Shown here: one piece after another, positions 1 through 64,000 of the stretch
Layout: each line of letters opens with the position of its first letter
How positions within the stretch are numbered: the stretch's first letter is position 1
DNA from: a virus
Reading direction: 5' to 3' (one strand)
Length of the DNA: 64,000 nt
IMG/VR virus record: IMGVR_UViG_3300001589_000003
Coordinates: 12,279 to 76,278 of that record
The notes under the pieces: model-generated
Told to the model about the DNA's origin: nothing
What the model saw: the letters and a program-made list of their open reading frames with translations, nothing else
Database searches by the model: none
Position numbers and translations under genes: made by a program

Positions 1-1569
1 GGACGGTTGTAATGACTTCTTGATAAATATCAATAGCTTAACCACATTTATAAATGATTTTCTGGAAGAGTCCAATTGACCTGAAAAGTTACCCTTGATA
101 AAGTTTCTACCGTTCTTGTTAACTACAGCATTGATTTGTCTCTGAGCTAGTTGATCCAATTTACTACTACCCCCAGGTGCAAAGTTATTCACAATGCCCA
201 AGGCACTATCTATAACTCCTCTTTGAGTTCCAGCAAATGAATACCACTCTCCAAACTCAACAGATGATCTCATAGCAGCTCCTATTGCATCACCTAACTC
301 AGATATCTCATAAGGGGTATCTGTATCAAGGAATGGGTTATCAATCTTCAACCCTCCAGCTATAAAGTAAGCATATCTAGTATCTACTGCGGCAGCATCC
401 TTTGCTGCTTGTAAAGCAGCTACTGTGGTATTGGAGTTATCAAGGTGTAGGAATGCTACGCAATCCTCTCTGTTCTTAGTATATGTTGCATAAGCAGCCA
501 ATACCGAAGTATCAGAATTATCCAATGGTGCAATAACCTCAAAGTCATCAAAGTTATCGAATGCATATGGACCTGTTCCTCCAGCATCACCTGACCAGTC
601 AGCAGCTATTGGGCCACCTACTGTATTGGGTGTTGTGATTACATTAGTTCCTACTAAGTCAGCTGTTGCATTAACTCCAGTTGGATTTACATGAGGTACT
701 CCAGCAACGTTGGCTGTAAATACTAGATCAGCTACTGCGCTTGTTAGGATTATGCCCTGTGTTAGGTATGCTGCTTGATTTGCTGTAACAAAGTTTGCAG
801 CTGTTGTTGTTAGATCAGTGTCAAAGGTTGCCACTAGAGTTAACCCTCCAGGTCCAGCAATGGTAGCGGTACCTGATGTACCAGCTAAAGTTAAGGTGTC
901 AACCTGAGCAACGGCTCCTACTCCTCCATCACTTCCACCGGTTGCAGAAAAGGTTCCTGTGTCTGGAAGTAGTGGTGCAGTGAACCCTGAAGCATCAAAA
1001 TATGTTACATTAACAATCTTGCTTTTAGATATCACATCGTCTAAGTAATGTGAGTTTGCAACATCTGGCATTAATGGAATTTTTAAGTTCTCATATTTTT
1101 CGTTTATACCTGGGCTATTCAAATGTTGAATCTCTAGGTTAAACGCATCGGTATCTCCGTTAGATGCAAGAGTGATTAAGGCTATAACATTGTTATAATC
1201 TACACCAGCATATTTTAGGGTAAGACCGAAATAGGCATCTCCACTCTCTTCACCTAGCGTACTTGGGAAGGTTGCTTTTGCAGCATCCAAAGTATTAGGG
1301 TCGGCTATGTCAGTGTAGTGTCCTACTTTATTTATTCTCAATTGAGCACCTCTTAGAAAAGCTCGCTTCACTAAGGTAGGCCCTTCAAGACCCTCAACTT
1401 CTCCACCATATTTCTTTTGAAACTCAGTCCAGTTGACCATGATCTCATCATCGTGTCCAAATGGACCTCTAAGAGTTCTCACAGATACTGCGCTAGTGCC
1501 TTTCAAAAGAGAATCAATGAAGAAACTCTGGTCTATCTCATTAAATTTGATTTTTGCAGAATTTGGCAT
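1..1569 (-). CDS. Tail sheath protein (runs off window start)
   Basis: Not in ORF track. Translated by hand from ATG at 1569: MPNSAKIKFNEIDQSF...RGPFG...NWTEFQKKYGG, a typical sheath N-terminus; position after neck genes. Confidence 0.8.
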   Translation of the reverse strand, partial: MPNSAKIKFNEIDQSFFIDSLLKGTSAVSVRTLRGPFGHDDEIMVNWTEFQKKYGGEVEGLEGPTLVKRAFLRGAQLRINKVGHYTDIADPNTLDAAKATFPSTLGEESGDAYFGLTLKYAGVDYNNVIALITLASNGDTDAFNLEIQHLNSPGINEKYENLKIPLMPDVANSHYLDDVISKSKIVNVTYFDASGFTAPLLPDTGTFSATGGSDGGVGAVAQVDTLTLAGTSGTATIAGPGGLTLVATFDTDLTTTAANFVTANQAAYLTQGIILTSAVADLVFTANVAGVPHVNPTGVNATADLVGTNVITTPNTVGGPIAADWSGDAGGTGPYAFDNFDDFEVIAPLDNSDTSVLAAYATYTKNREDCVAFLHLDNSNTTVAALQAAKDAAAVDTRYAYFIAGGLKIDNPFLDTDTPYEISELGDAIGAAMRSSVEFGEWYSFAGTQRGVIDSALGIVNNFAPGGSSKLDQLAQRQINAVVNKNGRNFIKGNFSGQLDSSRKSFINVVKLLIFIKKSLQPS

Positions 1570-1601
1570 CTTTTATTTGTTTAATTTATAATTTATAAAT
1601 T

Positions 1602-1610
1602 TAGTATTGT
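1602..1610 (-). promoter_or_regulatory. Putative late promoter ACAATACT(A/T); other copies at 5005, 7830, 15748, 26800, 46121
   Basis: Recurs upstream of sheath, neck, scaffold, methyltransferase/lysis operon and the GIY-YIG gene. Confidence 0.6.
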
Positions 1611-1611
1611 T

Positions 1612-2211
1612 TTAATTGACTTTTTTGTTCAGTTGGTTTTGAACTCTAGTTGCAGTATCATTAATACTTATTCTATGAGGCCCAGATAGTATGGTGGGTT
1701 TGGAGAAGTTGTATACTAGTAACCCAACTATATTACCTGAGTTGTTTCTAAGAGCTTCACAGAATATAGTTCCTATACCCCAAGCCTTCATGTAGTTTTT
1801 GAATTGCATCCTATCATCCCCTAAATTATCATTATTGGTTATCTGAAAATAATCCGTAACAGATAGCTCATAGGTTATGGTATGAATCATTGCATCTAAA
1901 GGTCTATTAGTAGTCTCTCTTTGCATCGAATCAAAGTTTGGGTATAGAGCTTCATAAGTCATGCTGTATTTTTGGATTGACCTACCTGATGAATAATATT
2001 CTCCATTATGAAACTCCAATATATATACTCTGGAAGCTTTTAACTTCATTAGGGCAGTATATAGTATTGGGGTTATTTCTAAAGCTAGTTTATTAGAGAT
2101 CATTAATCCCATTCTGGTTTTAGCTTGTAACCGTCTATTTTTATAATACTTCCATAGCTCTACTGCTATGTATATAAGAACTATAGCTAAGCCCTCGTAT
2201 AATTTTTCCAT
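1612..2211 (-). CDS. Single-TM protein with GAF-like domain, T4-holin-like
   Basis: N-terminal TM followed by basic residues; ASRVYILEFHNG motif and C-terminal GNIVGLLVYNF strands of GAF type. Confidence 0.5.
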   Translation of the reverse strand: MEKLYEGLAIVLIYIAVELWKYYKNRRLQAKTRMGLMISNKLALEITPILYTALMKLKASRVYILEFHNGEYYSSGRSIQKYSMTYEALYPNFDSMQRETTNRPLDAMIHTITYELSVTDYFQITNNDNLGDDRMQFKNYMKAWGIGTIFCEALRNNSGNIVGLLVYNFSKPTILSGPHRISINDTATRVQNQLNKKVN

Positions 2212-2219
2212 GATTAATA

Positions 2220-2894
2220 TTAAGGTGAAGTTACGTTTATTATACTTGTATTTGCTTGATCATCTTTATCCTCAACAATATTGATATCTGTCATCTTAGG
2301 TATATTAGATGCCACTACTTGATTTACTATTTCAAATACATCTATTGCCTCATAATAATACTCTTTTTGAAATATACCCAATGATAGGTCTGGGTTCTGT
2401 GCAAGAAATGTATAGGTTACTAAAAATGATTCATTAGCATCATTATAGTATGGTACATATATTCTATTGGGTAATGCTAGAACTCTTATTTGTTCTAGTA
2501 ACCTATCCTGTGATGTTTTGTTTGATACCAAGCTTACTTTAAATCTGTAAGTAGATGAGGTACTAGATGATGATACCTTATCAAAGGTTAATCCATTAGC
2601 AACATATGCTGGAGTAGGATCATTACCTACAGTACCCTCATAAAAGCCCTGCCCAGTAATTACCACTCTTGGCATCTTCTGTTCACCCCTATCATTACTA
2701 GGGCCATGACCAAATAGGCCAACTGCAAAACCATTAGGGCCCTGCTCTATAACTGACATGGCTGCATCAAAATCTGATTGACTAGCAGCATAAGTAGTAC
2801 GATCAGCTATATAACCATGCTCTAGCAGTAGGTCATAGAATCTTTTCTCTACGCTTCTTTCAACAATCTCTTGTATGTTTCCTAGTGTACTCAT
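2220..2894 (-). CDS. Tail completion/terminator protein
   Basis: Position between neck genes and sheath; size. Confidence 0.45.
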   Translation of the reverse strand: MSTLGNIQEIVERSVEKRFYDLLLEHGYIADRTTYAASQSDFDAAMSVIEQGPNGFAVGLFGHGPSNDRGEQKMPRVVITGQGFYEGTVGNDPTPAYVANGLTFDKVSSSSTSSTYRFKVSLVSNKTSQDRLLEQIRVLALPNRIYVPYYNDANESFLVTYTFLAQNPDLSLGIFQKEYYYEAIDVFEIVNQVVASNIPKMTDINIVEDKDDQANTSIINVTSP

Positions 2895-3373
2895 CTTCCT
2901 ATGGTAAAACCACTTCCTCTTAAAAATTGTATTTTTCTATATATAGCCATACTTACTATCCTAGCCATACCTTTTGCTCCTCCCATCTCATCCACTGAAG
3001 GCCTCCATAAGGGTCTCTCTGGAACTCCAAATCCATACTCATGTCTTGTAGCAATTTCAGATATTGATATACCTCTATGGTTCATTGCAGAAACTGGTAC
3101 TCCAGCATAATATGTAAAGTTACTCCTCCAAGCTTTTATAGCATTATAATAAGCCTCGGTATCGACCAATATTCTTGGGTCCCCAGAATTAGTTCCAGGT
3201 GCTAATGGTAACCAAGATAGGTCCTGATTGTTGATATGACCTTTAACTATCTTCACTAACTTCTCAGCAGCTTTTCTTTGACCATATATTGATGAACTCT
3301 GTAACGCAGCAGGTAATGCCGCTAGCCCCATCTTTGCTCCAGTCCAATTACCCGTTAGTGTTATGTTTATCAT
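2891..3373 (-). CDS. Neck/tail-completion protein (HK97 gp10-like)
   Basis: LVDT and HEYG..VPERPLWRP motifs. Confidence 0.6.
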   Translation of the reverse strand: MINITLTGNWTGAKMGLAALPAALQSSSIYGQRKAAEKLVKIVKGHINNQDLSWLPLAPGTNSGDPRILVDTEAYYNAIKAWRSNFTYYAGVPVSAMNHRGISISEIATRHEYGFGVPERPLWRPSVDEMGGAKGMARIVSMAIYRKIQFLRGSGFTIGR

Positions 3374-3882
3374 TGATCTAGTTTTGATACCCCTGTTTTC
3401 ACTTCCTCTCTTCTCATAATAACTTGCATCAATAGGGGGTCTGTAGATGCTTGAGCTAGTTGAGTATCACCATCTGCTCGATATATTATACCGTTAATAT
3501 TGAATATGTCTTGTTCAGGCTTAAAATCGAAATACCCATCTGGGGTTGTATAACCTAAACCGGTTAGATATTTAATATTAAACATAACTATCAAGTTCTG
3601 ATCATCCAGATTACCTGTAGTCTTATGTTTAGTTATAGGCCAGGTTCTAAAATAGTTATAACCAACTAAAGCCATAAGTTCTATTTCTGTGTAGGTCTCT
3701 TCTTTCTCTTCATTATACATAGCTACACCAGCAGGAGCATGTCTCAACCATATTATGGTCTCTTGGTTATACTCCTCGTGGATATCATTAATTGCCTTCC
3801 TGTAGGCGTTCCATTTACTAAGTCCTATTTTTGGCATTATCCAAAGTTTTTGTTTAATATAGTTATAGCATCTGTTGGACAA
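3370..3882 (-). CDS. Head closure (stopper) protein; true start probably 3837
   Basis: Synteny; beta-rich; INGIIY motif. Confidence 0.45.
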   Translation of the reverse strand: MSNRCYNYIKQKLWIMPKIGLSKWNAYRKAINDIHEEYNQETIIWLRHAPAGVAMYNEEKEETYTEIELMALVGYNYFRTWPITKHKTTGNLDDQNLIVMFNIKYLTGLGYTTPDGYFDFKPEQDIFNINGIIYRADGDTQLAQASTDPLLMQVIMRREEVKTGVSKLDQ

Positions 3883-4697
3883 GGCTTAATTGCCTTCTGG
3901 GGTATTACTGGGTTCTTAGATAGTTGTCCACATATGGGTAGATATATTCTAAGTCTTTTAGCTAACATACATAACTCATTTGCCATGTTATCAAATGCTG
4001 ATTTACCATCGGGCCCAGACTTGAATAACTTCTCAAGTGAGGCAGCTCCATCAAACCATTCTGTATCTGTAGGGCCAGTAGTTATCTTCTTTACTGGTAC
4101 TCCATCGGATGTTGGGTCGTTATTACCAAAGAGTCCTATATAAGCTTTTCTAGCAACTAGATTTAAGAAGTCATAAATCACTAGTTTAGCGATTAGAAAA
4201 TTCACTAGAGGGGGCCAATTTGATTCCACATTAGACACTGTTATTATGGGATCAACTATATCTTTTAAGTACTCCCTCCAGTAGAATATTTTCATGTTTC
4301 TATAGTCCTCGTCTATGGTTATACCCTCTGGAGTTTCTGTATCTATCATTTCTTGTAATGATGTAGTGTAGTTATTCTCATCCACTACCCTGAAGTCCCC
4401 AGCTGATAGGGGCTCTGCTAATGTGGTATCAACCGGGGTATTGATAACTTTATATGCATGACTTCCAAGTACTCCTGTGTTGGCTGTTTCAAATGTGAAG
4501 GTTACTACATTATTACCTGTACCAGATATAACTCCATTTGCTAATGTAGTTTCAGATACAAACCCGTCATTAGAAAATACCAATGTTAGAGTACTACCCG
4601 TTAAATCTAGAGCTACACCATTCTGGGTATAGGTAAAAACCTTTACCTTCTTTCTATCCTTAAAGATTGTAAAATCCGATTGCTGTAAGTTGCTCAT
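3837..4697 (-). CDS. Head-tail adaptor with N-terminal BppU-like domain
   Basis: LDLTGSTLTLVF N-terminal motif; KKITTGPTDTEW; position. Confidence 0.5.
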   Translation of the reverse strand: MSNLQQSDFTIFKDRKKVKVFTYTQNGVALDLTGSTLTLVFSNDGFVSETTLANGVISGTGNNVVTFTFETANTGVLGSHAYKVINTPVDTTLAEPLSAGDFRVVDENNYTTSLQEMIDTETPEGITIDEDYRNMKIFYWREYLKDIVDPIITVSNVESNWPPLVNFLIAKLVIYDFLNLVARKAYIGLFGNNDPTSDGVPVKKITTGPTDTEWFDGAASLEKLFKSGPDGKSAFDNMANELCMLAKRLRIYLPICGQLSKNPVIPQKAIKPCPTDAITILNKNFG

Positions 4698-4897
4698 GTT
4701 ATTACGTCTATGTTTTCATTATTATCGCTAACCTGAATATCACAGGGTTCGTCTGTACTAACTATAGTATTTATATTATCAGATATAACTAACTTAGTAT
4801 CTTGAGTGACTAACCTAATATCAGCCTTGTAGACTATAAGTGTAGGTGATGAAGAGCCCCCACCAGAAAGCCCTAACCCATATGTTAATATCGTCAT
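4694..4897 (-). CDS. Small virion-associated hypothetical protein
   Basis: ORF with ATGA overlap; ILTYGLG start. Confidence 0.4.
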   Translation of the reverse strand: MTILTYGLGLSGGGSSSPTLIVYKADIRLVTQDTKLVISDNINTIVSTDEPCDIQVSDNNENIDVIT

Positions 4898-5003
4898 GAT
4901 GGATGTCTTTTCATTATTCTTAGGAAACTAGGATTATCAAGCTCATCGGTAAGATCGAACCTAAGTAGTTCAGTTATACCATCATATTATAAATATATAG
5001 CAT
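4894..5003 (-). pseudogene. Frameshifted gene remnant (MLYIYN / YDGITELLRFDLTDELDNPSF...)
   Basis: ATG follows a late promoter motif; the second frame ends in a TGA overlapping the next ATG; frames are offset. Confidence 0.3.
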
Positions 5004-5028
5004 TTAGTATTGTATGAGGTATACACAA

Positions 5029-5062
5029 CAAAAGGAGCTAACTGTTAAATTAACTCCTTTTA
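5029..5062 (-). terminator. Intrinsic terminator after the capsid genes
   Basis: aaaggag...ctccttt stem with a U-tract on the minus strand. Confidence 0.6.
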
Positions 5063-5079
5063 TAAATTAAGCTATTACC

Positions 5080-5541
5080 TTAATCCTTTTCAGGCTCTTC
5101 GTCCTCTAATAAGTACTCCTTCATCTCTTTGAGTTTTAACTCAGAAAATTTAGCTAGAGTATCTTCATCATGTTCAAAGTTCTCTTTGTAATAATCTATA
5201 GCATCATCCTTCTTTGTAAAGCTGTTGACTAATTGCTCAGCCTTTTCTTCTTCAGTAAGTTCCAGTGGTGCTTCAGGAGCTTTCACTTCCTTCTTGTCAT
5301 TAGGGTTTTCCTCTTTCTCCTTGGCAGCTTTTGCAAGTGCCTTCAATGCTTTATCTTCATCCATATCCTTGATGTGGTTATGTTTCAGAGCTACCGAAAT
5401 TCTTGCAGTGATTGGTCCTAAGTACTCAACCGGAGTTTTGTTACTTACTACCTTTAACTTGGATTGAGGATCAACAAAAACCGAAGCTCCATTTTTACTA
5501 CCCAATACAAAGTATCTTTTACTCTTTGTTTTTTTTGCCAT
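5080..5541 (-). CDS. Hypothetical protein downstream of the major capsid gene
   Basis: 153 aa ORF in late operon. Confidence 0.6.
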   Translation of the reverse strand: MAKKTKSKRYFVLGSKNGASVFVDPQSKLKVVSNKTPVEYLGPITARISVALKHNHIKDMDEDKALKALAKAAKEKEENPNDKKEVKAPEAPLELTEEEKAEQLVNSFTKKDDAIDYYKENFEHDEDTLAKFSELKLKEMKEYLLEDEEPEKD

Positions 5542-5565
5542 GATATATAAATTTTAGTTATTTAA

Positions 5566-6666
5566 TTACTCTATGATAACTTGTTCCAATGGATCAACAT
5601 CCATATAAGCAGGGAACCCATTTCCAGAGAATAGTATACTATCATCTATAATCACCCTAGCATCTCTGTACAAGATGCCAAACCCAGTAGTCAATGATGC
5701 ATAAGTTTCAATTTTTTGGTTTGAAACTATTTTATCAGATTCCACCAATAGAGGTTGAGCATTATACTTAATGATTGCTGATGTTCTATCAATAACCATT
5801 TGCTGATCTACAGGCATGCTACCATGAATATAGTATGCAGAACTTTGAGGTACTGGAGTTTTCAAGTCCAATTTCTTCTCAGTTGTACCAGTATCTCTTA
5901 ACTTGAATTCATCCAAGAATAAGGTTTCAATAGCAGCTTCTTCGCCACCAATGATCCCAAAAGGAGTTCTACCGATTCTAGCCATTCTAATCCAAACTCT
6001 TAACAAGTCTTTGTAAGACATTGATCCGGTTGTTTCAGTACCAACTACTGGAGCTGATTCCGAACCATCTGCCTGCTCACCATTAATAAGAGTATCAATC
6101 ATAAGAGCATCAATGCCTTGATTCAACTTAACCCCAAAGTCTTGGAGGAAGATACCAATTACGTTAATTGATACATACTGTACCACTTCGTAAGGTATTT
6201 GAATACCACGTCCCATCTTCTTAACCTTTAAGGTCTTTTGACCGAAACTTATAGTTCCAGTTGGAATGCTTTCACCTTCACCCACATATTTTGGTGTAGC
6301 ATCCGACATGTTTAAATGGGGAATAGTTACTGTAGGATTTGAGATAGTTTGTTCTGCTGCAATGAAGTCAGCCCAGATTGGAGATTTTCTCAATCCCAAA
6401 CGTAATGCGTCTCTTATAATTTCAGGGATCAACCATCTAGCTGATTCATCAGGTAAAGTGAAAAGATTCTGGATGGAATCAATACTAGCATTTAGGCCTA
6501 AATCATCATATAGAGCCTCCATACTAATTCCCCATTTCGATCTTACAAATTCCCCAATTGATATGTCCATTGGGTTATTAGCATCCTTTCGCATGGATTC
6601 ACAAGACATTACTACTTCTTGTAAACTATCCTTGTACTGCGATTTTCTGTATTGTTTAGTGTTCAT
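5566..6666 (-). CDS. Major capsid protein (HK97 fold)
   Basis: WLIPEII, YVGEGESIP and KKMGRGIQIPYE motifs; 366 aa; synteny. Confidence 0.85.
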   Translation of the reverse strand: MNTKQYRKSQYKDSLQEVVMSCESMRKDANNPMDISIGEFVRSKWGISMEALYDDLGLNASIDSIQNLFTLPDESARWLIPEIIRDALRLGLRKSPIWADFIAAEQTISNPTVTIPHLNMSDATPKYVGEGESIPTGTISFGQKTLKVKKMGRGIQIPYEVVQYVSINVIGIFLQDFGVKLNQGIDALMIDTLINGEQADGSESAPVVGTETTGSMSYKDLLRVWIRMARIGRTPFGIIGGEEAAIETLFLDEFKLRDTGTTEKKLDLKTPVPQSSAYYIHGSMPVDQQMVIDRTSAIIKYNAQPLLVESDKIVSNQKIETYASLTTGFGILYRDARVIIDDSILFSGNGFPAYMDVDPLEQVIIE

Positions 6667-6679
6667 AATATATTTGTTT

Positions 6680-7108
6680 TTAAAGTAAGCAAACTTTTAT
6701 AGCATCACCATTTGTCGCAGCTTGCGTTAAATTATGACCCACTACTAAATCAGGTTCTGCTCCCCCAGCAACATACTCTCTCAAACCTGTTGTTCCGTTG
6801 TAAGCACCTAACTTCACGATTCCTGCATCTAAGCTGTCTGCTGCAGCTTCTGCATTAACTACTGTGTAGCCTCTCATGACTACTGTAACTTCCTCATCCG
6901 CAAGTCCATCATGCATGGAGTAACCTATTACTAGAGTTCTCTCATCATCAAGGGCTGCAGATTGTACTGTTCCTGTTGCAGTCAAAACTACTGCATCACC
7001 TTTATTCACTGTTTGACCTGTTTCAACTACAAAGCTAATACTTAGCTTATGAGCTTCTGGATCTATATGGAATTTACTGGTGGTTGGGGTTCCTAATGTA
7101 TTTGGCAT
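6680..7108 (-). CDS. Capsid decoration/cement protein
   Basis: KGDAVVL...VIG...EEVTVVMRG pattern; directly upstream of major capsid gene. Confidence 0.6.
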   Translation of the reverse strand: MPNTLGTPTTSKFHIDPEAHKLSISFVVETGQTVNKGDAVVLTATGTVQSAALDDERTLVIGYSMHDGLADEEVTVVMRGYTVVNAEAAADSLDAGIVKLGAYNGTTGLREYVAGGAEPDLVVGHNLTQAATNGDAIKVCLL

Positions 7109-7127
7109 CTTTCTTTATATTTAAGTT

Positions 7128-7790
7128 TTAGTTAGATTCCTCTGTAGGTTGTACACCATGTATACCAGATGCATGATTGCTTGACTTACTTAAGTTAGCC
7201 ATCACTTCTTGATTACTCTTAGGGGTTGCTGGAGTAGCCTCTTTCTTAATTGGCTTACCATCTGCTCCCATCACTCCAGTATCAAGGTTTGCTGTAGAAG
7301 CACGAGTTACTATAGTTTTACAATTTGGACATTCTGCTTCAAAACTTTCTTCGGCAGTTGTTCCGTACTGTAGAACTAGAGCTGAAGCAGTGTCTAAGTT
7401 TGCTTCCGCAATCATTGCTACTATAGCATCTTGAGCTTTATCAGCTCCACCCACTGATACGTGGTATAACCTTAAGGCTTCATTCCTAGTGGAAGTTTTA
7501 ACCTTTTCCAATGCAGCCTCATCTAATTTACCCTTAGCAAGTGCAGCTATATCCTCTGCGGATAGTAGTACACTATCTTCTGGGTATTTTAGTTTGAGAG
7601 CTGTCAACTCTTCGTTAGCTGTTCTCAATTCACCGGTCAGTTTTAAGACCTGAGCATCTGTACTTTCTGCTGGAGTGAATGCATCTAAGCTAATAGACTC
7701 TTCATTCATGGCAGCAAATACAACCACATCGGTGGCATCCGCAGCTAAACCGAGTTTACTGATCAATAACTTTTTAAGTTCTTTGTTCAT
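7128..7790 (-). CDS. Nested scaffolding protein (internal in-frame start MNKELKKLL)
   Basis: A-rich leader and ACAATACT motif at 7830-7838 upstream of ATG 7790. Confidence 0.55.
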   Translation of the reverse strand: MNKELKKLLISKLGLAADATDVVVFAAMNEESISLDAFTPAESTDAQVLKLTGELRTANEELTALKLKYPEDSVLLSAEDIAALAKGKLDEAALEKVKTSTRNEALRLYHVSVGGADKAQDAIVAMIAEANLDTASALVLQYGTTAEESFEAECPNCKTIVTRASTANLDTGVMGADGKPIKKEATPATPKSNQEVMANLSKSSNHASGIHGVQPTEESN

Positions 7791-8678
7791 AGCTTTCGAT
7801 TTATTGTTTAATTTATTTATATTATCTTTAAGTATTGTTGGGTCTGCTGTTAGTTGTATTTTCTCTGTTGTGTAGTTTTTCCAATCCAAGAAGTGGCCCA
7901 TCTCTTTAAATTGCTGCTCTGAAAAAGACATAGCATTCGACTCAGCATACTTGGGGTTAACTATCTTCTCATCCTCAATTTTTTGAGCGTATGGGTCTGC
8001 CCCATGAGTAACTAGTGATATCTCATCATAAGCAATGATTCTTGTTACCACCCTCCTTACTAGCTTACCTTCTTCATCAAAGGTTCCCAGTCTACCGAAG
8101 AATTCACTACGATCCATTTTCTTATGAGATTGCTCCCACTCAAACCTAACTGTTACAGACACTGAATGAACCGATGGTGGGTCCATCATTATACCCCTAA
8201 CTAGTTTAGGGTTAGCTTTACCATCCAGTTTAAATCTTGCATTTATACCAGGCGGTACTTCTACTCCTTCATAGGTCTTTTTGCCTTGCCAGAAAGTTTC
8301 AAATACTGATCCCACCTCGTTACCTACTATGGCATCGTGATTGGTCATTACCGCTTGACCAACTAACTTCGACATGGAATCCTTTAGTACATCTCCTTTT
8401 CCAAAATCTACAGGCCCAAACTTGTTAACTAATATTTTGGATAGAGCTCTAAATATGGGAAAAGCAAACTCATCATCAGCTGGGGCAAGATCACTTGCTT
8501 TCACATCTGGGTAATACTTATTAAAATCGGGTGTAGATGTATGAAATAAGCCAAAGCTTTCTATAGCCATGGGCTCATCCGATAGTATATCTTCAATATC
8601 TGAAGCCTTTGCCACCATGGGTATCTTGTTACTCAGTAACGTATGACCCATAAAAAAACTTTCTTTTGATTCAGGCAT
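7128..8678 (-). CDS. Prohead protease-scaffold fusion
   Basis: NHD..VG, SVSV and EISLV.HGADP protease motifs; helical C-terminal half. Confidence 0.7.
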   Translation of the reverse strand: MPESKESFFMGHTLLSNKIPMVAKASDIEDILSDEPMAIESFGLFHTSTPDFNKYYPDVKASDLAPADDEFAFPIFRALSKILVNKFGPVDFGKGDVLKDSMSKLVGQAVMTNHDAIVGNEVGSVFETFWQGKKTYEGVEVPPGINARFKLDGKANPKLVRGIMMDPPSVHSVSVTVRFEWEQSHKKMDRSEFFGRLGTFDEEGKLVRRVVTRIIAYDEISLVTHGADPYAQKIEDEKIVNPKYAESNAMSFSEQQFKEMGHFLDWKNYTTEKIQLTADPTILKDNINKLNNKSKAMNKELKKLLISKLGLAADATDVVVFAAMNEESISLDAFTPAESTDAQVLKLTGELRTANEELTALKLKYPEDSVLLSAEDIAALAKGKLDEAALEKVKTSTRNEALRLYHVSVGGADKAQDAIVAMIAEANLDTASALVLQYGTTAEESFEAECPNCKTIVTRASTANLDTGVMGADGKPIKKEATPATPKSNQEVMANLSKSSNHASGIHGVQPTEESN

Positions 8679-9096
8679 TTTTAATTTTGTTTTTGTAAGA
8701 TTCTATTTTATTTTTTACCATAGACACTCCCAATTGTATTAGAGCCATCCATACCCCATTAAAGCTATAAGCTAAAGTACTAAAGGGTTGATCTTGACCA
8801 ATGATTACCATTAACCAGGTCCATAATTGAGGAGTATATGGTGTAGTTATGGGTAGTAACATTAAACTAACCAACATTCCTAACCACTCATGTTTAAAAA
8901 ACATACCCACTTCACTCCAACCCAACCCATCATCGTCAAGATCATATTTTTTCTGGTCGAATAATAATTTACAGAGGTTATAGAACAACCACCCATATAA
9001 TGCTAATGCCCACGGGTTACTAAGGAACACAGGTAATTGTACTGGTTCTACAGTCCCCATTCGGGTCATATATATGATTGCTAGTATAGTTTTCAT
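8671..9096 (-). CDS. Multi-pass membrane protein
   Basis: About three hydrophobic segments and a basic C-terminus. Confidence 0.6.
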   Translation of the reverse strand: MKTILAIIYMTRMGTVEPVQLPVFLSNPWALALYGWLFYNLCKLLFDQKKYDLDDDGLGWSEVGMFFKHEWLGMLVSLMLLPITTPYTPQLWTWLMVIIGQDQPFSTLAYSFNGVWMALIQLGVSMVKNKIESYKNKIKNA

Positions 9097-9114
9097 GATT
9101 TCTTTGAAGATTGA

Positions 9115-10599
9115 TTACTTGTTTGATCTTTTCTTCACTGTCCCCTGTGTATTGTTCTTATCGGTCGTCTTTCTTTCTGACGTATCCTTTCCCTCCTCCT
9201 TTTTCTTCTTAGCTGCCGCATCACCGGAGGGGTCCTGTGTATTAATGTCTATTCTTGGTTCTTTCTTATCGGGTTTAACATATCCTAACTCATCAGCCCA
9301 TTGTTCTAGCCCTATAATACCATATTGGTATTTTACGATTTGATTCCTTACCATAATCTCTTGGGCTTGTTGGTATTTCAAATCATCCTGTATGGTTGAT
9401 CTTTTGAATACAACATTTAAGTCCTTAAAACTAAACCCTGCCAGAGATAGTGCAAGTTTATACCCAAACTCTAAGTTCTGGATAATAATGTTTTGAACAT
9501 TGGTTAATTGAGCTAGCATCTTAGTAAACATAACGGTTACAAGAGTTTCACTTGCTCCGGGTCTACCCATAAATATTGCATCATACTGTAAAGCTGATGC
9601 AATAGCTAATTCGTTTTGTTCAAATAAGCCCTGTACTCCTTCAGCAGATTTTACAGTAGCTTTAAAATCAAACTCATGATCATCAATAAAACCAACATTT
9701 GCTCCATCGGCAAAGCCTTCTAATACCCTTTCCTTAGTCTCAGTTAGAAACTGTATCAACCTCGCTTCATAAGCAGGCTCAGTTTCATTCTCCATCATAT
9801 CAGGCTTTGCTATCTTAGCATCTAAGTAACCAAGAATACCAAGCATGTTGATAATGTTTTTAATATTATCAACCATGGAGGTTTGAGTAGCAATTGGATC
9901 AATTACTGCCATATAAGGAGGAATACCATAGGGGTTATCCAAATCCCCATTTAATGCTATATACTTATATTGGTTGGTATTTAATTTTTTAAGGTCTTTA
10001 TCGGCACCAATTATACCTAGACCCATATTTTTTAGTTTCTGATATGGTTTATAAGTTCTAGCCCCCTTATTAACAACAAATCTTACATTCTCGGGTTCTA
10101 AGAACCTAATTTGATCAATCTGATTTAAAGCCATGTTTGGAATCCATTCAGTAGATAGTGCTCCTCCAATCATGATTTGCCTAAACATCTTATTAACTAT
10201 TCCATCTACTCCTGCTGCACCAGCATGCCATGTAGATGAAGCATCTTTTAGATAGGCTCTCATCTTATCTACTTGATCAGCTGGAACACTAGGATCGAAG
10301 TTAATCTTATGCCCAGTATTAGCCAGCCTAACAAAATCATTCATTGCTTGACTTACATCTGGGTTTATCTTGGATAGTTTTCTTAAGATGGGTATAACAT
10401 CAAACTGAAACTCAGGTGTTACAGTTCTTAAACTTTTAGATAGGCCAGTTAACTCATTAGGAAAAGGTAGCTCTCTTTTTACAGAAGCTCTACTATTCAC
10501 TATGGGTTTAGTGACGGGGCCTATATCAATCTCCTTTCTAGCAGCTTTAATCTTATCACCACCAAAACCGATATTTATGTCTAATCCTAAAATTTGCAT
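9115..10599 (-). CDS. Portal protein
   Basis: 494 aa after terminase; PYGIPP motif. Confidence 0.75.
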   Translation of the reverse strand: MQILGLDINIGFGGDKIKAARKEIDIGPVTKPIVNSRASVKRELPFPNELTGLSKSLRTVTPEFQFDVIPILRKLSKINPDVSQAMNDFVRLANTGHKINFDPSVPADQVDKMRAYLKDASSTWHAGAAGVDGIVNKMFRQIMIGGALSTEWIPNMALNQIDQIRFLEPENVRFVVNKGARTYKPYQKLKNMGLGIIGADKDLKKLNTNQYKYIALNGDLDNPYGIPPYMAVIDPIATQTSMVDNIKNIINMLGILGYLDAKIAKPDMMENETEPAYEARLIQFLTETKERVLEGFADGANVGFIDDHEFDFKATVKSAEGVQGLFEQNELAIASALQYDAIFMGRPGASETLVTVMFTKMLAQLTNVQNIIIQNLEFGYKLALSLAGFSFKDLNVVFKRSTIQDDLKYQQAQEIMVRNQIVKYQYGIIGLEQWADELGYVKPDKKEPRIDINTQDPSGDAAAKKKKEEGKDTSERKTTDKNNTQGTVKKRSNK

Positions 10600-10602
10600 G
10601 AT

Positions 10603-13146
10603 TTATACGGGTTGAACTATTATACCTCTTAATTTTATTTTACGAACATGATTGGTTATTGCCTTTGCTAAGATAGCATCATCTGTATAACCATCATCGC
10701 TTGAGAGAAGATCATCAGTTTGGGGTCCTGAACCTTTCCCCATTGCTACAGCTTTGTTTTTCTCATCATATATAAAGGTGTAGGCTTCTTGCACGAATGC
10801 TTCATCCTTTATTATAATGTTATTCAGCCTGATGTCTTCCTCAAGTTCCCCTATTATTATGGGTCTATTCTTGGAAGTTGTATACCAACCTGGTATCTTC
10901 TCTTCTTTCGGCTTTCTTTTCTTTTTCTCCTTAACTAACTTAGTAGAGTAATAAAGCTTACTGTAATTCATCTCCTGTAGTTTAGAAGTTACTGCCAAAC
11001 CTATATCATTAGATTCTGGAGCTAGAATTGCTCTATGATATATGTTACCTAGTCCTGCCATTAGTATTGCAAGCTCATTTGGGGGTAGTTTACCCTTATA
11101 AGAACCATACTCTTCTCCTTTTTCATCCATTATGGATAGAGCCGAGTAATCTCGTGATCTACCAGTTGAAACGTCACCCCCTATTCCAAACCTTCTACCA
11201 TTCTCTGGTAACTTATAAATCTGTAAATTATCCCCCATTGAGGTTTTTACAGATTTTAGAACTTTATCAAATTGCCTATGTTTAGTTAGGTCTAATGGTA
11301 TGTAATCATTTAAGCTTTCTTCTATAGCTCTTATATCCAATAGATCAAATACTGAAGACCCTGACGTTAAAAAATCGCCGTCAATTTCTTGAGCAGTACG
11401 TCTTGGTCCCAATGATGCTGACATCTCATTATACCAATTTGGGAACTTCTTGGTAGTGTCATTATCCTTACCACGTTCTGGGTGCATCTCCCATTTAAGT
11501 CGTAATGGAGTAAACTCTCCACCGGAGCAAGCTTCTACCCATTTTTTGTGAAAGAAGTTCCCGATCCCATAGGGGGTGTTATGGTTAATAAAATGCGTTT
11601 TTGTTATATAAGATTCATCTTTTTCTACGCAAATGTCATAGATGGTGTCCTTAAATTTTCTCAGTACTACCAACTTACTTATTTTAACTCCTTTACATCT
11701 ACTACCATTTAGCACTCTAGTTACATAACTTGGGTGAATCCCTAAACTTTCTGCTATATCTTTTCTTCTTATCCCAGTATAGTGTTGTTCCCATATTTTA
11801 CCAATGGTCATGATATCGGGAAACCCTTTACCCGTATTGTTATTTAGAGTTAAGCCCCTAGAGTGTTTAACCGCTCTCTGGGCATTTTCTTTTCTAGTTA
11901 TAATTTGAAGGTTATTAACATGATCTATGTTCCTGGTATCATCCTTGTGATCTACTATATGACCCTTTGGTATCTCTCCTATAAAATGGGTAGCTACTAA
12001 TATTGATACTTTAAATTTTCTTGATTTTTGCTTACTCCAAAGAGATACTCTATGATATCCCTCTGAACTAACCATTAATCTCTTCTCCTTTCCAGAACCT
12101 CTATAATACACCTTACCATGGTTAGAGATAAGATAATTAGGGTAGCCTTTTATTTTTTCCTTTCTCTCCTTCTTAGGGGGTTTATTTAGGGGAGCAACTT
12201 TTAAATTATCAACTCCACTATCAAATGTAATAGTGTATAAATCCTTTTTGATTACCTGTTTTAAAGTTTTCCAGCCTTTAGTGGTTAATACCCTATGAGC
12301 TGGAGTTGCTTTTAGCCTCTGCCCCATGTCACTCTCCACTTCCCAGGTTTTAAGTTTTCCTTTGTTTACAGCTCCTAATACTCTTCTCCACTTACCTGTA
12401 TGTGATAATACCTCTAGTCCTAAGGCTTCCACATTATGTTTTCCAAAGTTCTTTGGGGCTATCATATCAACCCTAAAATTTCCACTTTTCCCAACTATTT
12501 CTGTATCACCTGTTATACAAGAATTAAGTATAGCTCTACCCCCAGTTGATAGTGTTGGAAATGCTGCAGCCCATATTTGATCTGCCCACCTAATGATCGC
12601 AGCTTCATCAATAACCAATAACGATAAAGCCTCAGATCGACCAGCTTCTTCTGTAGTTGGTATAGAGGTAATGAGAGAACCATTAGCGAACTCGATTTCG
12701 GAGGCAGTACCCAAGTCCTTAGTTCTCCCATTGATGATTTGTACTTGAAGGTGGTCAGGTAAGTTCCTATACATGAACTTAATCTTTCTCAATACCTTCT
12801 TAGCAACGGTGTCTTTTATGCTTATGATATTTATGTTCTTGTTTGAATGGAACATTGCATACCATAAGCAAAATAATGATATCAACTCTGTCAGCCCTGC
12901 CTGGCGGAATTTGAGTATAATATTAAACCTTTCTCTAATAAAGGAATAAAGTACAGCCCTTTGATATGGATATAATCCGAATTGGACTTTACCATAGACT
13001 GGGTTAATAACGTGTATAAAGTTGGAGAAAAAGAATGGGTCGGCAGCAGCTCTGGTTAAATCCTCGAATTCATCCGAAGACAAAGGTTTGTTTACAACCT
13101 TAGAAGCTCTACCCTTGGAGCCTATGTTTTCATCTGTATTATTCAT
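10603..13146 (-). CDS. terL: Terminase large subunit with intein
   Basis: ILKFRQAGLT Walker A, LLVIDEAA Walker B, IGGDVSTG and TDDAILA nuclease motifs. Confidence 0.92.
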   Translation of the reverse strand: MNNTDENIGSKGRASKVVNKPLSSDEFEDLTRAAADPFFFSNFIHVINPVYGKVQFGLYPYQRAVLYSFIRERFNIILKFRQAGLTELISLFCLWYAMFHSNKNINIISIKDTVAKKVLRKIKFMYRNLPDHLQVQIINGRTKDLGTASEIEFANGSLITSIPTTEEAGRSEALSLLVIDEAAIIRWADQIWAAAFPTLSTGGRAILNSCITGDTEIVGKSGNFRVDMIAPKNFGKHNVEALGLEVLSHTGKWRRVLGAVNKGKLKTWEVESDMGQRLKATPAHRVLTTKGWKTLKQVIKKDLYTITFDSGVDNLKVAPLNKPPKKERKEKIKGYPNYLISNHGKVYYRGSGKEKRLMVSSEGYHRVSLWSKQKSRKFKVSILVATHFIGEIPKGHIVDHKDDTRNIDHVNNLQIITRKENAQRAVKHSRGLTLNNNTGKGFPDIMTIGKIWEQHYTGIRRKDIAESLGIHPSYVTRVLNGSRCKGVKISKLVVLRKFKDTIYDICVEKDESYITKTHFINHNTPYGIGNFFHKKWVEACSGGEFTPLRLKWEMHPERGKDNDTTKKFPNWYNEMSASLGPRRTAQEIDGDFLTSGSSVFDLLDIRAIEESLNDYIPLDLTKHRQFDKVLKSVKTSMGDNLQIYKLPENGRRFGIGGDVSTGRSRDYSALSIMDEKGEEYGSYKGKLPPNELAILMAGLGNIYHRAILAPESNDIGLAVTSKLQEMNYSKLYYSTKLVKEKKKRKPKEEKIPGWYTTSKNRPIIIGELEEDIRLNNIIIKDEAFVQEAYTFIYDEKNKAVAMGKGSGPQTDDLLSSDDGYTDDAILAKAITNHVRKIKLRGIIVQPV
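11578..12519 (-). mobile_element. Intein (314 aa) containing an HNH homing endonuclease
   Basis: Begins CITGDT, ends INHN before T of TPYG; TPAHRVLT block B; YLISNHGKV and VDHKD...NNLQIITRKEN. Confidence 0.9.
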
Positions 13147-13844
13147 TTAAGTTTATAACCTATATCAGTTTTTAAAATGAATTGAGTATCGTTAGATAAA
13201 GTAAACGATGCGTCCCCTCTTAATCTAAATCTACCCTTAGAGATAGAATAATCCAAACCTAGGATGGGGGAACTCAATTGAAAGTTGTACCCAGTGTGTC
13301 CATATAGATTTGATACATAACTTGCATGTCCAACTTTTTTAGGCAATTCGTCGGCTCTAAAATTGCCTTCTCGAAATTGATATCTAAAACGGTCATAATT
13401 AACGCCAAAGGAGTTTTGCCTGATGGACCCGTCAATTCCCAACAGATCAAGTCTGAGGCTGTCCCCACTGAATTCTCCATAGATAAGTTTACTTGCATCT
13501 GGGTGTTGTTGTAGAAATGCTAATGAGATTTTGGTTATCTCTCCATTCAAAGAGTCTATTACGGATAACAGTGAGTCATCCATGACTACCTCTCTACTTT
13601 GGTAGCTTTTTGTAGAATCAATGTAATTTATAACATATCTAGGTGGAACATAATTTTCATACTCTGGTGTTGGTAATTTACTATAATCTACAAATACTGT
13701 TGTAGAGTCAGTTTTAAAATTTGGGTTTTCCCAATACTCTTTAGCCTTAGCATCTTGATCTTTCCTGTCAAGGTAAAAAAAGATTATTAAACCTATTATG
13801 GCTATCTGTACTATAAGGGAACCCCATTTTCTTAGGTTTTCCAT
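13143..13844 (-). CDS. Membrane-anchored protein, possible spanin-like
   Basis: N-terminal TM; C-terminal amphipathic beta strands ending DIGYKLK; in lysis cassette. Confidence 0.4.
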   Translation of the reverse strand: MENLRKWGSLIVQIAIIGLIIFFYLDRKDQDAKAKEYWENPNFKTDSTTVFVDYSKLPTPEYENYVPPRYVINYIDSTKSYQSREVVMDDSLLSVIDSLNGEITKISLAFLQQHPDASKLIYGEFSGDSLRLDLLGIDGSIRQNSFGVNYDRFRYQFREGNFRADELPKKVGHASYVSNLYGHTGYNFQLSSPILGLDYSISKGRFRLRGDASFTLSNDTQFILKTDIGYKLK

Positions 13845-13914
13845 AACTTTAAATTTTTAATTAAACATAACCCCTGAAACTAAGTTCAGAGATTCAACAT
13901 ACAATTGCATATAT

Positions 13915-13958
13915 ATACCCCCCTATTTTCCCCTTAAGGGGGAATAGGATGGGGTAAT
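13915..13958. repeat. GC-rich inverted repeat
   Basis: tacccccc.tattttcccc TTAA gggggaatagg..ggggta in an intergenic region. Confidence 0.55.
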
Positions 13959-13973
13959 ATTCATGCATTGTTG

Positions 13974-14165
13974 TTAGAATTCTTTTATTGCTGCTTTTAT
14001 AGAAGGCCAATTGAGTCCAACGAATATACCTACAAGAAGCCAAGCTATCTCATAGAACACTACCCCATTTTTGAATATGAATAGTAGTACAGCTATGGTT
14101 AGCAGTGTTGCCGATTTTAAAGCATACTTAGCTAACCAATTCTTAAGCATTACAAGATATTTCAT
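13974..14165 (-). CDS. Small two-TM protein, holin candidate
   Basis: 63 aa, two TM segments, next to endolysin. Confidence 0.5.
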   Translation of the reverse strand: MKYLVMLKNWLAKYALKSATLLTIAVLLFIFKNGVVFYEIAWLLVGIFVGLNWPSIKAAIKEF

Positions 14166-14172
14166 AAATTTA

Positions 14173-14733
14173 CTATTTAGTTAAACATTCGATAAATCCT
14201 TTCACACATAAGCCTCTGTCTCCATCGAAGTTGTATGATCTTTTCTTTCTGGCTACTTCTATACCTTCTCTACCTCCACTATCATTGGTATTCCCTTCTA
14301 CAGCCATGAAATGGGTTTTCTTCACATCTTCCACAATTCCAGCATGTCCATAAGTCCATACCCCATTTTTAGTCTTAGAAGGCTCACCATCTCTTCGTTT
14401 CTCAAATATAACCATTGATCCAGGTTTTGCTATCTTAGAAACTTTAAATAGTCCGGTATCATCCTTCTCAAAGTTCTCAAGTGTTCTAACAGCATTAGCA
14501 CTACAATTGTCTGTTATACTTGCCAATACTTTACTTTTACCCGAGTATGTAGGATGTGCCCAAGCAGCTTCTGCAAATAGTGCACACCATGCCCATCCGT
14601 TTTCAAAGCCCACTCTTCTCATAACACCATCAAGTATAGGGTTTACAAAACCCCCGTTATTGGGTATCTCTCTTTCACCTATCATCTCTCTTACCCATTG
14701 TAAAACTGCGTCATTCATTTTTAGTACTTCCAT
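14173..14733 (-). CDS. CHAP-domain endolysin
   Basis: AWCALF, GHAGIVE and VEGNT motifs. Confidence 0.85.
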   Translation of the reverse strand: MEVLKMNDAVLQWVREMIGEREIPNNGGFVNPILDGVMRRVGFENGWAWCALFAEAAWAHPTYSGKSKVLASITDNCSANAVRTLENFEKDDTGLFKVSKIAKPGSMVIFEKRRDGEPSKTKNGVWTYGHAGIVEDVKKTHFMAVEGNTNDSGGREGIEVARKKRSYNFDGDRGLCVKGFIECLTK

Positions 14734-14737
14734 TGTT

Positions 14738-15733
14738 TTAAAAGTTTAGTTTATCTATTATTGATTTGAACCATACCCCTATTTCGTAAGGGGGTGATTT
14801 TGTTACTGTTGTTCTAGCTTTGTTAATACAGTACTCTGACCAATCCTCATCATACCATAGTTTAAAAGAGTCTGGAACTCCTTGTATTCTAGCCATCTCT
14901 CTAGGTGATAACATGTGACCCCAATGATTAAACTGTCTGTTAGCTTTCCTTACTGTAAATGGGTATGCGTTGGCAAAATTACGATATACCCCTGGTTGGT
15001 TCTTCATACGCTCCCTATTTACAGGCCAACGATTTTCCGCCTTGAATTCCGTTAACCAGAGCTTTCTAGCTTTCTTAACAGATACCCTAGAATCATCGCC
15101 ATAATATAGGTTAATCATTTTCTTGTCATCTTCAGTAACATGACATATACTAGGATTATATTCCTCTAATCCTTTTATCAATTCACCTGACGTTTTGTAG
15201 ATGAAGTCGGTCTTTGGTAGTTTAAATTTTTTTATTGTATTCTTGGGTAAATCCTTATGAACCCCCACTATTACTAATCTAACCCTAGTTTTTTGAGAGT
15301 TACCCCAAGCTGATACTGACTCCTTAAAAGTAACTGTTCTGTAGTTTAAGAACTCATCCAGTAGGGTTGGGTAGTGCTCAAGCATCTTGGGTAAATTCTC
15401 CATCATAAAGAACTGAGGTTGGTAGTAGTTGATAGAATCCACAAATGCTCTTAGACTAGCGTTCTCGCTCGGATCACTCATCTTCTTAGCCCTAGAGTAG
15501 GCTAGTACTGATGAATGCCCACAGTCTGGAGCTCCAATAATGATATCTACCCCATCCTTCCTATACCTGACATCTGTTGTTTCATCATAGGATACGTTAA
15601 AATTTAGGTTCCATTGTTTTTGGTGGGTGGTGTGAAACACAGTTCTTGGTTCTATATTACCAACAAGTTGGTTTCTAAATGGGTGAAGTATTACACCGTT
15701 ACCTCCACATACTCCTAATGTTTTCAAGCTCAT
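14738..15733 (-). CDS. Atypical C5 cytosine DNA methyltransferase homologue
   Basis: GAPDC (motif IV), MENL (VI), QKTRVR (VIII), LSPREMARIQG (IX); motifs I and X are divergent. Confidence 0.75.
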   Translation of the reverse strand: MSLKTLGVCGGNGVILHPFRNQLVGNIEPRTVFHTTHQKQWNLNFNVSYDETTDVRYRKDGVDIIIGAPDCGHSSVLAYSRAKKMSDPSENASLRAFVDSINYYQPQFFMMENLPKMLEHYPTLLDEFLNYRTVTFKESVSAWGNSQKTRVRLVIVGVHKDLPKNTIKKFKLPKTDFIYKTSGELIKGLEEYNPSICHVTEDDKKMINLYYGDDSRVSVKKARKLWLTEFKAENRWPVNRERMKNQPGVYRNFANAYPFTVRKANRQFNHWGHMLSPREMARIQGVPDSFKLWYDEDWSEYCINKARTTVTKSPPYEIGVWFKSIIDKLNF

Positions 15734-15820
15734 ACAATTTATAAGATAAGTATTGTTTGACTATTATTTCACCTAGAGTTTTAATTTTTTTATTCAATTA
15801 TTTAATCATATCTTTATCAC

Positions 15821-16129
15821 ATGGAAATCAAAGAATATATAAAAAAGGCAAAAAAATATCAGAAGACCCCCAAACGGAAAAAGCTTGATAGACTAACTTA
15901 TTTAACTTTAGGATATGCGGGTGAAGGAGGAGAGGTAGCAGATGAGATTAAGAAGGCATGGAGAAATAAGTCGGGTAGGATAACTAAAGCACGTAGAAAC
16001 AAAATATTAATAGAAATGGGTGATGTCTTGAATATTACTTTTAGAATGATGAAGGAACTCGACTGTACCATGGAAGAACTTCTGGATATACACTTAGAAA
16101 AACTTAAAAATAAAGCTAAACCATTTTAA
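15821..16129 (+). CDS. MazG-like nucleotide pyrophosphohydrolase
   Basis: LGYAGEGGEVADEIKK...EMGDVL. Confidence 0.8.
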   Translation: MEIKEYIKKAKKYQKTPKRKKLDRLTYLTLGYAGEGGEVADEIKKAWRNKSGRITKARRNKILIEMGDVLNITFRMMKELDCTMEELLDIHLEKLKNKAKPF

Positions 16130-16130
16130 C

Positions 16131-16313
16131 ATGAATGCAAAGAATATTATGTCAATCGCAGGGTACTGGGTTACGTTCTACATTATACACATAGATATAG
16201 TAGAACTAGTAGGAAAGGACACCAAATACTATTGGATAATGATTTTAAAATTAGTAATATTATCACTTATGGCCTTCCTTAGAGGGTTCAACAATAAAAC
16301 TTTACAAATATGA
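16131..16313 (+). CDS. Small membrane protein
   Basis: Two hydrophobic segments. Confidence 0.45.
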   Translation: MNAKNIMSIAGYWVTFYIIHIDIVELVGKDTKYYWIMILKLVILSLMAFLRGFNNKTLQI

Positions 16314-16897
16314 AAAAACTATGGTGCCAATTTATACTTTGGCTTTTTAACAAGAACCTAATGCTCATCAATGGAGAAGTTGATGAACGGGGTAAGGTTA
16401 CAGTACATGTGGGTATTGATTCCAAATACGAACACCCACTAGGTAAGATTCAGGTGGATAGACTCTTTCACATACCAGATTGGAGATACAAAGCAGATTG
16501 GATCAATACGGAGGGCGAATATATGGTCAGGCTACAAGATAACAATAAACCCAATTTGTTTATGGAGCATATAGCAACTCGAGATGATCTAACCTCTCAT
16601 TTTGGAAAAAACTTTAACCCATCTTCTGCAAAGTTGATTGCTGGCTGGTTATTTAAACATGTTCAACTATCTACAGGAGTAGCAGTGGATGTTATCGTTC
16701 GACCTAAGGGTATGGAGAAACAATTGTTCTTAGAAAATGTGAAGAGTGGAAAAATGAAAGCTGTTGAGTTTACTAGACCCATAGATTACATGAGAGTGGT
16801 GGATGTTAATATAGAAGCTTACTCTGATGTTGCTGCTCTTAATGATGCAGAAAAGTCAGAACTGAAAGCCTTTTTACATAAAGCAGATTTATCATGA
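16310..16897 (+). CDS. Hypothetical protein
   Basis: 195 aa ORF, coupled by ATGA overlap. Confidence 0.55.
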   Translation: MKKLWCQFILWLFNKNLMLINGEVDERGKVTVHVGIDSKYEHPLGKIQVDRLFHIPDWRYKADWINTEGEYMVRLQDNNKPNLFMEHIATRDDLTSHFGKNFNPSSAKLIAGWLFKHVQLSTGVAVDVIVRPKGMEKQLFLENVKSGKMKAVEFTRPIDYMRVVDVNIEAYSDVAALNDAEKSELKAFLHKADLS

Positions 16898-17048
16898 GCC
16901 ATATGAACAGACCCTTATCTAAATTGGATGATACCAAAGTACCCAAGAAAGTATATCACTCATGGGCATCTGGGGTTGATAATGATAAGGGTAGGAAAGT
17001 AAGACATCCTTATACTGAAGTGGGGTTCAAATTTGACAAAGACAAGAC

Positions 17049-17369
17049 ATGAAAGATTCAGAGAAATTAAAACTCTTAGCTAACTGGTTTGATTTAAGAG
17101 ATAAGGAACAACCTATATTTAAAGGTAGTGGTACAGAAGTTCAAACAGACCTTAGAAGAATAGCTAGAAGCTTAGAAATAGATGAAAGCATAACCCAAGT
17201 TCCTGTAAATACTAGGCAAGTGGTAGATGTGGATGTTATCACTGGGTTTAATGCAAAAACCCTACGTGAAAATCTACTGAGAGCTTATGATGATGGTTTT
17301 GAGATAGTATCTAACTTAGCTGGTGATGCTAGACTAGGTTATTCAATTATTGTACATAAATATAAATAA
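17049..17369 (+). CDS. Hypothetical protein
   Basis: ORF track. Confidence 0.5.
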   Translation: MKDSEKLKLLANWFDLRDKEQPIFKGSGTEVQTDLRRIARSLEIDESITQVPVNTRQVVDVDVITGFNAKTLRENLLRAYDDGFEIVSNLAGDARLGYSIIVHKYK

Positions 17370-17898
17370 CATGCAAAAAGAAAGAATACCCAAAGAATTA
17401 AAAGGAGCACTGATCTGGTTAAGTATGTCAATAATACTTGGGTTCGCAGTCATATCCTTCAGTGAGAAGATAAATGGGCCGAATGCCTTTTTTAATAATT
17501 GGTGGCCTGTATTAGTAGGACTATCAATTATGGTACTAGGTATAACTAATGTACATGCTTGGCGAGAGTCCAAGAGAATTCGTAAAGGAGCCCATATAAA
17601 GGTTCAGTTCCTTAGGGCTATAGTGATATCATTAATTTCATTAGGGCTAACTATGTATGCACCTGCTCCAATTATCAAATGGCAATTCTTTATAAGTATC
17701 TGTTCTTTTCAGATCGGTATATTTATGTTAGCCTTTGATTACTTATTCAACTATTACAAAGGCAATGAATGGAGCTATTTTGGAACAGAATCAGTTCTGG
17801 ATGTTTTCAATGCTAAAATACCCATATGGTTAAACATCTTTTTGGAGGTATCATTTCTAATTGGAACTATATGGGCTTTTGATAAGTATATTGTATAA
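17350..17898 (+). CDS. Multi-pass membrane protein
   Basis: About five TM segments. Confidence 0.6.
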   Translation: MYININNMQKERIPKELKGALIWLSMSIILGFAVISFSEKINGPNAFFNNWWPVLVGLSIMVLGITNVHAWRESKRIRKGAHIKVQFLRAIVISLISLGLTMYAPAPIIKWQFFISICSFQIGIFMLAFDYLFNYYKGNEWSYFGTESVLDVFNAKIPIWLNIFLEVSFLIGTIWAFDKYIV

Positions 17899-17901
17899 TA
17901 A

Positions 17902-17977
17902 GGCAGAGGATAGCATAGCTGACAAATGCGCTACCCATACAGGGTAGAGATCGTGGGGTAAGAGCTCACCTTCTGCC
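17902..17977 (+). tRNA. Degenerate tRNA-like element, anticodon TAC (Val)
   Basis: Stems GCAGAGG/CTTCTGC, GCAT/ATGC, CTACC/GGTAG and GTGGG/CTCAC; non-canonical A33 and T-loop. Confidence 0.55.
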
Positions 17978-18305
17978 TAGAAATTTTAGAACACTCGATG
18001 GATATGTAAACCGGTGGTCGGGTCTGAACGAACGGTATAGGGGTTAATCAGAGTGAGGCATCTGTCGGGTATATGATTAAATGTATTCGTCTCAATGATT
18101 AATCATCAGGCCATTTTTTAACTTTAAATCTAATAAACATGAGAATTTTAAATGCATTCTTTTATATATTCTGCATCCTGTGGGTAGTTGCTACTCTATC
18201 TGTAGTGATTTGGATGATCACTAATTATAATCATTACGGATGGATTCTTTTAATATCACTAGCAGTTGCTGGGTATATGGTGCATAGAGTACATAACCCC
18301 AGGCA

Positions 18306-18623
18306 TTGATGGTAGAATTTAAGAACGGTACTAGAATAGAATCACCCAACCTAAGTGGACAAATAGCCATAACCGAAGAGATGGTAAAATATAATGCTAT
18401 GGGTTGGAAGGCTGAAGACTTGTTTAAAGCTGACCTTATCGAGAACACCAATATCGACCGTGACAATCCGCAAGGTTGGTATGGTTGGAAAGTGAGCTTG
18501 GGAGTATACTACTTCATCTGGAACTCACAGCCTGCAAATCCCACTAAAAAAGAAATTGCCATGATCCGAACTATGCTTCAAAGAGATGGCTATGAAGTTG
18601 AACCTTTATCACTTTTATTTTAA
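18306..18623 (+). CDS. Hypothetical protein
   Basis: ORF track; start uncertain. Confidence 0.45.
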   Translation: MMVEFKNGTRIESPNLSGQIAITEEMVKYNAMGWKAEDLFKADLIENTNIDRDNPQGWYGWKVSLGVYYFIWNSQPANPTKKEIAMIRTMLQRDGYEVEPLSLLF

Positions 18624-18682
18624 AAACCATAAGAACACTTAAATCATTTAACACAGACACAATAGATAAGTTAGTCAATGCG

Positions 18683-19000
18683 ATGAACACTATATTAAGT
18701 CAACCAGGTAAATTTAATATTCACTTACTAATGAAGGGCTTAGAAGCACATGTATACCTATCCACCTCTTTACAGAGTATGGGTCTAGTGATACAAGTGA
18801 GACCAACTAGGTATGAAGTCAATAGGGATGCTATAAAATACTACACCCCCAACCCAAGTACCCTTCGGATGACCAAGGGACATCCCTTAGCTATCTTAAT
18901 ACTTAAGCAGTATAACCTTCACAAGGATAGGTCTAATCTTAACTTTGCCTTAACTAAACTCAAAAAGAAATATGGACGATTTAACGAAAAAAGTACATAA
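18683..19000 (+). CDS. Hypothetical protein
   Basis: ORF track. Confidence 0.45.
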   Translation: MNTILSQPGKFNIHLLMKGLEAHVYLSTSLQSMGLVIQVRPTRYEVNRDAIKYYTPNPSTLRMTKGHPLAILILKQYNLHKDRSNLNFALTKLKKKYGRFNEKST

Positions 19001-19199
19001 GATTCTTGTGAAAAAATACGGTCAAGAATTTGATAAAGGGTGGTTTGAAAACGGAACTTTATTTAAAAACATAATTAAAGCAACCGAAGAAGCATTAACT
19101 ATACCCGATGTTAACAAATCTGTTTGTGTACAGACTGGATTAGAATGTGGTTTTCCTTGCCATAGTGAATGCCCTTTATATGATAAGCTGAAACCTTAA
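18972..19199 (+). CDS. Hypothetical protein with Cys-rich C-terminus
   Basis: ORF track. Confidence 0.5.
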   Translation: MDDLTKKVHKILVKKYGQEFDKGWFENGTLFKNIIKATEEALTIPDVNKSVCVQTGLECGFPCHSECPLYDKLKP

Positions 19200-19366
19200 T
19201 GAATATGAAAAATACATTTGATTACACAGCCAAGAGCAAAGAAGGAAATGACATCAATGGACAAGTGTTAGCTGAATCACACGCTGATGCTTATGACTAC
19301 TTATGTGAACAAGAGTACACAGAAATTAATGTTAAACGACATTTTGAAGTGGACGAGCTTCGTTAG
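19199..19366 (+). CDS. 55 aa protein resembling the PilC/GspF N-terminal domain
   Basis: Translated by hand: MNMKNTFDYTAKSKEGNDINGQVLAESHADAYDYLCEQ...; TAATG coupling. Confidence 0.45.
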   Translation: MNMKNTFDYTAKSKEGNDINGQVLAESHADAYDYLCEQEYTEINVKRHFEVDELR

Positions 19367-19377
19367 TAGGCTTATTA

Positions 19378-19450
19378 CCTACAACGCTCATGAATATAAG
19401 GCGTGTGGGCTGGTTTTGCGTTGTAAATGCCTTTATATTTAATGTTATCA
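19378..19450 (+). repeat. attC-like imperfect hairpin
   Basis: CTACAAC ... aatataaggc / gcctttatatt (one extra base) ... GTTATCA. Confidence 0.4.
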
Positions 19451-19487
19451 CACGTTTATTATGGTAGGAAACTTTTAAGAAATAAAT

Positions 19488-19883
19488 ATGAATAAAGTAG
19501 AGAAAGCCCTAAAGGTTGTAGATTACTCATCTTACAACCTAATTGCCCATTACCATGATAAGGAGTTTAGTCATACTATACACATCATGTTTAAGAATGG
19601 TTCAGGCTATTGTAGAGTTTATTGGTTCGATGATGACCCAGTCAATATCTACCTAGAATACCTAACCGTTAGTAAGGCTTTTCAGAAGCAGGGTAAGGGA
19701 GCACATCTCCAGGTTTTAAGGGAATCCATAGGTAGAGCAATTGGAGCAACCAAATCTAATCTGTGGGTAATGGAAGGTACGTGGATGCAAGAATGGTACA
19801 GAAGGAGAGGCTACGTTGATACTGTACCACATGAGAAAGAGCCTGGTAGTATTTGGATGGAAAAGAACATTAGAACTAGATAG
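19488..19883 (+). CDS. GNAT-family acetyltransferase
   Basis: LTVSKAFQKQGKG motif A and WYRRRGY. Confidence 0.75.
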   Translation: MNKVEKALKVVDYSSYNLIAHYHDKEFSHTIHIMFKNGSGYCRVYWFDDDPVNIYLEYLTVSKAFQKQGKGAHLQVLRESIGRAIGATKSNLWVMEGTWMQEWYRRRGYVDTVPHEKEPGSIWMEKNIRTR

Positions 19884-20250
19884 AGTTATGAGAAACTATA
19901 TGAAGCCCCAGAAGAAGAGAAACCGGTGGGACCCTTATAACCCCAAAGTATCACTTAGAGTCAAGAACGCTTATAGGAAGGTAGGGTTCACTATGACGAG
20001 GCTGGAAGATACATGCCCTACTTGCATGGGTGATAGGGAACTATGTAGAGCCAAGAAAGTCAAGGTTGAGGTTAATAACTTTATGGTTATATATTGTTCT
20101 AAAAGCTACTACATACTAGTATACAAAAAGATGTCAACCCTTGGCAAGTACCTAGAACGAATTGTTCTGGATTATCCGAAACCCTTAGGAGTTTGCCTGA
20201 AAATTCCCGTACTAAAAAAGGCACACGGTGTGAATAGAGGATATAAAAAT

Positions 20251-20289
20251 GAGGAAAGGAATAGGGGATCAATCCCTATCCAATCCCTC
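20251..20289 (-). terminator. Hairpin terminator at the convergence of plus and minus genes
   Basis: ggaatagggga-tcaa-tccctatcc stem; T-run follows on the minus strand. Confidence 0.5.
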
Positions 20290-20306
20290 ATGCATCAATC
20301 AATAAT

Positions 20307-20717
20307 CTATCCTATAATTGATTTAAGATAATCCAAAAGATTCTTGCAATCTTTGAGATCAATCTCATTCCTTGAAGATGAGAAATTCTCTATCTTAAAA
20401 TCTTGGATTTTCCAATTCTCTTTATAGAATTCCATAAATGATTCAATTGAGATCAATCTCTCTTCATCTGATCTATCTTTTCCAAGGATATCATTGATAT
20501 ATCCTCTTAATCCTCTTCTGATCTTCGATCTCTTTTTCTTCTTATCCTCTGATCCTAATGCATCTAATCCCTTATATATGGATTTAGATGATCCCTTGGC
20601 ATCTTCCTTATCCAATAGAGATTTCTTTCCTTTGGATAGATCAATCTTGATATTAGATGCATTCAATGCATCATTAGATTGAGATTCTTTCTTTGCATCC
20701 TTTAATTGATTTTTCAT
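20307..20717 (-). CDS. Basic putative pre-early protein lacking Thr and Val
   Basis: 136 aa ORF inside the island with its own promoter-like repeat. Confidence 0.75.
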   Translation of the reverse strand: MKNQLKDAKKESQSNDALNASNIKIDLSKGKKSLLDKEDAKGSSKSIYKGLDALGSEDKKKKRSKIRRGLRGYINDILGKDRSDEERLISIESFMEFYKENWKIQDFKIENFSSSRNEIDLKDCKNLLDYLKSIIG

Positions 20718-20742
20718 GATATTAGATTTAATTGATTAATAA

Positions 20743-20995
20743 ATTATTGATTTTCAAATATTATAAATGATTTTGGATTATCCTATATAAATGATTAAAA
20801 AGATTAATCCCTCTATAAAGATAGATATTCCCATGATGAATTTAAATTTCATGATCTTAATTTCTTTTCTTGATAATCCGATAGATTCCTGAATGATGAT
20901 TTGATTTTTCATGATCTTGATTTATTTAATTGATTATTGATTTTCAAATATCTAAATAAATTCTGGATTATCCTATATAAATGATTAAAAAGATT
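20743..20995 (-). promoter_or_regulatory. Tandem duplicated promoter-like blocks (20743-20805 and 20933-20995)
   Basis: 63 bp near-identical direct repeats, each with ATATTTG upstream of an MKNQ-starting ORF. Confidence 0.65.
20778..20912 (-). CDS. 44 aa membrane peptide lacking Thr and Val
   Basis: Translated by hand: MKNQIIIQESIGLSRKEIKIMKFKFIMGISIFIEGLIFLIIYIG. Confidence 0.55.
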   Translation of the reverse strand: MKNQIIIQESIGLSRKEIKIMKFKFIMGISIFIEGLIFLIIYIG

Positions 20996-21194
20996 CTCGG
21001 TAATTTCTCTCCTAACTCATGGACAATTCCGGTCGGCTGGTCTCATACACAAAGAAGGCCTGTAGCGCAGTACTTGGCCTCAGACCCTTTTATTCTTTGT
21101 AGTATTGGAATTATATGGAAGTGAATAAGATATTCGTATTTCGTGATCTAATCCACTAGAGATATGAGTGGGTATGCCTATTTCTAACCGAAGA

Positions 21195-22019
21195 TTAATC
21201 TATAATCTCTCCGTCATCCTCTCTTCTACCTTCATGGGTACCAGGCCCCTTACCCTTCTTTCTTTTCTTGGGTTCAAGGCTTATGGCCTCAGACTTAAGG
21301 TTCCAGCCCCTTTGCTTAGTTGCCACAATCTCCGGTACATCACCCTCTAGGTATTGAGCCCCCAGAGCCTCCTGTTGGGTACCGCTCTCTAGTAATGGTT
21401 GCTCTCTCTGGGCATCTATCATTTTCACAGCCTCATTGGTACCTATGTAGTTCTGGTTGTTGGCCTGTTGGTTATTATTGTTAATAACAGTAGTAGGGTC
21501 TGATGGTGTAAGAGTCTTGACTAAGTCCGCAATTGGCTTAAGACTATCCATTTGGTTCTTGATGGCTCCATTCAACGCTGATGTAAGGAATGGTACGTAG
21601 CGATCTCCTTGCTCACGCTTGAGCACCTGAACTTGGTTCAAAGCCGTGCCCCGGTCAGCCAGAGCCCCTTGAACTGTCATAGCCAACAAAGCCCGATATG
21701 TATCTTGTAACCCATCCTCTCCGTCACCTATTGCTGTCATACTCCTTACGACCTTGGTTGTGGCTTTTATGACTCTACCAACAGGCATATCAACGAAGTC
21801 TGCTAACTCTGTAATAGATATCACCTTGCCATTCACTTGATATCCATCCTCTATATATCTATGCAGTATTCTCTCTTGTATTCTCTTGTAGAGTTTTTCT
21901 CTTTGTTTTTGGTCATCTTCAACATGATAGGCTTTCATTGCCATGGTTAGTCCTGCGGTTCTTGGTACCCTAACCTTTCCGTCATCTACAGGCTTCTTTC
22001 TTTGTTTAGTCTTTTTCAT
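21195..22019 (-). CDS. Candidate terminase small subunit / DNA-binding protein
   Basis: HTH-like ITELADFVDMP, helical core, TVINNNNQ segment; no TerS next to TerL. Confidence 0.35.
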   Translation of the reverse strand: MKKTKQRKKPVDDGKVRVPRTAGLTMAMKAYHVEDDQKQREKLYKRIQERILHRYIEDGYQVNGKVISITELADFVDMPVGRVIKATTKVVRSMTAIGDGEDGLQDTYRALLAMTVQGALADRGTALNQVQVLKREQGDRYVPFLTSALNGAIKNQMDSLKPIADLVKTLTPSDPTTVINNNNQQANNQNYIGTNEAVKMIDAQREQPLLESGTQQEALGAQYLEGDVPEIVATKQRGWNLKSEAISLEPKKRKKGKGPGTHEGRREDDGEIID

Positions 22020-22184
22020 TGTCTTGTGGTATTATGGTCATGTTAGTAAACTCTGGTGCTTTGTTATGTAGTGCTACAATGTCCACCCTCATAATGTAGT
22101 CTTGATATAGTGTTCCATCCTCGTCTACACTCATCCCATCTGGTACTGGTGTTATAGTTATATCGATGTCCTTATCTTTCTTCA
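22006..22184 (-). CDS. Hypothetical protein (approximate start MKKDKDID)
   Basis: ORF track. Confidence 0.4.
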
Positions 22185-22189
22185 TTTCT

Positions 22190-22504
22190 TTAGTGTTTAT
22201 GGTCTGGAGCAGTCCTGGTGTCTGAATACTCCACATTTGCTAGGTAATCATAGTACCAGGCCTTCCAATATTCTTCCTCTGATGCATCGAATGACCAAGC
22301 TTCCCAACCTTTACCTTGTATGATTGCCTCCTTGATCTCTTCATCATGACTACCTCTCATATCTACATGATCACCATTGAAGGTAACTTGGTGCTCATTC
22401 ATTTCTTTGAACCAATTTTCTTCATCCAAATAATTATCTATAAATGAATAATCTTTGATCTGCAACCCTTCTTCAATTAATGCATCCTCTCTTAAATTTT
22501 CCAT
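22190..22504 (-). CDS. Acidic early protein (start MENLRED)
   Basis: ORF behind an AC/GT-free promoter patch. Confidence 0.55.
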   Translation of the reverse strand: MENLREDALIEEGLQIKDYSFIDNYLDEENWFKEMNEHQVTFNGDHVDMRGSHDEEIKEAIIQGKGWEAWSFDASEEEYWKAWYYDYLANVEYSDTRTAPDHKH

Positions 22505-22563
22505 GATCTTATATATTTGATTTTCAATAATCAATATAGAGATAATAAATGATTGATCCTATT

Positions 22564-22956
22564 TTAATTGATCCCACCTTGTCTAGGTTCGGGTCTATTT
22601 GGTGTATCTGGCATTTTATCAGTGTACCATATATGTTTGTCAGCCCAATCTATTTCTAGGCCTTCTTCAAGAAATACCTCTTCGTGTACCATCACGTTGG
22701 TTATCATCTCTTTGATCTCTTCATCAGAGGGTCTTGGGTCTACCCCTTCAAAGTCCTTGAGTGCTTTAGCAAATATAGCAGCCTCCATTACAGTTTGGTT
22801 TTCATCCTCTAAGGGTTTACCTTCCTTAAATAACTCATCTATCTCATCCAGTATGGTATTGCATTTACCTTGAATGTTATTTGCTTCTTGACGTAAAGCT
22901 TTAAGCTCATTCATTTTAGATGTTATGTTCTCGTGTATTTCTTCTAATCTGCTCAT
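22564..22956 (-). CDS. Hypothetical coiled-coil protein
   Basis: ORF track. Confidence 0.5.
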   Translation of the reverse strand: MSRLEEIHENITSKMNELKALRQEANNIQGKCNTILDEIDELFKEGKPLEDENQTVMEAAIFAKALKDFEGVDPRPSDEEIKEMITNVMVHEEVFLEEGLEIDWADKHIWYTDKMPDTPNRPEPRQGGIN

Positions 22957-22958
22957 GG

Positions 22959-23174
22959 TTAATATTCTTTTATTACTGGTTTATAATATCTCTCTAGTTC
23001 TTTCTGTGTAATAGTCTCCTTTTCATCAACTGGTCTATAGGTACTAGTGTATAGATTCCAGCCATTGGGTAGTTTTATATCCTTCACATCCCTCTCTACT
23101 TCTTGTATAGTTCCCTTAGCTATGTTTAGTCTAAAGATTTGATCTTTGTTTTTGATGTGGTGGATTATAACCAT
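22959..23174 (-). CDS. Hypothetical protein
   Basis: ORF track. Confidence 0.45.
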   Translation of the reverse strand: MVIIHHIKNKDQIFRLNIAKGTIQEVERDVKDIKLPNGWNLYTSTYRPVDEKETITQKELERYYKPVIKEY

Positions 23175-23363
23175 CTAGGGTTTTCTTAGATTAAGTAAGC
23201 TTGGTTTCCTCTTCAACCAATCAGCCTTTGATTGCTGGTGATCATGGGTCTCCTTCTGCTCATCATCACAAGGTATTCTATCGCCTTTGGTTTTAGCTTG
23301 TTTTCTTGGATTAGTTAAGTCCATAAGAAACTTGTCTTGTTTTTGTTGCTTAGTCTTTTTCAT
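23175..23363 (-). CDS. Hypothetical basic protein
   Basis: ORF track. Confidence 0.45.
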   Translation of the reverse strand: MKKTKQQKQDKFLMDLTNPRKQAKTKGDRIPCDDEQKETHDHQQSKADWLKRKPSLLNLRKP

Positions 23364-23658
23364 AATGTCTTCTTTAATTCTTTAATAAGAGTAGTTTTCA
23401 TGATGTTATCTTCTATGTAGTGTAGATTGGCCCTATGTTGCAGATGGGCTATCCCACTAGGGGCATGGTTGTTTCCTATAAACTTAATTATAGTCTTTTT
23501 TAGCTTTAGTAAGCAAATGATCTTTTTCAATCTCTTTTCTAATTCCCATAATTTTTCTATTCTTGGTTATCCAGCATCATATCATAGTTCTCAATATCAT
23601 CATGATAAAATTTGGCTTCCTCCAATTCCTTAATAGATTTATATATAATTTTTTTCAT
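23360..23658 (-). pseudogene. Early gene split by a frameshift near 23560
   Basis: MKKIIYK...NQE-stop, then IEKLWEL...KKTL in the -1 frame ending in an ATGA overlap. Confidence 0.4.
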
Positions 23659-23697
23659 AATTAAAGATATGCATAAATATTGGATAATCAAAATTAT

Positions 23698-23907
23698 TTA
23701 ATCGGGGTTCTCAGAGTTTAAGTCTACGGCCTCCAATATTAGAGCACCTAATGTTGCAATTGATTCCGGTGACAGTTGATTTGCAGGATTAAGTAATATT
23801 AATCTAAGTCTTAATGGTAATGATCTCACTAGACTTCTATTAGTGTCATGGGAATTACGCCTTTGTTTCACTTTTCCCATACTGAAGTGGTATTTTGTTT
23901 TAGGCAT
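23698..23907 (-). CDS. Hypothetical protein
   Basis: ORF track. Confidence 0.4.
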   Translation of the reverse strand: MPKTKYHFSMGKVKQRRNSHDTNRSLVRSLPLRLRLILLNPANQLSPESIATLGALILEAVDLNSENPD

Positions 23908-24191
23908 ATTAATATATAGTTTTTCTGATTTTGTTCCTTTCTTTAGCCAAGAGAGTTTGCTCTCTTCTTACTTCTTCGGTTTCTTCTTCCTGTTTCTTGG
24001 GTCTTTGTCTCTTCAAGAATGCGGGTAGTTGGGTAAAGTTCTTCTTCAACCTAACTATCATCTGTCTTCGGGTTCTATTTTGTTTCATGGTTTTTTAATT
24101 TAAAGTAGATAAGCCCGAAAGCTAATCAATCCACCGGTGGAGTTTTATTTTCAGATTAAAGCACATTCTCAAAAGAAACTAAGCTCTTTTT

Positions 24192-24671
24192 TTATTCAAA
24201 TTGTTTGTTATAATTTTCTATATGAGCAGTAGCGTTGAAGTCCTTGACTAACCAATCAATATTTCTTGGTACTGCCTTATTATCGTAAAGTACGTCTTTT
24301 GGTGATTTATAACCCATCAATTGTAGAGTTACCTTAATGTCCTTATGGGTTCTAAATGATATAGGGTGTATAGGTTCTTTTTCTAATCTAGGGTCTTTAC
24401 TACCATCTTGTCTTTTTTTGTGCCAGACTCTTTCTCTACCTGCTAATTGCCAATGCTCTAAGTATAATATGCAAGCAAATTCATCTAGTCTTAGTAGTCT
24501 GGCTATAGGTGGGCATTTATCTGCTTGCAGCGCCATTCTCCGTATCTCCTTTTCAGCACTGGTTGCGGCTGGAGTGTTAGCTCTTATAGAGTTTAAATAA
24601 GTGGGTGTAGCTGATACCCAAGTAGGGGTAAATGTTTCAGCATGACAGTTTTCGTTGATTTCTTTTTTCAT
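24192..24671 (-). CDS. Hypothetical protein
   Basis: ORF track. Confidence 0.55.
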   Translation of the reverse strand: MKKEINENCHAETFTPTWVSATPTYLNSIRANTPAATSAEKEIRRMALQADKCPPIARLLRLDEFACILYLEHWQLAGRERVWHKKRQDGSKDPRLEKEPIHPISFRTHKDIKVTLQLMGYKSPKDVLYDNKAVPRNIDWLVKDFNATAHIENYNKQFE

Positions 24672-24676
24672 GGTTA

Positions 24677-25189
24677 TTAAGTTGGTGTCTCTAAGTATTC
24701 TTCGCTTATTGGCTTACCCAGTATAGTTTTTAGAAATGGTAGCCATATATCTGGGTTATTCCTTGGGTACATATCATCTATATCGTTATCATTCATAATG
24801 TTTAATATAGAGGGAAAGTCCCAGGCTTCATTAAATAGCATAATGTAGAAGTCTTTCTTGGTCTTTATTGCTTTTACTTCTTTGAGCGTGACACTATCCT
24901 CAAATATTTCATCAAGGTCTTCCATAGTAGCGATGAAGTCTTTCTTCATTTGGTCGAGTGATTTCATGTTTTCTTTCTTCGATTCTCTAGCCTCTTGTCT
25001 TTCCCGTCTACCCTCACAAATGTGGAACCAATCTATAGCTGTAGGTAAATTCTCATCTGGTATCTTACCTTGTATAGCTTTGGTGAAATCTTTAATCTCC
25101 ATATCTTTATTGTAATATGGTTTAATTGCATTAACAATTTGGTTGTAGGTTTTAAAGCTTTTCATAATATTATTATTTAGATTTTCCAT
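24677..25189 (-). CDS. Early hypothetical protein (start MENLN)
   Basis: Directly after TATATTTA element. Confidence 0.55.
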   Translation of the reverse strand: MENLNNNIMKSFKTYNQIVNAIKPYYNKDMEIKDFTKAIQGKIPDENLPTAIDWFHICEGRRERQEARESKKENMKSLDQMKKDFIATMEDLDEIFEDSVTLKEVKAIKTKKDFYIMLFNEAWDFPSILNIMNDNDIDDMYPRNNPDIWLPFLKTILGKPISEEYLETPT

Positions 25190-25228
25190 AATTAAATATA
25201 AGAATATATTATCTAATATCAATAGACC

Positions 25229-25390
25229 TTATCTCTTTTTTAATTGGTCAGCTTTAAAGTCTACTCTTTGTTTCGATCTCTTTAACTTGACCATAAATGG
25301 GAACCATGCCCACCCTTTCTTTTTGATCTTAACTACAACCCCTTTACCGTTTGGAGTCTTAACCTTGTTACCCTTCTTTAGTTTCATCAT
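25229..25390 (-). CDS. Small basic KOW/SH3-like protein
   Basis: Translated by hand: MMKLKKGNKVKTPNGKGVVVKI... Confidence 0.45.
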   Translation of the reverse strand: MMKLKKGNKVKTPNGKGVVVKIKKKGWAWFPFMVKLKRSKQRVDFKADQLKKR

Positions 25391-25869
25391 CCTATTGTTA
25401 TAGTTCTACCAAATAGTTTGTTTAGCATCTCAGTTCTTAAGGTTTTATAGTTTACAATTACGCATCCTAGGTCTGACCTCATAATACTTTCACAATCTTC
25501 ATCTGGGCTGTGGTGTAATCCAAGTGCTGCATGTCCTAACTCGTGCATCATTATTACCTCTCTACTTATTAGATCTTTCTTGGCCCATCTCTTCTCATCA
25601 ATTACTATGTTCACCTCCAGCCTACTCCAAGAGCAATCAAAGGCTATACCTTGTATACCCGGATAAATTTTATAGTATGAACTTAAGTCCCCAAATAATA
25701 TGCTTACATCACGATGTGAGTTGTTCTGTCCTCTGATCATACCTTCACTTAGGAATAGCATGTAGTATTGATCTAGCTCAGGGTCTACAGCATAGATGGG
25801 CTCTTTTCTGAATAGGTAGCAGCTATTCATCATCATTAATACTAGGATTGATATTAGTGTTCTTTTCAT
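25387..25869 (-). CDS. Lipoprotein zinc metallopeptidase (HExxH)
   Basis: Lipobox-like MMNSC; HELGHAALGLHH and SIM Met-turn. Confidence 0.7.
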   Translation of the reverse strand: MKRTLISILVLMMMNSCYLFRKEPIYAVDPELDQYYMLFLSEGMIRGQNNSHRDVSILFGDLSSYYKIYPGIQGIAFDCSWSRLEVNIVIDEKRWAKKDLISREVIMMHELGHAALGLHHSPDEDCESIMRSDLGCVIVNYKTLRTEMLNKLFGRTITIG

Positions 25870-25985
25870 GATTTCTAGTGATTTAATTTATATATTTTAA
25901 TATGATTCATCTAATATATGGAAGATTAAACTAGATTCAAAATCTTTATAACCAAAAAGCCCAGAGTATTAGTCTGGGCTATTGT

Positions 25986-26219
25986 TCAATCTCTGAAAAT
26001 CTCATTATGTAATATTCTCTCATTTATCTCCATTGACCCAGAGTATACTAGTACCCAGATGATAATTCCTAAGGCTATCATAACTGGTGATGATAAATCA
26101 AGTACCCTTATACTATAGACTGTTGGAATTATAGAGAGAGTTGTTGCAATTAACATCGCAACCTTAACGAATTGAGATACCTTCTTTTTCAAGAGGGCTC
26201 TTGCTAAACGTAAATCCAT
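25986..26219 (-). CDS. Two-TM membrane protein (approximate start)
   Basis: Hydrophobic segments. Confidence 0.45.
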   Translation of the reverse strand: MDLRLARALLKKKVSQFVKVAMLIATTLSIIPTVYSIRVLDLSSPVMIALGIIIWVLVYSGSMEINERILHNEIFRD

Positions 26220-26320
26220 AACCTTTTCATTTGTTTGACAATAAACAATGCCCAAGACTTAGGATCAAGGGCATTGTTTTCAGATATTAAATCTTCGTCA
26301 GATTGCCTTCAAGCGGGTTG

Positions 26321-26749
26321 CTATACCCTAAGGTTCTCCGATCTTAAGTAACCAAAGGCTGTCTGTCGATACCTCTTGTTACTGTGCTGTGGGTTTAGTT
26401 CCCATCTGTAGCCTTTCCTCGTTAGAGCAGTTATAGTAATAGATTCGTCTTGCGGTATACTTAAATCATACCAGGCAAAATATAGGACGTCAATCTGTTT
26501 ACCATAGCTTTCCTTAAAGAGTAGTCTGTTATACTTGGCTCTATGTTCAAGTTTGACCTCAAATGTAACATATCCAACCTCTACGGTATTTAGGATAGTT
26601 ATTTCAAGAACTTGGGTTGGAGCTTTCATAACAACATCAAAGCTATTATCAAGTGCAACAGTGACTTCTTTTTCGATAGAGGTCAGACCGTTTGCCAATA
26701 CACTTCCTAGAAGGGTAAAGCAAAATACTAGGCTCAGTAACCTTTTCAT
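26321..26749 (-). CDS. Signal-peptide-bearing hypothetical protein
   Basis: MKRLLSLVFCFTLLGSVLA leader. Confidence 0.55.
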   Translation of the reverse strand: MKRLLSLVFCFTLLGSVLANGLTSIEKEVTVALDNSFDVVMKAPTQVLEITILNTVEVGYVTFEVKLEHRAKYNRLLFKESYGKQIDVLYFAWYDLSIPQDESITITALTRKGYRWELNPQHSNKRYRQTAFGYLRSENLRV

Positions 26750-26798
26750 CTCATCTGTTTTAGTTTAACATTCATTTAATAAAGTCTTTAATAGTCTT

Positions 26799-27005
26799 TT
26801 AGTATTGTTTTATTTTAATTGTTGTCCATTTTTTAAATCCTATGAGTACCCAGTCATCTGTTTTCTTGAGTGCTCTGAATGCTTGATCATAAGTAAATTG
26901 CCACATCCAATCTATCTTCTCAAGCTTGAGTATGATGGCTCTCAAAGATTTAGCTTTGTATTTCTTTTTGCCTTCTGGCGTCTCTATTTTTACCCTGTAA
27001 CTCAT
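26799..27005 (-). CDS. Hypothetical protein
   Basis: ORF track. Confidence 0.45.
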   Translation of the reverse strand: MSYRVKIETPEGKKKYKAKSLRAIILKLEKIDWMWQFTYDQAFRALKKTDDWVLIGFKKWTTIKIKQY

Positions 27006-27820
27006 GCCTTATAATTAGGTTCTGTGGCTTTTATAAAATCAATCATATCTACCAATAGGTATATGTCTTCTATTATGTCTTTCTCCTTATCGTTAAACCT
27101 CCCGTCATACTTTAGGTTTCTATCATACTCTAGTTGTAGGTAACTCTTTGCCTGTCTTTCCTCTTGTGAAAACTGTAAAGTTAAAATATGATCGTGGTAC
27201 TCCATTTGATGTTCTCTCATGAATACCATACCTACTTCTGTCTTGAAGGATTCATAGCTATCATCACCTTGGTATATATCCTCTCTTTCTAGGTCATTTC
27301 TAGTAGCGTGATTGAATGAGTCTATGTGTTCTACTATGTATTGACGTACCCTAGGTATGATCCACTCTCTATCATCATTGGCTGTGGTTATTCTGAGAGG
27401 TTCTGGTGTTAATTCTACCATGGAGTGATTTGGGTACTCTATCTTTATATTCATACCTGGCCTTCTGTAACTTGTGGTTCTACCATGTACATCTGTATTT
27501 ACATCTTCTATTGGAGGCTTTATTCCTCTTCTTCTGGCTACTTCTTCTAATGTAGGAACGTCCATTCCTGCATCTAATAATGCCTCTAATGTTTGTTTTA
27601 GCTGCTTATAGGTCATTTCTGATCTACCCATATTTCTACCTCTACCATCAAATAGTTCTTTTAATTCTCCTACATTAAACCCTCCTTGGGTTGGTACATT
27701 CCTCATGGCCTCTCTCCATTCATCCTCAGTAGGTCTGCCATGCATTTTGTTTGCCTTTCGTCCGAATTGCTCCATCCAAGAGGGTCTACCGTATCGGTTC
27801 TTATCGAAATTCTTACTCAT
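27002..27820 (-). CDS. Hypothetical protein
   Basis: 272 aa ORF. Confidence 0.6.
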   Translation of the reverse strand: MSKNFDKNRYGRPSWMEQFGRKANKMHGRPTEDEWREAMRNVPTQGGFNVGELKELFDGRGRNMGRSEMTYKQLKQTLEALLDAGMDVPTLEEVARRRGIKPPIEDVNTDVHGRTTSYRRPGMNIKIEYPNHSMVELTPEPLRITTANDDREWIIPRVRQYIVEHIDSFNHATRNDLEREDIYQGDDSYESFKTEVGMVFMREHQMEYHDHILTLQFSQEERQAKSYLQLEYDRNLKYDGRFNDKEKDIIEDIYLLVDMIDFIKATEPNYKA

Positions 27821-27824
27821 TGTG

Positions 27825-28518
27825 TTATTGTTTAGAATACCACCTTTGTTTGGTCATGACTATTATGTTGAGGTCATCTAGTAATACTCCTAGGCCTATC
27901 ATTGCAGCCTTGTTTTCTTCGTCCTCCATTTTACTTAAGTTTATATCTTTCTCCTTAAATAATATAGCCCTGTCCAGTGCTTGAATGTATAGTTGTGGTA
28001 TAGGTATACCTTCTTCTACCAAAGCCCCTAGTTTAGATTTTATCCGGTTAAGTTCATGTAAGGAGAACCATTCCATTATGTAAGTTACTTGCCTCATTAG
28101 TTCAGTCTTATTTTGTATTCTTGTGTTAATTCTCTTTTAAGAGATTCTACATCCTCATTCCAAACCCACTCTATTAGAGTGTCAGGTACTACCATGATCT
28201 CCAGTTCTACCCATTTTTCAATGGTCTTTTGAGCTGCCTCCAATTGAGGTATATCATATATCGGTTCTGGTAGTAGCTCTCTCATGATATCATTACGTAA
28301 AGAGGTGAGCTTGCACTTAATGTAGATTCTATTCCATTGGTGTCCTTTACCAATAGTCCGTTCTCATTAACATCTACCAAATGGTACACGGTATATTCCC
28401 AGAATACCTTAGTCTGGTCATTCTTGTAGAATAGTTTAGTACCCTGTGGTACCTCATTATAATCCCATAAGGATTTGAATTTGTTTTTGGTAAGTTGTGG
28501 TTCAAATGATTTTCTCAT
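27825..28518 (-). CDS. Three small coupled hypothetical ORFs (27825-28097, 28097-28285, 28282-28518)
   Basis: Overlapping start/stop codons behind a promoter at about 28545. Confidence 0.5.
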
Positions 28519-28770
28519 GATTTTCTTATTTGATTTTCAATAATTAAATATAATCATATTATAACTCCTAAAAAACGGAATTTCCAAAATTATTGGATAG
28601 TCAAATATATAGTATAGAATAGTCTTTTGATTATCCCAAATATCCCCCACTACTGATTGTATAAGGCATTTTACATTCAATTCAAATACCTTGCACGGAG
28701 TACATAACAGAAGGAAGCCCCGAGAACCTATCAACTCGGGGTACTTCCTTACTAGATATACCTAGGAAAA

Positions 28771-29079
28771 TCAAAAACTAGGTATATGATCTGCTGTGTA
28801 GACTGTTCCAGCCCAAGTGATAGCTTCTTCTCTTATCACCCTACCTGCTTTCTTGGTTTCGGCTTTAGCAATCTGCTTAATCAAAGATGCAGTCTTTCTT
28901 CTGATACCTGAGCGAAATTTCTTTCTTGAAGGTATATCAGTTGCATCCGAAGGGTACTGATACATTAGGTCTTTTTGTTCTGTGATGACCTTTGTCACAT
29001 TTGCCTTGTTCTTGGCATCTTTCTTTTCCGTCTTATTAGCCTTGCTAATATCAACGTTTTTGTTTTTTGTTGTACTCAT
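28771..29079 (-). CDS. Basic protein with YxYP...KKFR motif
   Basis: Own promoter (TATATTTG at 29121-29128) and downstream hairpin. Confidence 0.65.
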   Translation of the reverse strand: MSTTKNKNVDISKANKTEKKDAKNKANVTKVITEQKDLMYQYPSDATDIPSRKKFRSGIRRKTASLIKQIAKAETKKAGRVIREEAITWAGTVYTADHIPSF

Positions 29080-29120
29080 GTCTCTTTTTTTTAATAAATG
29101 ATTAATTATTTTTTGTTATC

Positions 29121-29150
29121 CAAATATAAAAGAATTATTTGATTATCCAA
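29121..29150 (-). promoter_or_regulatory. Bacteroidota sigma-A type promoter; further copies at 29866, 32354, 33392, 38306 and variants at 23662, 25193, 28545
   Basis: TTG/TTTG about 20 nt upstream of TATATTTG. Confidence 0.7.
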
Positions 29151-29188
29151 TAACCTTTTTAATTAAAAACCCTGGTGTATTAGGGTTT

Positions 29189-29824
29189 TTAATTCTTGGG
29201 TAATTCAGCTTCTTTGATAATTAGGTAATTTCTAATTTGACTTATTACGTCAATTGTTAAGTGCTTTTCATTAATAATTACTATTGGCTGATTTTTGACA
29301 ACTCCGAACTTTCTATACTCTATTGGCAATATTGCCATTTCATTGTCATCATAGTTACCACGAGAATACTGAATTGCTTCTGCTAGATGCTCTATTCTTA
29401 TTTTGTCTGAATTTGCAAGTTGTGCAATTACTGAGGCCGTTTTAATCACTTTGTTCTGTTGACCTAAAGATAGCTCCATTCTATCAATGGCTGTTTTAAA
29501 TAGTGATTCACAGGATGCTGGCTTATCATATTCGGTCGGGACCATATTATTTTTTGCCTGTTTTACTCTATGTTTAATATCTTTTAATGTTTCAAAACTT
29601 GTTTTATTTGTATAGTCAGGTTTCCATATTTCAATACTCAAAAACCCATCTTCCGAAAATTTAACCCTAGAAAAGAATTTTTTAATTATGTTAAAGTCTT
29701 CTTTTGCTTTGGGGTAATTTAAGATGTTATATTCTAGTTTTATGGAGAAATCCCCTAAACAAGCTATCTCATAAGCTCTTGAAAGATTAACCCAATGGCC
29801 GACATAATTTTTATCTTTACCCAT
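29189..29824 (-). CDS. ComM/Mg-chelatase C-terminal-like protein
   Basis: KVIKTASVIAQLANSDKIRIEHLAEAIQY. Confidence 0.6.
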   Translation of the reverse strand: MGKDKNYVGHWVNLSRAYEIACLGDFSIKLEYNILNYPKAKEDFNIIKKFFSRVKFSEDGFLSIEIWKPDYTNKTSFETLKDIKHRVKQAKNNMVPTEYDKPASCESLFKTAIDRMELSLGQQNKVIKTASVIAQLANSDKIRIEHLAEAIQYSRGNYDDNEMAILPIEYRKFGVVKNQPIVIINEKHLTIDVISQIRNYLIIKEAELPKN

Positions 29825-29898
29825 GATTTCTAGTGATTTAATTCTATTAATGATTAAATGATATTCAAATATATAAATAATATAACTAGAATATCTAA

Positions 29899-30123
29899 TT
29901 AACCCCTAGATAAGATCAATTTCTTTACAGGAGTGATCTTATAGAAAGTTCCCTTTGGTTTGCTCTTAATTCTGTAGCCTTGTTCAAGGGTATCTTTCTC
30001 GAATTTGCATATAGCATAAGGTAGATTGGTCAATATTGTACCAACATGCCTTGATTTTCCTTTCTCCTTGTTCCAATGCCATTCCTCAAGGTTGTGCATC
30101 TTTGGTTTTGATGGTGCTCTCAT
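29899..30123 (-). CDS. Hypothetical protein
   Basis: ORF track. Confidence 0.45.
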   Translation of the reverse strand: MRAPSKPKMHNLEEWHWNKEKGKSRHVGTILTNLPYAICKFEKDTLEQGYRIKSKPKGTFYKITPVKKLILSRG

Positions 30124-30872
30124 TAGTTCAACATTTTTTGTCCTCCGTATCCTCGGTCTGCTCCTACCCCTTTGGCTACATTCATATTTCTTCCGGCCTC
30201 TACTCCACTCTTATACCCTGCTTGAGAGTATGGAGTTTTCTGTTTAGCATGTCCAGCATTAGGGTAATTCTCCGACATCCATTTAGATAGCTTACCTCCT
30301 TTATCTAAGACTATAGCATCTACCTTAATGTTGGTGTGCCTCTCATTCTGTTGCTCTTCTCTGAGCTTCTTCCCTATACCCTCAGCTGCTCCCCTAAGCC
30401 ATGATCTTATGTAGGTATTTCTCTTATCTCCTCCATCATAGCTCTTGAATGAATCTCTAGCTAATATTCTTAGTCTAGGTACTAACTGGTGAACCATATA
30501 GTGAGTGAACTCTCTATGCATTGGTTGTCCGATCAAATGAACCTTTAAACCTGATATAGACCCATCTGTTAGTATAGTGCAGAAATTAGGTCCAGCACAT
30601 GCATTATATAGATATACTACCCATGAAGATTCGTGTCTATTGGTAAGTTCTGAGCAATCTACATTTTCTTCATTAATGTTTTCGGTAGCGTTATCGCTCA
30701 TGTCTATCTCTGACATCTCCAACTCATACTGTATTAGCATTTGTTGTATCTTAGATGCAAAGGCTTCAGCCTCTTGAAGGTTCCCCAGTTGCCTAGCTGA
30801 CTCCTCCTTTTTCATCATCTTTCTAAGCTTGATCTTTATCTTGCCAAGCTGATCATTTTGTGTCTCATTCAT
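30123..30872 (-). CDS. DUF2786-type protein
   Basis: EAEAFASKIQQMLIQYEL N-terminus; SWLRG and AGYKSG. Confidence 0.65.
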   Translation of the reverse strand: MNETQNDQLGKIKIKLRKMMKKEESARQLGNLQEAEAFASKIQQMLIQYELEMSEIDMSDNATENINEENVDCSELTNRHESSWVVYLYNACAGPNFCTILTDGSISGLKVHLIGQPMHREFTHYMVHQLVPRLRILARDSFKSYDGGDKRNTYIRSWLRGAAEGIGKKLREEQQNERHTNIKVDAIVLDKGGKLSKWMSENYPNAGHAKQKTPYSQAGYKSGVEAGRNMNVAKGVGADRGYGGQKMLN

Positions 30873-32350
30873 AGGTCTAATAGTTGATTACATAAATCTA
30901 GTTGTTCATTTACTTTGGCCATTACCTCCATATCATCTGGGCACCTGAACCAATCCTCTTCTTCATTAAAGTCTATCTCACCCTTGGTTTTTAATAGCAT
31001 TATGTGATGGTAGAAGCTGGGTTCATGATCTTTTAGAAAGGGTACAAATGCTTTGGCTAAGTAGGGGTTTATTTTATCTTTTAAGCTAAGCATTAAATCC
31101 CTTAGTGAATTAAAGTTAGTGGCATCCTTCATTATTTCAAGCATATGATCCTTCGGCATTATACTCATTAGGTACTCATTGAAAGCATCTCTAAATTTTG
31201 GGCCATTATCCTCCGTGTAGTCTGTTATTATATGCATTACATTTTCTGACCACTTATGGTCATGCATCTGGCATTGGTATGCCTTTAGAATACTAAACTC
31301 ATCGCATACATCTCTCCACTTAGGGTGTTCTTCATTTTTGTCCAGCCAGAATACTAGCTCCTCCACTGTTTTGAATGGTTCCATGATTTTAGGGTTTATG
31401 TTTTAGTTTGATTTCCTTTTTCATCTTATTATGTACCTTTAGTATAGCATCTTGTAGTTTCCTCTTTTTAGTTACCCTCATATATACACCCTTGGAATCT
31501 GTCCTAAAGGCAATGTATTTTCTTTTTCTATTTATACCTATACAGTTGTGAATTTTATTATTGTCCTTGTCTCTGTAGTCCAGTGCATAAACTATTACGC
31601 AACCTCCTACTTCGTCTCCAACATTTGCAAAGCTCCTAGGCCTTTGTGCCTTTCTTTCCTTTGGCATAATCTTTGTATTGTCTCTTTAAACCACTTGTCC
31701 AGTCGTCCATCATCCTAGTAAATGCATTAGGTGAGAACAGAAATACTAATGACATGAACATCATTATTAATAATACCCCCATAAATAAGAAGGGTCTACC
31801 TAGTACTCTTTTTATCTTTTTCATCTTGTTGGTGTTAATATTGCATTGTTATTTCTTATCCTAACAACATACCTCTGAGTACCTATGATTATATTGTCAG
31901 GGTGATACATTGTACCTTGACTTTGTATGAATAGGTCAGGGTATGAAGTTAATGGACCTAAATCTATATCACCTCTATATGGCATCTCATCCTTGTAAAG
32001 GTACTTCCAGGTTTTCCAATCAAACCTTATCACCTTTCTATTTGGGTCTGAGTCATATGATAGTACAGCCTCTGATTCAGGTATAGCTGGTTCTGGTTCT
32101 TCTGTAGCTTTATAGTAAACCCATAACATTCCATAAAGCAATATAATAATTAGGCCAAAATATCTCATATTCCGTGGTAATAGTCTTTAAACTTAACTTT
32201 GTTTCCTACTACCCAGCTGATTATCAATGCTCTACATTGTACATCAGTTATACCTGCATGTTCAGCAATTGCAGCTGAACTGTCACCTTGATGAGATTGG
32301 ATGTAATCCCAGAGCTCATTTGATGATAATTTTTTATTTAGATTTTCCAT
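30869..32350 (-). CDS. Run of five coupled hypothetical ORFs (30869-31384, 31389-31667, 31636-31824 TM, 31821-32168 TM, 32165-32350)
   Basis: Coupled ORFs behind promoter at 32354. Confidence 0.5.
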
Positions 32351-32498
32351 ATTCAAATATATATAATCTTTAACTCTTTTCAAACAAAAAAATAGAGGAG
32401 CTATCTCAAGCTCCTCTTAGTTTGCAGTTGGTGATCTTTAGTCTTTTAAGTCCGAAATCAAAAGAATACCCTCAATTGCATTCAGATGCCTCGTTTGG

Positions 32499-32678
32499 CT
32501 ATCTGATCTCATCCATTACGTCAACTCTTAATTCTTGACATAAGGCTTTGATTTCTTGGCAAGCTTTTCTAGCTCTTTTACCTGCTGCTTTGTTCTGGTT
32601 GTCTTCAACCTTAGCAACATCCTCTTTCATACCTTTAACCAACTCTTTGATCTCTTGGTGGGTGTCTTTTAAACTCAT
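32499..32678 (-). CDS. Histone-H1-like Hc1-type small DNA-binding protein
   Basis: Translated by hand: MSLKDTHQEIKELV...NKAAGKRARKACQEIKALCQELR. Confidence 0.7.
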   Translation of the reverse strand: MSLKDTHQEIKELVKGMKEDVAKVEDNQNKAAGKRARKACQEIKALCQELRVDVMDEIR

Positions 32679-32745
32679 AATTTATAATGTTTTAGTTTTA
32701 AAAAATATAATCTTAAATAGTATAATCAATCATCTGGTAGTGATA

Positions 32746-32982
32746 CTAGTATAACTTCTCACACTCTACCAAATCATTGTTCTTTATGTGGGCATTCAAG
32801 TGTTTACCCACAGATTCCGATTGCATCAACCCTATATGCCCCGTTGGGGTTATTGGGCAGTAACTGTATATGTCGGATGAATGAAACTCTACCACTAGTG
32901 TGTGACTCTCTTTATCATACCCCACTGATTTAACATTGGAAGATTTAACTTCTGTTCTTGGTACCTCTAATAGTTTGCTCAT
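32746..32982 (-). CDS. KTSC-domain protein
   Basis: VKSSNVKSVGYD...LVVEF...YSY...SVGK. Confidence 0.8.
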   Translation of the reverse strand: MSKLLEVPRTEVKSSNVKSVGYDKESHTLVVEFHSSDIYSYCPITPTGHIGLMQSESVGKHLNAHIKNNDLVECEKLY

Positions 32983-32988
32983 GATTTT

Positions 32989-33366
32989 CTAATTTAGATA
33001 TTGGTTAAGTTCTTCATGTAAATTTAATAACCTATGAATCGGTCTAAATTTCTCTAGGTCTCCTCCATCAAAATCCTGTATCAGAGAGTGTCTAACCATC
33101 GCCATATTTATGCTATCCAATATATTAGGAAAGTCTTCGGGTTTGTCTTCCACCCTCTCCCACATGCTTATAAATTTGGTAACAGTTTCTAATATCTCTA
33201 TCGAACTACAGTCATAGCCTTCCTCATTAAACTCCCTCCTCCAGTCCTGTATCACCTTGTTTTTGGATAATCTCAGTAAGGATTTTTGTTGTTCTTTGGC
33301 TATGGTTCTTATGACTGCCCTCTGTTGAGAGGAGAGCTTTATTTTTTTTATCTTCTTTAAGTTCAT
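32989..33366 (-). CDS. Hypothetical protein
   Basis: ORF behind promoter at 33392. Confidence 0.55.
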   Translation of the reverse strand: MNLKKIKKIKLSSQQRAVIRTIAKEQQKSLLRLSKNKVIQDWRREFNEEGYDCSSIEILETVTKFISMWERVEDKPEDFPNILDSINMAMVRHSLIQDFDGGDLEKFRPIHRLLNLHEELNQYLN

Positions 33367-33418
33367 ATATCTTTATCCTTTTAGATTTTATCAAATATAA
33401 TCAATTGATAACTAGAAA

Positions 33419-33970
33419 TCAACTTAAATGTAACTCTTCTTTATCAAGATTCCCAATGTGTGGTTTCATCATAAAGTAGTAGTTAAGTTCGGCATTGGTT
33501 TGAAGTAAACCTTTCTTCCACCTACCATGGTACTTCCTCCAATCTGTGCGATCCTGTATTGTCATGATCTCTGGAAAAGTAAGAGGTACTTTCTTCTTTC
33601 TATGGTTCTGAGTATCATTAACTAACCATGGCATTTTTATTACCGAGTGAAATTTACCCTCTAGGTAGATTATTATAAATGGGGCTCTACGATCAAAAAA
33701 CCTTATCCCTATGAGGATATCAGTGTTATATTTGTCCTTCGTAGGGTCATTGTCTATGTGATCTAGTCTCACTAACCATTGACTCTTATGATGATGTCTC
33801 TTTTTCCATACTACATCCTTATTTTTCAAGTCTACAAAACCAGAGGATACAAACCTATACTGTAGTGTATAGAACATCTTTATTACCTTCTCCATGTCAG
33901 GCTTTTTAATGATCTCCTTTCTAAGTAGCTCAAATATCTCTGGTATAGTTCTTTTATCTTTCTTTTCCAT
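33419..33970 (-). CDS. Hypothetical protein
   Basis: ORF track. Confidence 0.55.
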   Translation of the reverse strand: MEKKDKRTIPEIFELLRKEIIKKPDMEKVIKMFYTLQYRFVSSGFVDLKNKDVVWKKRHHHKSQWLVRLDHIDNDPTKDKYNTDILIGIRFFDRRAPFIIIYLEGKFHSVIKMPWLVNDTQNHRKKKVPLTFPEIMTIQDRTDWRKYHGRWKKGLLQTNAELNYYFMMKPHIGNLDKEELHLS

Positions 33971-34065
33971 GTTCTTTGGGTTAAAACAAAAAAGAGCTCA
34001 AATCTAGTTAGACCGAGCTCTTTTCAAAGTACTTAAATTCAGATACCTACAACCTCGGGGTCCCC

Positions 34066-34629
34066 TTAATCGTCTGTGTCCTTTTTCTTCTTTTTCTTTT
34101 TGTCCTTCTTGTCCTTTTTTGGCTTCTCATCTTTAGTCTCAGCTTTATCCGCCTTGTCTTTCTTACCTTCTTTTTTCTTAGCAGGCTTTTTCTCAGCTGC
34201 CTTTTTCTCCTTGGCTTCTTTATCAGCTGCATCATATTTTGCAGGATCAACCAAATAATCTTCAAGGCTTACCTTGGCTCTCTTTGCAGCAGCTCTACAG
34301 TTTGCTCTGAATTTCTTACGTTGTTCTGCATCAAACCCATCTGGGTAAGCATACTTAGTAACTCTCTCCCCTTTTTCAGGTTTGTTAGCTTTCATGAAAT
34401 CCATCAACTCCTTTTTAGTTGCCTCCAAGGCATCAATTGAAGTAGTCTGATCTTTGTAAGCCTTGGCAATCTTCTTGTCCTTGTGCTTAGAATGATCCTC
34501 AGTTTTCTTGAGCTTGTTATCTTTCAATAGAGCTCTTCTTTCATTCAAAACTGTTTTCAAGTCAGTCTTGACTGTTACCAATTGTTCCTTTGCTGAATCA
34601 TAAGTCAGCTCTTGTTTCTTTTTCGCCAT
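34066..34629 (-). CDS. Lys-rich protein with YxYP...KKFR motif
   Basis: KYAYPDGFDAEQRKKFR; poly-Lys tail. Confidence 0.65.
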   Translation of the reverse strand: MAKKKQELTYDSAKEQLVTVKTDLKTVLNERRALLKDNKLKKTEDHSKHKDKKIAKAYKDQTTSIDALEATKKELMDFMKANKPEKGERVTKYAYPDGFDAEQRKKFRANCRAAAKRAKVSLEDYLVDPAKYDAADKEAKEKKAAEKKPAKKKEGKKDKADKAETKDEKPKKDKKDKKKKKKKDTDD

Positions 34630-34646
34630 TGTTTTAAAAGTTTTAG

Positions 34647-36468
34647 TTATAACTGTTTTTCATTAGAAATTCCGGCTAGAATCTCTTTGAATTCTAAAGA
34701 GTCAAATATAATTGAATCTTTTCTATTTTCCATACAAAAATCAAAATAAACTTTAGAGTCTTCTATGTTGGTATTGATCAATAGTAGTTCTTTTTTTACT
34801 CTGTATTTTAAACCCTGTTTCTGACTAGTCCACTCCAGCCAGGTTATTATTATCAAGCTACCTTCACCATGGTTCTTTATCCTATCTCTTAGGTAATCTA
34901 CCTTTCTTTGTAATTGAGATACTCTAGTTTTCCTTTTTATCTTCTCTGCCCTAGTATTATAAATCTCCTTATTGGCTATTTCTCCACATAGTAGGTCATT
35001 GGTTTCTTTCCACCTTATGATTAGTTGTTTGAGAGTTTCTCTTTCCATGCCTTACTGTATTTTTGTACTAGGTAATTAGTTAATTTCTCCTGTTTTGCTA
35101 CTGATCTGGTATATGCCTCATTCTCATCGTTTTTTAATGAATCTAGTAGATGATTTAGAGTTTCCATTATAGAATCTAGTAGAGTGTCTCTAAACTCACT
35201 AGAAACTTCCCTAGCATCCTTATGGCTGATTTTTATATTGATTCTCTTAAGTGATCTTCTACTTTTACGGTTTTTGTTACTAACCTTCCATCTTTTTACC
35301 TCGGTTAGTAATAGTACTGCAGTGTATAGGTAATCTATATATTTATTAGCAATAAGTACATCCTCATCATGGCCTATTATTGAGTAGGTTGAACATACTG
35401 TATCATCTAGTATAGCTGAGGTCTTAATTATTTTAACATCTAGGTATAGTTGTAGAATGGAGGACAGTGGGTCCAACCATTGTGGTATGTTACCACATAC
35501 TTGGAGTAGATTTACATTAACCTTTACTGGGTTGAATTCTTTTCGATGGGTTTCCTTGATAGCTACTATGTACCTATGAGCATCAGTTAGTTTCTCGGGT
35601 ATCTTGAGTCTGTAGGATAGTTTGGGGCTACTTACAGTTCTAAGAGTGGTCTTGATTTTTCCAGTTAGGTGACTCATTTTGGTTTGGTAAGATTATACTA
35701 GATTTTGTTTTAGTTGGTTCAGGGTCTAGCTCCTGTAGTATCTGTTTTAGCTCCTCCTTGAAAGCTTTAGCATCTTGTTTTATCAATTGGTGCATCTCAT
35801 CATTAAGCTCCCCGAACTTAAATACACTAGCATCCATTGCCATCTCACCGGCAGTCATCATTATCCAAAGAGAATTAGCCATACCAAATGTTATTGGTAA
35901 GTCTACCGCTTCTTCTTCGAGCTCTCTTGTTGATCTTTTGTGAATCTGTCTATCATTGACTTCACTGGGGCTCTGTCTTTTTCCATCCATGTTAGTAATT
36001 CTTTTCTAGTTGTACATATTACTAGGGGTGGTACCATTGGTAGTGTTACCATACTGGCTCCTACTGGTAATAGAGCTTTCATCGTAGTATTAGCTGTACC
36101 TTTTTCTCTAGCATTATCCATATCATCTGCCTTGGCTACATTGTGCTTCATTATCCTATTGAACTCAATGTACCATGTTTTCTTGTTCCTACTCTTTGGA
36201 TGAATAAGAGATTTTACTACCTGAGTAGTCATTATACTCTGTGTTTGTGGGTCTATGAAGAATATTTCATCTCCTACCTCTGATTCTGAAAATGGTTTTT
36301 TCATAGCTCTAGGGTTGAAATGTTAGAATCACCCTTGCTTTCATTTATCTCCTTTTGTACCAATTTACTAACCCTGTGGGCTATCGTGGTATCATATGGA
36401 TGAGTTAGATGTTCTTTTGTAAAACTATCTAGCATTGATTTGAATGATATAAGCTCGGGTCTATTCAT
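34647..36468 (-). CDS. Run of hypothetical ORFs (34647-35048, 35021-35677, 35640-35990, 35903-36304, 36301-36468)
   Basis: Overlapping ORFs; the last was found by hand. Confidence 0.5.
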
Positions 36469-36513
36469 AATAAGTGGGTTTAAAAAAAGGAGCCATCTCT
36501 GGCTCCCTAGGGT

Positions 36514-36990
36514 TTATTTTTTCTTTTTCTTCTTTTTCTTTTTGTCTTTTTTGTCATCGTCCTCCTCAGTGTCCTCCCAGTTAACATCACCCCCTCCATC
36601 AAGGTTTAGTTCTTCTTTAACCATGTCTCTAAGATCATCAAGGTCATCAGCATTATCTGGGTCCAAGTCTAGCTTATCAGCCTTGATAAGTTTTTTGAGC
36701 TCTTTCTTGTTCATACCATCAATCTCATCAGCTGTGTGAGTAGCTGCTTCTTCTTTAGGCTCTTCTTTCTTAGCCTTCTTTTCTTTTTTAGGCTTTTCCT
36801 CCTTCTCTACTACCTCAGCCTCTGGGTCTGGAACTAGAGTGCTCAATGATTCAAGATCATCAAACCCAACTATCACCTGAACTATCAGAGCAGTATTATC
36901 ATTGAATTGAATAGATAAGGCACCCGAGGATAGCACCTCTGAGCTCTCAATCTGTTTACCTGCGTAAATGTCTCCTTTTGCTTTTGCCAT
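36514..36990 (-). CDS. Charged protein with SAP/HeH-like motif and poly-Lys tail
   Basis: EIDGMNKKELKKLIK. Confidence 0.55.
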   Translation of the reverse strand: MAKAKGDIYAGKQIESSEVLSSGALSIQFNDNTALIVQVIVGFDDLESLSTLVPDPEAEVVEKEEKPKKEKKAKKEEPKEEAATHTADEIDGMNKKELKKLIKADKLDLDPDNADDLDDLRDMVKEELNLDGGGDVNWEDTEEDDDKKDKKKKKKKKK

Positions 36991-37093
36991 TTTTTATTTA
37001 TTGTTTAATTGTTAAAATACTTGGTAATATAAAGGGTAGCTTTCGTTTGCCACTAGTCACTACCCTTTACTAATCAACCATTCATTACTAGTC

Positions 37094-37348
37094 CTACACT
37101 AGTTTCTTAAACCTCAAGGTTGCTATACCTTCTTGGTCGGCATCTGCCAATGTTTGCTTAGCCATCTGTCTCTGTAAGTTGTTAAAGTTAGAAACTTCCT
37201 TGGATTTCATAACAATTTCGGTAGACATTATATTTAACTCTGATTCTGCTGCTAGCTCATTGGCTTCACTCTCATCAAATTTCATTTCTACATCAGTGCC
37301 ATTTCTAGTTAGTTTGGCTTTTACTTCAAATGTTTTTATTGTGTGCAT
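37094..37348 (-). CDS. Hypothetical protein
   Basis: ORF track. Confidence 0.5.
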   Translation of the reverse strand: MHTIKTFEVKAKLTRNGTDVEMKFDESEANELAAESELNIMSTEIVMKSKEVSNFNNLQRQMAKQTLADADQEGIATLRFKKLV

Positions 37349-37694
37349 TTTCCTGGTCTTTTAGTTTTCTCTCTCTTCTTCTTAAAATAGTTCTAAAGTT
37401 CTTTTTTGATTGAACCGTTATACGTTTTGCTGGATAATCATATTTTTCTACTGGTATGGATGTCATTTCATGTTTCCATAATAGTACTTTAAATTTAAGC
37501 CCATGTATTAATGCCTTCTCACCTTTTATTACTATATACCTTCTAAAGTTATGTCCAAGGTAATCTTCGATAGCTTTAATAGCATGTCCTTTCTTTTTAA
37601 ATGTATTCCTAAACAATACAGGGCTATGAAGTATTGTGCAGTCCACAACATAGTACCTCTTAGGTTTTATTTTCTTTTTTCTCCAACTCATCAA
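37326..37694 (-). CDS. Basic protein with YxYP...KKNFR motif
   Basis: KYDYPAKRITVQSKKNFRTILRRR. Confidence 0.55.
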   Translation of the reverse strand: MMSWRKKKIKPKRYYVVDCTILHSPVLFRNTFKKKGHAIKAIEDYLGHNFRRYIVIKGEKALIHGLKFKVLLWKHEMTSIPVEKYDYPAKRITVQSKKNFRTILRRRERKLKDQENAHNKNI

Positions 37695-38280
37695 TAGCTC
37701 GTTTCATCCACATCTTAACCGATTTCTCTAGGGCATCTGGAAATACCTTCTTTACCTCCAAGTACATCTTAGGAGCAAAGTTCTTGTATAGCTCTTTTAC
37801 CTCGTATTTGTGTCTCAGCTTATCATATAGATCACTAGTTAAATCATAGGTTAAACTTTTCTTGGTACCTTCGTATATACCAAACTTATTCTTACTCTTC
37901 TTTTCTCGTTTTTTCTTTGGTATTCTAGTCTTTCTTAAGGACTTAGTTTTAACGGTGATGTTATTATCCTCATCCGTATTTGAAAATCTTTTAAATTGCC
38001 TTACTGGGTCTTTCTTTTTATAACCCCTCTTTTTCAATTGTTTGTCCATCCATAGGTCGAAGTCTTCCAACAACTCCCTGTCCATAGGTTGGTCGTAGTT
38101 TCTTATAAACCAAGATGATAGTGAACCCTGATCCCCTTCGACTAGCTCATCGAAGTCCATACCCCTCATAATACAGGCAGCTTGTAAATCTCTGTATACA
38201 AATGAGGCTAATTCCTTATAAGCAGAATATTTAGGGTGGTCCCTGCTTATGTTTAGATTGAATTTGTTTTTTCTTGACAT
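37660..38280 (-). CDS. Hypothetical basic protein
   Basis: ORF behind promoter at 38306. Confidence 0.6.
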   Translation of the reverse strand: MSRKNKFNLNISRDHPKYSAYKELASFVYRDLQAACIMRGMDFDELVEGDQGSLSSWFIRNYDQPMDRELLEDFDLWMDKQLKKRGYKKKDPVRQFKRFSNTDEDNNITVKTKSLRKTRIPKKKREKKSKNKFGIYEGTKKSLTYDLTSDLYDKLRHKYEVKELYKNFAPKMYLEVKKVFPDALEKSVKMWMKRAIDELEKKENKT

Positions 38281-38331
38281 GATTTTTTATTGAATGAATG
38301 ATATTCAAATATATAATAAATCATAGATAGA

Positions 38332-39321
38332 TCAAATACCTAATTTTTTATTCTTCTTTAGTCTTTTCCTGGCTTTGTTTGGGTCTTTGTTCTTGGGGTT
38401 TAGCAATTGTAAGTCCAAGTCCTTAAGTGCTGATTCCAAGAACTTCCTAGAGGCTATTCTCTTACGTATGTTGTTATAATTCAAAGCATAACCAGTCATT
38501 TGTCTGAACTTGGGCCAGAATAATTGACCCTCTACTGGGTTCTTTGGCTCGTCAAAGTTGTAGTTGTATAACAAGTCCAGAAACTGCTCAGCTCTTTCTG
38601 GTCTAGTGAATAGGTATAGGCCCACCCTTGATAATTCCCTAGCTGTATCGTCACTGTGCTCCACCTCAATGATTGAGTCGGCATAGTCAACGAATTTAGA
38701 GAATATGGGTACATATAATAGGTTATTTGGTTTTCTAGTCTTTGATGTATAAGAGTATCTTTTTATTATTTGCTCAACAGTGAACGTATTCATGGTTAAT
38801 AGGTTCTTTATGTTGTTCTTATCATTGTTCTTGTTTCTCCTTTTGAATGCTGATGGCTCTTGTATCTCTTTGGGTAATATTCTAAAGTTATTCCATCGGT
38901 CGAATTCAAATACCATTAGGGCAAAGTTCTTATCTACAACAGATTTGGAGTTAACTAGCCTTTCCATCTCATCTATGATAATTTTATCCCTAACTGATGT
39001 TATGGTGAATTTTATCTTATCCACCTTTGCTACAGCTTCATTGGTTTTCATCCTTTGCTTTATAGCATAGTTTAGGTATTTTCTAAATCTCTTGTCTATT
39101 TTTACATAGCTGGGTATAACAGTATCATACATAGTTAAATGCTCTGAAAACATCTTTAAAAAATGTTGGGCTCTTGCCTCTATCTCTAGGAATTTATAAT
39201 GAGCTCTTTCCATGATCTCACCTGCTTCCCAAGTGGATTTACCATGACCATACCTTAGAGATAAAGCTAGTTGCTCATCCTCAAGTAATAATTTCCAAGC
39301 CTTTTTATTATAACCTGTCAT
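38332..39321 (-). CDS. Protein with N-terminal sigma70 region-4-like HTH
   Basis: EQLALSLRYGHGKSTWEAGEIM...EARA. Confidence 0.5.
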   Translation of the reverse strand: MTGYNKKAWKLLLEDEQLALSLRYGHGKSTWEAGEIMERAHYKFLEIEARAQHFLKMFSEHLTMYDTVIPSYVKIDKRFRKYLNYAIKQRMKTNEAVAKVDKIKFTITSVRDKIIIDEMERLVNSKSVVDKNFALMVFEFDRWNNFRILPKEIQEPSAFKRRNKNNDKNNIKNLLTMNTFTVEQIIKRYSYTSKTRKPNNLLYVPIFSKFVDYADSIIEVEHSDDTARELSRVGLYLFTRPERAEQFLDLLYNYNFDEPKNPVEGQLFWPKFRQMTGYALNYNNIRKRIASRKFLESALKDLDLQLLNPKNKDPNKARKRLKKNKKLGI

Positions 39322-39998
39322 TTTTTCTTAAGTTTATATTCCATCTCATCAGTTGATAGCTCCTTCATTTCTGTGTTCATGAAGGACTCCTTGTATATAG
39401 TGTAGAAGATGTTCTCAAAGGATACTGTAACCCTTGACATGTGAGTTTGCAATAGTAATTTTACCTCTACTTCTTTTTTCTTTTTCTTTACCTTTATTAT
39501 TTCTGCATCCAGACCATCGAATGGATACCCCTTCAATACAACTATCTTACCTTCATATAGGTTTTCTACATCCGCTGCACTATATATTGATTTAGAATTC
39601 TGGCTTTTTCTTATCCTTATTATCTCCTTGGTAGTTACTATACCTATGCCCATTGGGTTGTGTAAGAAGTAGCTAGGGTTCTTAGTGTAGTCAAGATCAG
39701 TGTATGCGCATCTATCAGTTACCCAAGCATAAATGGCTGTTATATCCTTTTGCATTTGTTTTAGCAAATGGCTATTAGGTAGGAAGTATTTAGGAACACT
39801 AAAGAACCCGTAGTTAAATAAGAATGGTATATCTTCAAAATGTTCTTTGCCTTTGTGTCTCTTATTTAAAACACTTACCATGGGTACAAATGAAGTGACA
39901 CCCTTATAAACATTAGACTTCTTTAAGTCATCCTGTATAGTGCTTATATGTTTAGATGATATATAAGCACCGATCCAAATTACTGGTCTTTTTGCCAT
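39318..39998 (-). CDS. NusG/RfaH/UpxY-like transcription elongation factor
   Basis: PFLFNYGFF NGN motif; KOW GKIVVLKGYPFDGLDAEI. Confidence 0.7.
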   Translation of the reverse strand: MAKRPVIWIGAYISSKHISTIQDDLKKSNVYKGVTSFVPMVSVLNKRHKGKEHFEDIPFLFNYGFFSVPKYFLPNSHLLKQMQKDITAIYAWVTDRCAYTDLDYTKNPSYFLHNPMGIGIVTTKEIIRIRKSQNSKSIYSAADVENLYEGKIVVLKGYPFDGLDAEIIKVKKKKKEVEVKLLLQTHMSRVTVSFENIFYTIYKESFMNTEMKELSTDEMEYKLKKK

Positions 39999-40528
39999 CT
40001 CTTAGTTTGAATTTTTCTAGCTACCTTTTCAAATTTCTTCCACTTAATATCAAGTAGGGCGTTTGTAGATGTCATAAACAATCTTTGCCCTTGATTTGTT
40101 ATAATTATAGATTTGGGTTTTTGTAATTTTATGGACTTACTTAGTATCTTGTAATCCAAATAGGACATGATAACAAAGAATAACCCCTTAGGTAATCCAT
40201 TGTATCTCATGAATAACATAGGCATCTTCTCACCCCTTACTCCATCTTCTAGTGCTTGATTCCAGAACTTAAGAACCTCCGACTCTACATTGTAGAACAT
40301 CTTCTCGAAGTTTATGTCTCTATAGTTTTTTACCTCTATGGTTAGTGGAAATACGTAGTTCTTCTTTACACATATTATATCACCCACTGTATAGTCCAGA
40401 ACATGTCCTCTTAGTCCTCCTGATGCTGGGCTTCTTTTAAAACTCATACCACTCCACTCTTCCCACCACTCTATAGCCTGTTTTTCTCCTCGTGCGCCTT
40501 TTGCCCTAGAATCTACTTTTTTAGCCAT
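39980..40528 (-). CDS. Holliday junction resolvase (PD-(D/E)xK)
   Basis: KGARGE, GDI and IEVKN motifs. Confidence 0.75.
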   Translation of the reverse strand: MAKKVDSRAKGARGEKQAIEWWEEWSGMSFKRSPASGGLRGHVLDYTVGDIICVKKNYVFPLTIEVKNYRDINFEKMFYNVESEVLKFWNQALEDGVRGEKMPMLFMRYNGLPKGLFFVIMSYLDYKILSKSIKLQKPKSIIITNQGQRLFMTSTNALLDIKWKKFEKVARKIQTKRWQKDQ

Positions 40529-40571
40529 GTTATTGTTTATTAGATATATTGATCAATAGTACAATGCGATA

Positions 40572-40949
40572 CTACTGGGTTTGGCACCCTTTACTGTAGC
40601 CTGCATGTCTACCATTTTTATGAGCATCCTCAAAATTTTCACTCTGAGTAAGCCATCTAAGATTAGTGTATAAGTTATTATGTTTATTAAAATCTATGTG
40701 ATCTACATGTAATCCTGGTTTATACCCATCTACAAAAGCCATTGCTACTAGCCTATGTAGGTACATAGTTTTTCTACTTTTATAATTTTCATCAGTTATT
40801 AGGGTTACTAATATGTATCTCTGTTTTCTATTAGATGTTTTTCTAACTTTGCCAGTTCTAATATTTCTAACTTTACCGTGGTTAGAGACTTGGTACTTAC
40901 TAAACCCTTGTATATCTTTCCAAATTTCCTTCATATAGTACAATAGCAT
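40572..40949 (-). mobile_element. Free-standing NUMOD4-HNH homing endonuclease
   Basis: EIWKDIQGFSKYQVSNHGKVR; HRLVA; VDHID...NLRWLT.SEN. Confidence 0.85.
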
Positions 40950-40954
40950 ATTGT

Positions 40955-42817
40955 CTATAATATCACTGTAGCACCGCTGCTGGCCCGTCTGAGTGATATT
41001 TGATTGTCTATATTGCTGGATAGGAACTCCTTCCTGTGGGTTACTAGGTGAAGTGGTAAATTCCTAGATTTTAGTAGAATTAACTCGGCTACCATGTCTA
41101 TATTGGATTCGTCTAGTGACTCAAATATCTCATCCATTATGAGTAGGTTAACACTTCTTGATTTGTGTATAACATCATGGATGGATAGAGCTAAGCATAC
41201 ATCTACCAATTGTTGTTCTCCCCCTGACAAACTTGGGTAATCCCTTATATTATCCCCTTCGTAAATGAAGGCATTGAAATCTTTGTTACCTGACTCTAAG
41301 TCTATGAATAAATCAACTCTAAACCCTAGGCTCTTTGAGTATTCTAGCATGGCATTATTCACCAAGGCTAATTGAGATTGGAATATGTAATTCTTTAAGC
41401 CCTTGTTGGATAGAGCATCAGTTATTACCCACTCAAGTAATTTTACCTCCTCTATTAAACTGTCCCTATCAGGCTTTAGTATCTTTAGAGTTTTCTTATA
41501 TTCCTTTACCTCAGTTTTGTATTTATTTAGCTCTTCTTTGTTTATGGGTTTTGATTTAAGGTCATCATATTTTTTTCTGAGTTCCTTTAGTTTTTTGTTC
41601 TCGCTCTTAAATATGTCTGGATTATACTCTATGGTATCATATCCCACATTTATCACTTCCTCTAGTGAGTTTCTATTACTTAAATGATCATCTTTCAATG
41701 ATTCTAATATCTTGATACTAGAGTCTAGTTTTTTTAACTCCTTTTTCATGGTTTTTATACCCTTCTTCTTTACCTTATATTCTTCTTGACATCTCTCAAG
41801 GTTTTTACTCACAGTAGCCATTTGTTTTTCAAATAACTCCTTATCCAGAGGTTGACCACACTCATTACATTTTTTGATCTTGGACATTAGTGATATCTTT
41901 AAATCACCTATCTCTTTTTTCTTAGCCTTTACCATGGATATTTCACCAGATAGGTTTAGGTCTATTCTAAATTGTTGTTTTTCTACAGTCTCATATTTAC
42001 TCATTTGTTTCTCCAATGAGTCTAAGTTTTTACGTATAGATTTCTCTTTATCTCTTAGCTCTTGGTACTCTGTTTTAGATTTATTTAACCTGTCGATTGT
42101 ATTCTCTTTTAAGGCTATATCATCAGCTACATTCTGTAAATCATCCATTAGCCTAGTTTCCATTGAGGCTATGAATTCTTTCTTTGTAGCTATTTTATCT
42201 TTTGTTACCTCTATCTCTTGTTTCTTATCCTCCAGTAAGCTTTTAGTATTAATTAGGTCTTTAGATGCTTTCTCTTTACCCTGTGCTATATAAGGAACAT
42301 CAAAAGCCTCCTCAAACATCTGTTTCTGATTAGGGCCTCTCTCTGATAGTAGTCTGGTTAACTTTTGACCGAATAAAATTGAGCTTTTAAATAACAAAAG
42401 AGACATACCTAAAAGCTCCTCTATTTTTTTCTGCTGATCCTTCTTGTCCCTAAGCTTTTCTAGCCATATTCCAGACACATATACAAAAATACCATTTCCA
42501 CCTCTCACATCTCCCACCTTATCTTTGTAGTTTTTGCATCTTATAATTTTTACCTTCTTACCATCTACTAATAACTTCACCGTAACTTTGGTACCCTTGA
42601 AGGTAGTTAGTCCTTTTATAACATCCTCCCAAGGCTCTACTGATTTCCCGCCTATTGTTTTACCATACAATACCCAAGTTAACGCCGAAAAAATAGTGGT
42701 CTTTCCAGAACCATTTTTCCCGAATATTAAGTTAGTTCCTGACTGATCTAACCTATATGGAAATGGCTCCAGTATTGAGCCAAATCCTTCTATTAGTATG
42801 TTTTTAAATATTATCAT
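40955..42817 (-). CDS. SbcC/Rad50-like ATPase
   Basis: GKNGSGKT, CNEC hook, LSGGE, LIMDE. Confidence 0.88.
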   Translation of the reverse strand: MIIFKNILIEGFGSILEPFPYRLDQSGTNLIFGKNGSGKTTIFSALTWVLYGKTIGGKSVEPWEDVIKGLTTFKGTKVTVKLLVDGKKVKIIRCKNYKDKVGDVRGGNGIFVYVSGIWLEKLRDKKDQQKKIEELLGMSLLLFKSSILFGQKLTRLLSERGPNQKQMFEEAFDVPYIAQGKEKASKDLINTKSLLEDKKQEIEVTKDKIATKKEFIASMETRLMDDLQNVADDIALKENTIDRLNKSKTEYQELRDKEKSIRKNLDSLEKQMSKYETVEKQQFRIDLNLSGEISMVKAKKKEIGDLKISLMSKIKKCNECGQPLDKELFEKQMATVSKNLERCQEEYKVKKKGIKTMKKELKKLDSSIKILESLKDDHLSNRNSLEEVINVGYDTIEYNPDIFKSENKKLKELRKKYDDLKSKPINKEELNKYKTEVKEYKKTLKILKPDRDSLIEEVKLLEWVITDALSNKGLKNYIFQSQLALVNNAMLEYSKSLGFRVDLFIDLESGNKDFNAFIYEGDNIRDYPSLSGGEQQLVDVCLALSIHDVIHKSRSVNLLIMDEIFESLDESNIDMVAELILLKSRNLPLHLVTHRKEFLSSNIDNQISLRRASSGATVIL

Positions 42818-43176
42818 TGCTGAACAAATCTTTTAACAGTTTTAGTTTTAGATAACTCAATTGTACCCATAAACCTAGTTAAGGGTTGAATGAAAGTTTG
42901 AATCCTAGGTTTTTTAATTGTTTTAACTTTACCTGCTCTCTTGTGACCCTCTGGATGTAACACTTGAGTTCTCTCCCCATTCACCCACTCCCATACTGGA
43001 ACGAACCTATATTGAACTTCCAATCTTCTATACATCACATAGGGAACCCTAAGCTTTCTCCACTTCTCTTTGTCATTCATAGTATGGGTTACAACCCCCT
43101 GTACTATGTATAGTTCTCCCTTATAGTGTTGGTATACTCCAGGTTGTACATCATACTCATTTATCCAGTCCATCAT
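42814..43176 (-). CDS. DUF1653-like protein
   Basis: PGVYQHYKGELYIV. Confidence 0.6.
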   Translation of the reverse strand: MMDWINEYDVQPGVYQHYKGELYIVQGVVTHTMNDKEKWRKLRVPYVMYRRLEVQYRFVPVWEWVNGERTQVLHPEGHKRAGKVKTIKKPRIQTFIQPLTRFMGTIELSKTKTVKRFVQQ

Positions 43177-44143
43177 TTTCTAGGTATTTAATTAAAGTGT
43201 TCCTTTTTTCCTTGGATTTAATACCCTTTACTTTTAGGTATTTTTTAGCTAGTTTTTTAGCTTTATCCTTGGGTTTAAATAATAAGTCATCTGCCTCGGT
43301 GGTTTTAATTATATCCTTTGGTATTTGAATCCAGAAATCAGTTTCATTTCCAGGCTCTTCACCCTCATTGTAGTATTTGAACTCTGGTAAGTTTAAGGGT
43401 TTAAATTTTAAAGTTCCATTTGACATCAATAGATTTAATCCCATTGTTGTACCACTGTCAGAGGTTCTCTGCTGATGGGTTGCTCCCAGTAGGTAGGTAT
43501 TACTGAAAATCTTTTGTGGTTTGTGTATGTGTCCAGATATAGCTAAATCGAATTTCTTTAAAAGCTTATATAAGTTCTTGGGCATATCTGTTTCTACCTC
43601 ATACCCATTAGGCTCTACAGCCCCCGGTAGGTGAGTATGTAATAGTATTATATTCTTCTTCTTTGGCTCTATCTGTTTCGATAGTGTTTCCACAGCCTGT
43701 ATAACATCTGAATTGTTAGACATATAAGGCACACCATGTAGAGCATAAAGATCATTGTTTTTAGGTATTATAGTTTGGAGGTCTAAGTTTATTATATTTG
43801 GATATATTGTCGATAACATATTAATATAACTCGGGCTTGTATAGGCAACTGAATTTTTATCACATTGGTCATGGTTTCCAGATATGCAATATATATTTAC
43901 TTTAGCCTCCTTAAATTTGTTTAGCCACTTGAAAACATGGTTGAGTACGGTGTTTTTTAGGTATTTTGGGTTATCGAAGAAATCCCCTCCAAACAATGCG
44001 TCTACCCCATGCTTAATGCATAGTTTTAATACCTTATTAAGTATTATCTCATTATGTAGTAATCTGGAGCTATCAGTGGAGAACCTCGCCCAATCCTCCA
44101 CATGGGTATCTGAAAATATGATGAACTCAACCTTATTTTTCAT
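43157..44143 (-). CDS. SbcD/Mre11-like nuclease
   Basis: SDTH, GDFFD, GNHD, GHIH. Confidence 0.85.
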   Translation of the reverse strand: MKNKVEFIIFSDTHVEDWARFSTDSSRLLHNEIILNKVLKLCIKHGVDALFGGDFFDNPKYLKNTVLNHVFKWLNKFKEAKVNIYCISGNHDQCDKNSVAYTSPSYINMLSTIYPNIINLDLQTIIPKNNDLYALHGVPYMSNNSDVIQAVETLSKQIEPKKKNIILLHTHLPGAVEPNGYEVETDMPKNLYKLLKKFDLAISGHIHKPQKIFSNTYLLGATHQQRTSDSGTTMGLNLLMSNGTLKFKPLNLPEFKYYNEGEEPGNETDFWIQIPKDIIKTTEADDLLFKPKDKAKKLAKKYLKVKGIKSKEKRNTLIKYLENDGLDK

Positions 44144-44144
44144 A

Positions 44145-44639
44145 TTAGTTACTTTCTGAGTTTCTTAGAATAATTGTTTTTAAATCAGCAGGGCTATAAT
44201 TTACGCATTTAAGTGTTTTCTTATTATTGTCAAGGTCTATTACAAAGAATACTTCATCAACCGACACTATATCTGTATTTGGTATACCTTTTTGATTCGC
44301 GTACCACATTTGAGTTTCTTCAGCTTCTTCTATTGTTTTACAAGCTTTACTCATATTCGATCTGTGTACTTCATTGAATAACTCCCTAAATATGCTCCCT
44401 AATCCAAACTCTAATACCGAACCCGATAGTACATACTGTAAATCACATAATGCGTCCGCTACCTCAACCAAGTCTTTTTCCACAGTTGCATCCACTAACT
44501 CTTTCAGCTCCTCTGTTATTAAGCTTATTCTTAAGGCTACCCGATCTTCTGATGGTATCGTCGGATAAGTCTCTATGGAGTTGTTGGTAATTTTATGAAA
44601 CTCTCTAACTAAATTTAAGCTTTTCGGGTCTCTCATCAT
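44145..44639 (-). CDS. All-alpha NTP pyrophosphohydrolase (MazG/DR2231-like)
   Basis: EELKEL...EVADALCDLQYV...EVHRSNMSK. Confidence 0.8.
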   Translation of the reverse strand: MMRDPKSLNLVREFHKITNNSIETYPTIPSEDRVALRISLITEELKELVDATVEKDLVEVADALCDLQYVLSGSVLEFGLGSIFRELFNEVHRSNMSKACKTIEEAEETQMWYANQKGIPNTDIVSVDEVFFVIDLDNNKKTLKCVNYSPADLKTIILRNSESN

Positions 44640-45526
44640 TTTAAAGTTTTAAATGGTCTAATAAATGAATTGCCCATTAGTTTTGTCATATTATACTTTC
44701 TGGCAAGTCTGTTGAATTTTTCAACATTAAGTTTCGGGTTTTTACCCCCTATGTATTCAGTTTTGAGTTGATCTTTAAATTTGGAGTAGAAGTATCTCAA
44801 GTCAATCAACACTCGGCATATATCTATCAACTCTAGTAACTTATCTCTCTTTATTATAGTATGATCATCATTTGATTTCAAGAAGTTCGCTAAACTCCCA
44901 TATTTCTCAAGTAATTGTGCTGCCTTAGTAGGACCTATACCTGGGTAACCTGGTATGTTATCAGAGTTGTCTCCTATGAGGGTTAACCAATCAACTGTGT
45001 TATGAGCATGGTAACCTTTCTCTTCAAAACAATTTTCTTCGGTTATGATGGTTTTCTTTTTCCTCTTGTCATTGAAGATACTAACGTTAGCATCTATGAG
45101 TTGGTCAAAGTCTTTATCATTACTGATTATGATGACATTGGTAAAACCGTTCTTACCTGCTAGTTTGGTTAACTTGTAAATCATATCATCAGCTTCACCT
45201 TTGCTGTTGAATATCTGCTTTACCCCTAGATGCTTAAACATCTTCTGTACAATGCTCTTTTGTTTTAAGAAGTTCTTGTAGTCAGTTAAAGATTTATGGG
45301 CTCTCTCCTTATAATTGGGTAATACCTTTACCCTCTCCTTAGAGTGTCCCCCATCCCATACCAGTATCATCTCGTCTGGGTTGAATCTACTGATGTAACT
45401 TCTGACCATGGTTACTAACCCATATATTATTGACACTACAAAATTCTTATAGGATAGCCTCGAGTAAGCATGATAAGCTTTCCAAGCTGAATTGTTACTG
45501 TCTACTATTACTAATGTCTTACCCAT
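44636..45526 (-). CDS. 5'-3' exonuclease / flap endonuclease
   Basis: EADD, SNDKDF, GDNSDNIPGYPGIGPTKA. Confidence 0.88.
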   Translation of the reverse strand: MGKTLVIVDSNNSAWKAYHAYSRLSYKNFVVSIIYGLVTMVRSYISRFNPDEMILVWDGGHSKERVKVLPNYKERAHKSLTDYKNFLKQKSIVQKMFKHLGVKQIFNSKGEADDMIYKLTKLAGKNGFTNVIIISNDKDFDQLIDANVSIFNDKRKKKTIITEENCFEEKGYHAHNTVDWLTLIGDNSDNIPGYPGIGPTKAAQLLEKYGSLANFLKSNDDHTIIKRDKLLELIDICRVLIDLRYFYSKFKDQLKTEYIGGKNPKLNVEKFNRLARKYNMTKLMGNSFIRPFKTLK

Positions 45527-46083
45527 CTATAACCTCCTGTCTTTTTTCTACGTCCTGCTATACAACTACCTATATTTTGTCTTGAACAATTGTTATCTTC
45601 AGCTCCTTCTCTTGCTGTTGGGTAGTATTTTCTATTACCTTCCCCATCTACCCTGTAAAGTCCTTTAGCATTGGGTGAGTTCTCCCCTCTCAACAATTTG
45701 TGAGCTTCTGATAACTTCTTCCTGTGTGATAAAGAGAAATTAGCACCCTTCATGGTCAATGACATGTTCTTTGACCTGTCTCTGTAAGTAGTGTTCACTA
45801 AGTCAAACCCAAGTTCTACCATCCAATCAATCCAAGTATTTTCAGCTTTAAGCTTTTTGGACTCAGGTACAATATCCAATAGTTCAATCGTTGGCTCCTC
45901 ACCCAAGGAGTTCAACCATACTACTCTCTTATTAGTTTTTCTACCTTTACCACCCTTAAATGACTTAGCTTCTTTCATATGCCTACTTAACCTATGTTTT
46001 AAAGATTCCCCAGTTTGCCCAACATACCTAGGTAAAAAGGTTATTGGGTCTTTCAATACATATATTCTAACAATATCTTCCAT
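45511..46083 (-). mobile_element. Free-standing GIY-YIG homing endonuclease
   Basis: RIYVLKDP...RYVGQT; HRKKLSEAH NUMOD3-like; C-terminal HTH-like. Confidence 0.8.
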
Positions 46084-46129
46084 GACTAGTATAACAGATT
46101 AATTTATTATACTAGTCAATTAGTATTGT
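46083..46129 (-). promoter_or_regulatory. 12 bp hairpin over the endonuclease start region plus late promoter motif
   Basis: tgactagtataa (46083-46094) / ttatactagtca (46107-46118); ACAATACTA at 46121-46129. Confidence 0.7.
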
Positions 46130-46130
46130 C

Positions 46131-46283
46131 TTATTTTTCATGAGTACTGGTTATTATTACTTTACCCAAACCTTTTATTGTGGGCATGGTTGATTTCCAA
46201 ATATTTCTTACCCGCTTTATTTCTCCTACACTAGGTTCTTCGTGATCCCCATTGATATTTACCGTACCTTTATAGCTATTCAT
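46131..46283 (-). CDS. 50 aa ORF resembling a terminase ATPase fragment
   Basis: Translated by hand: ...IWKSTMPTIKGLGKVIITSTHEK; overlaps the recA stop. Confidence 0.4.
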   Translation of the reverse strand: MNSYKGTVNINGDHEEPSVGEIKRVRNIWKSTMPTIKGLGKVIITSTHEK

Positions 46284-47403
46284 CATCTGATTGAGTTTTA
46301 CCTACATTCACTGGATATAAATTTCTAGTCAGTGCGTCTATCTTTTCCTGAGTTTTAGAGATGGTATTAATACCAGACTTTTTAATCAAAGCTTTTCTCA
46401 TCTTCTTGTTCTCTATTAGCTTTCTTAAAAAATCATCCTCTCCATTAGCTATACTTTTACCCTTGTATTTGTAGTGTGACCCACCTTTAGTAACAACCCC
46501 TAGTTCCTGTAGTATCTCTGGTAACCCATGATACCTGGAGAATCCTACGTAGCCATATATATCATCTCTAAAGTATACCTGAGTTTTGATGTTCTCCTTT
46601 GGAGGAGCAACCTTGTTCTTAGGTATAGTTAAGTAGATGTTCTGGCCCATCTTCTTTCCCTTCTTATCATCTTTGAACTTACCATCTACCATTTTACCTT
46701 TGATTTGCTTTGATCTAATAAGACCAACCCTCTGTGATGCATAAAATCTAGTAGCCTTACCACCTGGTGTGATATCAGATGCTTCATATATTGAGGCACC
46801 TACCTTATCTCTTACCTGATTCACCATTATTACTACCACCCCATACTCTTTATAAAAGAAGGACCTCTCTCTATACATACGGTAGATAGCTTTAGCCCTG
46901 TTGCCCATTTGAGATTTACTACCCATGGCATCCGCACCTATATTCTCTTCACAATCAAGTGCTGCAATAGAATCACAGACTACTACTATAGGTTCATTGT
47001 TAGTGAGCTTTGATCTCCAGTATATTATTTGATCCCTGTGCCAATCGGAATACTCTTCTACTGTATTGGAGGTTAGTACTTCAGCTAAAGATGGGTCAAC
47101 CCCATTCTGTCTTATCCAATGGGGTGTCCACGCAAATTCTGCATCACCCCATAACACTCTACCTCCTAATGCTTGAGCTGCATAACAAAAGTCTAAGGCT
47201 AATAAAGATTTACCTGTCGACTCGAATCCAAATAACTCCATCATCTTACCGTAGGGTATACCTCCTCCTAACTGCCAGTTTAAGGCTAAGCTCCTAGATG
47301 GAAGCCATAAATCCTCTTCATCAGGTAGGGTAATCTCACCTGATGAAGAGTTTACGTATTTTTTATCCAGAGCAGAAGGTGATAGTAATTTTAGTTTTGC
47401 CAT
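46276..47403 (-). CDS. recA: RecA/UvsX recombinase
   Basis: GGGIPYG, GFESTGKS, DSIAAL, NQVR, TPGGKATRFYAS, KNKVAPP. Confidence 0.92.
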   Translation of the reverse strand: MAKLKLLSPSALDKKYVNSSSGEITLPDEEDLWLPSRSLALNWQLGGGIPYGKMMELFGFESTGKSLLALDFCYAAQALGGRVLWGDAEFAWTPHWIRQNGVDPSLAEVLTSNTVEEYSDWHRDQIIYWRSKLTNNEPIVVVCDSIAALDCEENIGADAMGSKSQMGNRAKAIYRMYRERSFFYKEYGVVVIMVNQVRDKVGASIYEASDITPGGKATRFYASQRVGLIRSKQIKGKMVDGKFKDDKKGKKMGQNIYLTIPKNKVAPPKENIKTQVYFRDDIYGYVGFSRYHGLPEILQELGVVTKGGSHYKYKGKSIANGEDDFLRKLIENKKMRKALIKKSGINTISKTQEKIDALTRNLYPVNVGKTQSDDE

Positions 47404-47447
47404 GTTTGTTTTTTAAAATGGTAAATCGTCTGAATCATTATCAGGCT

Positions 47448-48203
47448 TTACTTTTTTTTACCTTTCTTGTCCTTTTTCTTTTCAGGCTTCTCTTCTTTCT
47501 CCTTTTTGTTCTTGTCTTTCTTACCTTTCTTTTTCTTAGGCTTATCCTCTGGACTGATGTTCAAAAAGTTATTAAGTATAGTCTCTGCCTCTTCCTCTGT
47601 CTTAACATCCTTTCTTACCATTGCCTCAACATCCCAAATTTTATTGTACTCCTTATCTAATTTAGTAGGTTTACATGGAACTACTGAATACTCTGTGTCC
47701 ATCATTGTTGAACCAGTCCTAGTTATCTTTAGGTCATACCCATTTTTAGGGTGAGTGAAGTCTCCCTGTTCCTCATCCAAGAAATAATCAATTAAGTTCT
47801 GAGCTGTACCTGATGTTAGAAGTAATAGCTTACCAGATTTTTGTTTGTTGATCTTCTTACCTTTTAGATCATCGAATAACACTACTGGAATAACATACTT
47901 CTTCTTCGGCTTTAATTTCTTAGCAAGGTCTTGGTCATCATCATCACCCTTCTTTAGTTTCTCGTACATATCTATAATGGGGCATGGTTCTCCAAAAGTT
48001 GCTGCCGATATAACTCCCTTAACATCACCTCCAAAATAGAACTGAGTTACCTCCAACCCAAATTCTTCTGACTCATCTACAGGTAGAGGTCTAACTCTAA
48101 TTGTTTCGTCTGCCTTAATAAAGATCATGTTACCTCCCTCTGATCTGTCTTTCATCGCCTTCTTACGGGCTTTCATTTTTTCTTTTCTGTTCAAATCTGA
48201 CAT
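47448..48203 (-). CDS. gp32-like single-stranded DNA-binding protein
   Basis: IRVRPLP, GEPCPI, GYDLKITRTG...TEYSV. Confidence 0.7.
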   Translation of the reverse strand: MSDLNRKEKMKARKKAMKDRSEGGNMIFIKADETIRVRPLPVDESEEFGLEVTQFYFGGDVKGVISAATFGEPCPIIDMYEKLKKGDDDDQDLAKKLKPKKKYVIPVVLFDDLKGKKINKQKSGKLLLLTSGTAQNLIDYFLDEEQGDFTHPKNGYDLKITRTGSTMMDTEYSVVPCKPTKLDKEYNKIWDVEAMVRKDVKTEEEAETILNNFLNISPEDKPKKKKGKKDKNKKEKEEKPEKKKDKKGKKK

Positions 48204-48221
48204 CTAGTTTTAATTTATGGT

Positions 48222-48668
48222 TTAACGTTCATTTCTAATGTTTGCTGATATGGTTTGTAGTAAGTCCTTTCGTATTTCAAATGATCTTACACAAACCTCA
48301 AGTAAATCTTTAAGTTCTTCAAGCTCTAGGACACTGCGTTCCATTGACTTCACCTTTTTATCCTTTGTCACCAAGTAAGCCTCTGCCTCCTTTAATGATG
48401 TATACCCTTTGTTCTTCTTAACAATGGGTATCATTCTAGTTTTCTTAGCTGATAGTTTTTTGTGGAGTTCCTTATGTTTTATAAGTATCTTCTTATGAAG
48501 CATAGCTACAAATGCATAACTTGTAGCATGGTTCTTCAATTGCTTTATCATGTTTTCTTTGTCTATCTTTAACTCTTTATAGACATTGAATTCAAAGACC
48601 TCACCATTATAAGAGACCTTAATCTCCATAACTTTTGAGGTCTCTGCATACTTATATAAATTACCCAT
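48222..48668 (-). CDS. UvsY-like recombination mediator
   Basis: Helical; C-terminal RKDLLQTISANIR; synteny with SSB and RecA. Confidence 0.5.
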   Translation of the reverse strand: MGNLYKYAETSKVMEIKVSYNGEVFEFNVYKELKIDKENMIKQLKNHATSYAFVAMLHKKILIKHKELHKKLSAKKTRMIPIVKKNKGYTSLKEAEAYLVTKDKKVKSMERSVLELEELKDLLEVCVRSFEIRKDLLQTISANIRNER

Positions 48669-49285
48669 TAACCTAATATGTTTATTATTTTATTCTTTCT
48701 ATCATCCAATAGTAATGGGGTAATTAAATGTATTTTAGTATTACTATTCACCCTACTCATTTCTGCTTGAAACTGGTAATGATATAGGGAAAAAATATGG
48801 GTCACCATGTGTTGATAAACTTGAGAAGTTAACCTTGAACCATTATCTTCCACAAAATCAAACATAAAGGGTACTACAAATATGTGATCCAGTGGTATCA
48901 TAGCTTGAATACAAGCTTCATAAAAATCATGGTTTATTCCATCATTTTGATACAACCCAGCTTGTAACATATAATATACAAAGTTATCTATTGGGCTTCT
49001 ATCAGTAACAAACACTTGGTTGTCCTTTATAAGCTCTGACCTTCTGGTTAGTATCATTCTTTGCAACTCATATCCAAATTCTGGGTTATTGTGAGACTCC
49101 TTTATTACTTTAGCATGACCTTCCCGCCCTTCAACCCCAAACCTACTAGCTAGGTATTCTCTGTCGTCATCAGTTTTTAAATCCCCAGATGAACCAGACA
49201 AATGGGGTAAATTATAATGTTCTGCAACCCATTTTACTAGGGTTGTCTTGCCTGAGCCGCTGGCTCCAGAAAATGCAACTTTCAT
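48668..49285 (-). CDS. P-loop nucleotide (dNMP) kinase
   Basis: GASGSGKTT, TDRSPID, EDNGSR. Confidence 0.7.
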   Translation of the reverse strand: MKVAFSGASGSGKTTLVKWVAEHYNLPHLSGSSGDLKTDDDREYLASRFGVEGREGHAKVIKESHNNPEFGYELQRMILTRRSELIKDNQVFVTDRSPIDNFVYYMLQAGLYQNDGINHDFYEACIQAMIPLDHIFVVPFMFDFVEDNGSRLTSQVYQHMVTHIFSLYHYQFQAEMSRVNSNTKIHLITPLLLDDRKNKIINILG

Positions 49286-49300
49286 ATTATTATTATTATT

Positions 49301-51544
49301 TTAGTTTAACCATTTATTATAATCCTCCTTTATACTATAACCTTCTAACCCTGCCCAGTGTTTACCAACCTCAGCACCCATCTTTAAAAATACCTTTTCC
49401 ATCTTACAACCAAAGTACTTCTCTGATTCAGGGCTGGAGCATACCTCAACTATTTTAGGTACTGCTAAATGTATAAACTCTGGCTTAACATAGAAACCTA
49501 TTGAATCATGCACTGTATATGCTTGAGGTTTATATTTTTCTATGTCAGTGAGTTTTAACTCACCCTTATTAACTAAATCTCTTAATGCTATGGATGATAG
49601 TTGAGTAAAGTCTGAGGCTGCACTCTGAATAGGGGCATTGATTGAGTCCCTCATAGCCTTCCTTCTCACACCGTCATCATTGGAATATATGCTACCCAGC
49701 CTTCTCTTCCTACCAAAGATGTTCATAACATACCCATGTTTCATAACATATTTTTCTTGGTGTTTGAACCATGCTCTAACGCCTGGGTACATCTCCAACC
49801 ATTCGTTCTTAAAAATTTGAGCCTCTTCTTTAGTTACTATGTCTCCTGGTTCTGATAGGGTTCCAGCAAGCATCTTCGCTGATTGTTGATAGAGTATACC
49901 AAAGTTTATAACTTTAGCTCTCTTCTTTAGTTTGGTCCAGTATAGCCAGTCTGGATGGTCTTTGTTATCCAGTATAACTTTAACCTCATTATACATATCA
50001 AGTTTGCCAACTGATTTGCAGGCAGTAGCAACATGGATGTTATATTTTCTAGCAAAGATGTCTATCATTGCTTGATCATTTGCTATCTCTGCTACTACCC
50101 TTAACTCAGCCTGACCATAATCTACCTCTAATATTAGATGGTCTTTGGGTGGTACAAATGCAGTCTTTATCAATGGGGTTGTGGTAGCTCTAGGAATGTT
50201 CTGCATATTTGGGTCCCTAGATGATAACCTCCCAGTAACGGTGCCATGTATAAAGTAATTACCATGAAGTGTGTTGTGTTTTGTTAATTTATCTAAGATA
50301 CCTACCATGTAAGTCGAGTGCATCTTAGTTAACTCCCTATAGTCTAGTAGGTTCTGAATGAAACCAGTTTTATCTATAAGTCTTAGCTCTAATAAAACCT
50401 CTTCATCCGTGGAAGGTCTGTCCGTTTCTTGTTTAGTTTCCTTATCCTTGGTGTACTTTATAATCTTAAACCCTAACCCCTTCGGTGAGGTGAATAGGAG
50501 TTCTATCATTTGATTGGGTGATGCAAAGTTTACATCATCTACTACTTCATTCTTTGAAACTAACTCCCCTGCTATATACCTACTTATCTTCTCATATCTA
50601 TTCCTAACAGCCATATCCACATTTTTCATGGGCTCTTTTCCAGGCTTCAAAGGTTTGCCTTTCTTTATTAGTTTTATCTCTTCTTTTGTTTTAGTTATTA
50701 GCTTCTCTATGTGAGACTGTACTCTCCATTTCTGGAATTTCTTTATAACTTTTTCTTTCTTTAATAGGTCATGAGTTATAGCAATCTTTTTACCCTGTTC
50801 CTTTTCCACCTCGGCTAGATAGGGTTTATCTATCACCATCCCTACAAATTCTGATTCTGCTAGTACTCTAGTTTGCATCATGCACATGTTTCTAAATAGA
50901 TCATAAAACTTGTGCTTCCAGAGTAGTCTCTCCAATACTAACATCAACCTTAAAGTTAAATCGCAATCCAGTACGCAATATTTTGATAAGGATTTTATAG
51001 GTATATTCCCCCACCCCTTATACTTGGCTATCATACCATGTACTTCATCCTCATAGTCTGCAAACTCTGGTAGTAAAGATTTAACTAAGGATTTAAGATC
51101 ACTAGGTGGTGTCTCTTCTAAAAGGTATTTAGCAAGCATTGCATCGAAGAGTCTACCTCTCATCCTAATACCATACCTTAAGAACCATTTGTATTCAAAC
51201 TTTAAATTGAATGCCACCTTTATAACATTTGCATTCTCACATATATGTTTTCCGAAATATTTTAGTATTTTCTTAGCCTCTTTTCTAGTAAAGCATGAGT
51301 CCTTATGAAATAGAGGTATAGCATATCCAGCACCTGGTTGAAATGAAACTCCTAATATGGTAGGTTCATCTTTCTTGTATTGAAACCCCACTGGTTTCTT
51401 ATCCCCTTTAGATGTCAAGGGTCCTTCTGGTCCTGTAGCTTTAGTTTCAAAGTCAATGGATGCATACCCAGTCTCTTTACACCAAGCTACTATCTGTCTT
51501 ACCTCTTCAAAGGTAGATATTATTTTATACCTCTTTTTACCCAT
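49301..51544 (-). CDS. polA: Family A DNA polymerase with 3'-5' exonuclease
   Basis: DFET, TGRLSSRDPNMQNIP, DYGQAELR, AKVINFGILY, VHDSI. Confidence 0.93.
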   Translation of the reverse strand: MGKKRYKIISTFEEVRQIVAWCKETGYASIDFETKATGPEGPLTSKGDKKPVGFQYKKDEPTILGVSFQPGAGYAIPLFHKDSCFTRKEAKKILKYFGKHICENANVIKVAFNLKFEYKWFLRYGIRMRGRLFDAMLAKYLLEETPPSDLKSLVKSLLPEFADYEDEVHGMIAKYKGWGNIPIKSLSKYCVLDCDLTLRLMLVLERLLWKHKFYDLFRNMCMMQTRVLAESEFVGMVIDKPYLAEVEKEQGKKIAITHDLLKKEKVIKKFQKWRVQSHIEKLITKTKEEIKLIKKGKPLKPGKEPMKNVDMAVRNRYEKISRYIAGELVSKNEVVDDVNFASPNQMIELLFTSPKGLGFKIIKYTKDKETKQETDRPSTDEEVLLELRLIDKTGFIQNLLDYRELTKMHSTYMVGILDKLTKHNTLHGNYFIHGTVTGRLSSRDPNMQNIPRATTTPLIKTAFVPPKDHLILEVDYGQAELRVVAEIANDQAMIDIFARKYNIHVATACKSVGKLDMYNEVKVILDNKDHPDWLYWTKLKKRAKVINFGILYQQSAKMLAGTLSEPGDIVTKEEAQIFKNEWLEMYPGVRAWFKHQEKYVMKHGYVMNIFGRKRRLGSIYSNDDGVRRKAMRDSINAPIQSAASDFTQLSSIALRDLVNKGELKLTDIEKYKPQAYTVHDSIGFYVKPEFIHLAVPKIVEVCSSPESEKYFGCKMEKVFLKMGAEVGKHWAGLEGYSIKEDYNKWLN

Positions 51545-51956
51545 ATTTTTTTACATCTACTCCTGCTCTAAGTAACACTTTTAAAGGCTCTGTATCTCTG
51601 AACTCTTCTGAGTATTCTACAACCTTTATCCCAGATTGAATTATTGCCTCTGCACATTTTATACATGGGCTGTGTGTACAGTATATTGTTGCCCCTTGTA
51701 GTTTTATACCATTCTTTGCAGCAAAGTATATTGCATTAGCTTCAGCATGTATCGCTCTCTTGCAGGTCTCACCCAAAAAACAATTTATATCATTACATTC
51801 GTGGTCATCTTTAACTGGACCATTATACCCAGTAGCTATAATCCTATTTTCTATGGTTATTACTGATCCCACTTGTAACCTACCACATGTACCCCTTTGT
51901 GACATTAACTTTGCCATCTGTAGGTATAGGTCTCTTCTTGTTATTCTCTCAATCAT
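51537..51956 (-). CDS. dCMP deaminase
   Basis: TGYNG, HAEANAI, PCIKC. Confidence 0.9.
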   Translation of the reverse strand: MIERITRRDLYLQMAKLMSQRGTCGRLQVGSVITIENRIIATGYNGPVKDDHECNDINCFLGETCKRAIHAEANAIYFAAKNGIKLQGATIYCTHSPCIKCAEAIIQSGIKVVEYSEEFRDTEPLKVLLRAGVDVKKYG

Positions 51957-51973
51957 ATATCTAAATAGTATAT

Positions 51974-52732
51974 TTAGTAATTATCATAGACCTCAAAATC
52001 ACCTTGAAAGCAGTGTAGATTAGCTATATGCATATTTATATGCCCAGGTCTTAATCTCTTACCCACTCTACCCATGACATGGTATAATAACCTAACCGCC
52101 ATGTATATATCATCTCTAAAATGCCTGATAACATCACATGATCTAATGTAATATGTTATATCCATCCTACCATTTTTTACTTGAAATAGATACCCCAAAG
52201 TACATGGTACTCTCTGACCTCCTAATGGTCCTGTATCTTCTGGGAACCATATGGGTAAGAATGCTTTTCTAGTGTGTTTCTGGTCTTTCAATAGGTTGAT
52301 TACATCATCTAAATCTCCATACTCATACCTAATACCATGTAAGCTTAAATGTTTATGGGCTACGTGTTTAGGCCATATTCTTTCTGGGTAGGTATGAGAG
52401 AATTGCTCATCTTTTACATGTTTTGCGTTAGCTCTTACACCAAAAGGCCATCTTACATGAGATGGAGGAGGATTCAAGGGTTTACCTGATACCCTCTCTA
52501 AAAAATGCTCATCGGCCCATGGTAAATTGGGTTGGCATTGGATTACTAACTCATTGATATTGCTAGGTACTGGTGCTCTAAATGATATACCCAATACTTC
52601 TACCATCTTATCTAATGGAGTTGTGGATTGCCAGGAGTTACCTTGATGGGTTGTACCTGCTACTACTAAATGATCTTTACAAGCTTTTATAGCTCTACTT
52701 ATACTTGAGTACTCTTTTATGGTTGGTGTCAT
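51974..52732 (-). CDS. Thymidylate-synthase-fold enzyme 1, dCMP-type
   Basis: VPCT catalytic Cys; RSCDVIRHFRDD with Asp at the specificity position. Confidence 0.8.
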   Translation of the reverse strand: MTPTIKEYSSISRAIKACKDHLVVAGTTHQGNSWQSTTPLDKMVEVLGISFRAPVPSNINELVIQCQPNLPWADEHFLERVSGKPLNPPPSHVRWPFGVRANAKHVKDEQFSHTYPERIWPKHVAHKHLSLHGIRYEYGDLDDVINLLKDQKHTRKAFLPIWFPEDTGPLGGQRVPCTLGYLFQVKNGRMDITYYIRSCDVIRHFRDDIYMAVRLLYHVMGRVGKRLRPGHINMHIANLHCFQGDFEVYDNY

Positions 52733-53607
52733 CTCTTTCTAGTGTTATGTATTCTTAATTCTTGTGGGGTTTGTACATCTTTTGGAATTAAGTCTTGGTC
52801 AGGTCTAAGTTTTAAAGTCTTAGCCTTCATTGATTTAACTCCACTTATTGGTAAGCCATCCTTACCCTTCTGTATCTGCATTACTGACCTCCTGTTAACC
52901 CTAAACATTATTGATTTAGGGTCAGGGTGGTTCATGTATTCTTTGAATTTCTTTTTAACATTCACGTGAAACTTATAATCATCCTGATCTGTACCCTTTA
53001 ATGACTTTTTTAATAGCTTCATTATAGGTTTCACATTATTGTACATCACAAAACTCTCTGCTGTAATATAAAAGGATGGAGCAAATAAGTGCACCTCAAA
53101 TTCATTGTGACCATATATGTATTCCCCTATCCTTTGTACTAATAAGAAATCAAACAGTAACCTCTTAGTAACTTCGGATGTTCTGATCTGGAATACAAGA
53201 ATTGGTTTGGGTTGATAAGGTCTTTTAGTAAATGTAATTGCCACTAAGCAATCCTTACCTGATCCGTGAGAGTTGTCGAAGTGATAAGTATAGTTATACA
53301 TACTCGCTTTCTTAGCTACCCTCTCCGAGATAGTAGCACGTAAGAGATCAAGATAGTTAAAGTCTACATAATTATTCACTAGAGCAGTCCATTTTTGAAG
53401 AGAATACCCCAAGGTTATACCAAAGTCAAACTCTGGGTCAACCCATGCCTCCTCCATGGTTACATAGTTATTAAAGCTTAGCATCTTTGACCCTGCTAAC
53501 CCTCCTCCTGTTGGTGCTATCTTACCTTGCTCAAGAAAAAGATACTCATTGATACCCTGCCAACCTTTCTGTAGGTTTTTAAACTTTAGTTGTGTTATGT
53601 GATGCAT
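52729..53607 (-). CDS. Divergent thymidylate-synthase-fold protein 2
   Basis: KDCLVAITF and IRTSEVTKRLLFDF with TS-like spacing. Confidence 0.55.
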   Translation of the reverse strand: MHHITQLKFKNLQKGWQGINEYLFLEQGKIAPTGGGLAGSKMLSFNNYVTMEEAWVDPEFDFGITLGYSLQKWTALVNNYVDFNYLDLLRATISERVAKKASMYNYTYHFDNSHGSGKDCLVAITFTKRPYQPKPILVFQIRTSEVTKRLLFDFLLVQRIGEYIYGHNEFEVHLFAPSFYITAESFVMYNNVKPIMKLLKKSLKGTDQDDYKFHVNVKKKFKEYMNHPDPKSIMFRVNRRSVMQIQKGKDGLPISGVKSMKAKTLKLRPDQDLIPKDVQTPQELRIHNTRKR

Positions 53608-54295
53608 ATTCTTTTGATATGGTTTCTAGGGTTGAATAAATATTTAATGGATGAGCACCTACTGAATCTAAGAATTTAGTAAAGTATAGCCAAGCCTCCA
53701 TCAAGTTTTTACATAAAGTTTGGTAGTCTCCTCCCCACCCTTGAAGAGCTGACCTTAATACACATGCAAATTTAAACTGATCTACTTGGTTATGGTGATC
53801 AGTTTCTATTGAATATTTTCTACCCATCAAACCCAAGGTAAAATCTTTTTCTACATCCTCATCAGTGTAGATGGAGTAGGATGAGTAATTAGCTATCCTC
53901 ATGGTATCATCAAATATATTGGAATGCCTACCATAAGCTAAAGATGTTTTCAGAGCATCATCAAAAAATATACCTGATAAATTTCTTTCCCTCAGTAGTA
54001 TATCATAATACTCATTAATGTTTTCAGGCATTATGTTATTGTCTTTCATAAGTCCTATAAATACCCCCAAAGCTTTTGCTAGTGCTGTATTATAATCTTC
54101 TAATAGTTCCTTTACATCTGGTCCCTCCTCTGGGTTATAACCAGCATCAAATACATGTTGTATTTTGGATTGAATGTACCATGCTTCTGATAAATGAGTC
54201 ATTATACATACCTCAGCTCCTATATTACATTCAACTATTGGGTCTATAAACTCATAGATGCCTTCTAGTAACATACCCTTATTAAATAACTCCAT
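53579..54295 (-). CDS. Possibly degenerate all-alpha dUTPase/dCTPase-like protein
   Basis: Helical; YNTALAKALGVFIGL resembles an EElaDalhF helix without the acids; synteny. Confidence 0.35.
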   Translation of the reverse strand: MELFNKGMLLEGIYEFIDPIVECNIGAEVCIMTHLSEAWYIQSKIQHVFDAGYNPEEGPDVKELLEDYNTALAKALGVFIGLMKDNNIMPENINEYYDILLRERNLSGIFFDDALKTSLAYGRHSNIFDDTMRIANYSSYSIYTDEDVEKDFTLGLMGRKYSIETDHHNQVDQFKFACVLRSALQGWGGDYQTLCKNLMEAWLYFTKFLDSVGAHPLNIYSTLETISKEYASHNTTKV

Positions 54296-54300
54296 ACTAT

Positions 54301-54768
54301 CTATTTTAGTTTAATATAAATTTTGTCATCTACCTTTTTAACCTTGAGTTTACTAGAATCTTTTACTGCTTTTTGTATAAGTTTAGTTATCTCTGGTTTC
54401 TTAAGTAAGTTAGTAGGATCGAATTTTTTACAAACCTTTCTATGCAAACCCTTTAGATTCATCTTGTTTTTACCCTCTAACAACTCAATTATATACTTCT
54501 GTAGCTCTTCCATATCTATACTTACCTCCTCTAGGTCTTTAAAGTTACCCTTACTCTCTAGCTCTAGCCTAACCTTTGATTGGTACTGAGCACTTATGAT
54601 CATGCATATTTCTGCATCACCACACTGACCACATACTTTACTATCCACTGAGTGGTGCATACCAAAACATGGATCATCCCCTGAACCGAACATTTCTATG
54701 GTTATGGGTTTCATGAAATTAACCTCGCTCATATTTATTTTTTTACGTTTTTTTCTTTTGGGTTTCAT
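54301..54768 (-). CDS. Four-Cys metal-binding hypothetical protein
   Basis: DPCFG...CGQCGDAEIC. Confidence 0.55.
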   Translation of the reverse strand: MKPKRKKRKKINMSEVNFMKPITIEMFGSGDDPCFGMHHSVDSKVCGQCGDAEICMIISAQYQSKVRLELESKGNFKDLEEVSIDMEELQKYIIELLEGKNKMNLKGLHRKVCKKFDPTNLLKKPEITKLIQKAVKDSSKLKVKKVDDKIYIKLK

Positions 54769-54781
54769 ATATGATAATAGT

Positions 54782-57511
54782 CTATTTTTTATAGTGTTCC
54801 TCTATCTGTAGTTTCTCATTCTTATAGGCTATAAGTCTATGTTTAGAGTGCTTTTTAAGGTAGTACCCCTCATCCCAAAAATCATCCAGCCATGTGTAGT
54901 CTTTGGATTGATCGGTTCTGGTGGCTCTACCCAGTATTTGTATAACATTTTCAAAGGAGTCACCCCCTCCAGCATTGATTAGTGCTTGCATTAGTGGAAA
55001 GTTTTTACCTCTCTTGAGTATGTATGTACCTATAAGAATATCTATCTTACCCTCCTTGTACCTCTGAACTACTTCTTTTCTATCGGGTCTTTTGTGGTGT
55101 ACCCAATCAACTACTAACCCCTCAAACCTTTCTGGGTATGCATCTATCATAGCCATCAATTTCCTAACATGGTTATGAAACTTTACTACTACTAGGATGG
55201 GTAATCTCTTAGCTCTCTTGTGAAACATTACTCTTCTTAGAACCTTACCATTTCTTTCATTGGATTGTATTATACCTAGATTCTCTTCTCCTAGGTAATC
55301 TTTGGGTATGTTAATTAAGGTATTACCCTCGTGAATATGTACCATCACCTCAGCTGAGTGCCCCTTATCCATTAGCTCTCGATTTCTAACCTCATGAATG
55401 ATAGGACCATACTGAGCTATGATCTGTTGGTTCTTTTCTTTTTTTCTCTTGTCTACGATGACTGATCCAGACAACCCCACTCTAACATAAGCATTGTAGG
55501 TGTAGTTTAATACAGTTTTATATGACTTGGATGTTCCTAGGTCACACTCATCAACAATAACTATCGGGTACTTAGCAAGCATGTTCTTAACAGCATGTAT
55601 TCTAGAGTAGGCTGTAGGTATCATAACTATGGTGAATGGTTTCCAAGAGATGGGCCTGTCTGCACATACTACTCCGATATCTTCCTTGGGTATAAAGTCG
55701 GCCATTTCCTCAACAGCTTGGTTAAATAGTTCCTTTGAGTTGACTAGATATAGGGTAGGTTTATTATAGACAGTATATATACCAGCAGAAGTTATCGTGT
55801 TGTGGTTTATAAAACCATTACCTATATAAGTATTACCATCGGGAACCTCTATATCATAACATAAATCCTCTCCCAAGCTTAGTTTTTTTATGAAGTCCCA
55901 AAAAATATTGGGGTTTAGGTAAGTTTCTAAAATCCTATACTCTTTTAGGTCTTTTAAATCACTAACATCACCCAGATAGAGTTTTAAAACTTCTTTACTT
56001 ATATTGGTACCTCTACGCATATACCTACTTATTGGTATTTTACTCTTACGTTTAGTTTTATCTCGTAATACCCTGAGTAGATTGTTAGCCTCTTTAGGAA
56101 TTATGTTTATGGGTTTATTCGATATACCAATAAAGTTTTTTAGCCTTTGTTCCTTTCTAGCTAATCTAAACCCTACTTCATAGTAAAATGTTTCTAAAAA
56201 TGAACCCGATATTCTTAACCTATAAGCTGTACCTATTTTCTTAATACCCCTATGGGTCCAACTTGTCTTCTTTATATCAAGCCTAGAAACAATTCCTAGA
56301 TTTAATAACATTTGTTGAACATCATACATACTATTTTTACTTACAGAGGTAATACTAACTTCTTCTACCTTTCTACCAACTCCTGAAGTACCATCAGTAT
56401 CAAAATACCCTTGTAAATAAGCTGTTTGAACCTCTTTGGGGGACTCTAAGATAACTCTAGGTACTCTTTTGCTATGAGAGTTGTTCTTAAGCTCCGGCAC
56501 TATATTAAATAATTCCTCTAATGTTTTTGAACTTTTTTGAATCCTATTTAAATTTACCCTTCTTCCTTTTCTTGGCTCTTCTATATTGGTATCAATATTT
56601 AGTTTATTTTTTAATACCCTTTTTATAGTTTCTAGTATATAAATATCATCCTTATGAGAGCTTATTGCAAATCTTTTTTTAGTTATATACCCATCCCCAT
56701 GCAAAGCTCCTAGTACGTAAGCTAAATCTCCATCTAAACTAACCCCCATTATTTTTTTGGGTTGCCCAAAACATTGTTGGTTATAGTATATAGGTATAGT
56801 GTTACTTGTTTTTAAATTTGAAACCTTTTCCCAACTTAATAGCCCATTAGGTTTTACTATTTTAACTCTGTGATTTTCATAGCCTGAAGTTAAAACATAG
56901 CCTTTATTGGTTATAATTTTTATTGTTTTAATAATGCCAGATTTTAGGTAGTGGTTGGTTTTTTTATATCCATCCCCAGTTTCTATTGATAGTTTCATAT
57001 CCACCTCTTTATTTATTACCATGTTTGGTACTGCTAAATCCTCTATCTTTAGTAGCCCCTTACCTTTAATAGATAAATAGGTATCATACTTACAACATTT
57101 ACCAAAGTTTGTGGCTCCAAATATTATGCCTCTAGGAAAAGGTAGTTTACCAAGTTTATTATTAAATAGAGACATTAATGACTCTCCTTGGTAATCCCTT
57201 AATTTAAATTTGTTGTTAAGTGTTTTGGATAGTTTTTCTGGTCTTATTGGAAATTCCCTCTGGTCCACTATCTTGTACTTTTTATCCAAGGCGTTTAGTG
57301 TTTCCAATAGGTGAGGAACTTTACCTGTGGCTATGTAGCCAGCATCTGTTATGAATTTTATAAAGCCATCCCATGAACCGTTCTTGAATGATGGAGCATA
57401 GAATGCACCTTTAACTCTAACTCTCATACTGTCCTGCTTTCTCAACCTTATCATTAGCTTTGCAGAGCAATCTATTTTTGATTTGTTATTCTTTAAGAAT
57501 ATAGTTACCAT
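54782..57511 (-). CDS. SF2 helicase (UvsW-like) with intein
   Basis: LRDYQ, ATNFGK|T, VDECD, GLSGS, QILGRATR. Confidence 0.88.
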   Translation of the reverse strand: MVTIFLKNNKSKIDCSAKLMIRLRKQDSMRVRVKGAFYAPSFKNGSWDGFIKFITDAGYIATGKVPHLLETLNALDKKYKIVDQREFPIRPEKLSKTLNNKFKLRDYQGESLMSLFNNKLGKLPFPRGIIFGATNFGKCCKYDTYLSIKGKGLLKIEDLAVPNMVINKEVDMKLSIETGDGYKKTNHYLKSGIIKTIKIITNKGYVLTSGYENHRVKIVKPNGLLSWEKVSNLKTSNTIPIYYNQQCFGQPKKIMGVSLDGDLAYVLGALHGDGYITKKRFAISSHKDDIYILETIKRVLKNKLNIDTNIEEPRKGRRVNLNRIQKSSKTLEELFNIVPELKNNSHSKRVPRVILESPKEVQTAYLQGYFDTDGTSGVGRKVEEVSITSVSKNSMYDVQQMLLNLGIVSRLDIKKTSWTHRGIKKIGTAYRLRISGSFLETFYYEVGFRLARKEQRLKNFIGISNKPINIIPKEANNLLRVLRDKTKRKSKIPISRYMRRGTNISKEVLKLYLGDVSDLKDLKEYRILETYLNPNIFWDFIKKLSLGEDLCYDIEVPDGNTYIGNGFINHNTITSAGIYTVYNKPTLYLVNSKELFNQAVEEMADFIPKEDIGVVCADRPISWKPFTIVMIPTAYSRIHAVKNMLAKYPIVIVDECDLGTSKSYKTVLNYTYNAYVRVGLSGSVIVDKRKKEKNQQIIAQYGPIIHEVRNRELMDKGHSAEVMVHIHEGNTLINIPKDYLGEENLGIIQSNERNGKVLRRVMFHKRAKRLPILVVVKFHNHVRKLMAMIDAYPERFEGLVVDWVHHKRPDRKEVVQRYKEGKIDILIGTYILKRGKNFPLMQALINAGGGDSFENVIQILGRATRTDQSKDYTWLDDFWDEGYYLKKHSKHRLIAYKNEKLQIEEHYKK
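55799..57097 (-). mobile_element. Intein (433 aa) with LAGLIDADG endonuclease in Walker A
   Basis: Begins CCKYDT, ends INHN before T; LGALHGDG and LQGYFDTDG. Confidence 0.9.
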
Positions 57512-58359
57512 GGTTCCTCCTCTTTTTTAAAGATATGTGATAGTTTTTTAACCATCTTCTTCACTTCATCACTTTTTAGCTTAGGCATGTTTGCTGCTGC
57601 CCATTTTATAACTCTACCCTTTGCATTAGGTGTTATCAATTGATTGGGTTCTGGTATACCCATTGTCCATTCCAATAATTCAAAGTTGGCTACCACATAG
57701 TTTTTACCAGATATGTTTAATGCTTTAGCTATCTCTGCTGCCTTAACAAAGTATATGTATTTGTTAGGTAGTTCTACATAGTCTGGGTTCATCCCAGTCT
57801 TATCTAATACTAAGCTCACATAGGTATTAAATATTTCATCAGTTATGTCTGAATTTATATCATTACATATAAGGGTTTCATTTTCATAGGATTGGCATAA
57901 CTCCTCATGCTTAGAATTTAATTGCAATAGGTTGTAGTTGTTCATTAGGTCCATACCCAGGTTTATATAGATTATATAACCCTCTCTCTGCTTTAAACTG
58001 AAGGTTTTACAAAAATCAGTTGCAAGTTCTGATGCTTCTTTAATCTGTGACCACTTCTTATTACCCTCCTTAATTATCTCTGTGCCCTTTCTCTTCCTTT
58101 GTTTTCTTATGCTTTGTAAAAGTGATGCAAACATCTGAGCTGCACCGGTAGTAGAATAGGTTATTGATCTTATCTTTTTCTTGTCCTTGGATTTGAATTC
58201 CAGTGAACTCCTATGATAAATTGAGTATTTCTTTCCTCTACTCATTAGGAATTCTACTAGATCAGTAGCAGGTATGCGCTCCTGTAATTTATCTGAATAC
58301 TCTATGATCAAAGCATACAAAGTTGATTTGGTTATATGTAAAGATGGTTCTCTTTTCAT
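57505..58359 (-). CDS. Hypothetical replication-associated protein (start MKREPS)
   Basis: ATGA overlap with primase stop. Confidence 0.6.
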   Translation of the reverse strand: MKREPSLHITKSTLYALIIEYSDKLQERIPATDLVEFLMSRGKKYSIYHRSSLEFKSKDKKKIRSITYSTTGAAQMFASLLQSIRKQRKRKGTEIIKEGNKKWSQIKEASELATDFCKTFSLKQREGYIIYINLGMDLMNNYNLLQLNSKHEELCQSYENETLICNDINSDITDEIFNTYVSLVLDKTGMNPDYVELPNKYIYFVKAAEIAKALNISGKNYVVANFELLEWTMGIPEPNQLITPNAKGRVIKWAAANMPKLKSDEVKKMVKKLSHIFKKEEEPW

Positions 58360-59348
58360 GCCTTTGGTAAATATTCTGCTGGTCTTGGTGTAGAAATGTA
58401 TTTGTTGTATATATCTGAATAACTTTGCCAAGGTTGGTTATCTACATACTCCATAGTTTTCTTTTTACCTATACTATTTACATCTACCTTCTTAACCTTT
58501 CCTAAACTCATTGGTAATTTAACTACTTTTACTTTCTTATGAGGAGCTAACATCATCCCAGTTCTTAACCCTTCCCAGTAAGCATCGGGGTCTAGTATTA
58601 TAACCACCTCCTCACAAGGAGACTTTATAACCTTAGATAGTTGGTAGTTAGATATCCTCTTACCAACTATGCCAAATGCCTTATCACCTATAGTTAGAGC
58701 ATTTATGGATGACTCCACCATGTAGGTCTTCTTGTATACACTTAAGCAATCTACATTGTAAACTAGCATGGATTTACCTACTCCAAATTCATCATTTGAT
58801 GGGTTCTTATGAGCCTCCCCTACATTGATAAATTGCCTAGCATTAAAATAGATAATCTTACCCTGTTCATAAAAAGGTATTATGATTCTGCCCCCATATT
58901 TTCCTTTAGTACAATAACCTACTCCCCTCATGGATAGTTTCATTGTTTTAAAACCTCTACCCTTCATGTAATTTCTTGCAAGCTTTGAATAAGTTGAATC
59001 TCCTAGGGTTAGTAGTTTATATCCTTCTGGTAAGAATCCAAACTTCTGGCTAATCTCCTTTATCTGTTTGTCTAGTAGCTTGGAGTCATCAAAGGTTCCT
59101 ATAAACAACAAAGCCTCATTGTATGTAGGTATCTGTTCTACCTTCATTAATAAGTCTATTGGTTTTGGGTGATACCCACAGGAGAAGCAATTGGTTCTAT
59201 CCATATATACATTCATACCATACTTACCATCCTTACCACAGTTTGGACACTCCCCATGTCTTACCCAACCAGTTCTGTGGATATGTCCACCTAATCTATG
59301 TAGAAACCAAGTGGTTATTTTGGCTGATATGTCTTTATTCAGTATCAT
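58356..59348 (-). CDS. DNA primase (zinc finger + TOPRIM)
   Basis: CPNC..CFSC, RIIIPF, VES, LDPDA. Confidence 0.8.
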   Translation of the reverse strand: MILNKDISAKITTWFLHRLGGHIHRTGWVRHGECPNCGKDGKYGMNVYMDRTNCFSCGYHPKPIDLLMKVEQIPTYNEALLFIGTFDDSKLLDKQIKEISQKFGFLPEGYKLLTLGDSTYSKLARNYMKGRGFKTMKLSMRGVGYCTKGKYGGRIIIPFYEQGKIIYFNARQFINVGEAHKNPSNDEFGVGKSMLVYNVDCLSVYKKTYMVESSINALTIGDKAFGIVGKRISNYQLSKVIKSPCEEVVIILDPDAYWEGLRTGMMLAPHKKVKVVKLPMSLGKVKKVDVNSIGKKKTMEYVDNQPWQSYSDIYNKYISTPRPAEYLPKA

Positions 59349-60771
59349 TGTTAAGATCAGTTTTAACTATTGACTTTCTCTTAGTTTTTTCTTCCGCTCG
59401 ATTCTCCACTCTCTGCCCATCCACAAATTGCTTTACCTCTTCTCTTGTAAACTCCTTCAATCTTTGAGTTGTAACATCAACATGAAAATAGATAGCACCA
59501 TTTGGAAACCCATCTCTCTGCTCCATAATCTCCAGCCTCAATACCCCAAGCTCCTCCTCCACTGCATTTTGTTGTATTCCAAAGAGGGTATCTACATGTC
59601 TCTCTATGTCAATACATTTAGCAAGGTCTGATGTCTCATATACTTTGTCCCTTTTATCATAAGCTTTCCTGACAACGTGGTGCCCTGTTATAACGTGGTC
59701 GAAGTCATTGAATTTAGCCCAGTTCTTAAGGTCTAAGTAGGCATCTGATATTTTATTTAGATCATCCTTTGCCCCGGTTGTTGCTCCCATGATTGCAGCA
59801 TAATCTACTATCGCTACATCAAATTTTATACCATACTCATGGTACACATCATCAAGTTCCTTTTGAAAGTCATCTGTAGTTGAGTTGTTCCTCATCCTTA
59901 TGACATATACCTCCCCACCCATCCGTCTAAACCTTCTATATTGTTTTTCTAGGTCCTTATCATAATCCCCAGAGATTATTTGTTTCTTGTTTTTGTTTAT
60001 AACTAACTCATCAATTCTTAGGCTAATACTCTCTTGCCCATTTTCTAAATCAAAGTATATTACTTTCTTGTTTGTTTTATTATTACCCTTCCTACTCATG
60101 TAATCTTTAGCAAAGTTAACCATTGTCATGGTCTTACCTTTCTTGGGTCTATCCACTAATACTATGACAGAACCCTTACCATAGCCTCCAGCATTAGTAA
60201 GTCTATTTATTTGAGAATAAGGTGTAGGTATTATAGTATCATGATTATGCCTCTCTAGGAGTCTATGTTTTAATGCTCCTACCATGAAGGTTCCCTTGTC
60301 TTGGTCTAATTCTATCCCTAGATTTACAGCCTTCTGTATATTCTTGGATAGAGTAGCATAAGAATCATAGTTTTGTAACTCGACCCCTTCCAGTGTATTT
60401 CTTAGTTCTACATAGGAGGCAAATTGTTTACAATGAAATAGTATCTCATCGCCGTCTTTAACAGGAGTTTTATATAGCTTCTTTACCCTCCTTTTAATTC
60501 TGTCTTTATCAGGTGATAATAGTTCTTGTGCATAGTCCCTGGTCTTGAAGAGCTTATTTAGTTCTTGGTTTAACACAGAGGCAGAAGAGGGCACTCTCTT
60601 TTTTCTTCTAAAAAACCTAGATAATGCGTGGGTTATAACCATCTGATCATCCACCTCAAAGTAGGTATGTTTGATCAATGACAATGCTTTATAACCATAT
60701 TTATCCTTTACTATAAACCTTATTATCGACCATTGAAAATCTATATCAAATTGAAACTTGTTTTCACTCAT
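59335..60771 (-). CDS. DnaB-like replicative helicase
   Basis: RPKKGKT, FDLEN, IVDY. Confidence 0.8.
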   Translation of the reverse strand: MSENKFQFDIDFQWSIIRFIVKDKYGYKALSLIKHTYFEVDDQMVITHALSRFFRRKKRVPSSASVLNQELNKLFKTRDYAQELLSPDKDRIKRRVKKLYKTPVKDGDEILFHCKQFASYVELRNTLEGVELQNYDSYATLSKNIQKAVNLGIELDQDKGTFMVGALKHRLLERHNHDTIIPTPYSQINRLTNAGGYGKGSVIVLVDRPKKGKTMTMVNFAKDYMSRKGNNKTNKKVIYFDLENGQESISLRIDELVINKNKKQIISGDYDKDLEKQYRRFRRMGGEVYVIRMRNNSTTDDFQKELDDVYHEYGIKFDVAIVDYAAIMGATTGAKDDLNKISDAYLDLKNWAKFNDFDHVITGHHVVRKAYDKRDKVYETSDLAKCIDIERHVDTLFGIQQNAVEEELGVLRLEIMEQRDGFPNGAIYFHVDVTTQRLKEFTREEVKQFVDGQRVENRAEEKTKRKSIVKTDLNNDTE

Positions 60772-60886
60772 TAGAATACAAAGTATTAATTATCAGAAAG
60801 TTAGAAATTTGTTTTTGAAATATAGATTTTTATATCTAATTTCGGATTCATAATATAATTATTCATTAATAGTATACCCTAAATTT

Positions 60887-61495
60887 ATGGAAGAACACCG
60901 ATTGAAACCAATGAAACCCAATTACGATGAGCAGTTATTTAATGAATTATACAGGAATACCCAGAGTTTACGTAATAAACTTGCTTATGGTATTGACCCT
61001 AAAATATTTGGAGTGGATTACAAAGAGATACTATCTTGGTTTGATGTTAAATTTATCTTCGTGTTTAATAGATACTGTGATGAGAAAAGTGATGAACATT
61101 TAAAGGCGACCATCATAAACTCATTGAAATTTTTTAAGAACCGAATACTTAAATCCTCCTACTCTCAAAAGAACCAAGTTAATAACCATACCTTAAACCT
61201 AGATGATATCAATTCAGAGGGTTTAAAAATTGAGTATGAATACAAGGAGAAAGATACCTACCTAGAGTCTGCCATGAATATCATGAAAAATAAGCTTACA
61301 CCTGAAGCTTATCAAATACTATCTATAGAAATAAACCCACCTCTATATGTATTGAATAGGTTAGCTAATGATCCCAAGGGTAATACAACAAAAATCCCAA
61401 GCAAGATAATAGGTGATTATCTAGGCTTGGGAACTAAGGAAATCAATACCTTTAAAAAAGAGATAGAACTAGTTTATAAAAATGGTATTATATGA
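60887..61495 (+). CDS. Phage sigma-factor-like protein
   Basis: FNELY region-2-like start; LTPEAYQIL and IGDYLGL region-4-like HTH. Confidence 0.5.
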   Translation: MEEHRLKPMKPNYDEQLFNELYRNTQSLRNKLAYGIDPKIFGVDYKEILSWFDVKFIFVFNRYCDEKSDEHLKATIINSLKFFKNRILKSSYSQKNQVNNHTLNLDDINSEGLKIEYEYKEKDTYLESAMNIMKNKLTPEAYQILSIEINPPLYVLNRLANDPKGNTTKIPSKIIGDYLGLGTKEINTFKKEIELVYKNGII

Positions 61496-63032
61496 GATAT
61501 TTTATAAATATCCAACCCCTATTCATAACGGCATCATTATAAAAAGTACTATCAAAGCTTTCTGAACTTCTTCTAGCTAAGGTAATATTTGTATCTGTTA
61601 CTTGAGAAACACCTCCCCTTATATTATAGGATATTGTATTCATACTATTCAATGGTAATAGACTAGATAAATTATCAGGTTGTATCATAGCAGATACATG
61701 TCTAATCCTTAGCATGGCAGTAGGAGATATACCATGAGCAACAATTACAGTATTATTAGTATTCATATCCCACACCCCTATCTCAATTACTTTGGTTATT
61801 GTGGTACCTGTAGGCGTATCAATAGAATAAACCTGGTCTCTTCTCAAGGCATCACCTGCTAATAAACCTACTCCTAACCCAGTTAATTTGTTATTACCCA
61901 TTGATTGGTTACCAGTAAAAGCATTGCTACCATCCTCTCTTATAACTTGTTCATACCTTGCCGCTTGACCCGCAGCAGTTGCAGCAGCCAACCCAGTAAC
62001 CTTATTATTAGCCATAGCTAAGTTGCCACTCATTGAATCTCCAGTTTTAGAAACCTTACCAGTTATGTCAGAAGCATTGTTATCAGAGGCTGATTCGTTG
62101 GCTGCAATTGCTGCATCCATCTTACCAGCTGCAACTACTAAGTCATCTCCATTATTTATATAGTTGTTAGATGAGTAGACTGTGTTTACATCACCCACTG
62201 CTGTTAGTAATGCTGCAACATCACCATCCACATCGGCATTGTTTAAGTTTCTCCACCCTGTCCAAGCTGCTCCACTATCCACTGAGCTCCTAGCATAAAC
62301 TTTACCTGTTACTACTGCCATAGCTAATTGACTTATAACTTGGTTGGTTCTAAAAACCATCACACTAAACCCTGTACCTGAGATAGGAGGGTTTAGTATA
62401 ACATTAGGAGAGTTAGCTATATAGAATACACCATTTACCAGTAGCCTACTAAAATCATTATAGTGTGCTTCAGTGGGCCATCTGTTTAACTCTTGGTCAT
62501 CTCTAGCTACAAATGCTTTGTTACCCGAAGAAAAAGGTTCGTCAGCCTTTACCCAGATAGTCTCAGCATGGTCTGTAGCATTGGGAGCTATTATGAATCT
62601 ACCTATTATTACCTGAGTATTAGCATTTGATACTGTTGGTATGGCTTCATCTTCTATAGCTCCTTTAATGATACTATAGCTAGCAGTGGCGCCTCCCCCT
62701 GAAGCTAACCACTCGTGAGTCATCACTAGTATATCAGTTCTGTTCATAGAATTACTAGGGTTGAAATCCAGGTTAAGAGCAATTGCTTCGTCCTCCAGAA
62801 CTAGCGTTCCATTAACTGATTTTACTGCACCATAGGGACCGTCTAGTGCATCATTAGTCTCTGTACTAATAGATATCCCTTTTGGATGACTAATCTCAAT
62901 AGAATTACCCGATATGATAGCTAAACTATCCCAACCAGCTATCAAGCCAGGAGGTACATGCATAGCCAGAAATTTATTCTGGTCATACGATGTAAGGGGT
63001 TTTAAATAATCTACGTATCTTATCTGGGCCAT
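61488..63032 (-). CDS. Tail fibre protein
   Basis: Knob-like GKVYARS...WTGW; two fibre repeats (GN.x.M.NNK.TGL). Confidence 0.7.
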   Translation of the reverse strand: MAQIRYVDYLKPLTSYDQNKFLAMHVPPGLIAGWDSLAIISGNSIEISHPKGISISTETNDALDGPYGAVKSVNGTLVLEDEAIALNLDFNPSNSMNRTDILVMTHEWLASGGGATASYSIIKGAIEDEAIPTVSNANTQVIIGRFIIAPNATDHAETIWVKADEPFSSGNKAFVARDDQELNRWPTEAHYNDFSRLLVNGVFYIANSPNVILNPPISGTGFSVMVFRTNQVISQLAMAVVTGKVYARSSVDSGAAWTGWRNLNNADVDGDVAALLTAVGDVNTVYSSNNYINNGDDLVVAAGKMDAAIAANESASDNNASDITGKVSKTGDSMSGNLAMANNKVTGLAAATAAGQAARYEQVIREDGSNAFTGNQSMGNNKLTGLGVGLLAGDALRRDQVYSIDTPTGTTITKVIEIGVWDMNTNNTVIVAHGISPTAMLRIRHVSAMIQPDNLSSLLPLNSMNTISYNIRGGVSQVTDTNITLARRSSESFDSTFYNDAVMNRGWIFIKYLI

Positions 63033-63049
63033 TTCTTATTGGGTTTAAA

Positions 63050-63442
63050 TTACCACTTACTTACTTTCTTCTGGAAGGCTATCAAGTCCTCGTTTAAAAC
63101 TAGGTATTTCACATGAGCCATACTAGTTTTTATAACCTTAGCCTCTTCATCTTCCAATGATATATTTATTTTATTTAGCTTAGTTAAATCAGGCTCATCT
63201 TTGTCTTTCTCATCTTTGACTTTCTTAAGCCCATCCTGTATCTTGTTTAATATTTTGAACTTTACCTGCTGTTGTTCCAAATCACCTAAGCCACCCCCTG
63301 GTTCTGGAGTTTTTATAATCTCTAATAATAGGTCAAAATATGAGGTGGTTGAATAATTGTTCATAACCTCAAACCTCTTCCCTTCTGCTGTTCTAAAGTT
63401 AGTTATCTCTAACCCAACTTCTTTGTTTTCAATTTTTTTCAT
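63050..63442 (-). CDS. Hypothetical protein (tail region)
   Basis: ORF track. Confidence 0.5.
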   Translation of the reverse strand: MKKIENKEVGLEITNFRTAEGKRFEVMNNYSTTSYFDLLLEIIKTPEPGGGLGDLEQQQVKFKILNKIQDGLKKVKDEKDKDEPDLTKLNKINISLEDEEAKVIKTSMAHVKYLVLNEDLIAFQKKVSKW

Positions 63443-63464
63443 TAGTTAATTTATTTTAGTTTAA

Positions 63465-63764
63465 TCAATCAAAACCTTTTATATCTTTTTCTTTAGCTCT
63501 CTTTATCTTAAGCTCATCCTCCGCTCTACCATCAGCTACTACTCTCTTCATGTCTTGTTTAATTTTATTACACATGTGTTGTCTTTTGGATATAGAGTTG
63601 GGTTGCATTGGAGCCTTGTCACCTGGTTTCTTAGGTACAAATCCCGGCTCAGGTACTAGTTCCTGATAAGGTCCAAACCTTACAGCGTAATACTCTTCTG
63701 CTTCTGTCATTAAGCTCTCGGGCAATTCTAATCCCAAGTTTACCATTTTTTCTTGTCCAGCCAT
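63465..63764 (-). CDS. Hypothetical protein (tail region)
   Basis: ORF track. Confidence 0.5.
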   Translation of the reverse strand: MAGQEKMVNLGLELPESLMTEAEEYYAVRFGPYQELVPEPGFVPKKPGDKAPMQPNSISKRQHMCNKIKQDMKRVVADGRAEDELKIKRAKEKDIKGFD

Positions 63765-64000
63765 TTTATTGTTTAGTTTATATTTAGTTACTTATTAATA
63801 GTATTCTTCTAGGAAGCTGCACTAAGTCCTGTGGAAGCTAGTAAAGCATTGATGGCATCTATTGCTGTCTTATGCGCATCTATTGCTGTCTTAGCTGCTT
63901 TATTTATATGCTGGTTTGACTGAGCCATCAGCTGCTAATGGCTCTATGGCTAGATTCTTAATAAATAAGGCATTCAATGCCGCTATCTTTAGGCTTTTTA

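Follow-up and report, generated by a model that had tools for sequence, protein, structure and literature searches.

A short transcription unit purged of AC/GT and AGC/GCT in a marine phage with probable cytosine-modifying thymidylate synthase homologues

We found that in the uncultured marine phage IMGVR_UViG_3300001589_000003 (contig of 76,278 bp) one complete minus-strand transcription unit is devoid of AC and GT dinucleotides and of AGC and GCT trinucleotides. The island lies in the 64,000-nt stretch analysed here, positions 12,279-76,278 of the contig (the window). The best reading of our results is that modified-cytosine DNA entering the cell is acted on at A(G)C by some agent, and that an immediate-early cassette was purged of such sites. 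The cassette has the order promoter, small ORF, promoter, 136-aa ORF, terminator (positions are those of the window):

20231..21000, no strand assigned: AC/GT-free and AGC/GCT-free island, coinciding with one minus-strand transcription unit
20930..20995, minus strand: promoter-like repeat B, upstream of the small ORF, with one copy of an exact 32-mer (20964-20995)
20778..20912, minus strand: small upstream ORF, 44 aa, putative membrane peptide with a hydrophobic C-terminal helix
20740..20805, minus strand: promoter-like repeat A, upstream of the main ORF, with the second 32-mer copy (20774-20805)
20307..20717, minus strand: main island ORF, 136-aa basic protein P0005, 18 homologues
20265..20287, minus strand: terminator-like hairpin with T-rich tail, immediately following the main ORF

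The 770 bp of the island contain 0 AC and 0 GT, against about 75-80 expected (39 + 36 from local composition). The AC-free island of the original prediction is thereby confirmed, and it is the single stretch of its kind in the whole 76,278-bp contig; the next-longest AC/GT gap in the window is only 120 bp, and no other pair of dinucleotides stands out to a similar degree. In the rest of the genome AC/GT is near-normal, with an observed/expected ratio of 0.91. AGC and GCT are avoided too: all 7 GC of the island occur as TGCA or GGCA, and in five islands 34/34 GC sit in [T/G]GC[A/C], with 67% of GC found in AGC/GCT genome-wide. AT is enriched within the islands (142 vs. 100 expected in the present phage). 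The purge is strand-symmetric, sites on the non-template strand being removed as fully as those on the template strand, and it begins about 60 bp ahead of the outer promoter and stops shortly after the terminator, about 35 nt beyond the hairpin. That the limits of the island are those of the transcription unit points to a constraint acting at the DNA level and on both strands.

So strong is the purge that neither cassette protein contains Thr or Val. P0005 lacks His and Pro as well, and 27/27 Asn/Asp/Tyr/His codons of its ORF are NAT; its other homologues carry 4-14 Thr+Val. The N-terminal half of the protein is predicted to be disordered and its C-terminal part to form a helical bundle, and it gave neither a family nor a fold match. 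Counterparts of the 44-aa ORF have 59-60 aa in relatives G002 and L092. TAnnTTTG promoter-like boxes were seen, a Bacteroidota-like pattern, and the strict TAnnTTTG pattern showed no enrichment. A literature search found no description of a total dinucleotide-level purge overriding protein composition.

The phage belongs to a group of uncultured aquatic phages of 76-85 kb. Three complete genomes bear the island, G0 (the present phage), G002 and G005, and four complete genomes are island-less (G001, G006, G007 and G009); the short contigs L090 and L091 are also island-bearing, and L092 is a fifth, partly purged relative. The AC/GT-free cassette measures 784 bp in G002 and 743 bp in G005, which are diverged relatives, 869 bp in L090 and at least 482 bp in L091. 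Between the main ORFs of the three island genomes there are 111-120 pairwise nucleotide differences, none of which created an AC or GT; 82/82 of their NAY codons are NAT, where the genome uses 36% NAC, and GGT, GCT and AGY codons do not occur. Divergence without new AC/GT and all-NAT codon use point to a purge upheld by selection. Our results support the view that in the island a complete early transcription unit has been purged at the DNA level, and that selection maintains this state. The homologous cassette of L092 holds 33 AC/GT vs. 95 expected, and such graded constraint, visible also in the Thr- and Val-bearing homologues, fits a per-site cost and host-dependent pressure.

AC-free host-type promoters had also been proposed, and this claim was at best weakly confirmed, such promoters not being distinctive. 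AC/GT observed/expected is 0.66 in early intergenic DNA, but intergenic depletion in the island-bearing genomes (0.86, 0.70, 0.73) is no stronger than in the island-less ones (0.88, 0.82, 0.91, 0.71), and several promoter-like sites contain AC or GT. The proposed sigma-like and NusG-like factors are retained as leads, drawn from language-model features and a weak PHROG "antiterminator" match (7e-5):

38332..39998, minus strand: two conserved genes, one (329 aa) giving a weak sigma-70-like signal and the other (226 aa) a weak antiterminator-like one

Evidence for modified cytosine comes from another part of the window, where dCMP deaminase, PolA and dNMP kinase genes were found beside two thymidylate synthase (TS)-fold genes, as the original prediction had stated:

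52729..53607, minus strand: TS2, TS-fold paralogue, 4-nt overlap with TS1, recognised by structure only
51974..52732, minus strand: TS1, thymidylate-synthase homologue; Asp at N177, Thr at H147, Arg at L143, D169 kept
51537..51956, minus strand: dCMP deaminase, in G0, G002, G005 and island-less G009, absent from G001, G006 and G007
49301..51544, minus strand: family A DNA polymerase (PolA) with a 3'-5' exonuclease domain
48668..49285, minus strand: P-loop dNMP (thymidylate-type) kinase
44145..44639, minus strand: PRA-PH/MazG-type NTP pyrophosphohydrolase, candidate dCTP-excluding enzyme, only in G0 and G005
14738..15733, minus strand: divergent C5-cytosine methyltransferase homologue, first gene of the lysis/packaging block

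TS1 matches Pfam PF00303 with 33.8 bits (cut-off 24.3), and the HMMER alignment places an Asp at the E. coli N177 / L. casei N229 position. Searched against the PDB, its family profile retrieved TS chains (E = 5e-17), the best being the N229D dCMP-methylating mutant. The catalytic Cys in R-V-P-C and the [D/N]-D-I motif are invariant in 7 genomes. In the MetaGPA study, Asp at 177 together with a non-His residue at 147 was associated with modified-cytosine phage contigs (PMC8670742). TS1 carries both Asp177 and non-His147, which by sequence places it in the cytosine-specific branch of the superfamily, as a probable dCMP C5-modifying enzyme, and makes a C5-substituted cytosine in virion DNA likely. 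We also considered the L143-position and D169N residue criteria for dCMP-modifying TS-fold enzymes (PMC13326640). At the E. coli L143 position TS1 has an invariant Arg174, neither the Leu of methylating enzymes (methyl product) nor the Asp/Glu of hydroxymethylases, and for lack of this acidic residue a dCMP hydroxymethylase of the T4 gp42 / MilA type was rejected. A 5-hydroxy-dCMP synthase of the RB69 gp48 type was rejected as well, since D169N is absent: TS1 keeps Asp200 and TS2 has Glu145.

Sequence searches with TS2 gave no Pfam or PDB match. Its AlphaFold model (pLDDT 94.1) matched, at Foldseek probability 1.00, the MilA CMP hydroxymethylase, the phage HY126 dCMP hydroxylase (AfhB) and the T4 dCMP hydroxymethylase (E = 6e-5 to 1e-3, TM about 0.4). 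Cys120, Arg142 and Asp153 are invariant in 59 relatives and Glu145 nearly so; TS2 has the TS fold, with conserved active-site Cys, Arg and Asp. The TS2 fold, the kinase, PolA and the pyrophosphohydrolase likewise make modified cytosine likely.

The gene set resembles T4-type replacement (dCTPase, gp42, gp1, dCMP deaminase) and XP12-type 5-methyl-dCMP synthesis in having a TS homologue with Asp at N177, a dNMP kinase, a dCMP deaminase, its own polymerase and, in the MazG/PRA-PH-type pyrophosphohydrolase, a possible dCTP excluder. It differs from them in the Arg at position 143 and in a second cytosine-type TS-fold gene joined by overlap, and no glycosyltransferase was found. The flavin-dependent 5-hydroxy-dCMP synthases (RB69 gp48, DLP3 gp80, HY126 AfhB; PMC13326640) are TS-fold enzymes acting on dCMP, as proposed here, and AfhB is among the best TS2 structural matches and among the TS1 sequence-profile matches; unlike in those systems, no arabinosyl or other glycosyl transferases were found. 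In about 60 ORFs scanned (Pfam/PHROGs; the small ORFs in part) there was no glycosyltransferase, 5-hmdU DNA kinase, TET/JBP dioxygenase, CmoA (Cx-SAM synthase) or CmoY (amide ligase), nor any other bulky-group-adding partner (transferase, dioxygenase, ligase, CmoA-like), in agreement with the reported lack of a known hypermodification glycosyltransferase or hmU-DNA kinase. The original prediction also called the DNA "modification-free". Should every C be exchanged by TS1 ahead of replication, this would not apply to the island, which would lack just one sequence context.

The methyltransferase homologue matches PF00145 with 64.3 bits (cut-off 22), and its non-canonical nature and its place at the head of the late block were confirmed. 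The catalytic loop reads G-A-P-D-C-G-H, and motifs VI E-N-L, VIII Q-K-T-R-V-R and IX P-R-E are conserved. P-D-C-G-H, C-G-G-N-G and K-[ST]-P-P, which are invariant in the family, replace the canonical P-C-Q (motif IV), F-x-G-x-G (motif I) and G-N-x-V (motif X). Like the CmoX/CmoA/CmoY system (5-carboxymethylcytosine at GC; PMC12783734) and the methyltransferase/TET/glycosyltransferase pathways (PMC8256090), the phage has a divergent C5-methyltransferase homologue which could set a short context; unlike them, it has no CmoA, CmoY, TET/JBP or glycosyltransferase among the scanned ORFs, and its loop is P-D-C-G, not P-C-Q.

The core genes shared by the entire phage group include TS1, TS2, the kinase, PolA and the methyltransferase homologue. 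The predicted link between this gene set and the island is not supported: G001, G006, G007 and G009 possess all five, TS1 keeping its Asp, but have no island. Genomes with these genes lacking the island, and vice versa, had been named as refuting the model, and the former kind was found. The methyltransferase-homologue family likewise occurs in many phages without a purged island, and among 49 IMG/VR loci with the homologue the island is confined to one clade. Because all island-bearing genomes belong to a single clade, phylogeny confounds every association with the island. An island in one clade and enzymes group-wide are easier to reconcile with a reader specific to the host than with an enzyme that the phages share.

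The position of the cassette in the virion genome was approached through assembly data. In the single public run with this sequence, a 218-bp unitig (20776-20993) had 2.2x the depth of the flanking 32-kb contig, and the 32-mer, with two copies in the assembly, had 4x that depth. In five related assemblies the contig breaks all lie no more than about 6 kb from the cassette site. The depth excess and the clustered breaks are a weak hint at a terminal position, and an indirect one at the "entry DNA" of the original prediction; the double depth could also stem from co-occurring strains or extra tandem copies. End overlaps of related contigs (79, 117, 123 and 127 bp) have the lengths of k-mers commonly used by assemblers, and for this reason show circular assembly and not true ends.

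A C5-substituted dCMP is very probably made at the nucleotide level by TS1, perhaps with TS2, phosphorylated by the dNMP kinase and built into DNA by the phage PolA. We propose that a host factor would recognise the altered cytosine only in A-C or A-G-C, and would damage or block the incoming virion DNA. In one clade, selection has stripped the immediate-early cassette of every AC/GT and AGC/GCT, and this context-free cassette, possibly located at or in a terminal repeat, would still be transcribed by host RNA polymerase immediately after entry; its products would neutralise the threat. We infer this mechanism, the modification of the DNA, the reading agent, the first entry of the cassette and the roles of its proteins, and as a whole we hold the explanation tentatively, as a possible one.

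Type IV-like nucleases, glycosylases and binders typically read contexts of one or two bases, and such modified-C contexts, as of McrBC (R-mC) and the MspJI family, would explain dinucleotide avoidance in a modified-C phage. On the other hand, we know of no modification-dependent enzyme with the context A-C plus A-G-C, and the G-mC of McrBC-type R-mC recognition would also strike TGCA, which the islands retain. For a reader cutting both strands, the sites elsewhere in the genome would suffice to kill the phage, unless its DNA enters in stages. Also counting against the proposal, nothing marks P0005, basic and without a fold match, as having an anti-defence role, and unlike T7 Ocr-type early proteins it has no known anti-restriction fold. 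Precedents exist in the T5 first-step-transfer DNA, the T7 early region with Ocr, and Murciavirus (PMC12455610), where, as here, a short first-expressed stretch lacks threat sites kept by the rest of the genome and combines strong host-type promoters with small early proteins (first entry would be presumed here). A motif-free first-injected region alone is enough to escape type I restriction (PMC12455610). Those phages avoid a motif of 4-8 bp; the target here, a dinucleotide and one trinucleotide, is so short that the purge reshapes amino-acid content. The purge is a sequence-only marker that phage DNA gets read at two-base context; behind it may stand either a host defence of a new, modification-dependent kind or a phage modification of a new, context-specific kind. 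Recoding the cassette and testing the two proteins it encodes offer a direct experimental handle, and the cassette defines a motif (A-C, A-G-C) to seek in native-DNA sequencing.

In the model of the original prediction, stated here with the P-D-C methyltransferase homologue as the late enzyme, 5-substituted (or plain) C is further modified at AC/AGC before packaging; host RNA polymerase would be unable to bind or read DNA of this kind, and the unit it must use first was purged for that reason. The homologue is conserved and heads the late block, the purge runs exactly from promoter to terminator, as expected if passage of RNA polymerase matters, and in the methyltransferase tree the island-bearing genomes are a clade of their own, making a clade-specific target change possible. 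Post-replicative, context-specific C5 hypermodification by phage C5-transferases is also known (CmoX, GC motif, PMC12783734; methyltransferase/TET, PMC8256090). Against this model stand the four complete island-less relatives with the same enzymes, the missing bulky-group-making partner among the ORFs scanned, the complete purge of non-template-strand sites and a promoter depletion no stronger than in island-less relatives. Other early genes, also read from incoming DNA, are full of AC/GT; moreover, a plain methyl group is not known to halt bacterial RNA polymerase, and a C5-transferase cannot methylate an already substituted C5. We regard the model as rather unlikely. Its two-step form, in which TS-made C is hypermodified by the P-D-C enzyme at A-C/A-G-C and virion DNA is unreadable for host RNA polymerase except for a Thr/Val-free immediate-early cassette at the genome end whose products unlock the rest, seems to us slightly less likely again.

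A nuclease or binder could instead act on unmodified DNA at very short motifs, independently of phage modification, for instance a dinucleotide-preferring host defence or a nuclease with which the phage itself degrades host DNA. Phages are known to deplete targets in DNA that leads or is expressed first (PMC12455610), and the purge is strand-symmetric and graded among relatives. Yet no classical restriction system recognises only two bases, and with bulk AC/GT at 0.91 of expected the bulk DNA would need protection, which leads back to modification; we judge this improbable.

Three further explanations appear less probable still. AC and GCU are classic toxin cleavage cores, and a transcript without AC and GCU (and GU, AGC) might resist endoribonucleases such as MazF-like ACA and MqsR-like GCU toxins; the purge does stop at the terminator, but the complements GU and AGC are missing as completely as AC and GCU, and the untranscribed ~60 bp upstream of the outer promoter box are purged too, making such RNA-level selection very unlikely. 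A mutational footprint of a context-specific cytosine deaminase (AC, AGC to AT, AGT) on highly transcribed DNA would account for the AT enrichment, but it is hardly credible, as it also needs GT-to-AT changes, on both strands and at saturation, and the absence in five lineages, a conserved protein kept by recoding (no Thr/Val) and sharp borders at promoter and terminator all need selection. GTC, GTT or GCT serve as template sites for T7- and T4-type primases, and there is a likeness between the T4 sites GTT/GCT and the avoided G-T and G-C-T; a signal for replication or packaging, be it a zone lacking primase start sites or some structural element at a genome end, would also suit the possible double coverage at 20776-20993, but it is highly improbable given that all GTN are missing and not one trinucleotide, that the extent fits a transcription unit and not a repeat or end, and that nothing suggests a reason to exclude priming there.

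Three candidates for new nucleotide chemistry were delimited along with the island: a large group of uncultured phages encoding two cytosine-type TS-fold enzymes in tandem, the TS2 family of 115 sequence clusters without annotation, and the P-D-C subfamily of C5-transferases at 49 viral loci.

AC and GT are completely absent from a 770-bp stretch of the window (20231-21000), for which the local composition predicts 39 AC and 36 GT. Elsewhere in the window, gaps free of AC and GT do not exceed 120 bp. No outlier was seen for any other dinucleotide pair, and no second stretch of this kind was found in the rest of the contig. The AC-free island of the original prediction was thus borne out, and it could be extended by a second exclusion, that of AGC and GCT. 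All 34 GC dinucleotides in five independent islands are in the context [T/G]GC[A/C], 28 of them as TGCA, and the AGC/GCT context accounts for 67% of GC genome-wide. The island holds a minus-strand unit of two ORFs (the cassette), arranged in the genome as follows.

Features of the island and its surroundings (window positions)
From 15733 leftwards, minus strand: late block with the methyltransferase homologue, endolysin, terminase, portal, protease and capsid genes
15821-20331, plus strand: cluster of small genes without assigned function
20231-21000: island, between the plus-strand cluster and the early array
20265-20287, minus strand: hairpin with a T-rich tail
20307-20717, minus strand: 136-aa ORF
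Between the two ORFs, minus strand: second copy of the promoter-like repeat, with an exact 32-mer common to both copies
20778-20912, minus strand: 44-aa ORF with a hydrophobic C-terminus
Upstream of the 44-aa ORF, minus strand: outer promoter-like repeat
21.2-38 kb, minus strand: long array of small early genes
38-61 kb: replication and nucleotide-metabolism genes

Normal AC/GT density resumes approximately 35 nt past the hairpin and, on the other side, approximately 60 bp ahead of the outer promoter box. As its limits fall at the promoter and the hairpin, the purged stretch corresponds to one transcription unit, including the untranscribed promoter, on both strands, which favors a constraint at the DNA level over a purely RNA-level one. 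An Rfam search of positions 19500-22500 gave no match.

In the 136-aa protein, Thr and Val are missing. Across the three complete island genomes all 82 Asn, Asp, Tyr and His codons of the island end in T, compared with a genome use of NAC of 36%, and the island ORFs lack GGT, GCT and AGY, which elsewhere make up 45% of Gly, 45% of Ala and 30% of Ser codons. The main ORFs of these genomes differ pairwise at 111-120 nucleotides and none of the differences creates AC or GT. The purge is the result of selection, not of chance or drift, and we regard it as established that A-C and A-G-C steps are strongly selected against on both strands throughout a single immediate-early transcription unit. Searches of a collection of 5.8 billion proteins revealed 18 homologues of the island protein; in the family, counting the window's own protein, six members lack Thr and Val altogether, three have 1-2 and the others 4-14. 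The AlphaFold model of the protein (pLDDT 68) gave no Foldseek match in the PDB at E <= 0.001.

Recurrent TATATTTGA-type boxes, which resemble the Bacteroidota TAnnTTTG element, are found ahead of both ORFs of the island and of eight or more early genes; the strict TTG-N17-21-TAnnTTTG pattern was not enriched (9 occurrences vs. 7.7 in shuffled sequences). Early intergenic DNA is poor in AC/GT (observed/expected 0.66). The proposed AC-free promoters were not counted as evidence, because intergenic depletion is equal in island-bearing and island-less genomes and AC or GT lies close to several of the promoter-like boxes.

Islands in relatives measure 784 bp and 743 bp in the complete genomes G002 and G005, and, in the short contigs L090 and L091, 869 bp (followed by three sites) and at least 482 bp. 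The related contigs L092 and L093 carry the same two-gene cassette in a partly purged form (33 AC/GT vs. 95 expected), with an observed/expected ratio of 0.35 vs. 0.83 in the remainder of the contig; L092, a 16-kb JGI contig, would be a useful evolutionary intermediate. Partial purging, together with the varied Thr and Val counts of the homologues, indicates that the constraint is graded and lineage-specific. Among 49 IMG/VR loci of the methyltransferase family, the AC/GT-free island is present only in the studied genome, G002 and G005; L024 was too short for judgement, L092 is partly purged, and together the five make up one clade of the methyltransferase tree. The island is absent from every other such locus for which 6 kb or more of upstream sequence was available. 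In many relatives the methyltransferase gene is preceded by stretches without CC/GG, which we rejected as alternative islands since extreme AT-richness suffices to account for them (5-9 sites expected). When all strand-symmetric 2- and 3-mers were scanned in island-less genomes, no motif was convincingly purged.

The island had been expected to co-occur with a set of cytosine-modification genes. Comparison of gene content in seven genomes, with G001, G006, G007 and G009 as the complete island-less ones, did not support this link: all seven share, as core genes, the methyltransferase homologue, TS1 (with its Asp kept), TS2, the kinase, PolA, SSB, RecA and the helicases, so that the genes occur four times without the island, one of the observations that the original prediction had named as refuting it. 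The dCMP deaminase is present in the three island genomes and also in island-less G009, and the pyrophosphohydrolase in the studied genome and G005 only. Genes restricted to island-bearing genomes are exclusively small early ORFs without assigned function, and are inseparable from shared ancestry. The gene set is therefore necessary at most, not sufficient; it belongs to the group as a whole and is of interest independently of the island.

The enzymes themselves were confirmed, including dCMP deaminase, PolA and dNMP kinase in the window. TS1 (51974-52732) is a bona fide member of the TS superfamily, with Asp at the N177/N229 position (E. coli and L. casei numbering) in the HMMER alignment; its best profile match is the L. 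casei N229D mutant, which methylates dCMP. Arg at the L143 position, Pro-Cys, the retained Asp169 and Asp at 177 are invariant in the seven genomes, and position 147 is Thr or Ser, never His. Positions 177 and 147 separate modified-cytosine from unmodified phage contigs in MetaGPA (PMC8670742). By the criteria for substrate and product of TS-type dCMP enzymes, in which Leu or Asp/Glu at position 143 is informative for the product (PMC13326640), the TS1 residues would mean a dCMP substrate and no 5-hydroxylase signature; the Arg at position 143 is none of these residues and does not point to a product. TS1 of the island clade also has an insertion of approximately 25 residues before the R-x-x-x-L-P-I-W segment, which is missing in island-less relatives.

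TS2 (52729-53607), whose family comprises 115 clusters, has no Pfam or PDB match at the sequence level. Its predicted structure (pLDDT 94) has the TS fold and its best matches are all cytosine-specific enzymes. With hhalign, TS1 and TS2 aligned weakly (E = 0.012) over the expected active-site segment, and the conserved Cys120, Arg142, Glu145 and Asp153 of TS2 are in the region paired with the TS1 active site. The methyltransferase homologue (14738-15733) scores above the Pfam threshold; its G-A-P-D-C-G-H loop is invariant, and motifs I and X are altered. The PRA-PH/MazG-type pyrophosphohydrolase (44145-44639) could serve to exclude dCTP. A candidate second NTP pyrophosphatase is the gene that opens the plus-strand cluster (15821-16129), with a sub-threshold match to MazG pyrophosphohydrolase (E = 3e-4). 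The ORFs scanned included no glycosyltransferase, TET, hmU kinase or CmoA-like gene, in agreement with the earlier statement on glycosyltransferases and hmU kinases in the window.

The phage DNA probably contains C5-substituted cytosine. As the selecting agent we favor a host reader that would recognize modified cytosine in a one- or two-base context, because contexts so short are, to our knowledge, known only from modification-dependent systems. Such a reader would explain both the graded purge and its tracking of lineage, and so of host, rather than of the shared enzyme set. The original prediction proposed self-modification, with a TS-made 5-substituted dCMP modified further at AC and some GC late in infection and host RNA polymerase blocked on the product. 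For this possible alternative, the methyltransferase-like enzyme would have had to change within the island clade, and the added group would have to be large enough to halt RNA polymerase; no gene for such a group was found. The tolerance of TGCA is explained neither by self-modification nor by a host reader. CRISPR PAM avoidance, which would leave the rest of the genome unprotected, an AID-like WRC hot-spot pattern, in which TGC would not be retained with CAC and GAC purged, and general type I half-site avoidance, where no rule demands AC, were dropped. The original observation largely stood and its interpretation stood in part, without the tie between gene set and island. Target avoidance in the phage DNA that is expressed first takes a new and extreme form in this island.

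The sequence occurs in a single listed public sequencing run, of DNA from a marine metagenome that is possibly the source sample, and in no listed RNA run; Logan contigs of that run give no cover beyond 21218. A 32-kb contig with a depth of 210 ends at 20803, a 218-bp unitig between the promoter repeats (20776-20993) has a depth of 454 (2.2x the flanking contig), and the 32-mer, present twice in the assembly, reaches 850 (4x). The raised depth at 20776-20995 possibly reflects a terminal repeat that spans the island's promoter part and was collapsed in assembly; additional tandem copies or a mixture of co-occurring strains are the alternatives. In five related assemblies made independently (G001, G005, G006, G007, G009; loci L014-L018, L071-L089), the contig ends all lie within approximately 6 kb of the homologue of gene 21195-22019, which adjoins the island site, and indicate that a physical terminus or a repeat that breaks assemblies lies nearby. 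Terminal overlaps of related contigs (79-127 bp) coincide with k values commonly used by assemblers and therefore reflect circular assembly, not true ends. The cassette may enter the cell first.

The window covers bases 12279-76278 of a viral contig of 76,278 bp, which is probably of marine metagenome origin. Nucleotide searches of the phage collection for near and distant relatives were empty, and protein-level searches matched only uncultured phage records, yielding neither a host nor a cultured relative. The large terminase (10603-13146) has 847 aa vs. approximately 500 in relatives and carries an HNH-endonuclease insertion, and the UvsW-like helicase (54782-57511) has 909 aa vs. approximately 480, with an intein carrying a LAGLIDADG homing endonuclease. 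Free-standing HNH/NUMOD genes are located at 40572-40949 and 45511-46083, two early paralogues with a DUF7168 domain at 30123-30872 and 35021-35677, the SSB homologue at 47448-48203 and a weak GNAT match at 19488-19883. CpG is strongly depleted across the phage group (observed/expected 0.30 in the window and 0.32-0.60 in relatives G001-G009), accompanied by a slight excess of TG/CA; avoidance of restriction or decay of methyl-CpG could underlie this depletion.

Follow-up and report, generated by a model that had tools for sequence, protein, structure and literature searches.

What does a C5-cytosine methyltransferase homologue with changed cofactor motifs do at the head of the late genes of a phage? 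The question is raised by a gene on the minus strand (14738..15733, ATG start) of the window analysed here, a stretch of 64,000 nucleotides from the viral record IMGVR_UViG_3300001589_000003 (positions 12,279 to 76,278). Its divergent 331-aa product and the homologues of that product are called family A below; automatic pipelines call them simply 'site-specific DNA-cytosine methylase'. The initial annotation had seen in the gene a late-expressed relative of the C5 methyltransferases with altered SAM-binding motifs, and had proposed it as a sequence-specific writer that acts before packaging, perhaps without SAM. We weigh the transfer of a group other than methyl, ordinary methylation (5mC), chemistry on a cytosine that is already substituted (5hmC), and roles of another kind.

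Fold and catalytic residues

Residues 37-295 of the product match Pfam PF00145 (C-5 cytosine DNA methylase; E 1.7e-17, 64.3 bits, cut-off 22), and the protein also matches PHROG 116 ('DNA methyltransferase'); with NCBIfam dcm (TIGR00675) it scores 42.6 bits, under the curated cut-off of 100.65. An AlphaFold2 model built with 35 family sequences has a mean pLDDT of 93.6 and a pTM of 0.91. Its top PDB matches by Foldseek, with E values between about 1e-14 and 1e-13, are the methylase 3G7U of prophage CP-933R, CmoX (8YF3; second in rank, E 8.6e-14), M.HaeIII, and M.HhaI, CmoX being the DNA cytosine C5-carboxymethyltransferase of Synechococcus phage S-B43 (PMC12783734). VIA-align superposes 270-300 of the 331 residues on DNMT1, M.HaeIII, DIM-2, ZMET2, and M.HhaI with Z of 23-26 and an rmsd of 2.7-3.1 Å; the Z values are 25.5 for M.HaeIII, 23.8 for M.HhaI (residues 1-331), and 22.9 for CmoX. 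Because the model and both sets of structural matches agree, the protein is assigned the two-domain DNA cytosine-C5 architecture, and the predicted structure is a genuine C5-cytosine methyltransferase fold that includes the target-recognition domain. The homology proposed at the outset is thus confirmed by profile and by structure. Passing the PF00145 threshold and superposing as a whole fold on M.HaeIII, M.HhaI, and DNMT1 count in favour of plain 5mC, and the score far under the dcm cut-off counts against it.

Conservation was read from 208 aligned full-length members of family A. Invariant or nearly so are G11, G13, E28, R30, P69, C71, S75, E112, N113, L114, Q147, R150, R152, and K305. The residues of covalent catalysis, namely the Pro-Cys pair of motif IV (P69, C71), the Glu of motif VI (E112), and QxRxR (Q147, R150, R152), are invariant in the 208 sequences. 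They lie on the minus strand in motif IV (PDCGHSS, P69-S75; 15509..15529, with the catalytic Cys71), in motif VI (ENL, E112-L114, all three invariant; 15392..15400), and in motif VIII (QKTRVR; 15278..15295); motif IX follows as SPREMARIQGVPDSF (residues 276-290; 14864..14908, minus strand). In motif IV, Asp stands for the second Pro (P-D-C, in the context APDCG), and the family as a whole has D/N/K/T/S at this position 70.

The cofactor side has changed more. The motif I equivalent GVCGGNGV (residues 7-14; 15692..15715, minus strand) keeps G11 and G13, and its family-wide pattern is (V/I)(C/N/S)(G/A)GNG against the canonical FxGxGG; the adenine-stacking Phe is replaced throughout by C/N/S/A/M. 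For motif III, none of the positions between N44/F45 and P69 holds a conserved acidic residue among the 208 members. The loss of these adenine contacts of motifs I and III favours 5hmC chemistry. The catalytic motifs PDC, ENL, and QxxRxR and the altered VCGGNG, all pointed out in the initial annotation, can be read directly in the sequence. Its view of the SAM-binding motifs as altered stands in so far as the donor pocket is changed, but a loss of the cofactor is not supported. The invariance of G11, G13, Glu28, and Arg30 makes it probable that the protein continues to bind a nucleoside-type cofactor; the retained Gly-rich loop and Glu28 accordingly speak for plain 5mC and against a 5hmC chemistry that needs no such cofactor.

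A single lysine at motif X

The motif X region is INKARTTVTKSPP (14789..14827, minus strand), an INKAR helix with conserved N304, K305, and R307 followed by TKSPP. Family-wide the motif reads T/A-K-x-P-P in place of the canonical GN(A/S)V. A HMMER alignment with M.HaeIII had placed GNA on K305-A306-R307, and this placement was set aside after alignment through a sister family (family B, described below); hhalign of family A with SpCmoX ends just short of motif X. In family B the motif is QTG(K/R)xxP, i.e. the canonical QxGN(A/S)VP with its Asn replaced. Profile-profile alignment puts TVTK of family A on QTGK of family B (probability 100%, E 7.6e-55), and QTGK of family B on RVGR of SpCmoX, the Arg being Arg350 (probability 98.5%). 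By these two steps Lys312 takes the place of the motif X Asn (M.HhaI N304, SpCmoX R350). MAFFT likewise sets Lys312 on Arg350 of SpCmoX, and the predicted secondary structure agrees in making KSPP the loop that joins the last two helices, so that TKSPP keeps its initial assignment to motif X.

Positions 70 and 312 covary without exception: each of the 208 sequences has exactly one Lys at the two positions, 192 with D/N/T/S at 70 and K312, and 16 with K70 and S/N/Q at 312. On a FastTree tree the Lys has swapped between them in three changes, of which at least two are forced by well-supported branches. The positions equivalent to 70 and 312 flank the transferable methyl group in canonical C5-methyltransferase structures; this homology and the covariation suggest that the two residues are close in space in family A also. 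At least two independent swaps under a strict one-Lys rule indicate that a Lys is functionally required at that spot, which argues for function and not drift and hence against plain 5mC, in which the odd motifs would have to be neutral.

Genomic context

The gene is the first of a lysis-terminase-head block, as had been recognised from the start. A CHAP-domain endolysin (14173..14733, minus strand) follows after a spacer of 4 nt, and the order then runs through two membrane proteins, the large terminase (TerL), the portal, and the capsid genes. A membrane-anchored protein of 233 aa in this block (13143..13844, minus strand) is found in 40 related loci, and TerL (10603..13146, minus strand) carries an inserted HNH/intein-like segment. 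Of 66 related viral loci, 65 show synteny of the methyltransferase homologue with TerL and 64 with the portal gene; the type of endolysin varies. No small terminase gene is recognisable beside TerL. On its upstream side the gene faces a variable, divergently transcribed block that opens with a MazG-like pyrophosphatase (15821..16129, plus strand), which may possibly clear dCTP.

Between the two lies ACAATACT (15749..15756, minus strand), 16 nt before the ATG of the methyltransferase homologue, where the initial annotation had placed the motif behind which the operon begins. Its copy number by itself is weak: where 3.8 would be expected there are 7, every one on the minus strand, and 7 of 100 shuffles reach that number; in 28 of 53 relatives, on the other hand, CAATAC occurs in the 70 nt ahead of the homologous gene. 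This recurrence supports ACAATACT as a conserved control element that may be a phage late promoter.

The genome has no second PF00145 gene, and TGT/DpdA, looked for there as other writers of G or C, were not found. As an orphan at the head of a conserved late and packaging block, the gene could reasonably serve to mark progeny DNA before packaging, and to this extent the proposal of a pre-packaging writer is borne out. Judged from its alignments and its neighbours, the product is a late-operon orphan DNA cytosine-C5 enzyme with the covalent-catalysis residues kept and the donor pocket remodelled.

Distribution and the sister family

When 1.84 billion representatives were searched exhaustively with HMMER, 228 matched, 50 of them at E < 1e-30 and followed by a gap; a word-indexed search gave 516 clusters at 90% identity (E <= 1e-10). 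The named family A clusters all carry the automatic JGI annotation of a site-specific DNA-cytosine methylase, which is a point for plain 5mC. Family A is a large uncultured family and a core late gene of a clade of environmental and gut phages of about 75-85 kb. Our literature search found no published description of it or of family B. Only two relatives occur among GenBank phages, at 38-39% identity, both from human faeces. The genome also encodes an UpxY-like NusG paralogue with a score below the cut-off, and a scan of genome contigs with the NusG-like protein gave no match; this paralogue and the faecal relatives together hint weakly at a Bacteroidota host.

Family B, a second and larger divergent family, was met among the weaker matches of the exhaustive search (loci L085-L128). 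Both families share the GxGS/GNG loop, GNIE(W/x)R, HPxCG, (E/D)NLP, and YGNxQxxRxR, carry a basic residue in place of the motif X Asn (Lys or Arg in family B), and co-occur with a thymidylate-synthase (TS) homologue carrying Asp177. Unlike family A, family B sits in a replication and nucleotide module, has Asp for Glu in motif VI, and often ends in a Cys-rich C-terminal tail. In 40 of 44 loci the family B gene has the TS homologue with the Asp177 signature as its immediate neighbour; the loci also hold a dCMP deaminase (29/44), PolA, a dUTPase_2-type pyrophosphatase, and a P-loop kinase. An amidoligase of the AsnB type (Asn-synthase type) lies near the family B gene in 25 of the 44, as CmoY does near CmoX, and by this analogy the product of family B would bear a carboxylate.

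Cytosine nucleotides and base composition

Whether C5 is free when the enzyme meets the DNA depends on the nucleotide pathway of the phage. The window encodes a dCMP-type TS homologue (phrog_160; 51974..52732, minus strand) in which, on alignment with the TS of T4 and of L. casei, an Asp falls on ThyA Asn177; Asp169 is kept, and Arg stands at ThyA-143. According to PMC13326640, Asp177 marks dCMP as the substrate, a retained Asp169 means that the enzyme is not a 5-hydroxy-dCMP synthase, and a non-hydrophobic residue at ThyA-143 goes with hydroxymethylation. The known hydroxymethylases have Asp or Glu at ThyA-143, however, where the phage protein has Arg. Close by are a dCMP deaminase (51537..51956, minus strand) and, further away, a P-loop dNMP/thymidylate-kinase-like protein (48668..49285, minus strand), which provide context for this pathway. 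Each of 10 genomes with a family A gene has such a dCMP-type TS homologue. The enzyme may therefore meet DNA whose C5 positions carry a substituent beforehand, which favours the idea of chemistry on 5hmC and, since no unsubstituted C5 may then be left for plain 5mC, tells against the latter. Complete replacement of cytosine is no more than a possibility, however, and the TS homologue with Asp177 might alternatively work together with the neighbouring dCMP deaminase to make dTMP.

The base composition was searched for a trace of the enzyme's target, and the specificity for AC/GC implied in the initial annotation was tested on an island free of AC/GT. The island is real: 770 bp (20230-21000) are free of AC/GT, whose mean spacing is 9.8 bp. 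At the syntenic place in relatives, 2-9 kb upstream of the gene for the enzyme, lie islands depleted of AC/GT in 6 loci and of CC/GG in about 20, and one locus has a GA/TC-free run. On the enzyme tree the AC type needs at least three origins among the CC types; for example, L069 (AC) is sister to L068 (CC) with support 96, and L053 (AC) to L024/L039 (CC) with support 99. No alignment column separates AC-type from CC-type enzymes, and the two do not differ in the conserved parts of the target-recognition domain. The enzyme sequence was therefore rejected as the determinant of island type, and with these three or more switches the AC/GC specificity of the proposed writer fails. As its type does not follow the enzyme, the island is a separate phenomenon that is silent on the target. 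Among 4-mer palindromes none is markedly avoided except the rare CGCG. CpG is depleted (rho 0.31) without an excess of TpG/CpA (1.02), so there is no deamination signature.

The transferred group

In CmoX, Arg350 replaces Asn304 of M.HhaI and contacts the carboxymethyl group of carboxy-SAM (Cx-SAM); the wild-type enzyme takes Cx-SAM only, and the R350N mutant accepts neither donor (PMC12783734). The engineered carboxymethyltransferases are M.MpeI N374K, which accepts Cx-SAM according to PMC12783734, and a variant of M.MedI (PMC12783734; PMC12015181). In both recorded cases, CmoX and M.MpeI N374K, replacement of the motif X Asn by a basic residue is associated with a non-SAM donor; the loss of SAM use in the former and the acceptance of Cx-SAM in the latter weigh against plain 5mC in family A. 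By analogy, these two enzymes would be a closer precedent than the cofactor-free chemistry first put forward, the donor being changed and not lost.

We therefore give first place, tentatively, to a possible transfer of a non-methyl group to C5 from an AdoMet-type donor, by a logic like that of CmoX. The family A enzyme would act on replicated phage DNA shortly before packaging. Cys71 would attack C6, with Glu112 and Arg150/Arg152 completing the covalent catalysis set; the ribose-binding Glu28 and the Gly-rich loop would hold the nucleoside part of the donor. The group to be moved to C5 would be polar, probably carboxyl-bearing or zwitterionic, and its polar end would be bound by Lys312, which stands in place of the motif X Asn, and by its partner Asp70 next to the catalytic Cys. 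Against this explanation, the charge of Lys312 would be neutralised by the neighbouring Asp70, which would also repel a carboxylate; the adenine contacts that CmoX keeps (Phe25, Phe48, Asp69) are not conserved in family A; and C5 would not be free if, through the TS homologue, a base substituted at C5 stands in for every cytosine. Carboxy-SAM itself is doubtful as the donor because no CmoA is encoded: TIGR00740, which as a positive control does find SpCmoA in S-B43, is absent from the 76-kb genome itself and from five relatives (three of them complete), and tblastn with SpCmoA gave no match within 10 kb of about 110 family A or B loci. Of a panel of control genomes, E. coli alone scores above the CmoA cut-off, and Bacteroides thetaiotaomicron shows no signal at all; a host might still supply the donor. 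Nor does the phage genome have a match to the AsnB-type amide ligase (PF00733), the counterpart of the AMP-forming ligase CmoY.

That family A is an ordinary SAM-dependent orphan C5 methyltransferase, which sets 5mC at a short site on the progeny DNA and so blocks host restriction, appears somewhat doubtful. The odd motifs would then be due to neutral drift, with an Asp70-Lys312 ion pair in place of the Pro/Asn packing. To the profile and fold matches that favour this explanation must be added that most phage PF00145 proteins are plain methylases, and that the genome is without a donor-synthesis gene or ligase; opposed to it are, as said, the one-Lys rule, the fate of SAM use in the enzymes with a basic motif X residue, and the TS homologues.

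Rather unlikely, in our estimate, is a chemistry on pre-substituted cytosine, for which the TS homologue would supply 5hm-dCMP and the DNA would carry 5hmC. After attack on C6, Asp70 and Lys312 would serve as acid and base, and the hydroxymethyl group would be exchanged, capped, or removed, i.e. by coupling of a nucleophile, by O-alkylation, or by dehydroxymethylation. The residues of the TS homologue (Asp177, Asp169, Arg143) and its presence with family A and family B genes alike are in keeping with this, as are the dCMP deaminase, the dNMP-kinase-like protein, and the MazG gene in the genome; such a nucleotide-metabolism module could, however, co-occur for unrelated reasons. We know of no natural enzyme that derivatises 5hmC in this manner, a further point against it. 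The in vitro precedents cited in the initial annotation are nevertheless real: eM.SssI couples thiols to 5hmC, and M.HhaI with formaldehyde yields 5hmC (PMC7176277). The late position of the gene would also suit such chemistry, the known hypermodifications being typically added late, before packaging, according to PMC13326640. In its boldest form, which we hold to be improbable, families A and B would be the first natural non-methylators of the C5-methyltransferase fold to derivatise, in DNA, the 5hmC made by a TS homologue. Cys71 would add to C6, Asp70/Lys312 would activate the 5-CH2OH, and the former SAM pocket would bring a small nucleophile or an alkyl donor to react with it, giving a new hypermodified cytosine, which in family B would be further amidated by the AsnB-type ligase. 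Equally compatible with the data would be a variant in which SAM gives up its 3-amino-3-carboxypropyl part to C5; no CmoA is needed for this, and it would account for the pairing of an acid with the Lys.

Very improbable are a packaging factor for DNA recognition, a SAM-starved site-specific cytosine deaminase, or a DNMT2-like RNA (tRNA) C5 enzyme, for although the gene is fixed directly upstream of the lysis and terminase genes in 65/66 loci where no small terminase was recognised, and although DNMT2 is among the weak sequence and fold matches, the catalytic residues are invariant in more than 200 sequences and needless for pure binding, the proteins that superpose best act on DNA and have DNA-bound target-recognition domains, and a signature of deamination is missing.

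Family A is of interest because, under the strict one-Lys rule, it departs at the one residue known to decide whether this fold transfers a methyl or a carboxymethyl group, and because the known accessory genes are absent. If the product is not 5mC, family A offers a ready route to a new natural DNA modification and a new scaffold for DNA-labelling enzymes, as M.MpeI N374K and CmoX became; if it is plain 5mC, the family would show that an enzyme whose motif X Lys has an Asp partner can still use SAM, which would be useful for engineering.

Comparison with known systems

With M.HaeIII (1DCT), M.HhaI (1MHT), 3G7U, and DNMT1 the family A protein shares the fold over its whole length, the motif IV Cys, the motif VI Glu, QxRxR, and the motif IX helix, and like the PF00145 DNA methylases it is an orphan enzyme of monomer size. 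Unlike the canonical C5 methyltransferases it has P-D-C-G for P-P-C-Q and T-K-x-P-P for G-N-A/S-V, has lost the motif I Phe and the motif III Asp, and has R30, N304, and K305 as extra invariant residues, at a sequence identity of 15-20%.

Like CmoX it is a phage protein of the C5-methyltransferase fold with a basic residue for the motif X Asn (R350 in CmoX, K312 in family A), though the residue aligned with M.HhaI Asn304 is Lys rather than Arg, and in 16 of 208 members the Lys is at position 70. The SPPC motif of CmoX is replaced by APDCG; CmoX keeps SPPC, Phe25/Phe48, and Asp69, whereas the corresponding adenine contacts are not conserved in family A. CmoX usually stands beside CmoA and an amide ligase and targets GC; the family A gene stands in a late packaging block, and its Lys has an acidic partner. 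The sequence kinship of the two is remote (profile E 7e-10). A census of CmoX counted 4257 CmoA genes with 5615 CmoX contigs, and families A and B went uncounted because it required SPPC and R350 (PMC12783734).

Like family A with its K312, M.MpeI N374K has a Lys for the motif X Asn. There, as in the M.MedI variant, a single substitution is set in an otherwise canonical CpG methylase with PPC; in family A, by contrast, the whole pocket is remodelled and the Lys is paired with Asp. The family A enzyme is thus best filed within the C5-methyltransferase/CmoX kind, as a member of neither CmoX nor the canonical Dcm.

A dinucleotide-free island and base composition

Between window positions 20230 and 21000 lies a 770-bp island without a single AC or GT, dinucleotides that elsewhere have a mean spacing of 9.8 bp. 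Small ORFs and a promoter-like repeat present in duplicate lie within the island, which is listed together with the further stretches 22465-22576 and 23587-23707. An island is kept at the same place in related viral loci (L006:2724-3467; L073:4159-4943; L027:4197-4959; L028:3108-3609; L077:2872-3285; L079:2215-2413), and the banned dinucleotide varies: AC/GT in six loci, CC/GG in about 20, and GA/TC in one. On the tree of the divergent C5-methyltransferase homologues, the island type switches at least three times. Because many of the complete, terminally repeated contigs start within a few kb of the island, its position suggests that a physical genome end is nearby. The base composition of the window as a whole shows a strong depletion of CpG (odds ratio 0.31) with no excess of TpG/CpA (1.02), while CC/GG (1.30) and AG/CT (1.20) are enriched; the observed/expected CpG ratio in relatives ranges from 0.26 to 0.77.

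Terminase region, inserts and a NusG-like protein

The interval separating the methyltransferase homologue from TerL (13143-14733) encodes a CHAP endolysin, a 63-aa membrane protein and a conserved 233-aa membrane-anchored protein, with no recognisable small-terminase gene. The large terminase itself (10603-13146) has 847 aa, whereas the median length in its family is about 500 aa. Judged from matches to HNH_3, NUMOD4 and HTH and from an Intein_splicing match below cut-off, the extra part probably represents an intein that carries a homing endonuclease. The 909-aa helicase (54782-57511) also carries an endonuclease-like insert (phrog_4645, residues 263-461), which may be either a fused nuclease or another intein. 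A NusG/UpxY-like antiterminator paralogue at 39318-39998 (NF033644, E 2e-9, below cut-off) hints weakly at a Bacteroidota host and, just as faintly, at phage-directed transcription control.

Thymidylate synthase homologues and the sister methyltransferase family

In the thymidylate synthase (TS) homologue of the window, the residue at ThyA-177 is Asp, Asp169 is present, and the residue at ThyA-143 is Arg. Its gene shares 4 nt with a gene for a 292-aa protein (both within 51974-53607) for which Pfam and NCBIfam gave no match and only phrog_34294, of unknown function, was found; two more unannotated genes follow (53579-54295 and 54301-54768). A second divergent C5-methyltransferase-like family, family B (loci L085-L128), has QTG(K/R) as motif X, DNLP where ENV is expected, and often a Cys-rich tail. 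Its conserved cassette (for example L126:9242-11185 and L113:7812-11083) comprises an AsnB-type amidoligase, a TS homologue with Asp177, the family B enzyme and PolA, and in its vicinity a P-loop kinase, a dCMP deaminase and a pyrophosphatase of the dUTPase_2 type are encoded; CmoA is absent from the family B loci. The cassette looks like a cytosine hypermodification pathway that has not been described before.

Follow-up and report, generated by a model that had tools for sequence, protein, structure and literature searches.

We found that one small gene cassette of an uncultured phage with a genome of 76,278 bp (IMG/VR record IMGVR_UViG_3300001589_000003) lacks AC/GT dinucleotides altogether, so that its two proteins have neither threonine nor valine, and that the same cassette is also free of this step in diverged relatives. 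The window analysed here is a stretch of 64,000 nt of that record (positions 12,279 to 76,278), and coordinates are those of the window. A preliminary description had pointed out a 770 bp island without AC/GT, and all its counts are confirmed here. The AC/GT dinucleotides bounding the gap start at 20230 and 21000, which leaves a free interval of 20231-21000, while 75 occurrences are expected from the base composition of the island and 80 from the dinucleotide frequencies of the genome (log10 P of such a run, about -34 to -36). The next longest AC/GT-free runs in the whole genome are 120 and 111 bp, and the nearby control segment 20101-20160 holds 10 AC/GT. No other dinucleotide pair showed a comparable gap, apart from the genome-wide scarcity of CG. 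Within the island GC occurs 7 times, 6 as TGCA and 1 as GGCA/TGCC, and AGC/GCT is absent.

The free interval matches a single minus-strand unit, whose parts, together with two genes of possible relevance elsewhere in the window, are the following.
20231-21000, no strand: AC/GT-free (purine-C-poor) interval of 770 nt.
20917-20995, minus strand: upstream promoter-like repeat P2, 84% identical to P1, with the dyad GGATTATCC (20965-20973) and a Bacteroidota-type -7-like box, GATATTTG on the minus strand (20945-20952); promoter function is inferred.
20778-20912, minus strand: 44-aa ORF of membrane type, with a hydrophobic C-terminal half and no Thr or Val.
20727-20805, minus strand: second promoter-like repeat P1, with the dyad GGATTATCC (20775-20783) and the box AATATTTG on the minus strand (20755-20762).
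20307-20717, minus strand: 136-aa ORF (P0006) with no Thr, Val, His or Pro, basic (pI 9.4), with a disordered N-terminus and a helical C-terminal domain by prediction.
20265-20287, minus strand: terminator-like hairpin followed by a T-rich tail; the island ends about 35 nt beyond it.
20169-20177, plus strand: third GGATTATCC dyad, just outside the island and downstream of the terminator.
14738-15733, minus strand: divergent C5-cytosine methyltransferase-like gene, candidate writer of a purine-C mark; its link to the cassette is inference only.
51974-52732, minus strand: thymidylate-synthase-fold enzyme with Asp at the base-specificity position, which marks it as dCMP-type; its link to the cassette is inference only.

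The dyads (GGATWATCC) are present in only 3 copies in the 64 kb, all at the cassette. A relative, the metagenomic locus L004, has 5 copies in 1.5 kb. Small membrane-type ORFs sit at the same place in the related loci L003 (59 aa), L004 (47 aa) and L007 (about 60 aa). By sequence, the duplicated promoter repeats, the terminator hairpin and the converging flanks are those of an autonomous, moron-like cassette lying between larger modules. The GC-rich non-coding stretch upstream of the cassette was not conserved among three relatives, and an Rfam search of 19500-22000 gave no match.

To ascertain whether the absence of AC/GT was shared, we examined the homologous loci of relatives, the condition under which the preliminary description would have failed being a normal AC/GT frequency in them. 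It was not fulfilled: the cassettes of three independent metagenomic relatives, L003/G001 (784 bp), L004 (869 bp, followed by 3 sites in 1,146 bp) and L005 (more than 482 bp), are AC/GT-free, at 49-64% protein identity. The 136-aa protein belongs to a large phage family of unknown function, with 234 clusters at E <= 0.001. Of its 150 best cluster representatives, 21 have no Thr or Val, one has 1-2, three have 3-5 and the other 125 have six or more, 101 of them more than ten, so that the distribution is bimodal. Free members go down to 24-35% identity with the protein of the window. Where relaxed members have Thr or Val, free members have Ile, Leu, Met or Ser, which is substitution within a conserved protein. 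A tree of 159 family members on a recoded alphabet showed 13 changes of the Thr/Val-free state, of which only 2 are forced by supported branches. Since independent JGI, ENA and Logan assemblies share the feature and TC and CC cytosines are plentiful, an artefact such as a converted-DNA library was rejected. Other searches gave no further relatives: no close relative by DNA in the phage collection, none in IMG/VR by single-protein locus searches with the 136-aa protein or its 274-aa neighbour, none in IMG/VR or JGI with an alignment of the neighbour, and none in IMG/VR with sub-alignments of Thr/Val-free members. GTDB genomes hold no homologue, and hence gave no host or prophage lead.

The comparison also showed that the rule is wider than AC/GT and consists of purine-C avoidance. 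Whereas ACA, ACC, ACT and GCT each occur about 17-28 times and GCA about 15-18 times per 800 bp of bulk DNA, in the strict islands ACN, GCT and GCG are 0, GCC is low and GCA stays at the bulk level (13, 17 and 18 in three of the four strict units), L004 being the only one with no GC at all. A fourth lineage, represented by L007, has relaxed only ACC and GCC: its unit has ACC 21, GCC 14 and GCA 27, all at the bulk level, but ACA 1, ACT 4, ACG 0 and GCT 5. The effect is local and at the dinucleotide level, since bulk AC/GT has an observed/expected ratio of 0.94, and it is not a genome-wide depletion of 4-6-bp palindromes, as GATC, TGCA, CATG and GAATTC all occur in the island. The 11 GATC sites, which had been taken as an argument against general restriction-site avoidance, carry no separate signal: a first-order Markov model of the island predicts 10.4, and the count is a by-product of the GA and TC enrichment that the rule forces.

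The constraint acts at the DNA level and is tied to the unit. Both strands obey it, and so do the untranscribed DNA upstream of the promoters and about 15-45 nt past the terminator in the window, L003 and L004. These observations bring close to refutation an explanation at the level of RNA or translation, namely a sequence-specific RNase or an attack on the matching tRNAs. mRNA interferases with ACA, ACY or GCU specificity exist and the proteins do lack Thr and Val, but the rule holds in all three reading frames and across codon junctions, an mRNA-level rule does not need both strands (an antisense transcript of equal importance would be required), and NAC codons are avoided although the same tRNA reads NAU. 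Also very unlikely is a mutational footprint left by a purine-C-specific cytosine deaminase. AT, GA and TC steps are enriched, as expected after C-to-T changes at purine-C, but the ORFs are intact and conserved down to 24% identity, Leu is as common as Ile at former Val/Thr columns, which deamination cannot produce, the edges are sharp at the limits of the unit and GCA stays at the bulk level. PAM avoidance is no more plausible: type I-D CRISPR systems use a GTN PAM, but a PAM-free gene gains nothing while the rest of the genome is targetable, and a GTN PAM does not explain the avoidance of GCT. We conclude that the feature reflects strong and long-lasting selection on the DNA, and not chance.

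We then looked in the genome for functions that could account for such a specificity. The product of 14738-15733 matched Pfam PF00145 (E = 1.7e-17; 64.3 bits, cut-off 22), and the gene is conserved in L003, L006 and the distant relative MT121964 with PDC/PSC, ENLPK and QxxRxR motifs (motifs conserved in 4 relatives). The thymidylate-synthase-fold enzyme was identified as thymidylate synthase by both Pfam and PHROG, but on alignment with T4 thymidylate synthase (1tis) and with N229D mutants the catalytic Cys is kept and Asp replaces the Asn of ThyA, as in the dCMP hydroxymethylase of the T4-type 5-hydroxymethylcytosine pathway, although the product could be 5-methyl or 5-hydroxymethyl. A MazG-like pyrophosphatase and a kinase-like gene with weak (d)NMP-kinase matches are also present. 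In contrast, a six-frame search of the genome (a record about 90% complete) with the TET/JBP profile PF12851 gave no match at E <= 0.1, and PF01702, for a DpdA-like transglycosylase of the 7-deazaguanine pathway, gave none in six frames while its control was positive in 14 of 14 genomes. The glucosyltransferase profiles PF09198 and PF11440 gave no match either, but the PF09198 control matched nothing in any genome, so that absence is not shown. For the 136-aa protein, PHROGs, NCBIfam and Pfam gave nothing (DOCK_C-D_N hits were considered compositional), the ESM Atlas gave nothing usable, and the AlphaFold model (pLDDT 68) had no Foldseek match at E <= 0.001, the best VIA Z of 5.5 being noise for a helical bundle.

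We believe that the most plausible explanation, which we hold with moderate confidence only, is that the cassette avoids the sites of a context-specific cytosine modification, or of a reader of that modification. In this view, the 770 bp are one autonomous transcription unit of the host-polymerase type and the one unit with no such site, and whatever acts at modified sites (a modification-dependent nuclease, a glycosylase or a binding protein of the host) could not cut, damage or block it, so that its products could be made from the infecting DNA whatever happens to the rest of the genome; we expect those products to serve counter-defence or host takeover. The absence of the sites, its conservation in relatives, its dependence on the base 3' of the cytosine, its coincidence with the limits of the unit and the presence of cytosine-modification genes are established by the analysis. 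In contrast, that the DNA is modified, that the writer is the divergent methyltransferase-like enzyme or a partner acting on 5-substituted cytosine, that a host reader exists, when the unit is expressed, and what the proteins do are all inferences.

The hypothesis is in keeping with what is known of phage enzymes that write marks at two-base contexts and discriminate the 3' base in a clade-specific way. Clade I C5-methyltransferases, found with TET and glycosyltransferases, act on GpC[C/T/G] but not GpCA (PMC8256090), the carboxymethyltransferase CmoX is GC-specific (PMC12783734) and T-dioxygenases have NTC or NTG preference (PMC13229309). The avoided GC contexts of the cassette (GCT, GCG and most GCC, but not GCA) match the clade I specificity, although this comes from avoidance and not from activity, and no enzyme with ApC specificity has been described. 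Other points do not fit easily. A TS-fold dCMP enzyme would replace every cytosine, which leaves no substrate for a C5-methyltransferase, so the two candidate writers are not simply reconciled. L006 has the methyltransferase-like gene yet a relaxed cassette, and MT121964 has the gene and no cassette. Moreover, a site-free cassette does not protect the rest of the genome from a nuclease, and the model also needs reversible damage, stepwise entry or help to co-infecting kin. As to the reader, McrBC recognises R-mC on either strand and cuts 30-35 bp away (PMC3874153), which is about the size of the margins around the unit. However, McrBC needs two sites, would still destroy the rest of the genome and is not known to discriminate the 3' base. 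If all cytosines were modified, the 6 TGCA sites would still be targets for an E. coli-type McrBC, so that plain McrBC avoidance fails in three of the four strict units.

The preliminary description had proposed that something, such as a bulky base modification or a nuclease, acts on AC/GT in virion DNA, and that this self-contained unit must work without such sites because it is the first DNA injected and transcribed. This interpretation is only partly supported: an action on a very short step at the DNA level, and a unit shaped to lack it, are borne out, whereas a bulky modification or a nuclease remains an inference and the leading-end idea receives no support and seems unlikely. In its favour, T5-like phages resist restriction provided that the sites are absent from the first-entering region (PMC10644984), and the cassette lies at the junction of converging gene blocks, 4.5 kb from the packaging module. 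If the physical end lay just left of it, the gene order would run cassette, small early genes, replication genes and late genes. In MT121964 the contig ends fall in the homologous region, but that end is an internal promoter repeat, and thus an assembly break and not a genome end. Against it, the island lies 32 kb and 43 kb from the contig ends and its counterpart in G001 is also mid-contig, both records being linear without end repeats; the large terminase is closest to those of the T4 type, which usually means headful, permuted packaging; and the free stretch stops on both sides at the limits of the unit rather than running to an end. The T5 first-step-transfer region, like the T7 early gene 0.3 (Ocr), is nevertheless a close parallel, being a small early unit that carries no target site and must work before the rest of the genome is protected, as the cassette may have to do. 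In T5, however, the avoided targets are 4-8-bp sites of particular enzymes in a region defined by its terminal position and an injection stop, whereas here a dinucleotide class is absent, two amino acids are lost, the stretch matches a single transcription unit and no terminal position is shown.

Two further possibilities were considered. Bulky modified purine-C sites could stop or slow the host RNA polymerase, the cassette being read before a phage factor, possibly its own product, relieves the block. The free stretch does run from about 60 nt upstream of the presumed start site to about 35 nt past the terminator, the avoidance is absolute, as expected if a single site aborts the transcript, and in the L007 unit the tolerated ACC sites lie 18 to 3 on the non-template strand, against about 1:1 in bulk DNA (p about 0.01 after allowing for composition). 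However, a template-only block would not clear the non-template strand, yet both strands are empty in the strict islands. The modified DNAs of T4 and SPO1 are transcribed by the host polymerase, and the other host-type early promoters and all other early genes contain AC/GT at near-normal levels. True promoters have 1-4 sites per 60 nt, as in MT121964, so that a related suggestion that early promoters lie in AC/GT-free patches is weak, even if AT-rich windows have an observed/expected ratio of 0.62 against 0.86 in MT121964. We consider this roadblock unlikely. More doubtful still is a zone free of priming sites. T4 primase recognises GTT and GCT and makes primers that begin with purine-C (pppAC and pppGC, from template G-T-N and G-C-T, if the phage enzyme is T4-like), this phage encodes a DnaG-type primase and a DnaB-like helicase within a T4-like replication module, and GCT is absolutely avoided while GCA is not. 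But there is no rationale for a priming-free transcription unit, all four GTN are avoided, not one, and the lineage-specific exemptions, simple when read from the base 3' of the cytosine, are awkward as primase trinucleotides, GGTT being tolerated in L007.

A literature search found no description of a dinucleotide-free phage gene unit, and none of the papers cited above on dinucleotide-specific modification reports, in the parts consulted, a modification-free gene cassette. Morons and acr-aca-type cassettes resemble this unit in having their own promoters and terminator, operator-like dyads, small genes of unknown or counter-defence function and a place between larger modules, but no known cassette of these kinds shows such a compositional rule, and no HTH regulator was identified here. 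A bolder and more tentative reading, not excluded by the data, is that this phage family writes a previously unknown purine-C-specific cytosine (hyper)modification over its whole genome, through the divergent methyltransferase-like enzyme with a 3'-base preference differing between lineages, and that each genome keeps one modification-free blind spot, a counter-defence cassette whose DNA and protein alphabet (no Thr, no Val, few or no Ala) have co-evolved with the specificity of the writer.

A nucleotide-level rule strong enough to remove two amino acids from conserved proteins in many diverged phages points to a DNA-acting factor with two-base specificity that nobody has characterised. If the factor is a writer, the avoided k-mers of the cassette would give its recognition motif, and the motif shifts between lineages, from sequence alone, and the writer would add an ApC-type specificity to the enzymes used for epigenetic mapping. 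If it is a host reader, the cassette reveals a defence and a new way to escape it, a gene that cannot be hit. In both cases, Thr/Val-free small ORFs become a simple search key for such cassettes in metagenomes, and the 136-aa family becomes a marked candidate for an early counter-defence or takeover protein.

In the preliminary description, it was proposed that a segment of this phage genome is devoid of AC/GT dinucleotides, and this is confirmed here. The window that contains it corresponds to bases 12279-76278 of a 76,278-bp linear virus record that is about 90% complete, and positions are given here in window coordinates. AC/GT dinucleotides start at 20230 and at 21000 with none between them, whereas about 75 are expected from the base composition of the island itself and about 80 from the genome frequencies (log10 P about -34). 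No other dinucleotide pair shows such a gap, apart from the general scarcity of CG (632 in the whole window against about 2,030 expected, O/E 0.31), which is shared by the CG-poor relative MT121964, while GC is only mildly low (0.9). The next longest AC/GT-free runs in the genome were of 120 and 111 bp. These runs (111 and 120 bp, at 22412-22576 and 23510-23707) lie within 3 kb of the cassette, over promoters and the 5' ends of small early genes, and one of them shares the TTGAAAATCAA motif with the putative cassette promoters. Within the island, GC occurs seven times, six as TGCA and one as GGCA, AGC/GCT is absent, and the two ORFs have neither Thr nor Val. The eleven GATC sites, which had been taken as an argument against general restriction-site avoidance, are what the dinucleotide make-up of the island predicts (10.4): since G must be followed by A or G, and C preceded by T or C, GA and TC are enriched, and GATC therefore says nothing either way.

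The phage has a T4-like core that includes portal, protease and large terminase genes, plus SbcCD-like, RecA-like, SSB, PolA, DnaB-like helicase and primase genes, and its promoters carry TAnnTTTG boxes, as in Bacteroidota. The large terminase (10603-13146, minus strand, 847 aa) has an HNH endonuclease domain at residues ~261-504, between the ATPase and nuclease parts, that looks like an intein or a homing-endonuclease insertion, and the relatives match only the flanking parts. Two paralogous DUF7168 proteins (30123-30872 and 35021-35677, minus strand) lie among the small early genes. The island sits where a 4.3-kb plus-strand block (15821-20100) meets the long minus-strand array, 4.5 kb from the methyltransferase-lysis-terminase module. 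Read on the minus strand, it represents a complete unit, with promoter and terminator functions inferred from sequence alone:

20917-20995, minus strand, promoter-like repeat P2
20778-20912, minus strand, 44-aa ORF with a hydrophobic tail
20727-20805, minus strand, promoter-like repeat P1, 84% identical to P2
20307-20717, minus strand, 136-aa ORF
20265-20287, minus strand, terminator-like hairpin

The free stretch begins about 25 nt upstream of the -33 region of P2 and ends about 35 nt after the terminator hairpin. A possible plus-strand ORF without family match (19900-20331) runs 100 nt into the island, across the terminator and the 3' end of the 136-aa gene. The dyad GGATWATCC occurs three times in 64 kb (20169-20177, 20775-20783 and 20965-20973), in all cases at the cassette and with one copy downstream of the terminator, and it looks like the operator of an unidentified dimeric regulator.

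We then examined whether the island was present in other phages. The distant syntenic phage MT121964 (portal 40% identical) has neither the 136-aa gene nor an island. In contrast, the 136-aa protein has 18 close homologues, nine of which have at most two Thr+Val. Among the five loci for which DNA was obtained, L003 (identical to L008), from a 79.6-kb freshwater-type viral contig, is AC/GT-free for 784 bp; L004 is free for 869 bp and has only three sites in a 1,146-bp three-gene unit; L005 is free for more than 482 bp, up to the contig end; and L006 and L007 are three- to four-fold depleted but not empty. In L003 and L004, the free stretch again runs from upstream of the first putative promoter to just past the terminator, and a small membrane ORF again precedes the homologue. 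The GGATWATCC dyad is present in five copies in L004 (177-1326), whereas L003 has CGGAT...ATCCG dyads instead. The L004 cassette holds a third ORF (210-542, 110 aa) with its own promoter, which also lacks Thr, Val and Ala, so that the rule belongs to the cassette and not to one gene.

A profile search of 1.8 billion representatives disclosed 234 clusters of the 136-aa family. Of the best 150, 21 have no Thr or Val at all, one has 1-2, three have 3-5 and 125 have six or more, of which 101 have more than ten. The free members reach down to 24-35% identity with the protein of this phage and, on a tree built from a recoded alphabet, the free state needs 13 changes, although only two of these are forced by supported branches. 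At columns where relaxed members have Thr or Val, free members have Ile (39), Leu (30), Met, Asn or Ser. Some homologues are one-sided (family members P0068 and P0139: Thr 10 with Val 0, or Thr 1 with Val 13), and may represent strand-specific or context-restricted versions of the rule. These results show long-standing selection on a functional protein, and not decay or hypermutation.

To define the rule more precisely, we counted R-C-N trinucleotides on both strands.

R-C-N counts on both strands in bulk DNA and in the cassettes
DNA: ACA, ACC, ACG, ACT, GCA, GCC, GCG, GCT
Bulk, per 800 bp: 17-24, 26, 5-10, 23-28, 15-18, 9-14, 2-3.5, 18-22
Own island (769 bp): 0, 0, 0, 0, 13, 1, 0, 0
L003 island (783 bp): 0, 0, 0, 0, 17, 5, 0, 0
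L005 part (628 bp): 0, 1, 0, 0, 18, 0, 0, 0
L004 unit (1,146 bp): 1, 0, 0, 2, 0, 0, 0, 0
L007 unit (796 bp): 1, 21, 0, 4, 27, 14, 0, 5

The rule is thus purine-C avoidance with exemptions set by the 3' base: GCA is not avoided at all in most lineages, RCC is not avoided in the L007 lineage, and L004 avoids every purine-C. Given the dinucleotide frequencies, AGC/GCT is the only further trinucleotide missing (0 against 18 expected, four islands pooled). This graded, lineage-specific pattern is how enzyme specificities vary. Published phage C5-methyltransferases are GpC-specific, with clades that take GpCN, GpC[C/T/G] (not GpCA) or GpC[C/T] (PMC8256090), and a GC-specific carboxymethyltransferase and T-dioxygenases with NTC or NTG preference are further precedents for two-base marks on phage DNA.

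The candidate actors in this genome are the following:

51974-52732, minus strand, TS-fold protein that keeps the catalytic Cys and has Asp where ThyA has the dUMP-specifying Asn, as the T4 dCMP hydroxymethylase does
near it, a MazG-like pyrophosphatase and a kinase-like gene with weak (d)NMP-kinase matches
14738-15733, minus strand, divergent C5-methyltransferase-like gene that heads the late module and is conserved in L003, L006 and MT121964

The TS-fold gene overlaps a 292-aa gene with no Pfam or PDB sequence match (51974-53607, minus strand, for both), and 238-aa and 155-aa genes of unknown function follow. This may be a nucleotide-modification module. Searches in six frames found no TET, TGT/DpdA or T4-type glucosyltransferase, although the control for PF09198 was uninformative. 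On the host side, McrBC is the known reader of purine-modified-C and cuts 30-35 bp from a site.

Both strands, all frames, codon junctions and untranscribed promoter DNA obey the rule, and a DNA-level actor is therefore required. The absolute strictness suggests that one site is already costly, as with a cut, an excised base or an aborted transcript, and the match with a transcription unit suggests that what is protected is the ability to express these two genes. We therefore favor a cassette kept free of the sites where the cytosine modification of the genome is written or read. Whereas the absence of the sites, its conservation, its dependence on the 3' base and its match with the unit were observed directly, the modification itself, its writer and reader, and the expression of the cassette are inferred, and the hypothesis rests on no chemical evidence. 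Moreover, a pool-level dCMP enzyme and a DNA-level C5 enzyme do not fit together simply, ApC specificity has no known precedent, and the tolerance of GCA argues against a plain McrBC-type reader. In addition, a site-free gene does not save the rest of the genome, which would need reversible damage, stepwise entry or benefit to co-infecting kin.

The interpretation put forward in the preliminary description, that something acts on AC/GT sites in virion DNA and that the unit would correspond to first-injected, first-transcribed DNA, is only partly supported. While the requirement for a DNA-level actor agrees with it, the leading-end variant has no positive evidence: the island is mid-contig, the terminase is T4-type, and the end of the MT121964 record (L001/L002) repeats an internal promoter plus gene start located 1.35 kb upstream (74051-74150 and 75401-75500), so that this record ends at an assembly break and not at a genome terminus. 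A roadblock variant, in which modified sites would hinder transcription, is weakened because other early promoters and genes carry AC/GT at near-normal density, as they do in the cassette-less MT121964, although a non-template bias of the tolerated ACC sites in L007 (18 to 3, p about 0.01) is a hint in its favor. A primase-site-free zone, RNA-level avoidance, deaminase footprints and PAM avoidance were also considered and seem unlikely.

Altogether, this is a real, conserved and very unusual feature, due to an as yet unidentified actor. Target-site avoidance in an autonomous phage unit is a known logic, exemplified by the T5 first-step-transfer region, but it has not been seen at the dinucleotide level, with loss of amino acids, or with the lineage-specific 3'-base exemptions displayed by this cassette and its relatives.

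Follow-up and report, generated by a model that had tools for sequence, protein, structure and literature searches.

Thymidylate synthase (TS) homologues with Asp at position 177 (Asn177 in E. coli ThyA), together with an in-cis deaminase, PRA-PH, and PolA, are enriched on contigs with modified cytosine, and 5 of 7 tested Asp177-type homologues made 5mdCMP (eLife PMC8670742; bioRxiv 10.1101/2024.12.05.627091). A linked deaminase converts 5mdCTP to dTTP (bioRxiv 10.1101/2024.12.05.627091). The cultured model for this metavirome (MetaGPA) neighborhood is Xanthomonas phage Xp12 (eLife PMC8670742; bioRxiv 10.1101/2024.12.05.627091). Positions 177, 143, and 169 are taken as markers of substrate or product, where an acidic residue at the Leu143 site is a hydroxymethyl marker and D169N is a proposed diagnostic for 5hodCMP synthases (PMC13326640).

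The locus described here comes from an uncultured 76-kb phage, and its local context matches this published neighborhood linked to modified cytosine. In the window (the whole 64,000-nt stretch of DNA that was analyzed), a pair of TS-fold genes, TS2 and TS1, adjoins the DNA polymerase gene region of the phage. The local gene set consists of a dUTPase_2-like NTP pyrophosphatase, TS2, TS1, dCMP deaminase, PolA, and dNMP kinase; a MazG/PRA-PH gene lies farther along:

53579..54295, minus strand: p238, divergent all-alpha NTP pyrophosphatase (dimeric dUTPase or dUTPase_2 type), its gene sharing 29 nt with the start of TS2
52729..53607, minus strand: TS2, cryptic TS-fold protein, 292 aa, with a basic C-terminal extension (about 195-292)
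51974..52732, minus strand: TS1, divergent ThyA-family enzyme, 252 aa
51537..51956, minus strand: dCMP/deoxycytidylate deaminase family protein, 139 aa (PF00383, 1.5e-23; phrog_174, 3e-48)
49301..51544, minus strand: family A DNA polymerase (PolA), 747 aa (tblastn matches to genes annotated as phage DNA polymerase I; synteny kept in 80 loci)
48668..49285, minus strand: P-loop dNMP/thymidylate-kinase-like protein, 205 aa (PF13521, 3.9e-9; PF01712 dNK, 1.6e-5; phrog_2107 thymidylate kinase, 8e-15)
44145..44639, minus strand: second NTP pyrophosphohydrolase, MazG/PRA-PH type, 164 aa (PF01503, 4.5e-17; phrog_671 nucleotide pyrophosphohydrolase, 1.3e-31)

A preliminary description of this DNA had reported the TS2 and TS1 reading frames as coupled by a 4-nt overlap. 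Reading the junction directly (aga-ATGA-cac) bore this out, as the TGA stop of TS2 shares 4 nt with the ATG of TS1. The deaminase gene starts 17 nt after TS1 and shares 8 nt with the PolA gene. Upstream of TS2, p238 is a candidate dCTPase/dUTPase that would supply dCMP. The window copy of p238 had no match in the Pfam scan; in 46 loci, the gene directly upstream of TS2 is its positional orthologue and is related to it by jackhmmer. PF08761 (dUTPase_2) is matched by 26 of 31 aligned p238-family members, the window copy among them, and the family profile matches C. jejuni dUTPase (1w2y).

TS1 matches PF00303 over residues 137-247 with 33.8 bits (gathering cut-off 24.3) and phrog_160 at 1.7e-28. 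The string RSCDVIRHFRDD, which the preliminary description had quoted and which is present in the TS1 translation, aligns in HMMER over RS.DVFLG.PFN of T4 TS (1tis) and L. casei TS, and this alignment therefore places Asp208 at the E. coli Asn177 site and Cys177 at Cys146. The other sites correspond as Arg174 to Leu143, Thr178 to His147, Asp200 to Asp169, and His204 to Gly173. Among orthologues and cultured homologues, Arg174 is invariant and Cys177, Arg197, Asp200, and Asp208 show little or no variation; Asp208 occurs in 61 of 62 orthologues (the remaining one has a gap) and in 9 of 9 cultured homologues, and Asp200 is kept in 61 of 62 orthologues. The AlphaFold2 (AF2) model of TS1 (pTM 0.81) superimposed on AfhB, MilA, and ThyA with Z scores of 17-18.5 and rmsd of about 3-4 over 204-226 aligned residues, and the best PDB sequence match of the TS1 family profile was MilA (E 1.9e-7). 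This model aligns to residues 1-219 only of the 264 residues of E. coli ThyA, which implies that TS1 lacks the C-terminal segment of ThyA that closes over the folate. The ThyA markers Asn177, Leu143, His147, and the C-terminal segment are missing from TS1, where Asp208, Arg174, and Thr178 occupy the three residue sites, in agreement with the earlier remark that it does not look like a true dTMP synthase.

TS2 showed no sequence match in Pfam, NCBIfam, or the PDB (searched by phmmer and a PDB profile search), and no PF00303 match was obtained for TS2 or for 33 distant TS2 relatives. It matches phrog_34294 (function not known) at 9.8e-7. The AF2 model of TS2 (pLDDT 92.5; pTM 0.89) nevertheless adopts the TS fold predicted earlier, and the Foldseek search that had been suggested as a check gave AfhB, T4 dCH, and MilA as top matches. 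Against AfhB (9iqu), the model had a Z score of 13.8 (VIA) with rmsd of 4.1 over 182 aligned residues, compared to 12.5 for MilA and about 10 for ThyA (overall Z 9.6-13.8 over 165-182 residues), and the 396 chains that scored Z ≥ 8 all belong to the Foldseek TS list.

The string quoted for TS2, RTSEVTKRLLFD, is likewise present in its translation. In a profile-profile alignment of the TS1 and TS2 families, Cys120 falls at C146, Arg142 at R166, Glu145 at D169, and Asp153 at N177, so that Asp is found at the Asn177 site in both proteins, as had been claimed. This register leans on the fold and on motif spacing, because the sequence link is weak (hhalign probability 21-35%; E 0.08 with the closer TS2 alignment, and 4e-4 with probability 35% with a more diverse one), and an R-to-D distance of 11 residues is in keeping with it. 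As the preliminary description had noted, TS2 keeps Cys at the catalytic position, and it carries KDC for PC and RTSE for RSxD and is missing the HxY block. Gly117 is at the Leu143 site, Leu121 is at the His147 site, and the C-terminal extension is an unrelated helical one. Most of the folate-pocket segment appears to be gone from TS2, which fits the earlier remark that it, too, does not look like a dTMP synthase.

Cys120, Arg142, and Asp153 are invariant in the 57 TS2 orthologues that cover these sites, in 33 relatives at 16-24% identity, and in 9 cultured-phage homologues. Judged from these alignments, the Cys/Arg/Asp set is not due to chance and represents catalytic-type residues under selection. 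Glu145 is replaced by Tyr in the actinophage members, where Arg149 is also absent. The family, which amounts to 182 representative clusters at E ≤ 1e-3, has the signature GY..KW / G.C[LM] / R....(7)...D in every member listed. The C-terminal tails are basic (median +5 over the last 40 residues), and AT-hook-like GRP motifs occur in 10 of 212 members.

The pairing of the two genes is conserved. Of 76 informative uncultured loci, 75 have TS2 beside TS1, and in all 9 cultured phages sampled TS2 is directly upstream of a TS1-type gene. The gene order NTP-PPase / TS2 / TS1 / (deaminase) / PolA / kinase is kept in 80 IMG/VR loci and recurs in Pseudomonas PMBT14, Mycobacterium NoShow and FF47, Streptomyces KimJongPhill, Gordonia Gibbous and CherryonLim, Serratia Tlacuache, Microbacterium Huwbert, and C. 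perfringens D1; in each of these, the "hypothetical protein" encoded upstream belongs to the TS2 family (E 4e-66 to 5e-9). The pair ranges over phages of Actinobacteria, Pseudomonas, Serratia, and Clostridium and over uncultured gut and environmental lineages. TS2 and TS1 overlap by 4 nt in 31 of 75 loci and are separated by >150 nt in 28 of 75. About two thirds of related loci lack the deaminase; its relation to TS1 subtype is taken as no more than a clade-level pattern, given that kin have both traits in common. No TS2-TS1 fusion protein was found among 266 family members, and an HMM scan of the genome gave no further TS1 or TS2 paralogue. In cellular genomes, TS2 turned up only on two MAG contigs (77 and 82 kb) that resemble whole phage genomes; on this distribution, TS2 is restricted to viruses.

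The genome yielded no ThyA, ThyX, or DHFR, which is a weak negative since the same scan at first missed TS1, too, and canonical ThyA or ThyX was likewise absent from the five complete relatives searched. Huwbert encodes a canonical ThyA (gp68; LPPCH ... FN) beside its TS2/TS1 pair, which suggests that the pair is not the source of dTMP.

From the folds, residues, gene order, and co-occurrence that were observed, we infer substrates, a product, complex formation, and DNA modification as follows. With somewhat better than even confidence, we propose that the two genes are central to a conserved phage cassette, one that alters cytosine nucleotides at C5 before replication, and the gene set as a whole probably swaps cytosine for a chemically altered cytosine. 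p238, the MazG-type enzyme, or both would cut dCTP (and dUTP) to the monophosphate. TS1, retargeted to dCMP by Asp208, would then put a one-carbon group (methyl, hydroxymethyl, or other) on C5 by means of the Cys177 nucleophile, the P-loop kinase would re-phosphorylate the product, and the phage PolA would insert the modified nucleotide into DNA. As the phage apparently lacks its own dTMP synthase, the deaminase may divert some of the cytosine nucleotides toward thymine. Several observations count against this cassette: position 143 of TS1 is Arg, neither hydrophobic as in the methyl rule nor acidic as in the hydroxymethyl rule; about two thirds of related loci lack the deaminase; and a C5 DNA methyltransferase family gene (PF00145) is conserved in the lineage, which would be left without a substrate if all cytosine were modified at C5. 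No glucosyltransferase was found among the ORFs scanned, and no arabinose or sugar genes were seen.

In the proposed cassette, TS2 would work with TS1. The nucleophile Cys, phosphate-binding Arg, and cytosine-type Asp are all retained in TS2. It may be the partner chain of a TS-type dimer or may carry out a separate Cys-dependent step on the same nucleotide, and we assign to each of these a similar share, somewhat short of half, of the favored explanation. The strict co-occurrence, fixed order, and frequent 4-nt overlaps would fit either a heterodimer or two-step action. The lack of fusions and the frequent wide gaps speak against a heterodimer, as does the TS2 site aligned to the partner-donated Arg126, which is Arg in only about half of orthologues. 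The interpretation in the preliminary description is partly supported: the TS fold, the Asp at the Asn177 site, and the poor fit to a dTMP synthase hold for both proteins, and the suggested heterodimer or two steps on dCMP may apply. That description does not mention the NTP pyrophosphatase directly upstream, the published neighborhood, or the cultured phages with the same pair.

TS2 could instead be a free-standing enzyme with its own chemistry and no physical need of TS1, which we regard as possible but on the unlikely side. Its Cys could attack C6 of the 5-substituted dCMP made by TS1 so that the substituent is exchanged or removed, or it could be an AfhB-like hydroxylase of the flavin type or the source of a second modified cytosine. 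The complete Cys/Arg/Asp set of TS2, its seemingly missing folate-pocket segment, its top structural match to the flavin-dependent dCMP hydroxylase AfhB, and the loci in which the genes lie >150 nt apart are consistent with independence. On the other hand, the D169N change of 5hodCMP synthases (PMC13326640) is absent from TS2, which has Glu145 (Tyr in actinophages), and the near-constant position of TS2 beside a TS1-type gene in uncultured loci and cultured phages argues for dependence.

A further, unlikely reading is that an undescribed cytosine modification, other than 5-methyl, 5-hydroxymethyl, or 5-hydroxy, is made by TS1 and TS2 acting as an obligate two-chain enzyme or as a tight two-step pair. 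TS2, with its folate pocket lost, would then activate the pyrimidine again through its Cys, so that a second reaction could follow.

It is improbable that the cassette serves only as an alternative thymidylate route, in which TS1 converts dCMP to 5-methyl-dCMP, deamination gives dTMP or dTTP, TS2 is an accessory factor, and the packaged DNA is canonical. The lack of a detected ThyA or ThyX, the deaminase that adjoins TS1, and the dTTP produced by published 5mdCTP deaminases (bioRxiv 10.1101/2024.12.05.627091) would all fit such a route, and the retained C5 DNA methyltransferase family gene would fit unmodified C5 in DNA. However, most related loci have the pair without a deaminase, Huwbert has the pair and a canonical ThyA, the NTP pyrophosphatases and kinase of the cassette fit pool replacement, and 5mC also enters DNA in published cases. 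Finally, we give very little credence to TS2 as a non-catalytic TS-fold protein, either a regulatory or scaffold subunit through which nucleotide synthesis would be tethered to the replisome or DNA, or a decoy acting as a poison of the host ThyA dimer, because the strict invariance of Cys120, Arg142, and Asp153 in very distant members would be difficult to account for unless TS2 binds nucleotides or is catalytic, even though the folate-pocket loss, the basic tails with occasional AT-hook-like motifs, and the location of the gene within the replication module would suit such a role.

Whether a phage withstands restriction and CRISPR defenses depends on modified bases, as does the possibility of sequencing and cloning its DNA. 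Such bases are also a source of enzymes for biotechnology. The cytosine-directed TS1/deaminase route is known in outline; for its constant partner, TS2, the searches made turned up no such description. If TS2 is needed for the reaction, TS homologues expressed alone could miss activity or give the wrong product. Should the pair make an undescribed modification, it would represent a new type of reaction in the thymidylate-synthase superfamily, present in hundreds of phages that include relatives of Mycobacterium FF47 and NoShow (genus Mapvirus). Since cultured carriers exist, the chemistry of the pair is accessible in cultured phages.

Compared to known systems, the TS1/deaminase part is of an already published kind, and no paper, Pfam entry, or named family was found for TS2. 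phrog_34294 represents the TS2 family in cultured phages, including C. perfringens CPD4 and D1, Pseudomonas PMBT14 (gp48), and Mycobacterium FF47 (gp45), where its members have the same place directly upstream of a TS1-type gene and are all annotated as "hypothetical protein". Our literature search found no paper on a second TS-fold partner and no DNA-modification data on the cultured carriers considered, namely C. perfringens phages, PMBT14, Tlacuache, GTE2, and Muddy.

The locus resembles the MetaGPA neighborhood in the Asp at 177 and altered residue 147 of TS1, the deaminase directly downstream, the adjoining PolA, and the lack of a separate dTMP synthase. The deaminase lies within the published 3-kb limit, and the PRA-PH gene lies beyond it, about 7 kb away in the same module. 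Unlike the MetaGPA neighborhood, in which no second TS-fold gene was described, this locus has one, and the Arg at position 143 in TS1 gives no methyl or hydroxymethyl call. TS1 shares Asp177 with the Xp12-type dCMP methylase, but has Arg rather than a bulky hydrophobic residue at 143.

AfhB of phage HY126 (PDB 9iqu, 9iqc) is the top structural match of TS2 and, at Z 18.5, of TS1, where it is tied with MilA and ThyA. A compact TS fold acting on dCMP and Asp177 link AfhB, RB69 gp48, and DLP3 gp80 (PMC13326640) to TS1 and TS2, but D169N is found in neither (Asp200 in TS1; Glu145 in TS2), and identity is 10-16%. TS2 was rejected as a member of the 5hodCMP synthases on the absence of this marker. 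MilA, the CMP 5-hydroxymethylase of mildiomycin synthesis (PDB 5b6d, 5jnh; Z 18.2 to TS1), shares with TS1 the Cys-Thr after the nucleophile, Arg172, and Asp177. Unlike TS1, MilA has Asp at 143, a ribonucleotide substrate, and a place in a bacterial antibiotic pathway, and no partner TS-fold protein appeared in the MilA material compared.

The T4 pathway (gp56 dCTPase/dUTPase, gp42 dCMP hydroxymethylase, cd deaminase, and gp1 kinase) has the same enzyme classes and logic as this locus. Asp177 and the catalytic Cys of gp42 (PDB 1b5d, 6a9a) recur in TS1 (Cys177/Asp208) and TS2 (Cys120/Asp153), whereas position 143 is Arg174 in TS1 and Gly117 in TS2 instead of Asp or Glu. T4 also has two TS-fold genes in one phage, but its second (td) is a normal dUMP-specific TS, whereas here both proteins carry Asp, and TS2 is stripped down and undetectable by sequence.

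The window has a G+C content of ~36% and carries nearly all of its genes on the minus strand; it comprises bases 12279-76278 of the 76,278-bp IMG/VR record, which is estimated to be ~90% complete. No close cultured phage was found; among deposited records, metagenomic phages come nearest, with PolA identities of 36-40%. The tandem pair proposed in the preliminary description was recovered as such: the quoted strings of both proteins are present in the sequence, and the two ORFs are adjacent on the minus strand, joined by an ATGA that contains both the stop codon of TS2 and the start codon of TS1.

52729-53607, minus strand: TS2, ORF of 292 aa
51974-52732, minus strand: TS1, ORF of 252 aa adjoining TS2

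The genome contains no second paralogue of TS1 or TS2.

TS1 matches PF00303 over residues 137-247 (33.8 bits, compared to a Pfam threshold of 24.3) and phrog_160 'thymidylate synthase' (1.7e-28). When TS1 is aligned by HMMER with T4 TS, L. casei TS, and the CMP 5-hydroxymethylase MilA, its residues fall in register with E. coli ThyA as follows.

Cys177: ThyA Cys146
Arg197-Ser198: ThyA Arg166-Ser167
Asp200: ThyA Asp169
Asp208: ThyA Asn177
Arg174: ThyA Leu143
Thr178: ThyA His147
His204: ThyA Gly173

A TS1-type signature (E79, R80, Y115, R118, R155, R174, P176, C177, T/S178, R197, S198, D200, H204, D208, and H240) is shared across all sampled hosts. The TS1 model (pTM 0.81; residues 108-136 modelled poorly) is matched equally by the phage HY126 dCMP hydroxylase AfhB, MilA, and many ThyA structures (Z 17-18.5, ~205-225 residues aligned). 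Because the model aligns to E. coli ThyA over residues 1-219 only, TS1 lacks the ThyA C-terminal segment.

TS2 had no match in Pfam, NCBIfam, or PDB by single sequence or profile, and its sole family match is phrog_34294, of unknown function. The earlier proposal that TS2 adopts the TS fold is borne out by a confident AF2 model built from 48 homologues (pLDDT 92.5, pTM 0.89), whose top Foldseek ranks are AfhB, T4 dCMP hydroxymethylase, and MilA (E 7e-5 to 8e-4), and by VIA-align scores of Z 13.8 to AfhB (rmsd 4.1, 182 residues aligned), 12.5 to MilA, and ~10 to ThyA. ESM Atlas hinted independently at this fold as well. When the profiles of the TS2 and TS1 families are aligned with each other, the match is weak (E 0.08; with a more diverse TS2 alignment, E 4e-4 and probability 35%), and in it the catalytic register pairs C120 with C177, R142 with R197, E145 with D200, and D153 with D208. 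Thus, the Asp that had been assigned to the Asn177 site of both proteins is found there, as Asp208 in TS1 by the HMMER alignments and as Asp153 in TS2 by this weak alignment.

Comparison of DSSP strings and a relaxed, low-confidence hhalign run suggest that modelled TS2 is collinear with TS1, with ~55 fewer residues from the second strand to the helix that precedes the central sheet. The corresponding stretch of TS1 bears the family-invariant motifs PNLPWADEHF.ERV...NPPPS...WPF, and Glu58, Trp80, and Trp83 of the E. coli ThyA folate pocket presumably fall in the stretch shortened in TS2. TS2 residues 195-292 form an additional helical, basic extension.

Cys120, Arg142, and Asp153 of TS2 are invariant in the 57 related-locus orthologues whose sequences span these sites, in 33 relatives at 16-24% identity, and in nine cultured-phage homologues; Glu145 is conserved except in actinophages, which have Tyr. 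TS2 tails are basic, with a median net charge of +5 in the last 40 residues compared to +2 for TS1.

52729-53020, window: basic TS2 C-terminus, found also in P0066, P0082, P0091, P0294, P0316, P0338, and others

AT-hook-like GRP/RGRP motifs occur in 10 of 212 TS2 members. As sequence features, the basic tails and these motifs hint at possible tethering to DNA or the replisome.

TS2 has 311 word-indexed homologues and, in a set of 1.84 billion representatives, 182 representative clusters; none of the records looked up gives it a functional name. Cellular genome collections yielded it on two MAG contigs only (77 and 82 kb), both resembling phage genomes. Eighty IMG/VR loci share the fixed order helicase, p155, (p238), TS2, TS1, (deaminase), PolA, (kinase), p148, SSB, and RecA. 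Among the 76 loci with enough sequence beyond TS2, 75 have TS1 as the following gene, with the 4-nt overlap of the window in 31 of 75 and spacing within 30 nt in 45 of 75. In the lone exception (L032), where TS1 was undetected, an unassigned 191-aa ORF (3331-3906) lies in its place between TS2 and the deaminase. PolA is split into two pieces in loci L004, L022, L040, L065, L066, and L076. In all nine sampled cultured phages (Pseudomonas PMBT14; Mycobacterium NoShow and FF47; Streptomyces KimJongPhill; Gordonia Gibbous and CherryonLim; Serratia Tlacuache; Microbacterium Huwbert; and C. perfringens D1), the 'hypothetical protein' just upstream of a TS1-type 'thymidylate synthase' belongs to the TS2 family (E 4e-66 to 5e-9). 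Several of these pairs overlap by 1 or 4 nt, and most are preceded by a kinase and an NTP pyrophosphatase and followed by a deaminase and PolA.

The pyrophosphatase-like gene p238 lies directly upstream of TS2 with a 29-nt overlap. The window copy has no Pfam match; by position it is orthologous to the gene in this slot of 46 loci, and jackhmmer relates it to that gene. In an alignment of the window copy with 30 orthologues, 26 of the 31 sequences match PF08761 (dimeric dUTPase type), and the p238 profile matches C. jejuni dUTPase. Downstream of TS1 are a dCMP deaminase, PolA, a P-loop dNMP-kinase-like gene, a conserved 148-aa gene, SSB, RecA, a flap endonuclease, a MazG/PRA-PH pyrophosphatase, and Mre11/Rad50-like genes. 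Other genes are:

14738-15733, minus strand: C5 cytosine DNA methyltransferase family gene (PF00145, 64 bits), adjoining a CHAP-domain gene and the terminase
10603-13146, minus strand: large terminase with an intein that bears an HNH/HTH insert (Pfam)
54782-57511, minus strand: 909-aa helicase with an apparent intein-like insert, recognized by eye only

The PF00145 gene adds to TS1 and TS2 a third pyrimidine-C5 enzyme with a Cys nucleophile.

TS1 orthologues of the related loci L001-L080 fall into two subtypes.

Subtype A (window): H113, I/M196, C199, R203, F242; 19 of 21 deaminase-bearing loci
Subtype B: Y113, Q196, S/A199, T203, G206, Y242; 46 of 47 loci without deaminase

Subtype B retains the ThyA-like Gln165 and Tyr209. 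Because the subtypes are also clades, their association with the deaminase holds at the level of clades and does not count as independent evidence.

In Huwbert (L096:2060-5104), TS2-like gp65 and TS1-type gp67 are followed by gp68, a canonical ThyA (LPPCH ... PFN), and the three lie in a row before a deaminase, which suggests a dTMP source other than the pair. In metagenomic phage MW202777, an unannotated TS2-like frame (~4990-5770, frame 2; ...YRTTELFKKFPADL...) lies upstream of the 'pyrimidine hmase'; this phage additionally encodes ThyX, deaminase, tmpK, and NTP-PPase. No ThyA or ThyX was found in the phage genome itself, a weak negative, as the PF00303 profile search of this genome gave no candidate and so missed TS1, which hmmscan places above the Pfam threshold. 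Five complete relatives with terminal repeats each have one PF00303 match, the TS1 orthologue, and no ThyX.

We propose as most likely a cassette in which the pyrophosphatases would supply dCMP and drain dCTP, TS1 would modify C5 of dCMP, the kinase and PolA would carry the product into DNA, and the deaminase, where present, would feed the thymine side. TS2 would hold a cytosine nucleotide through Arg142 and Asp153 for attack by Cys120 and would lack a normal folate site. Because TS enzymes work only as dimers, with arginines of each chain entering the active site of the other, TS2 may by analogy pair with TS1 as the second subunit of a TS-type dimer; alternatively, it may perform a separate step on the TS1 product. 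Against the cassette stand the Arg at TS1 position 143, which fits no product rule, the frequent absence of the deaminase, and the PF00145-family homologue, conserved in five of five complete relatives, which would find no target in DNA fully substituted at C5.

Replacement of Asn177 by Asp is known to switch specificity from dUMP to dCMP, and positions 177 and 147 best separate TS homologues on modified-cytosine contigs from others (eLife PMC8670742). On such contigs, 70% of dCMP-deaminase genes lie <3 kb from a TS homologue, with PRA-PH and PolA among the genes most often found beside them; 5mdCMP was made by five of seven TS homologues of this kind, and one linked deaminase converted 5mdCTP to dTTP, making a dTMP synthase dispensable (bioRxiv 10.1101/2024.12.05.627091). 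Hydrophobic residues at 143 go with methyl products and acidic ones with hydroxymethyl products, and D169N marks flavin-dependent 5-hydroxy-dCMP synthases (PMC13326640). These rules therefore give no product call for TS1, in which positions 143 and 169 hold Arg and Asp; TS2 has Glu or Tyr at 169 and so falls outside the 5hodCMP synthases by the D169N marker, even though AfhB is its best structural match. We found no description of TS2 as a partner enzyme in the literature, including the TS and deaminase papers cited here, and no paper, Pfam family, or named family for TS2. By contrast, TS1 agrees with the published 177/147 residue pattern and with the published TS, deaminase, PRA-PH, and PolA neighbourhood, and both TS1 and the logic of the cassette are of the published kind.
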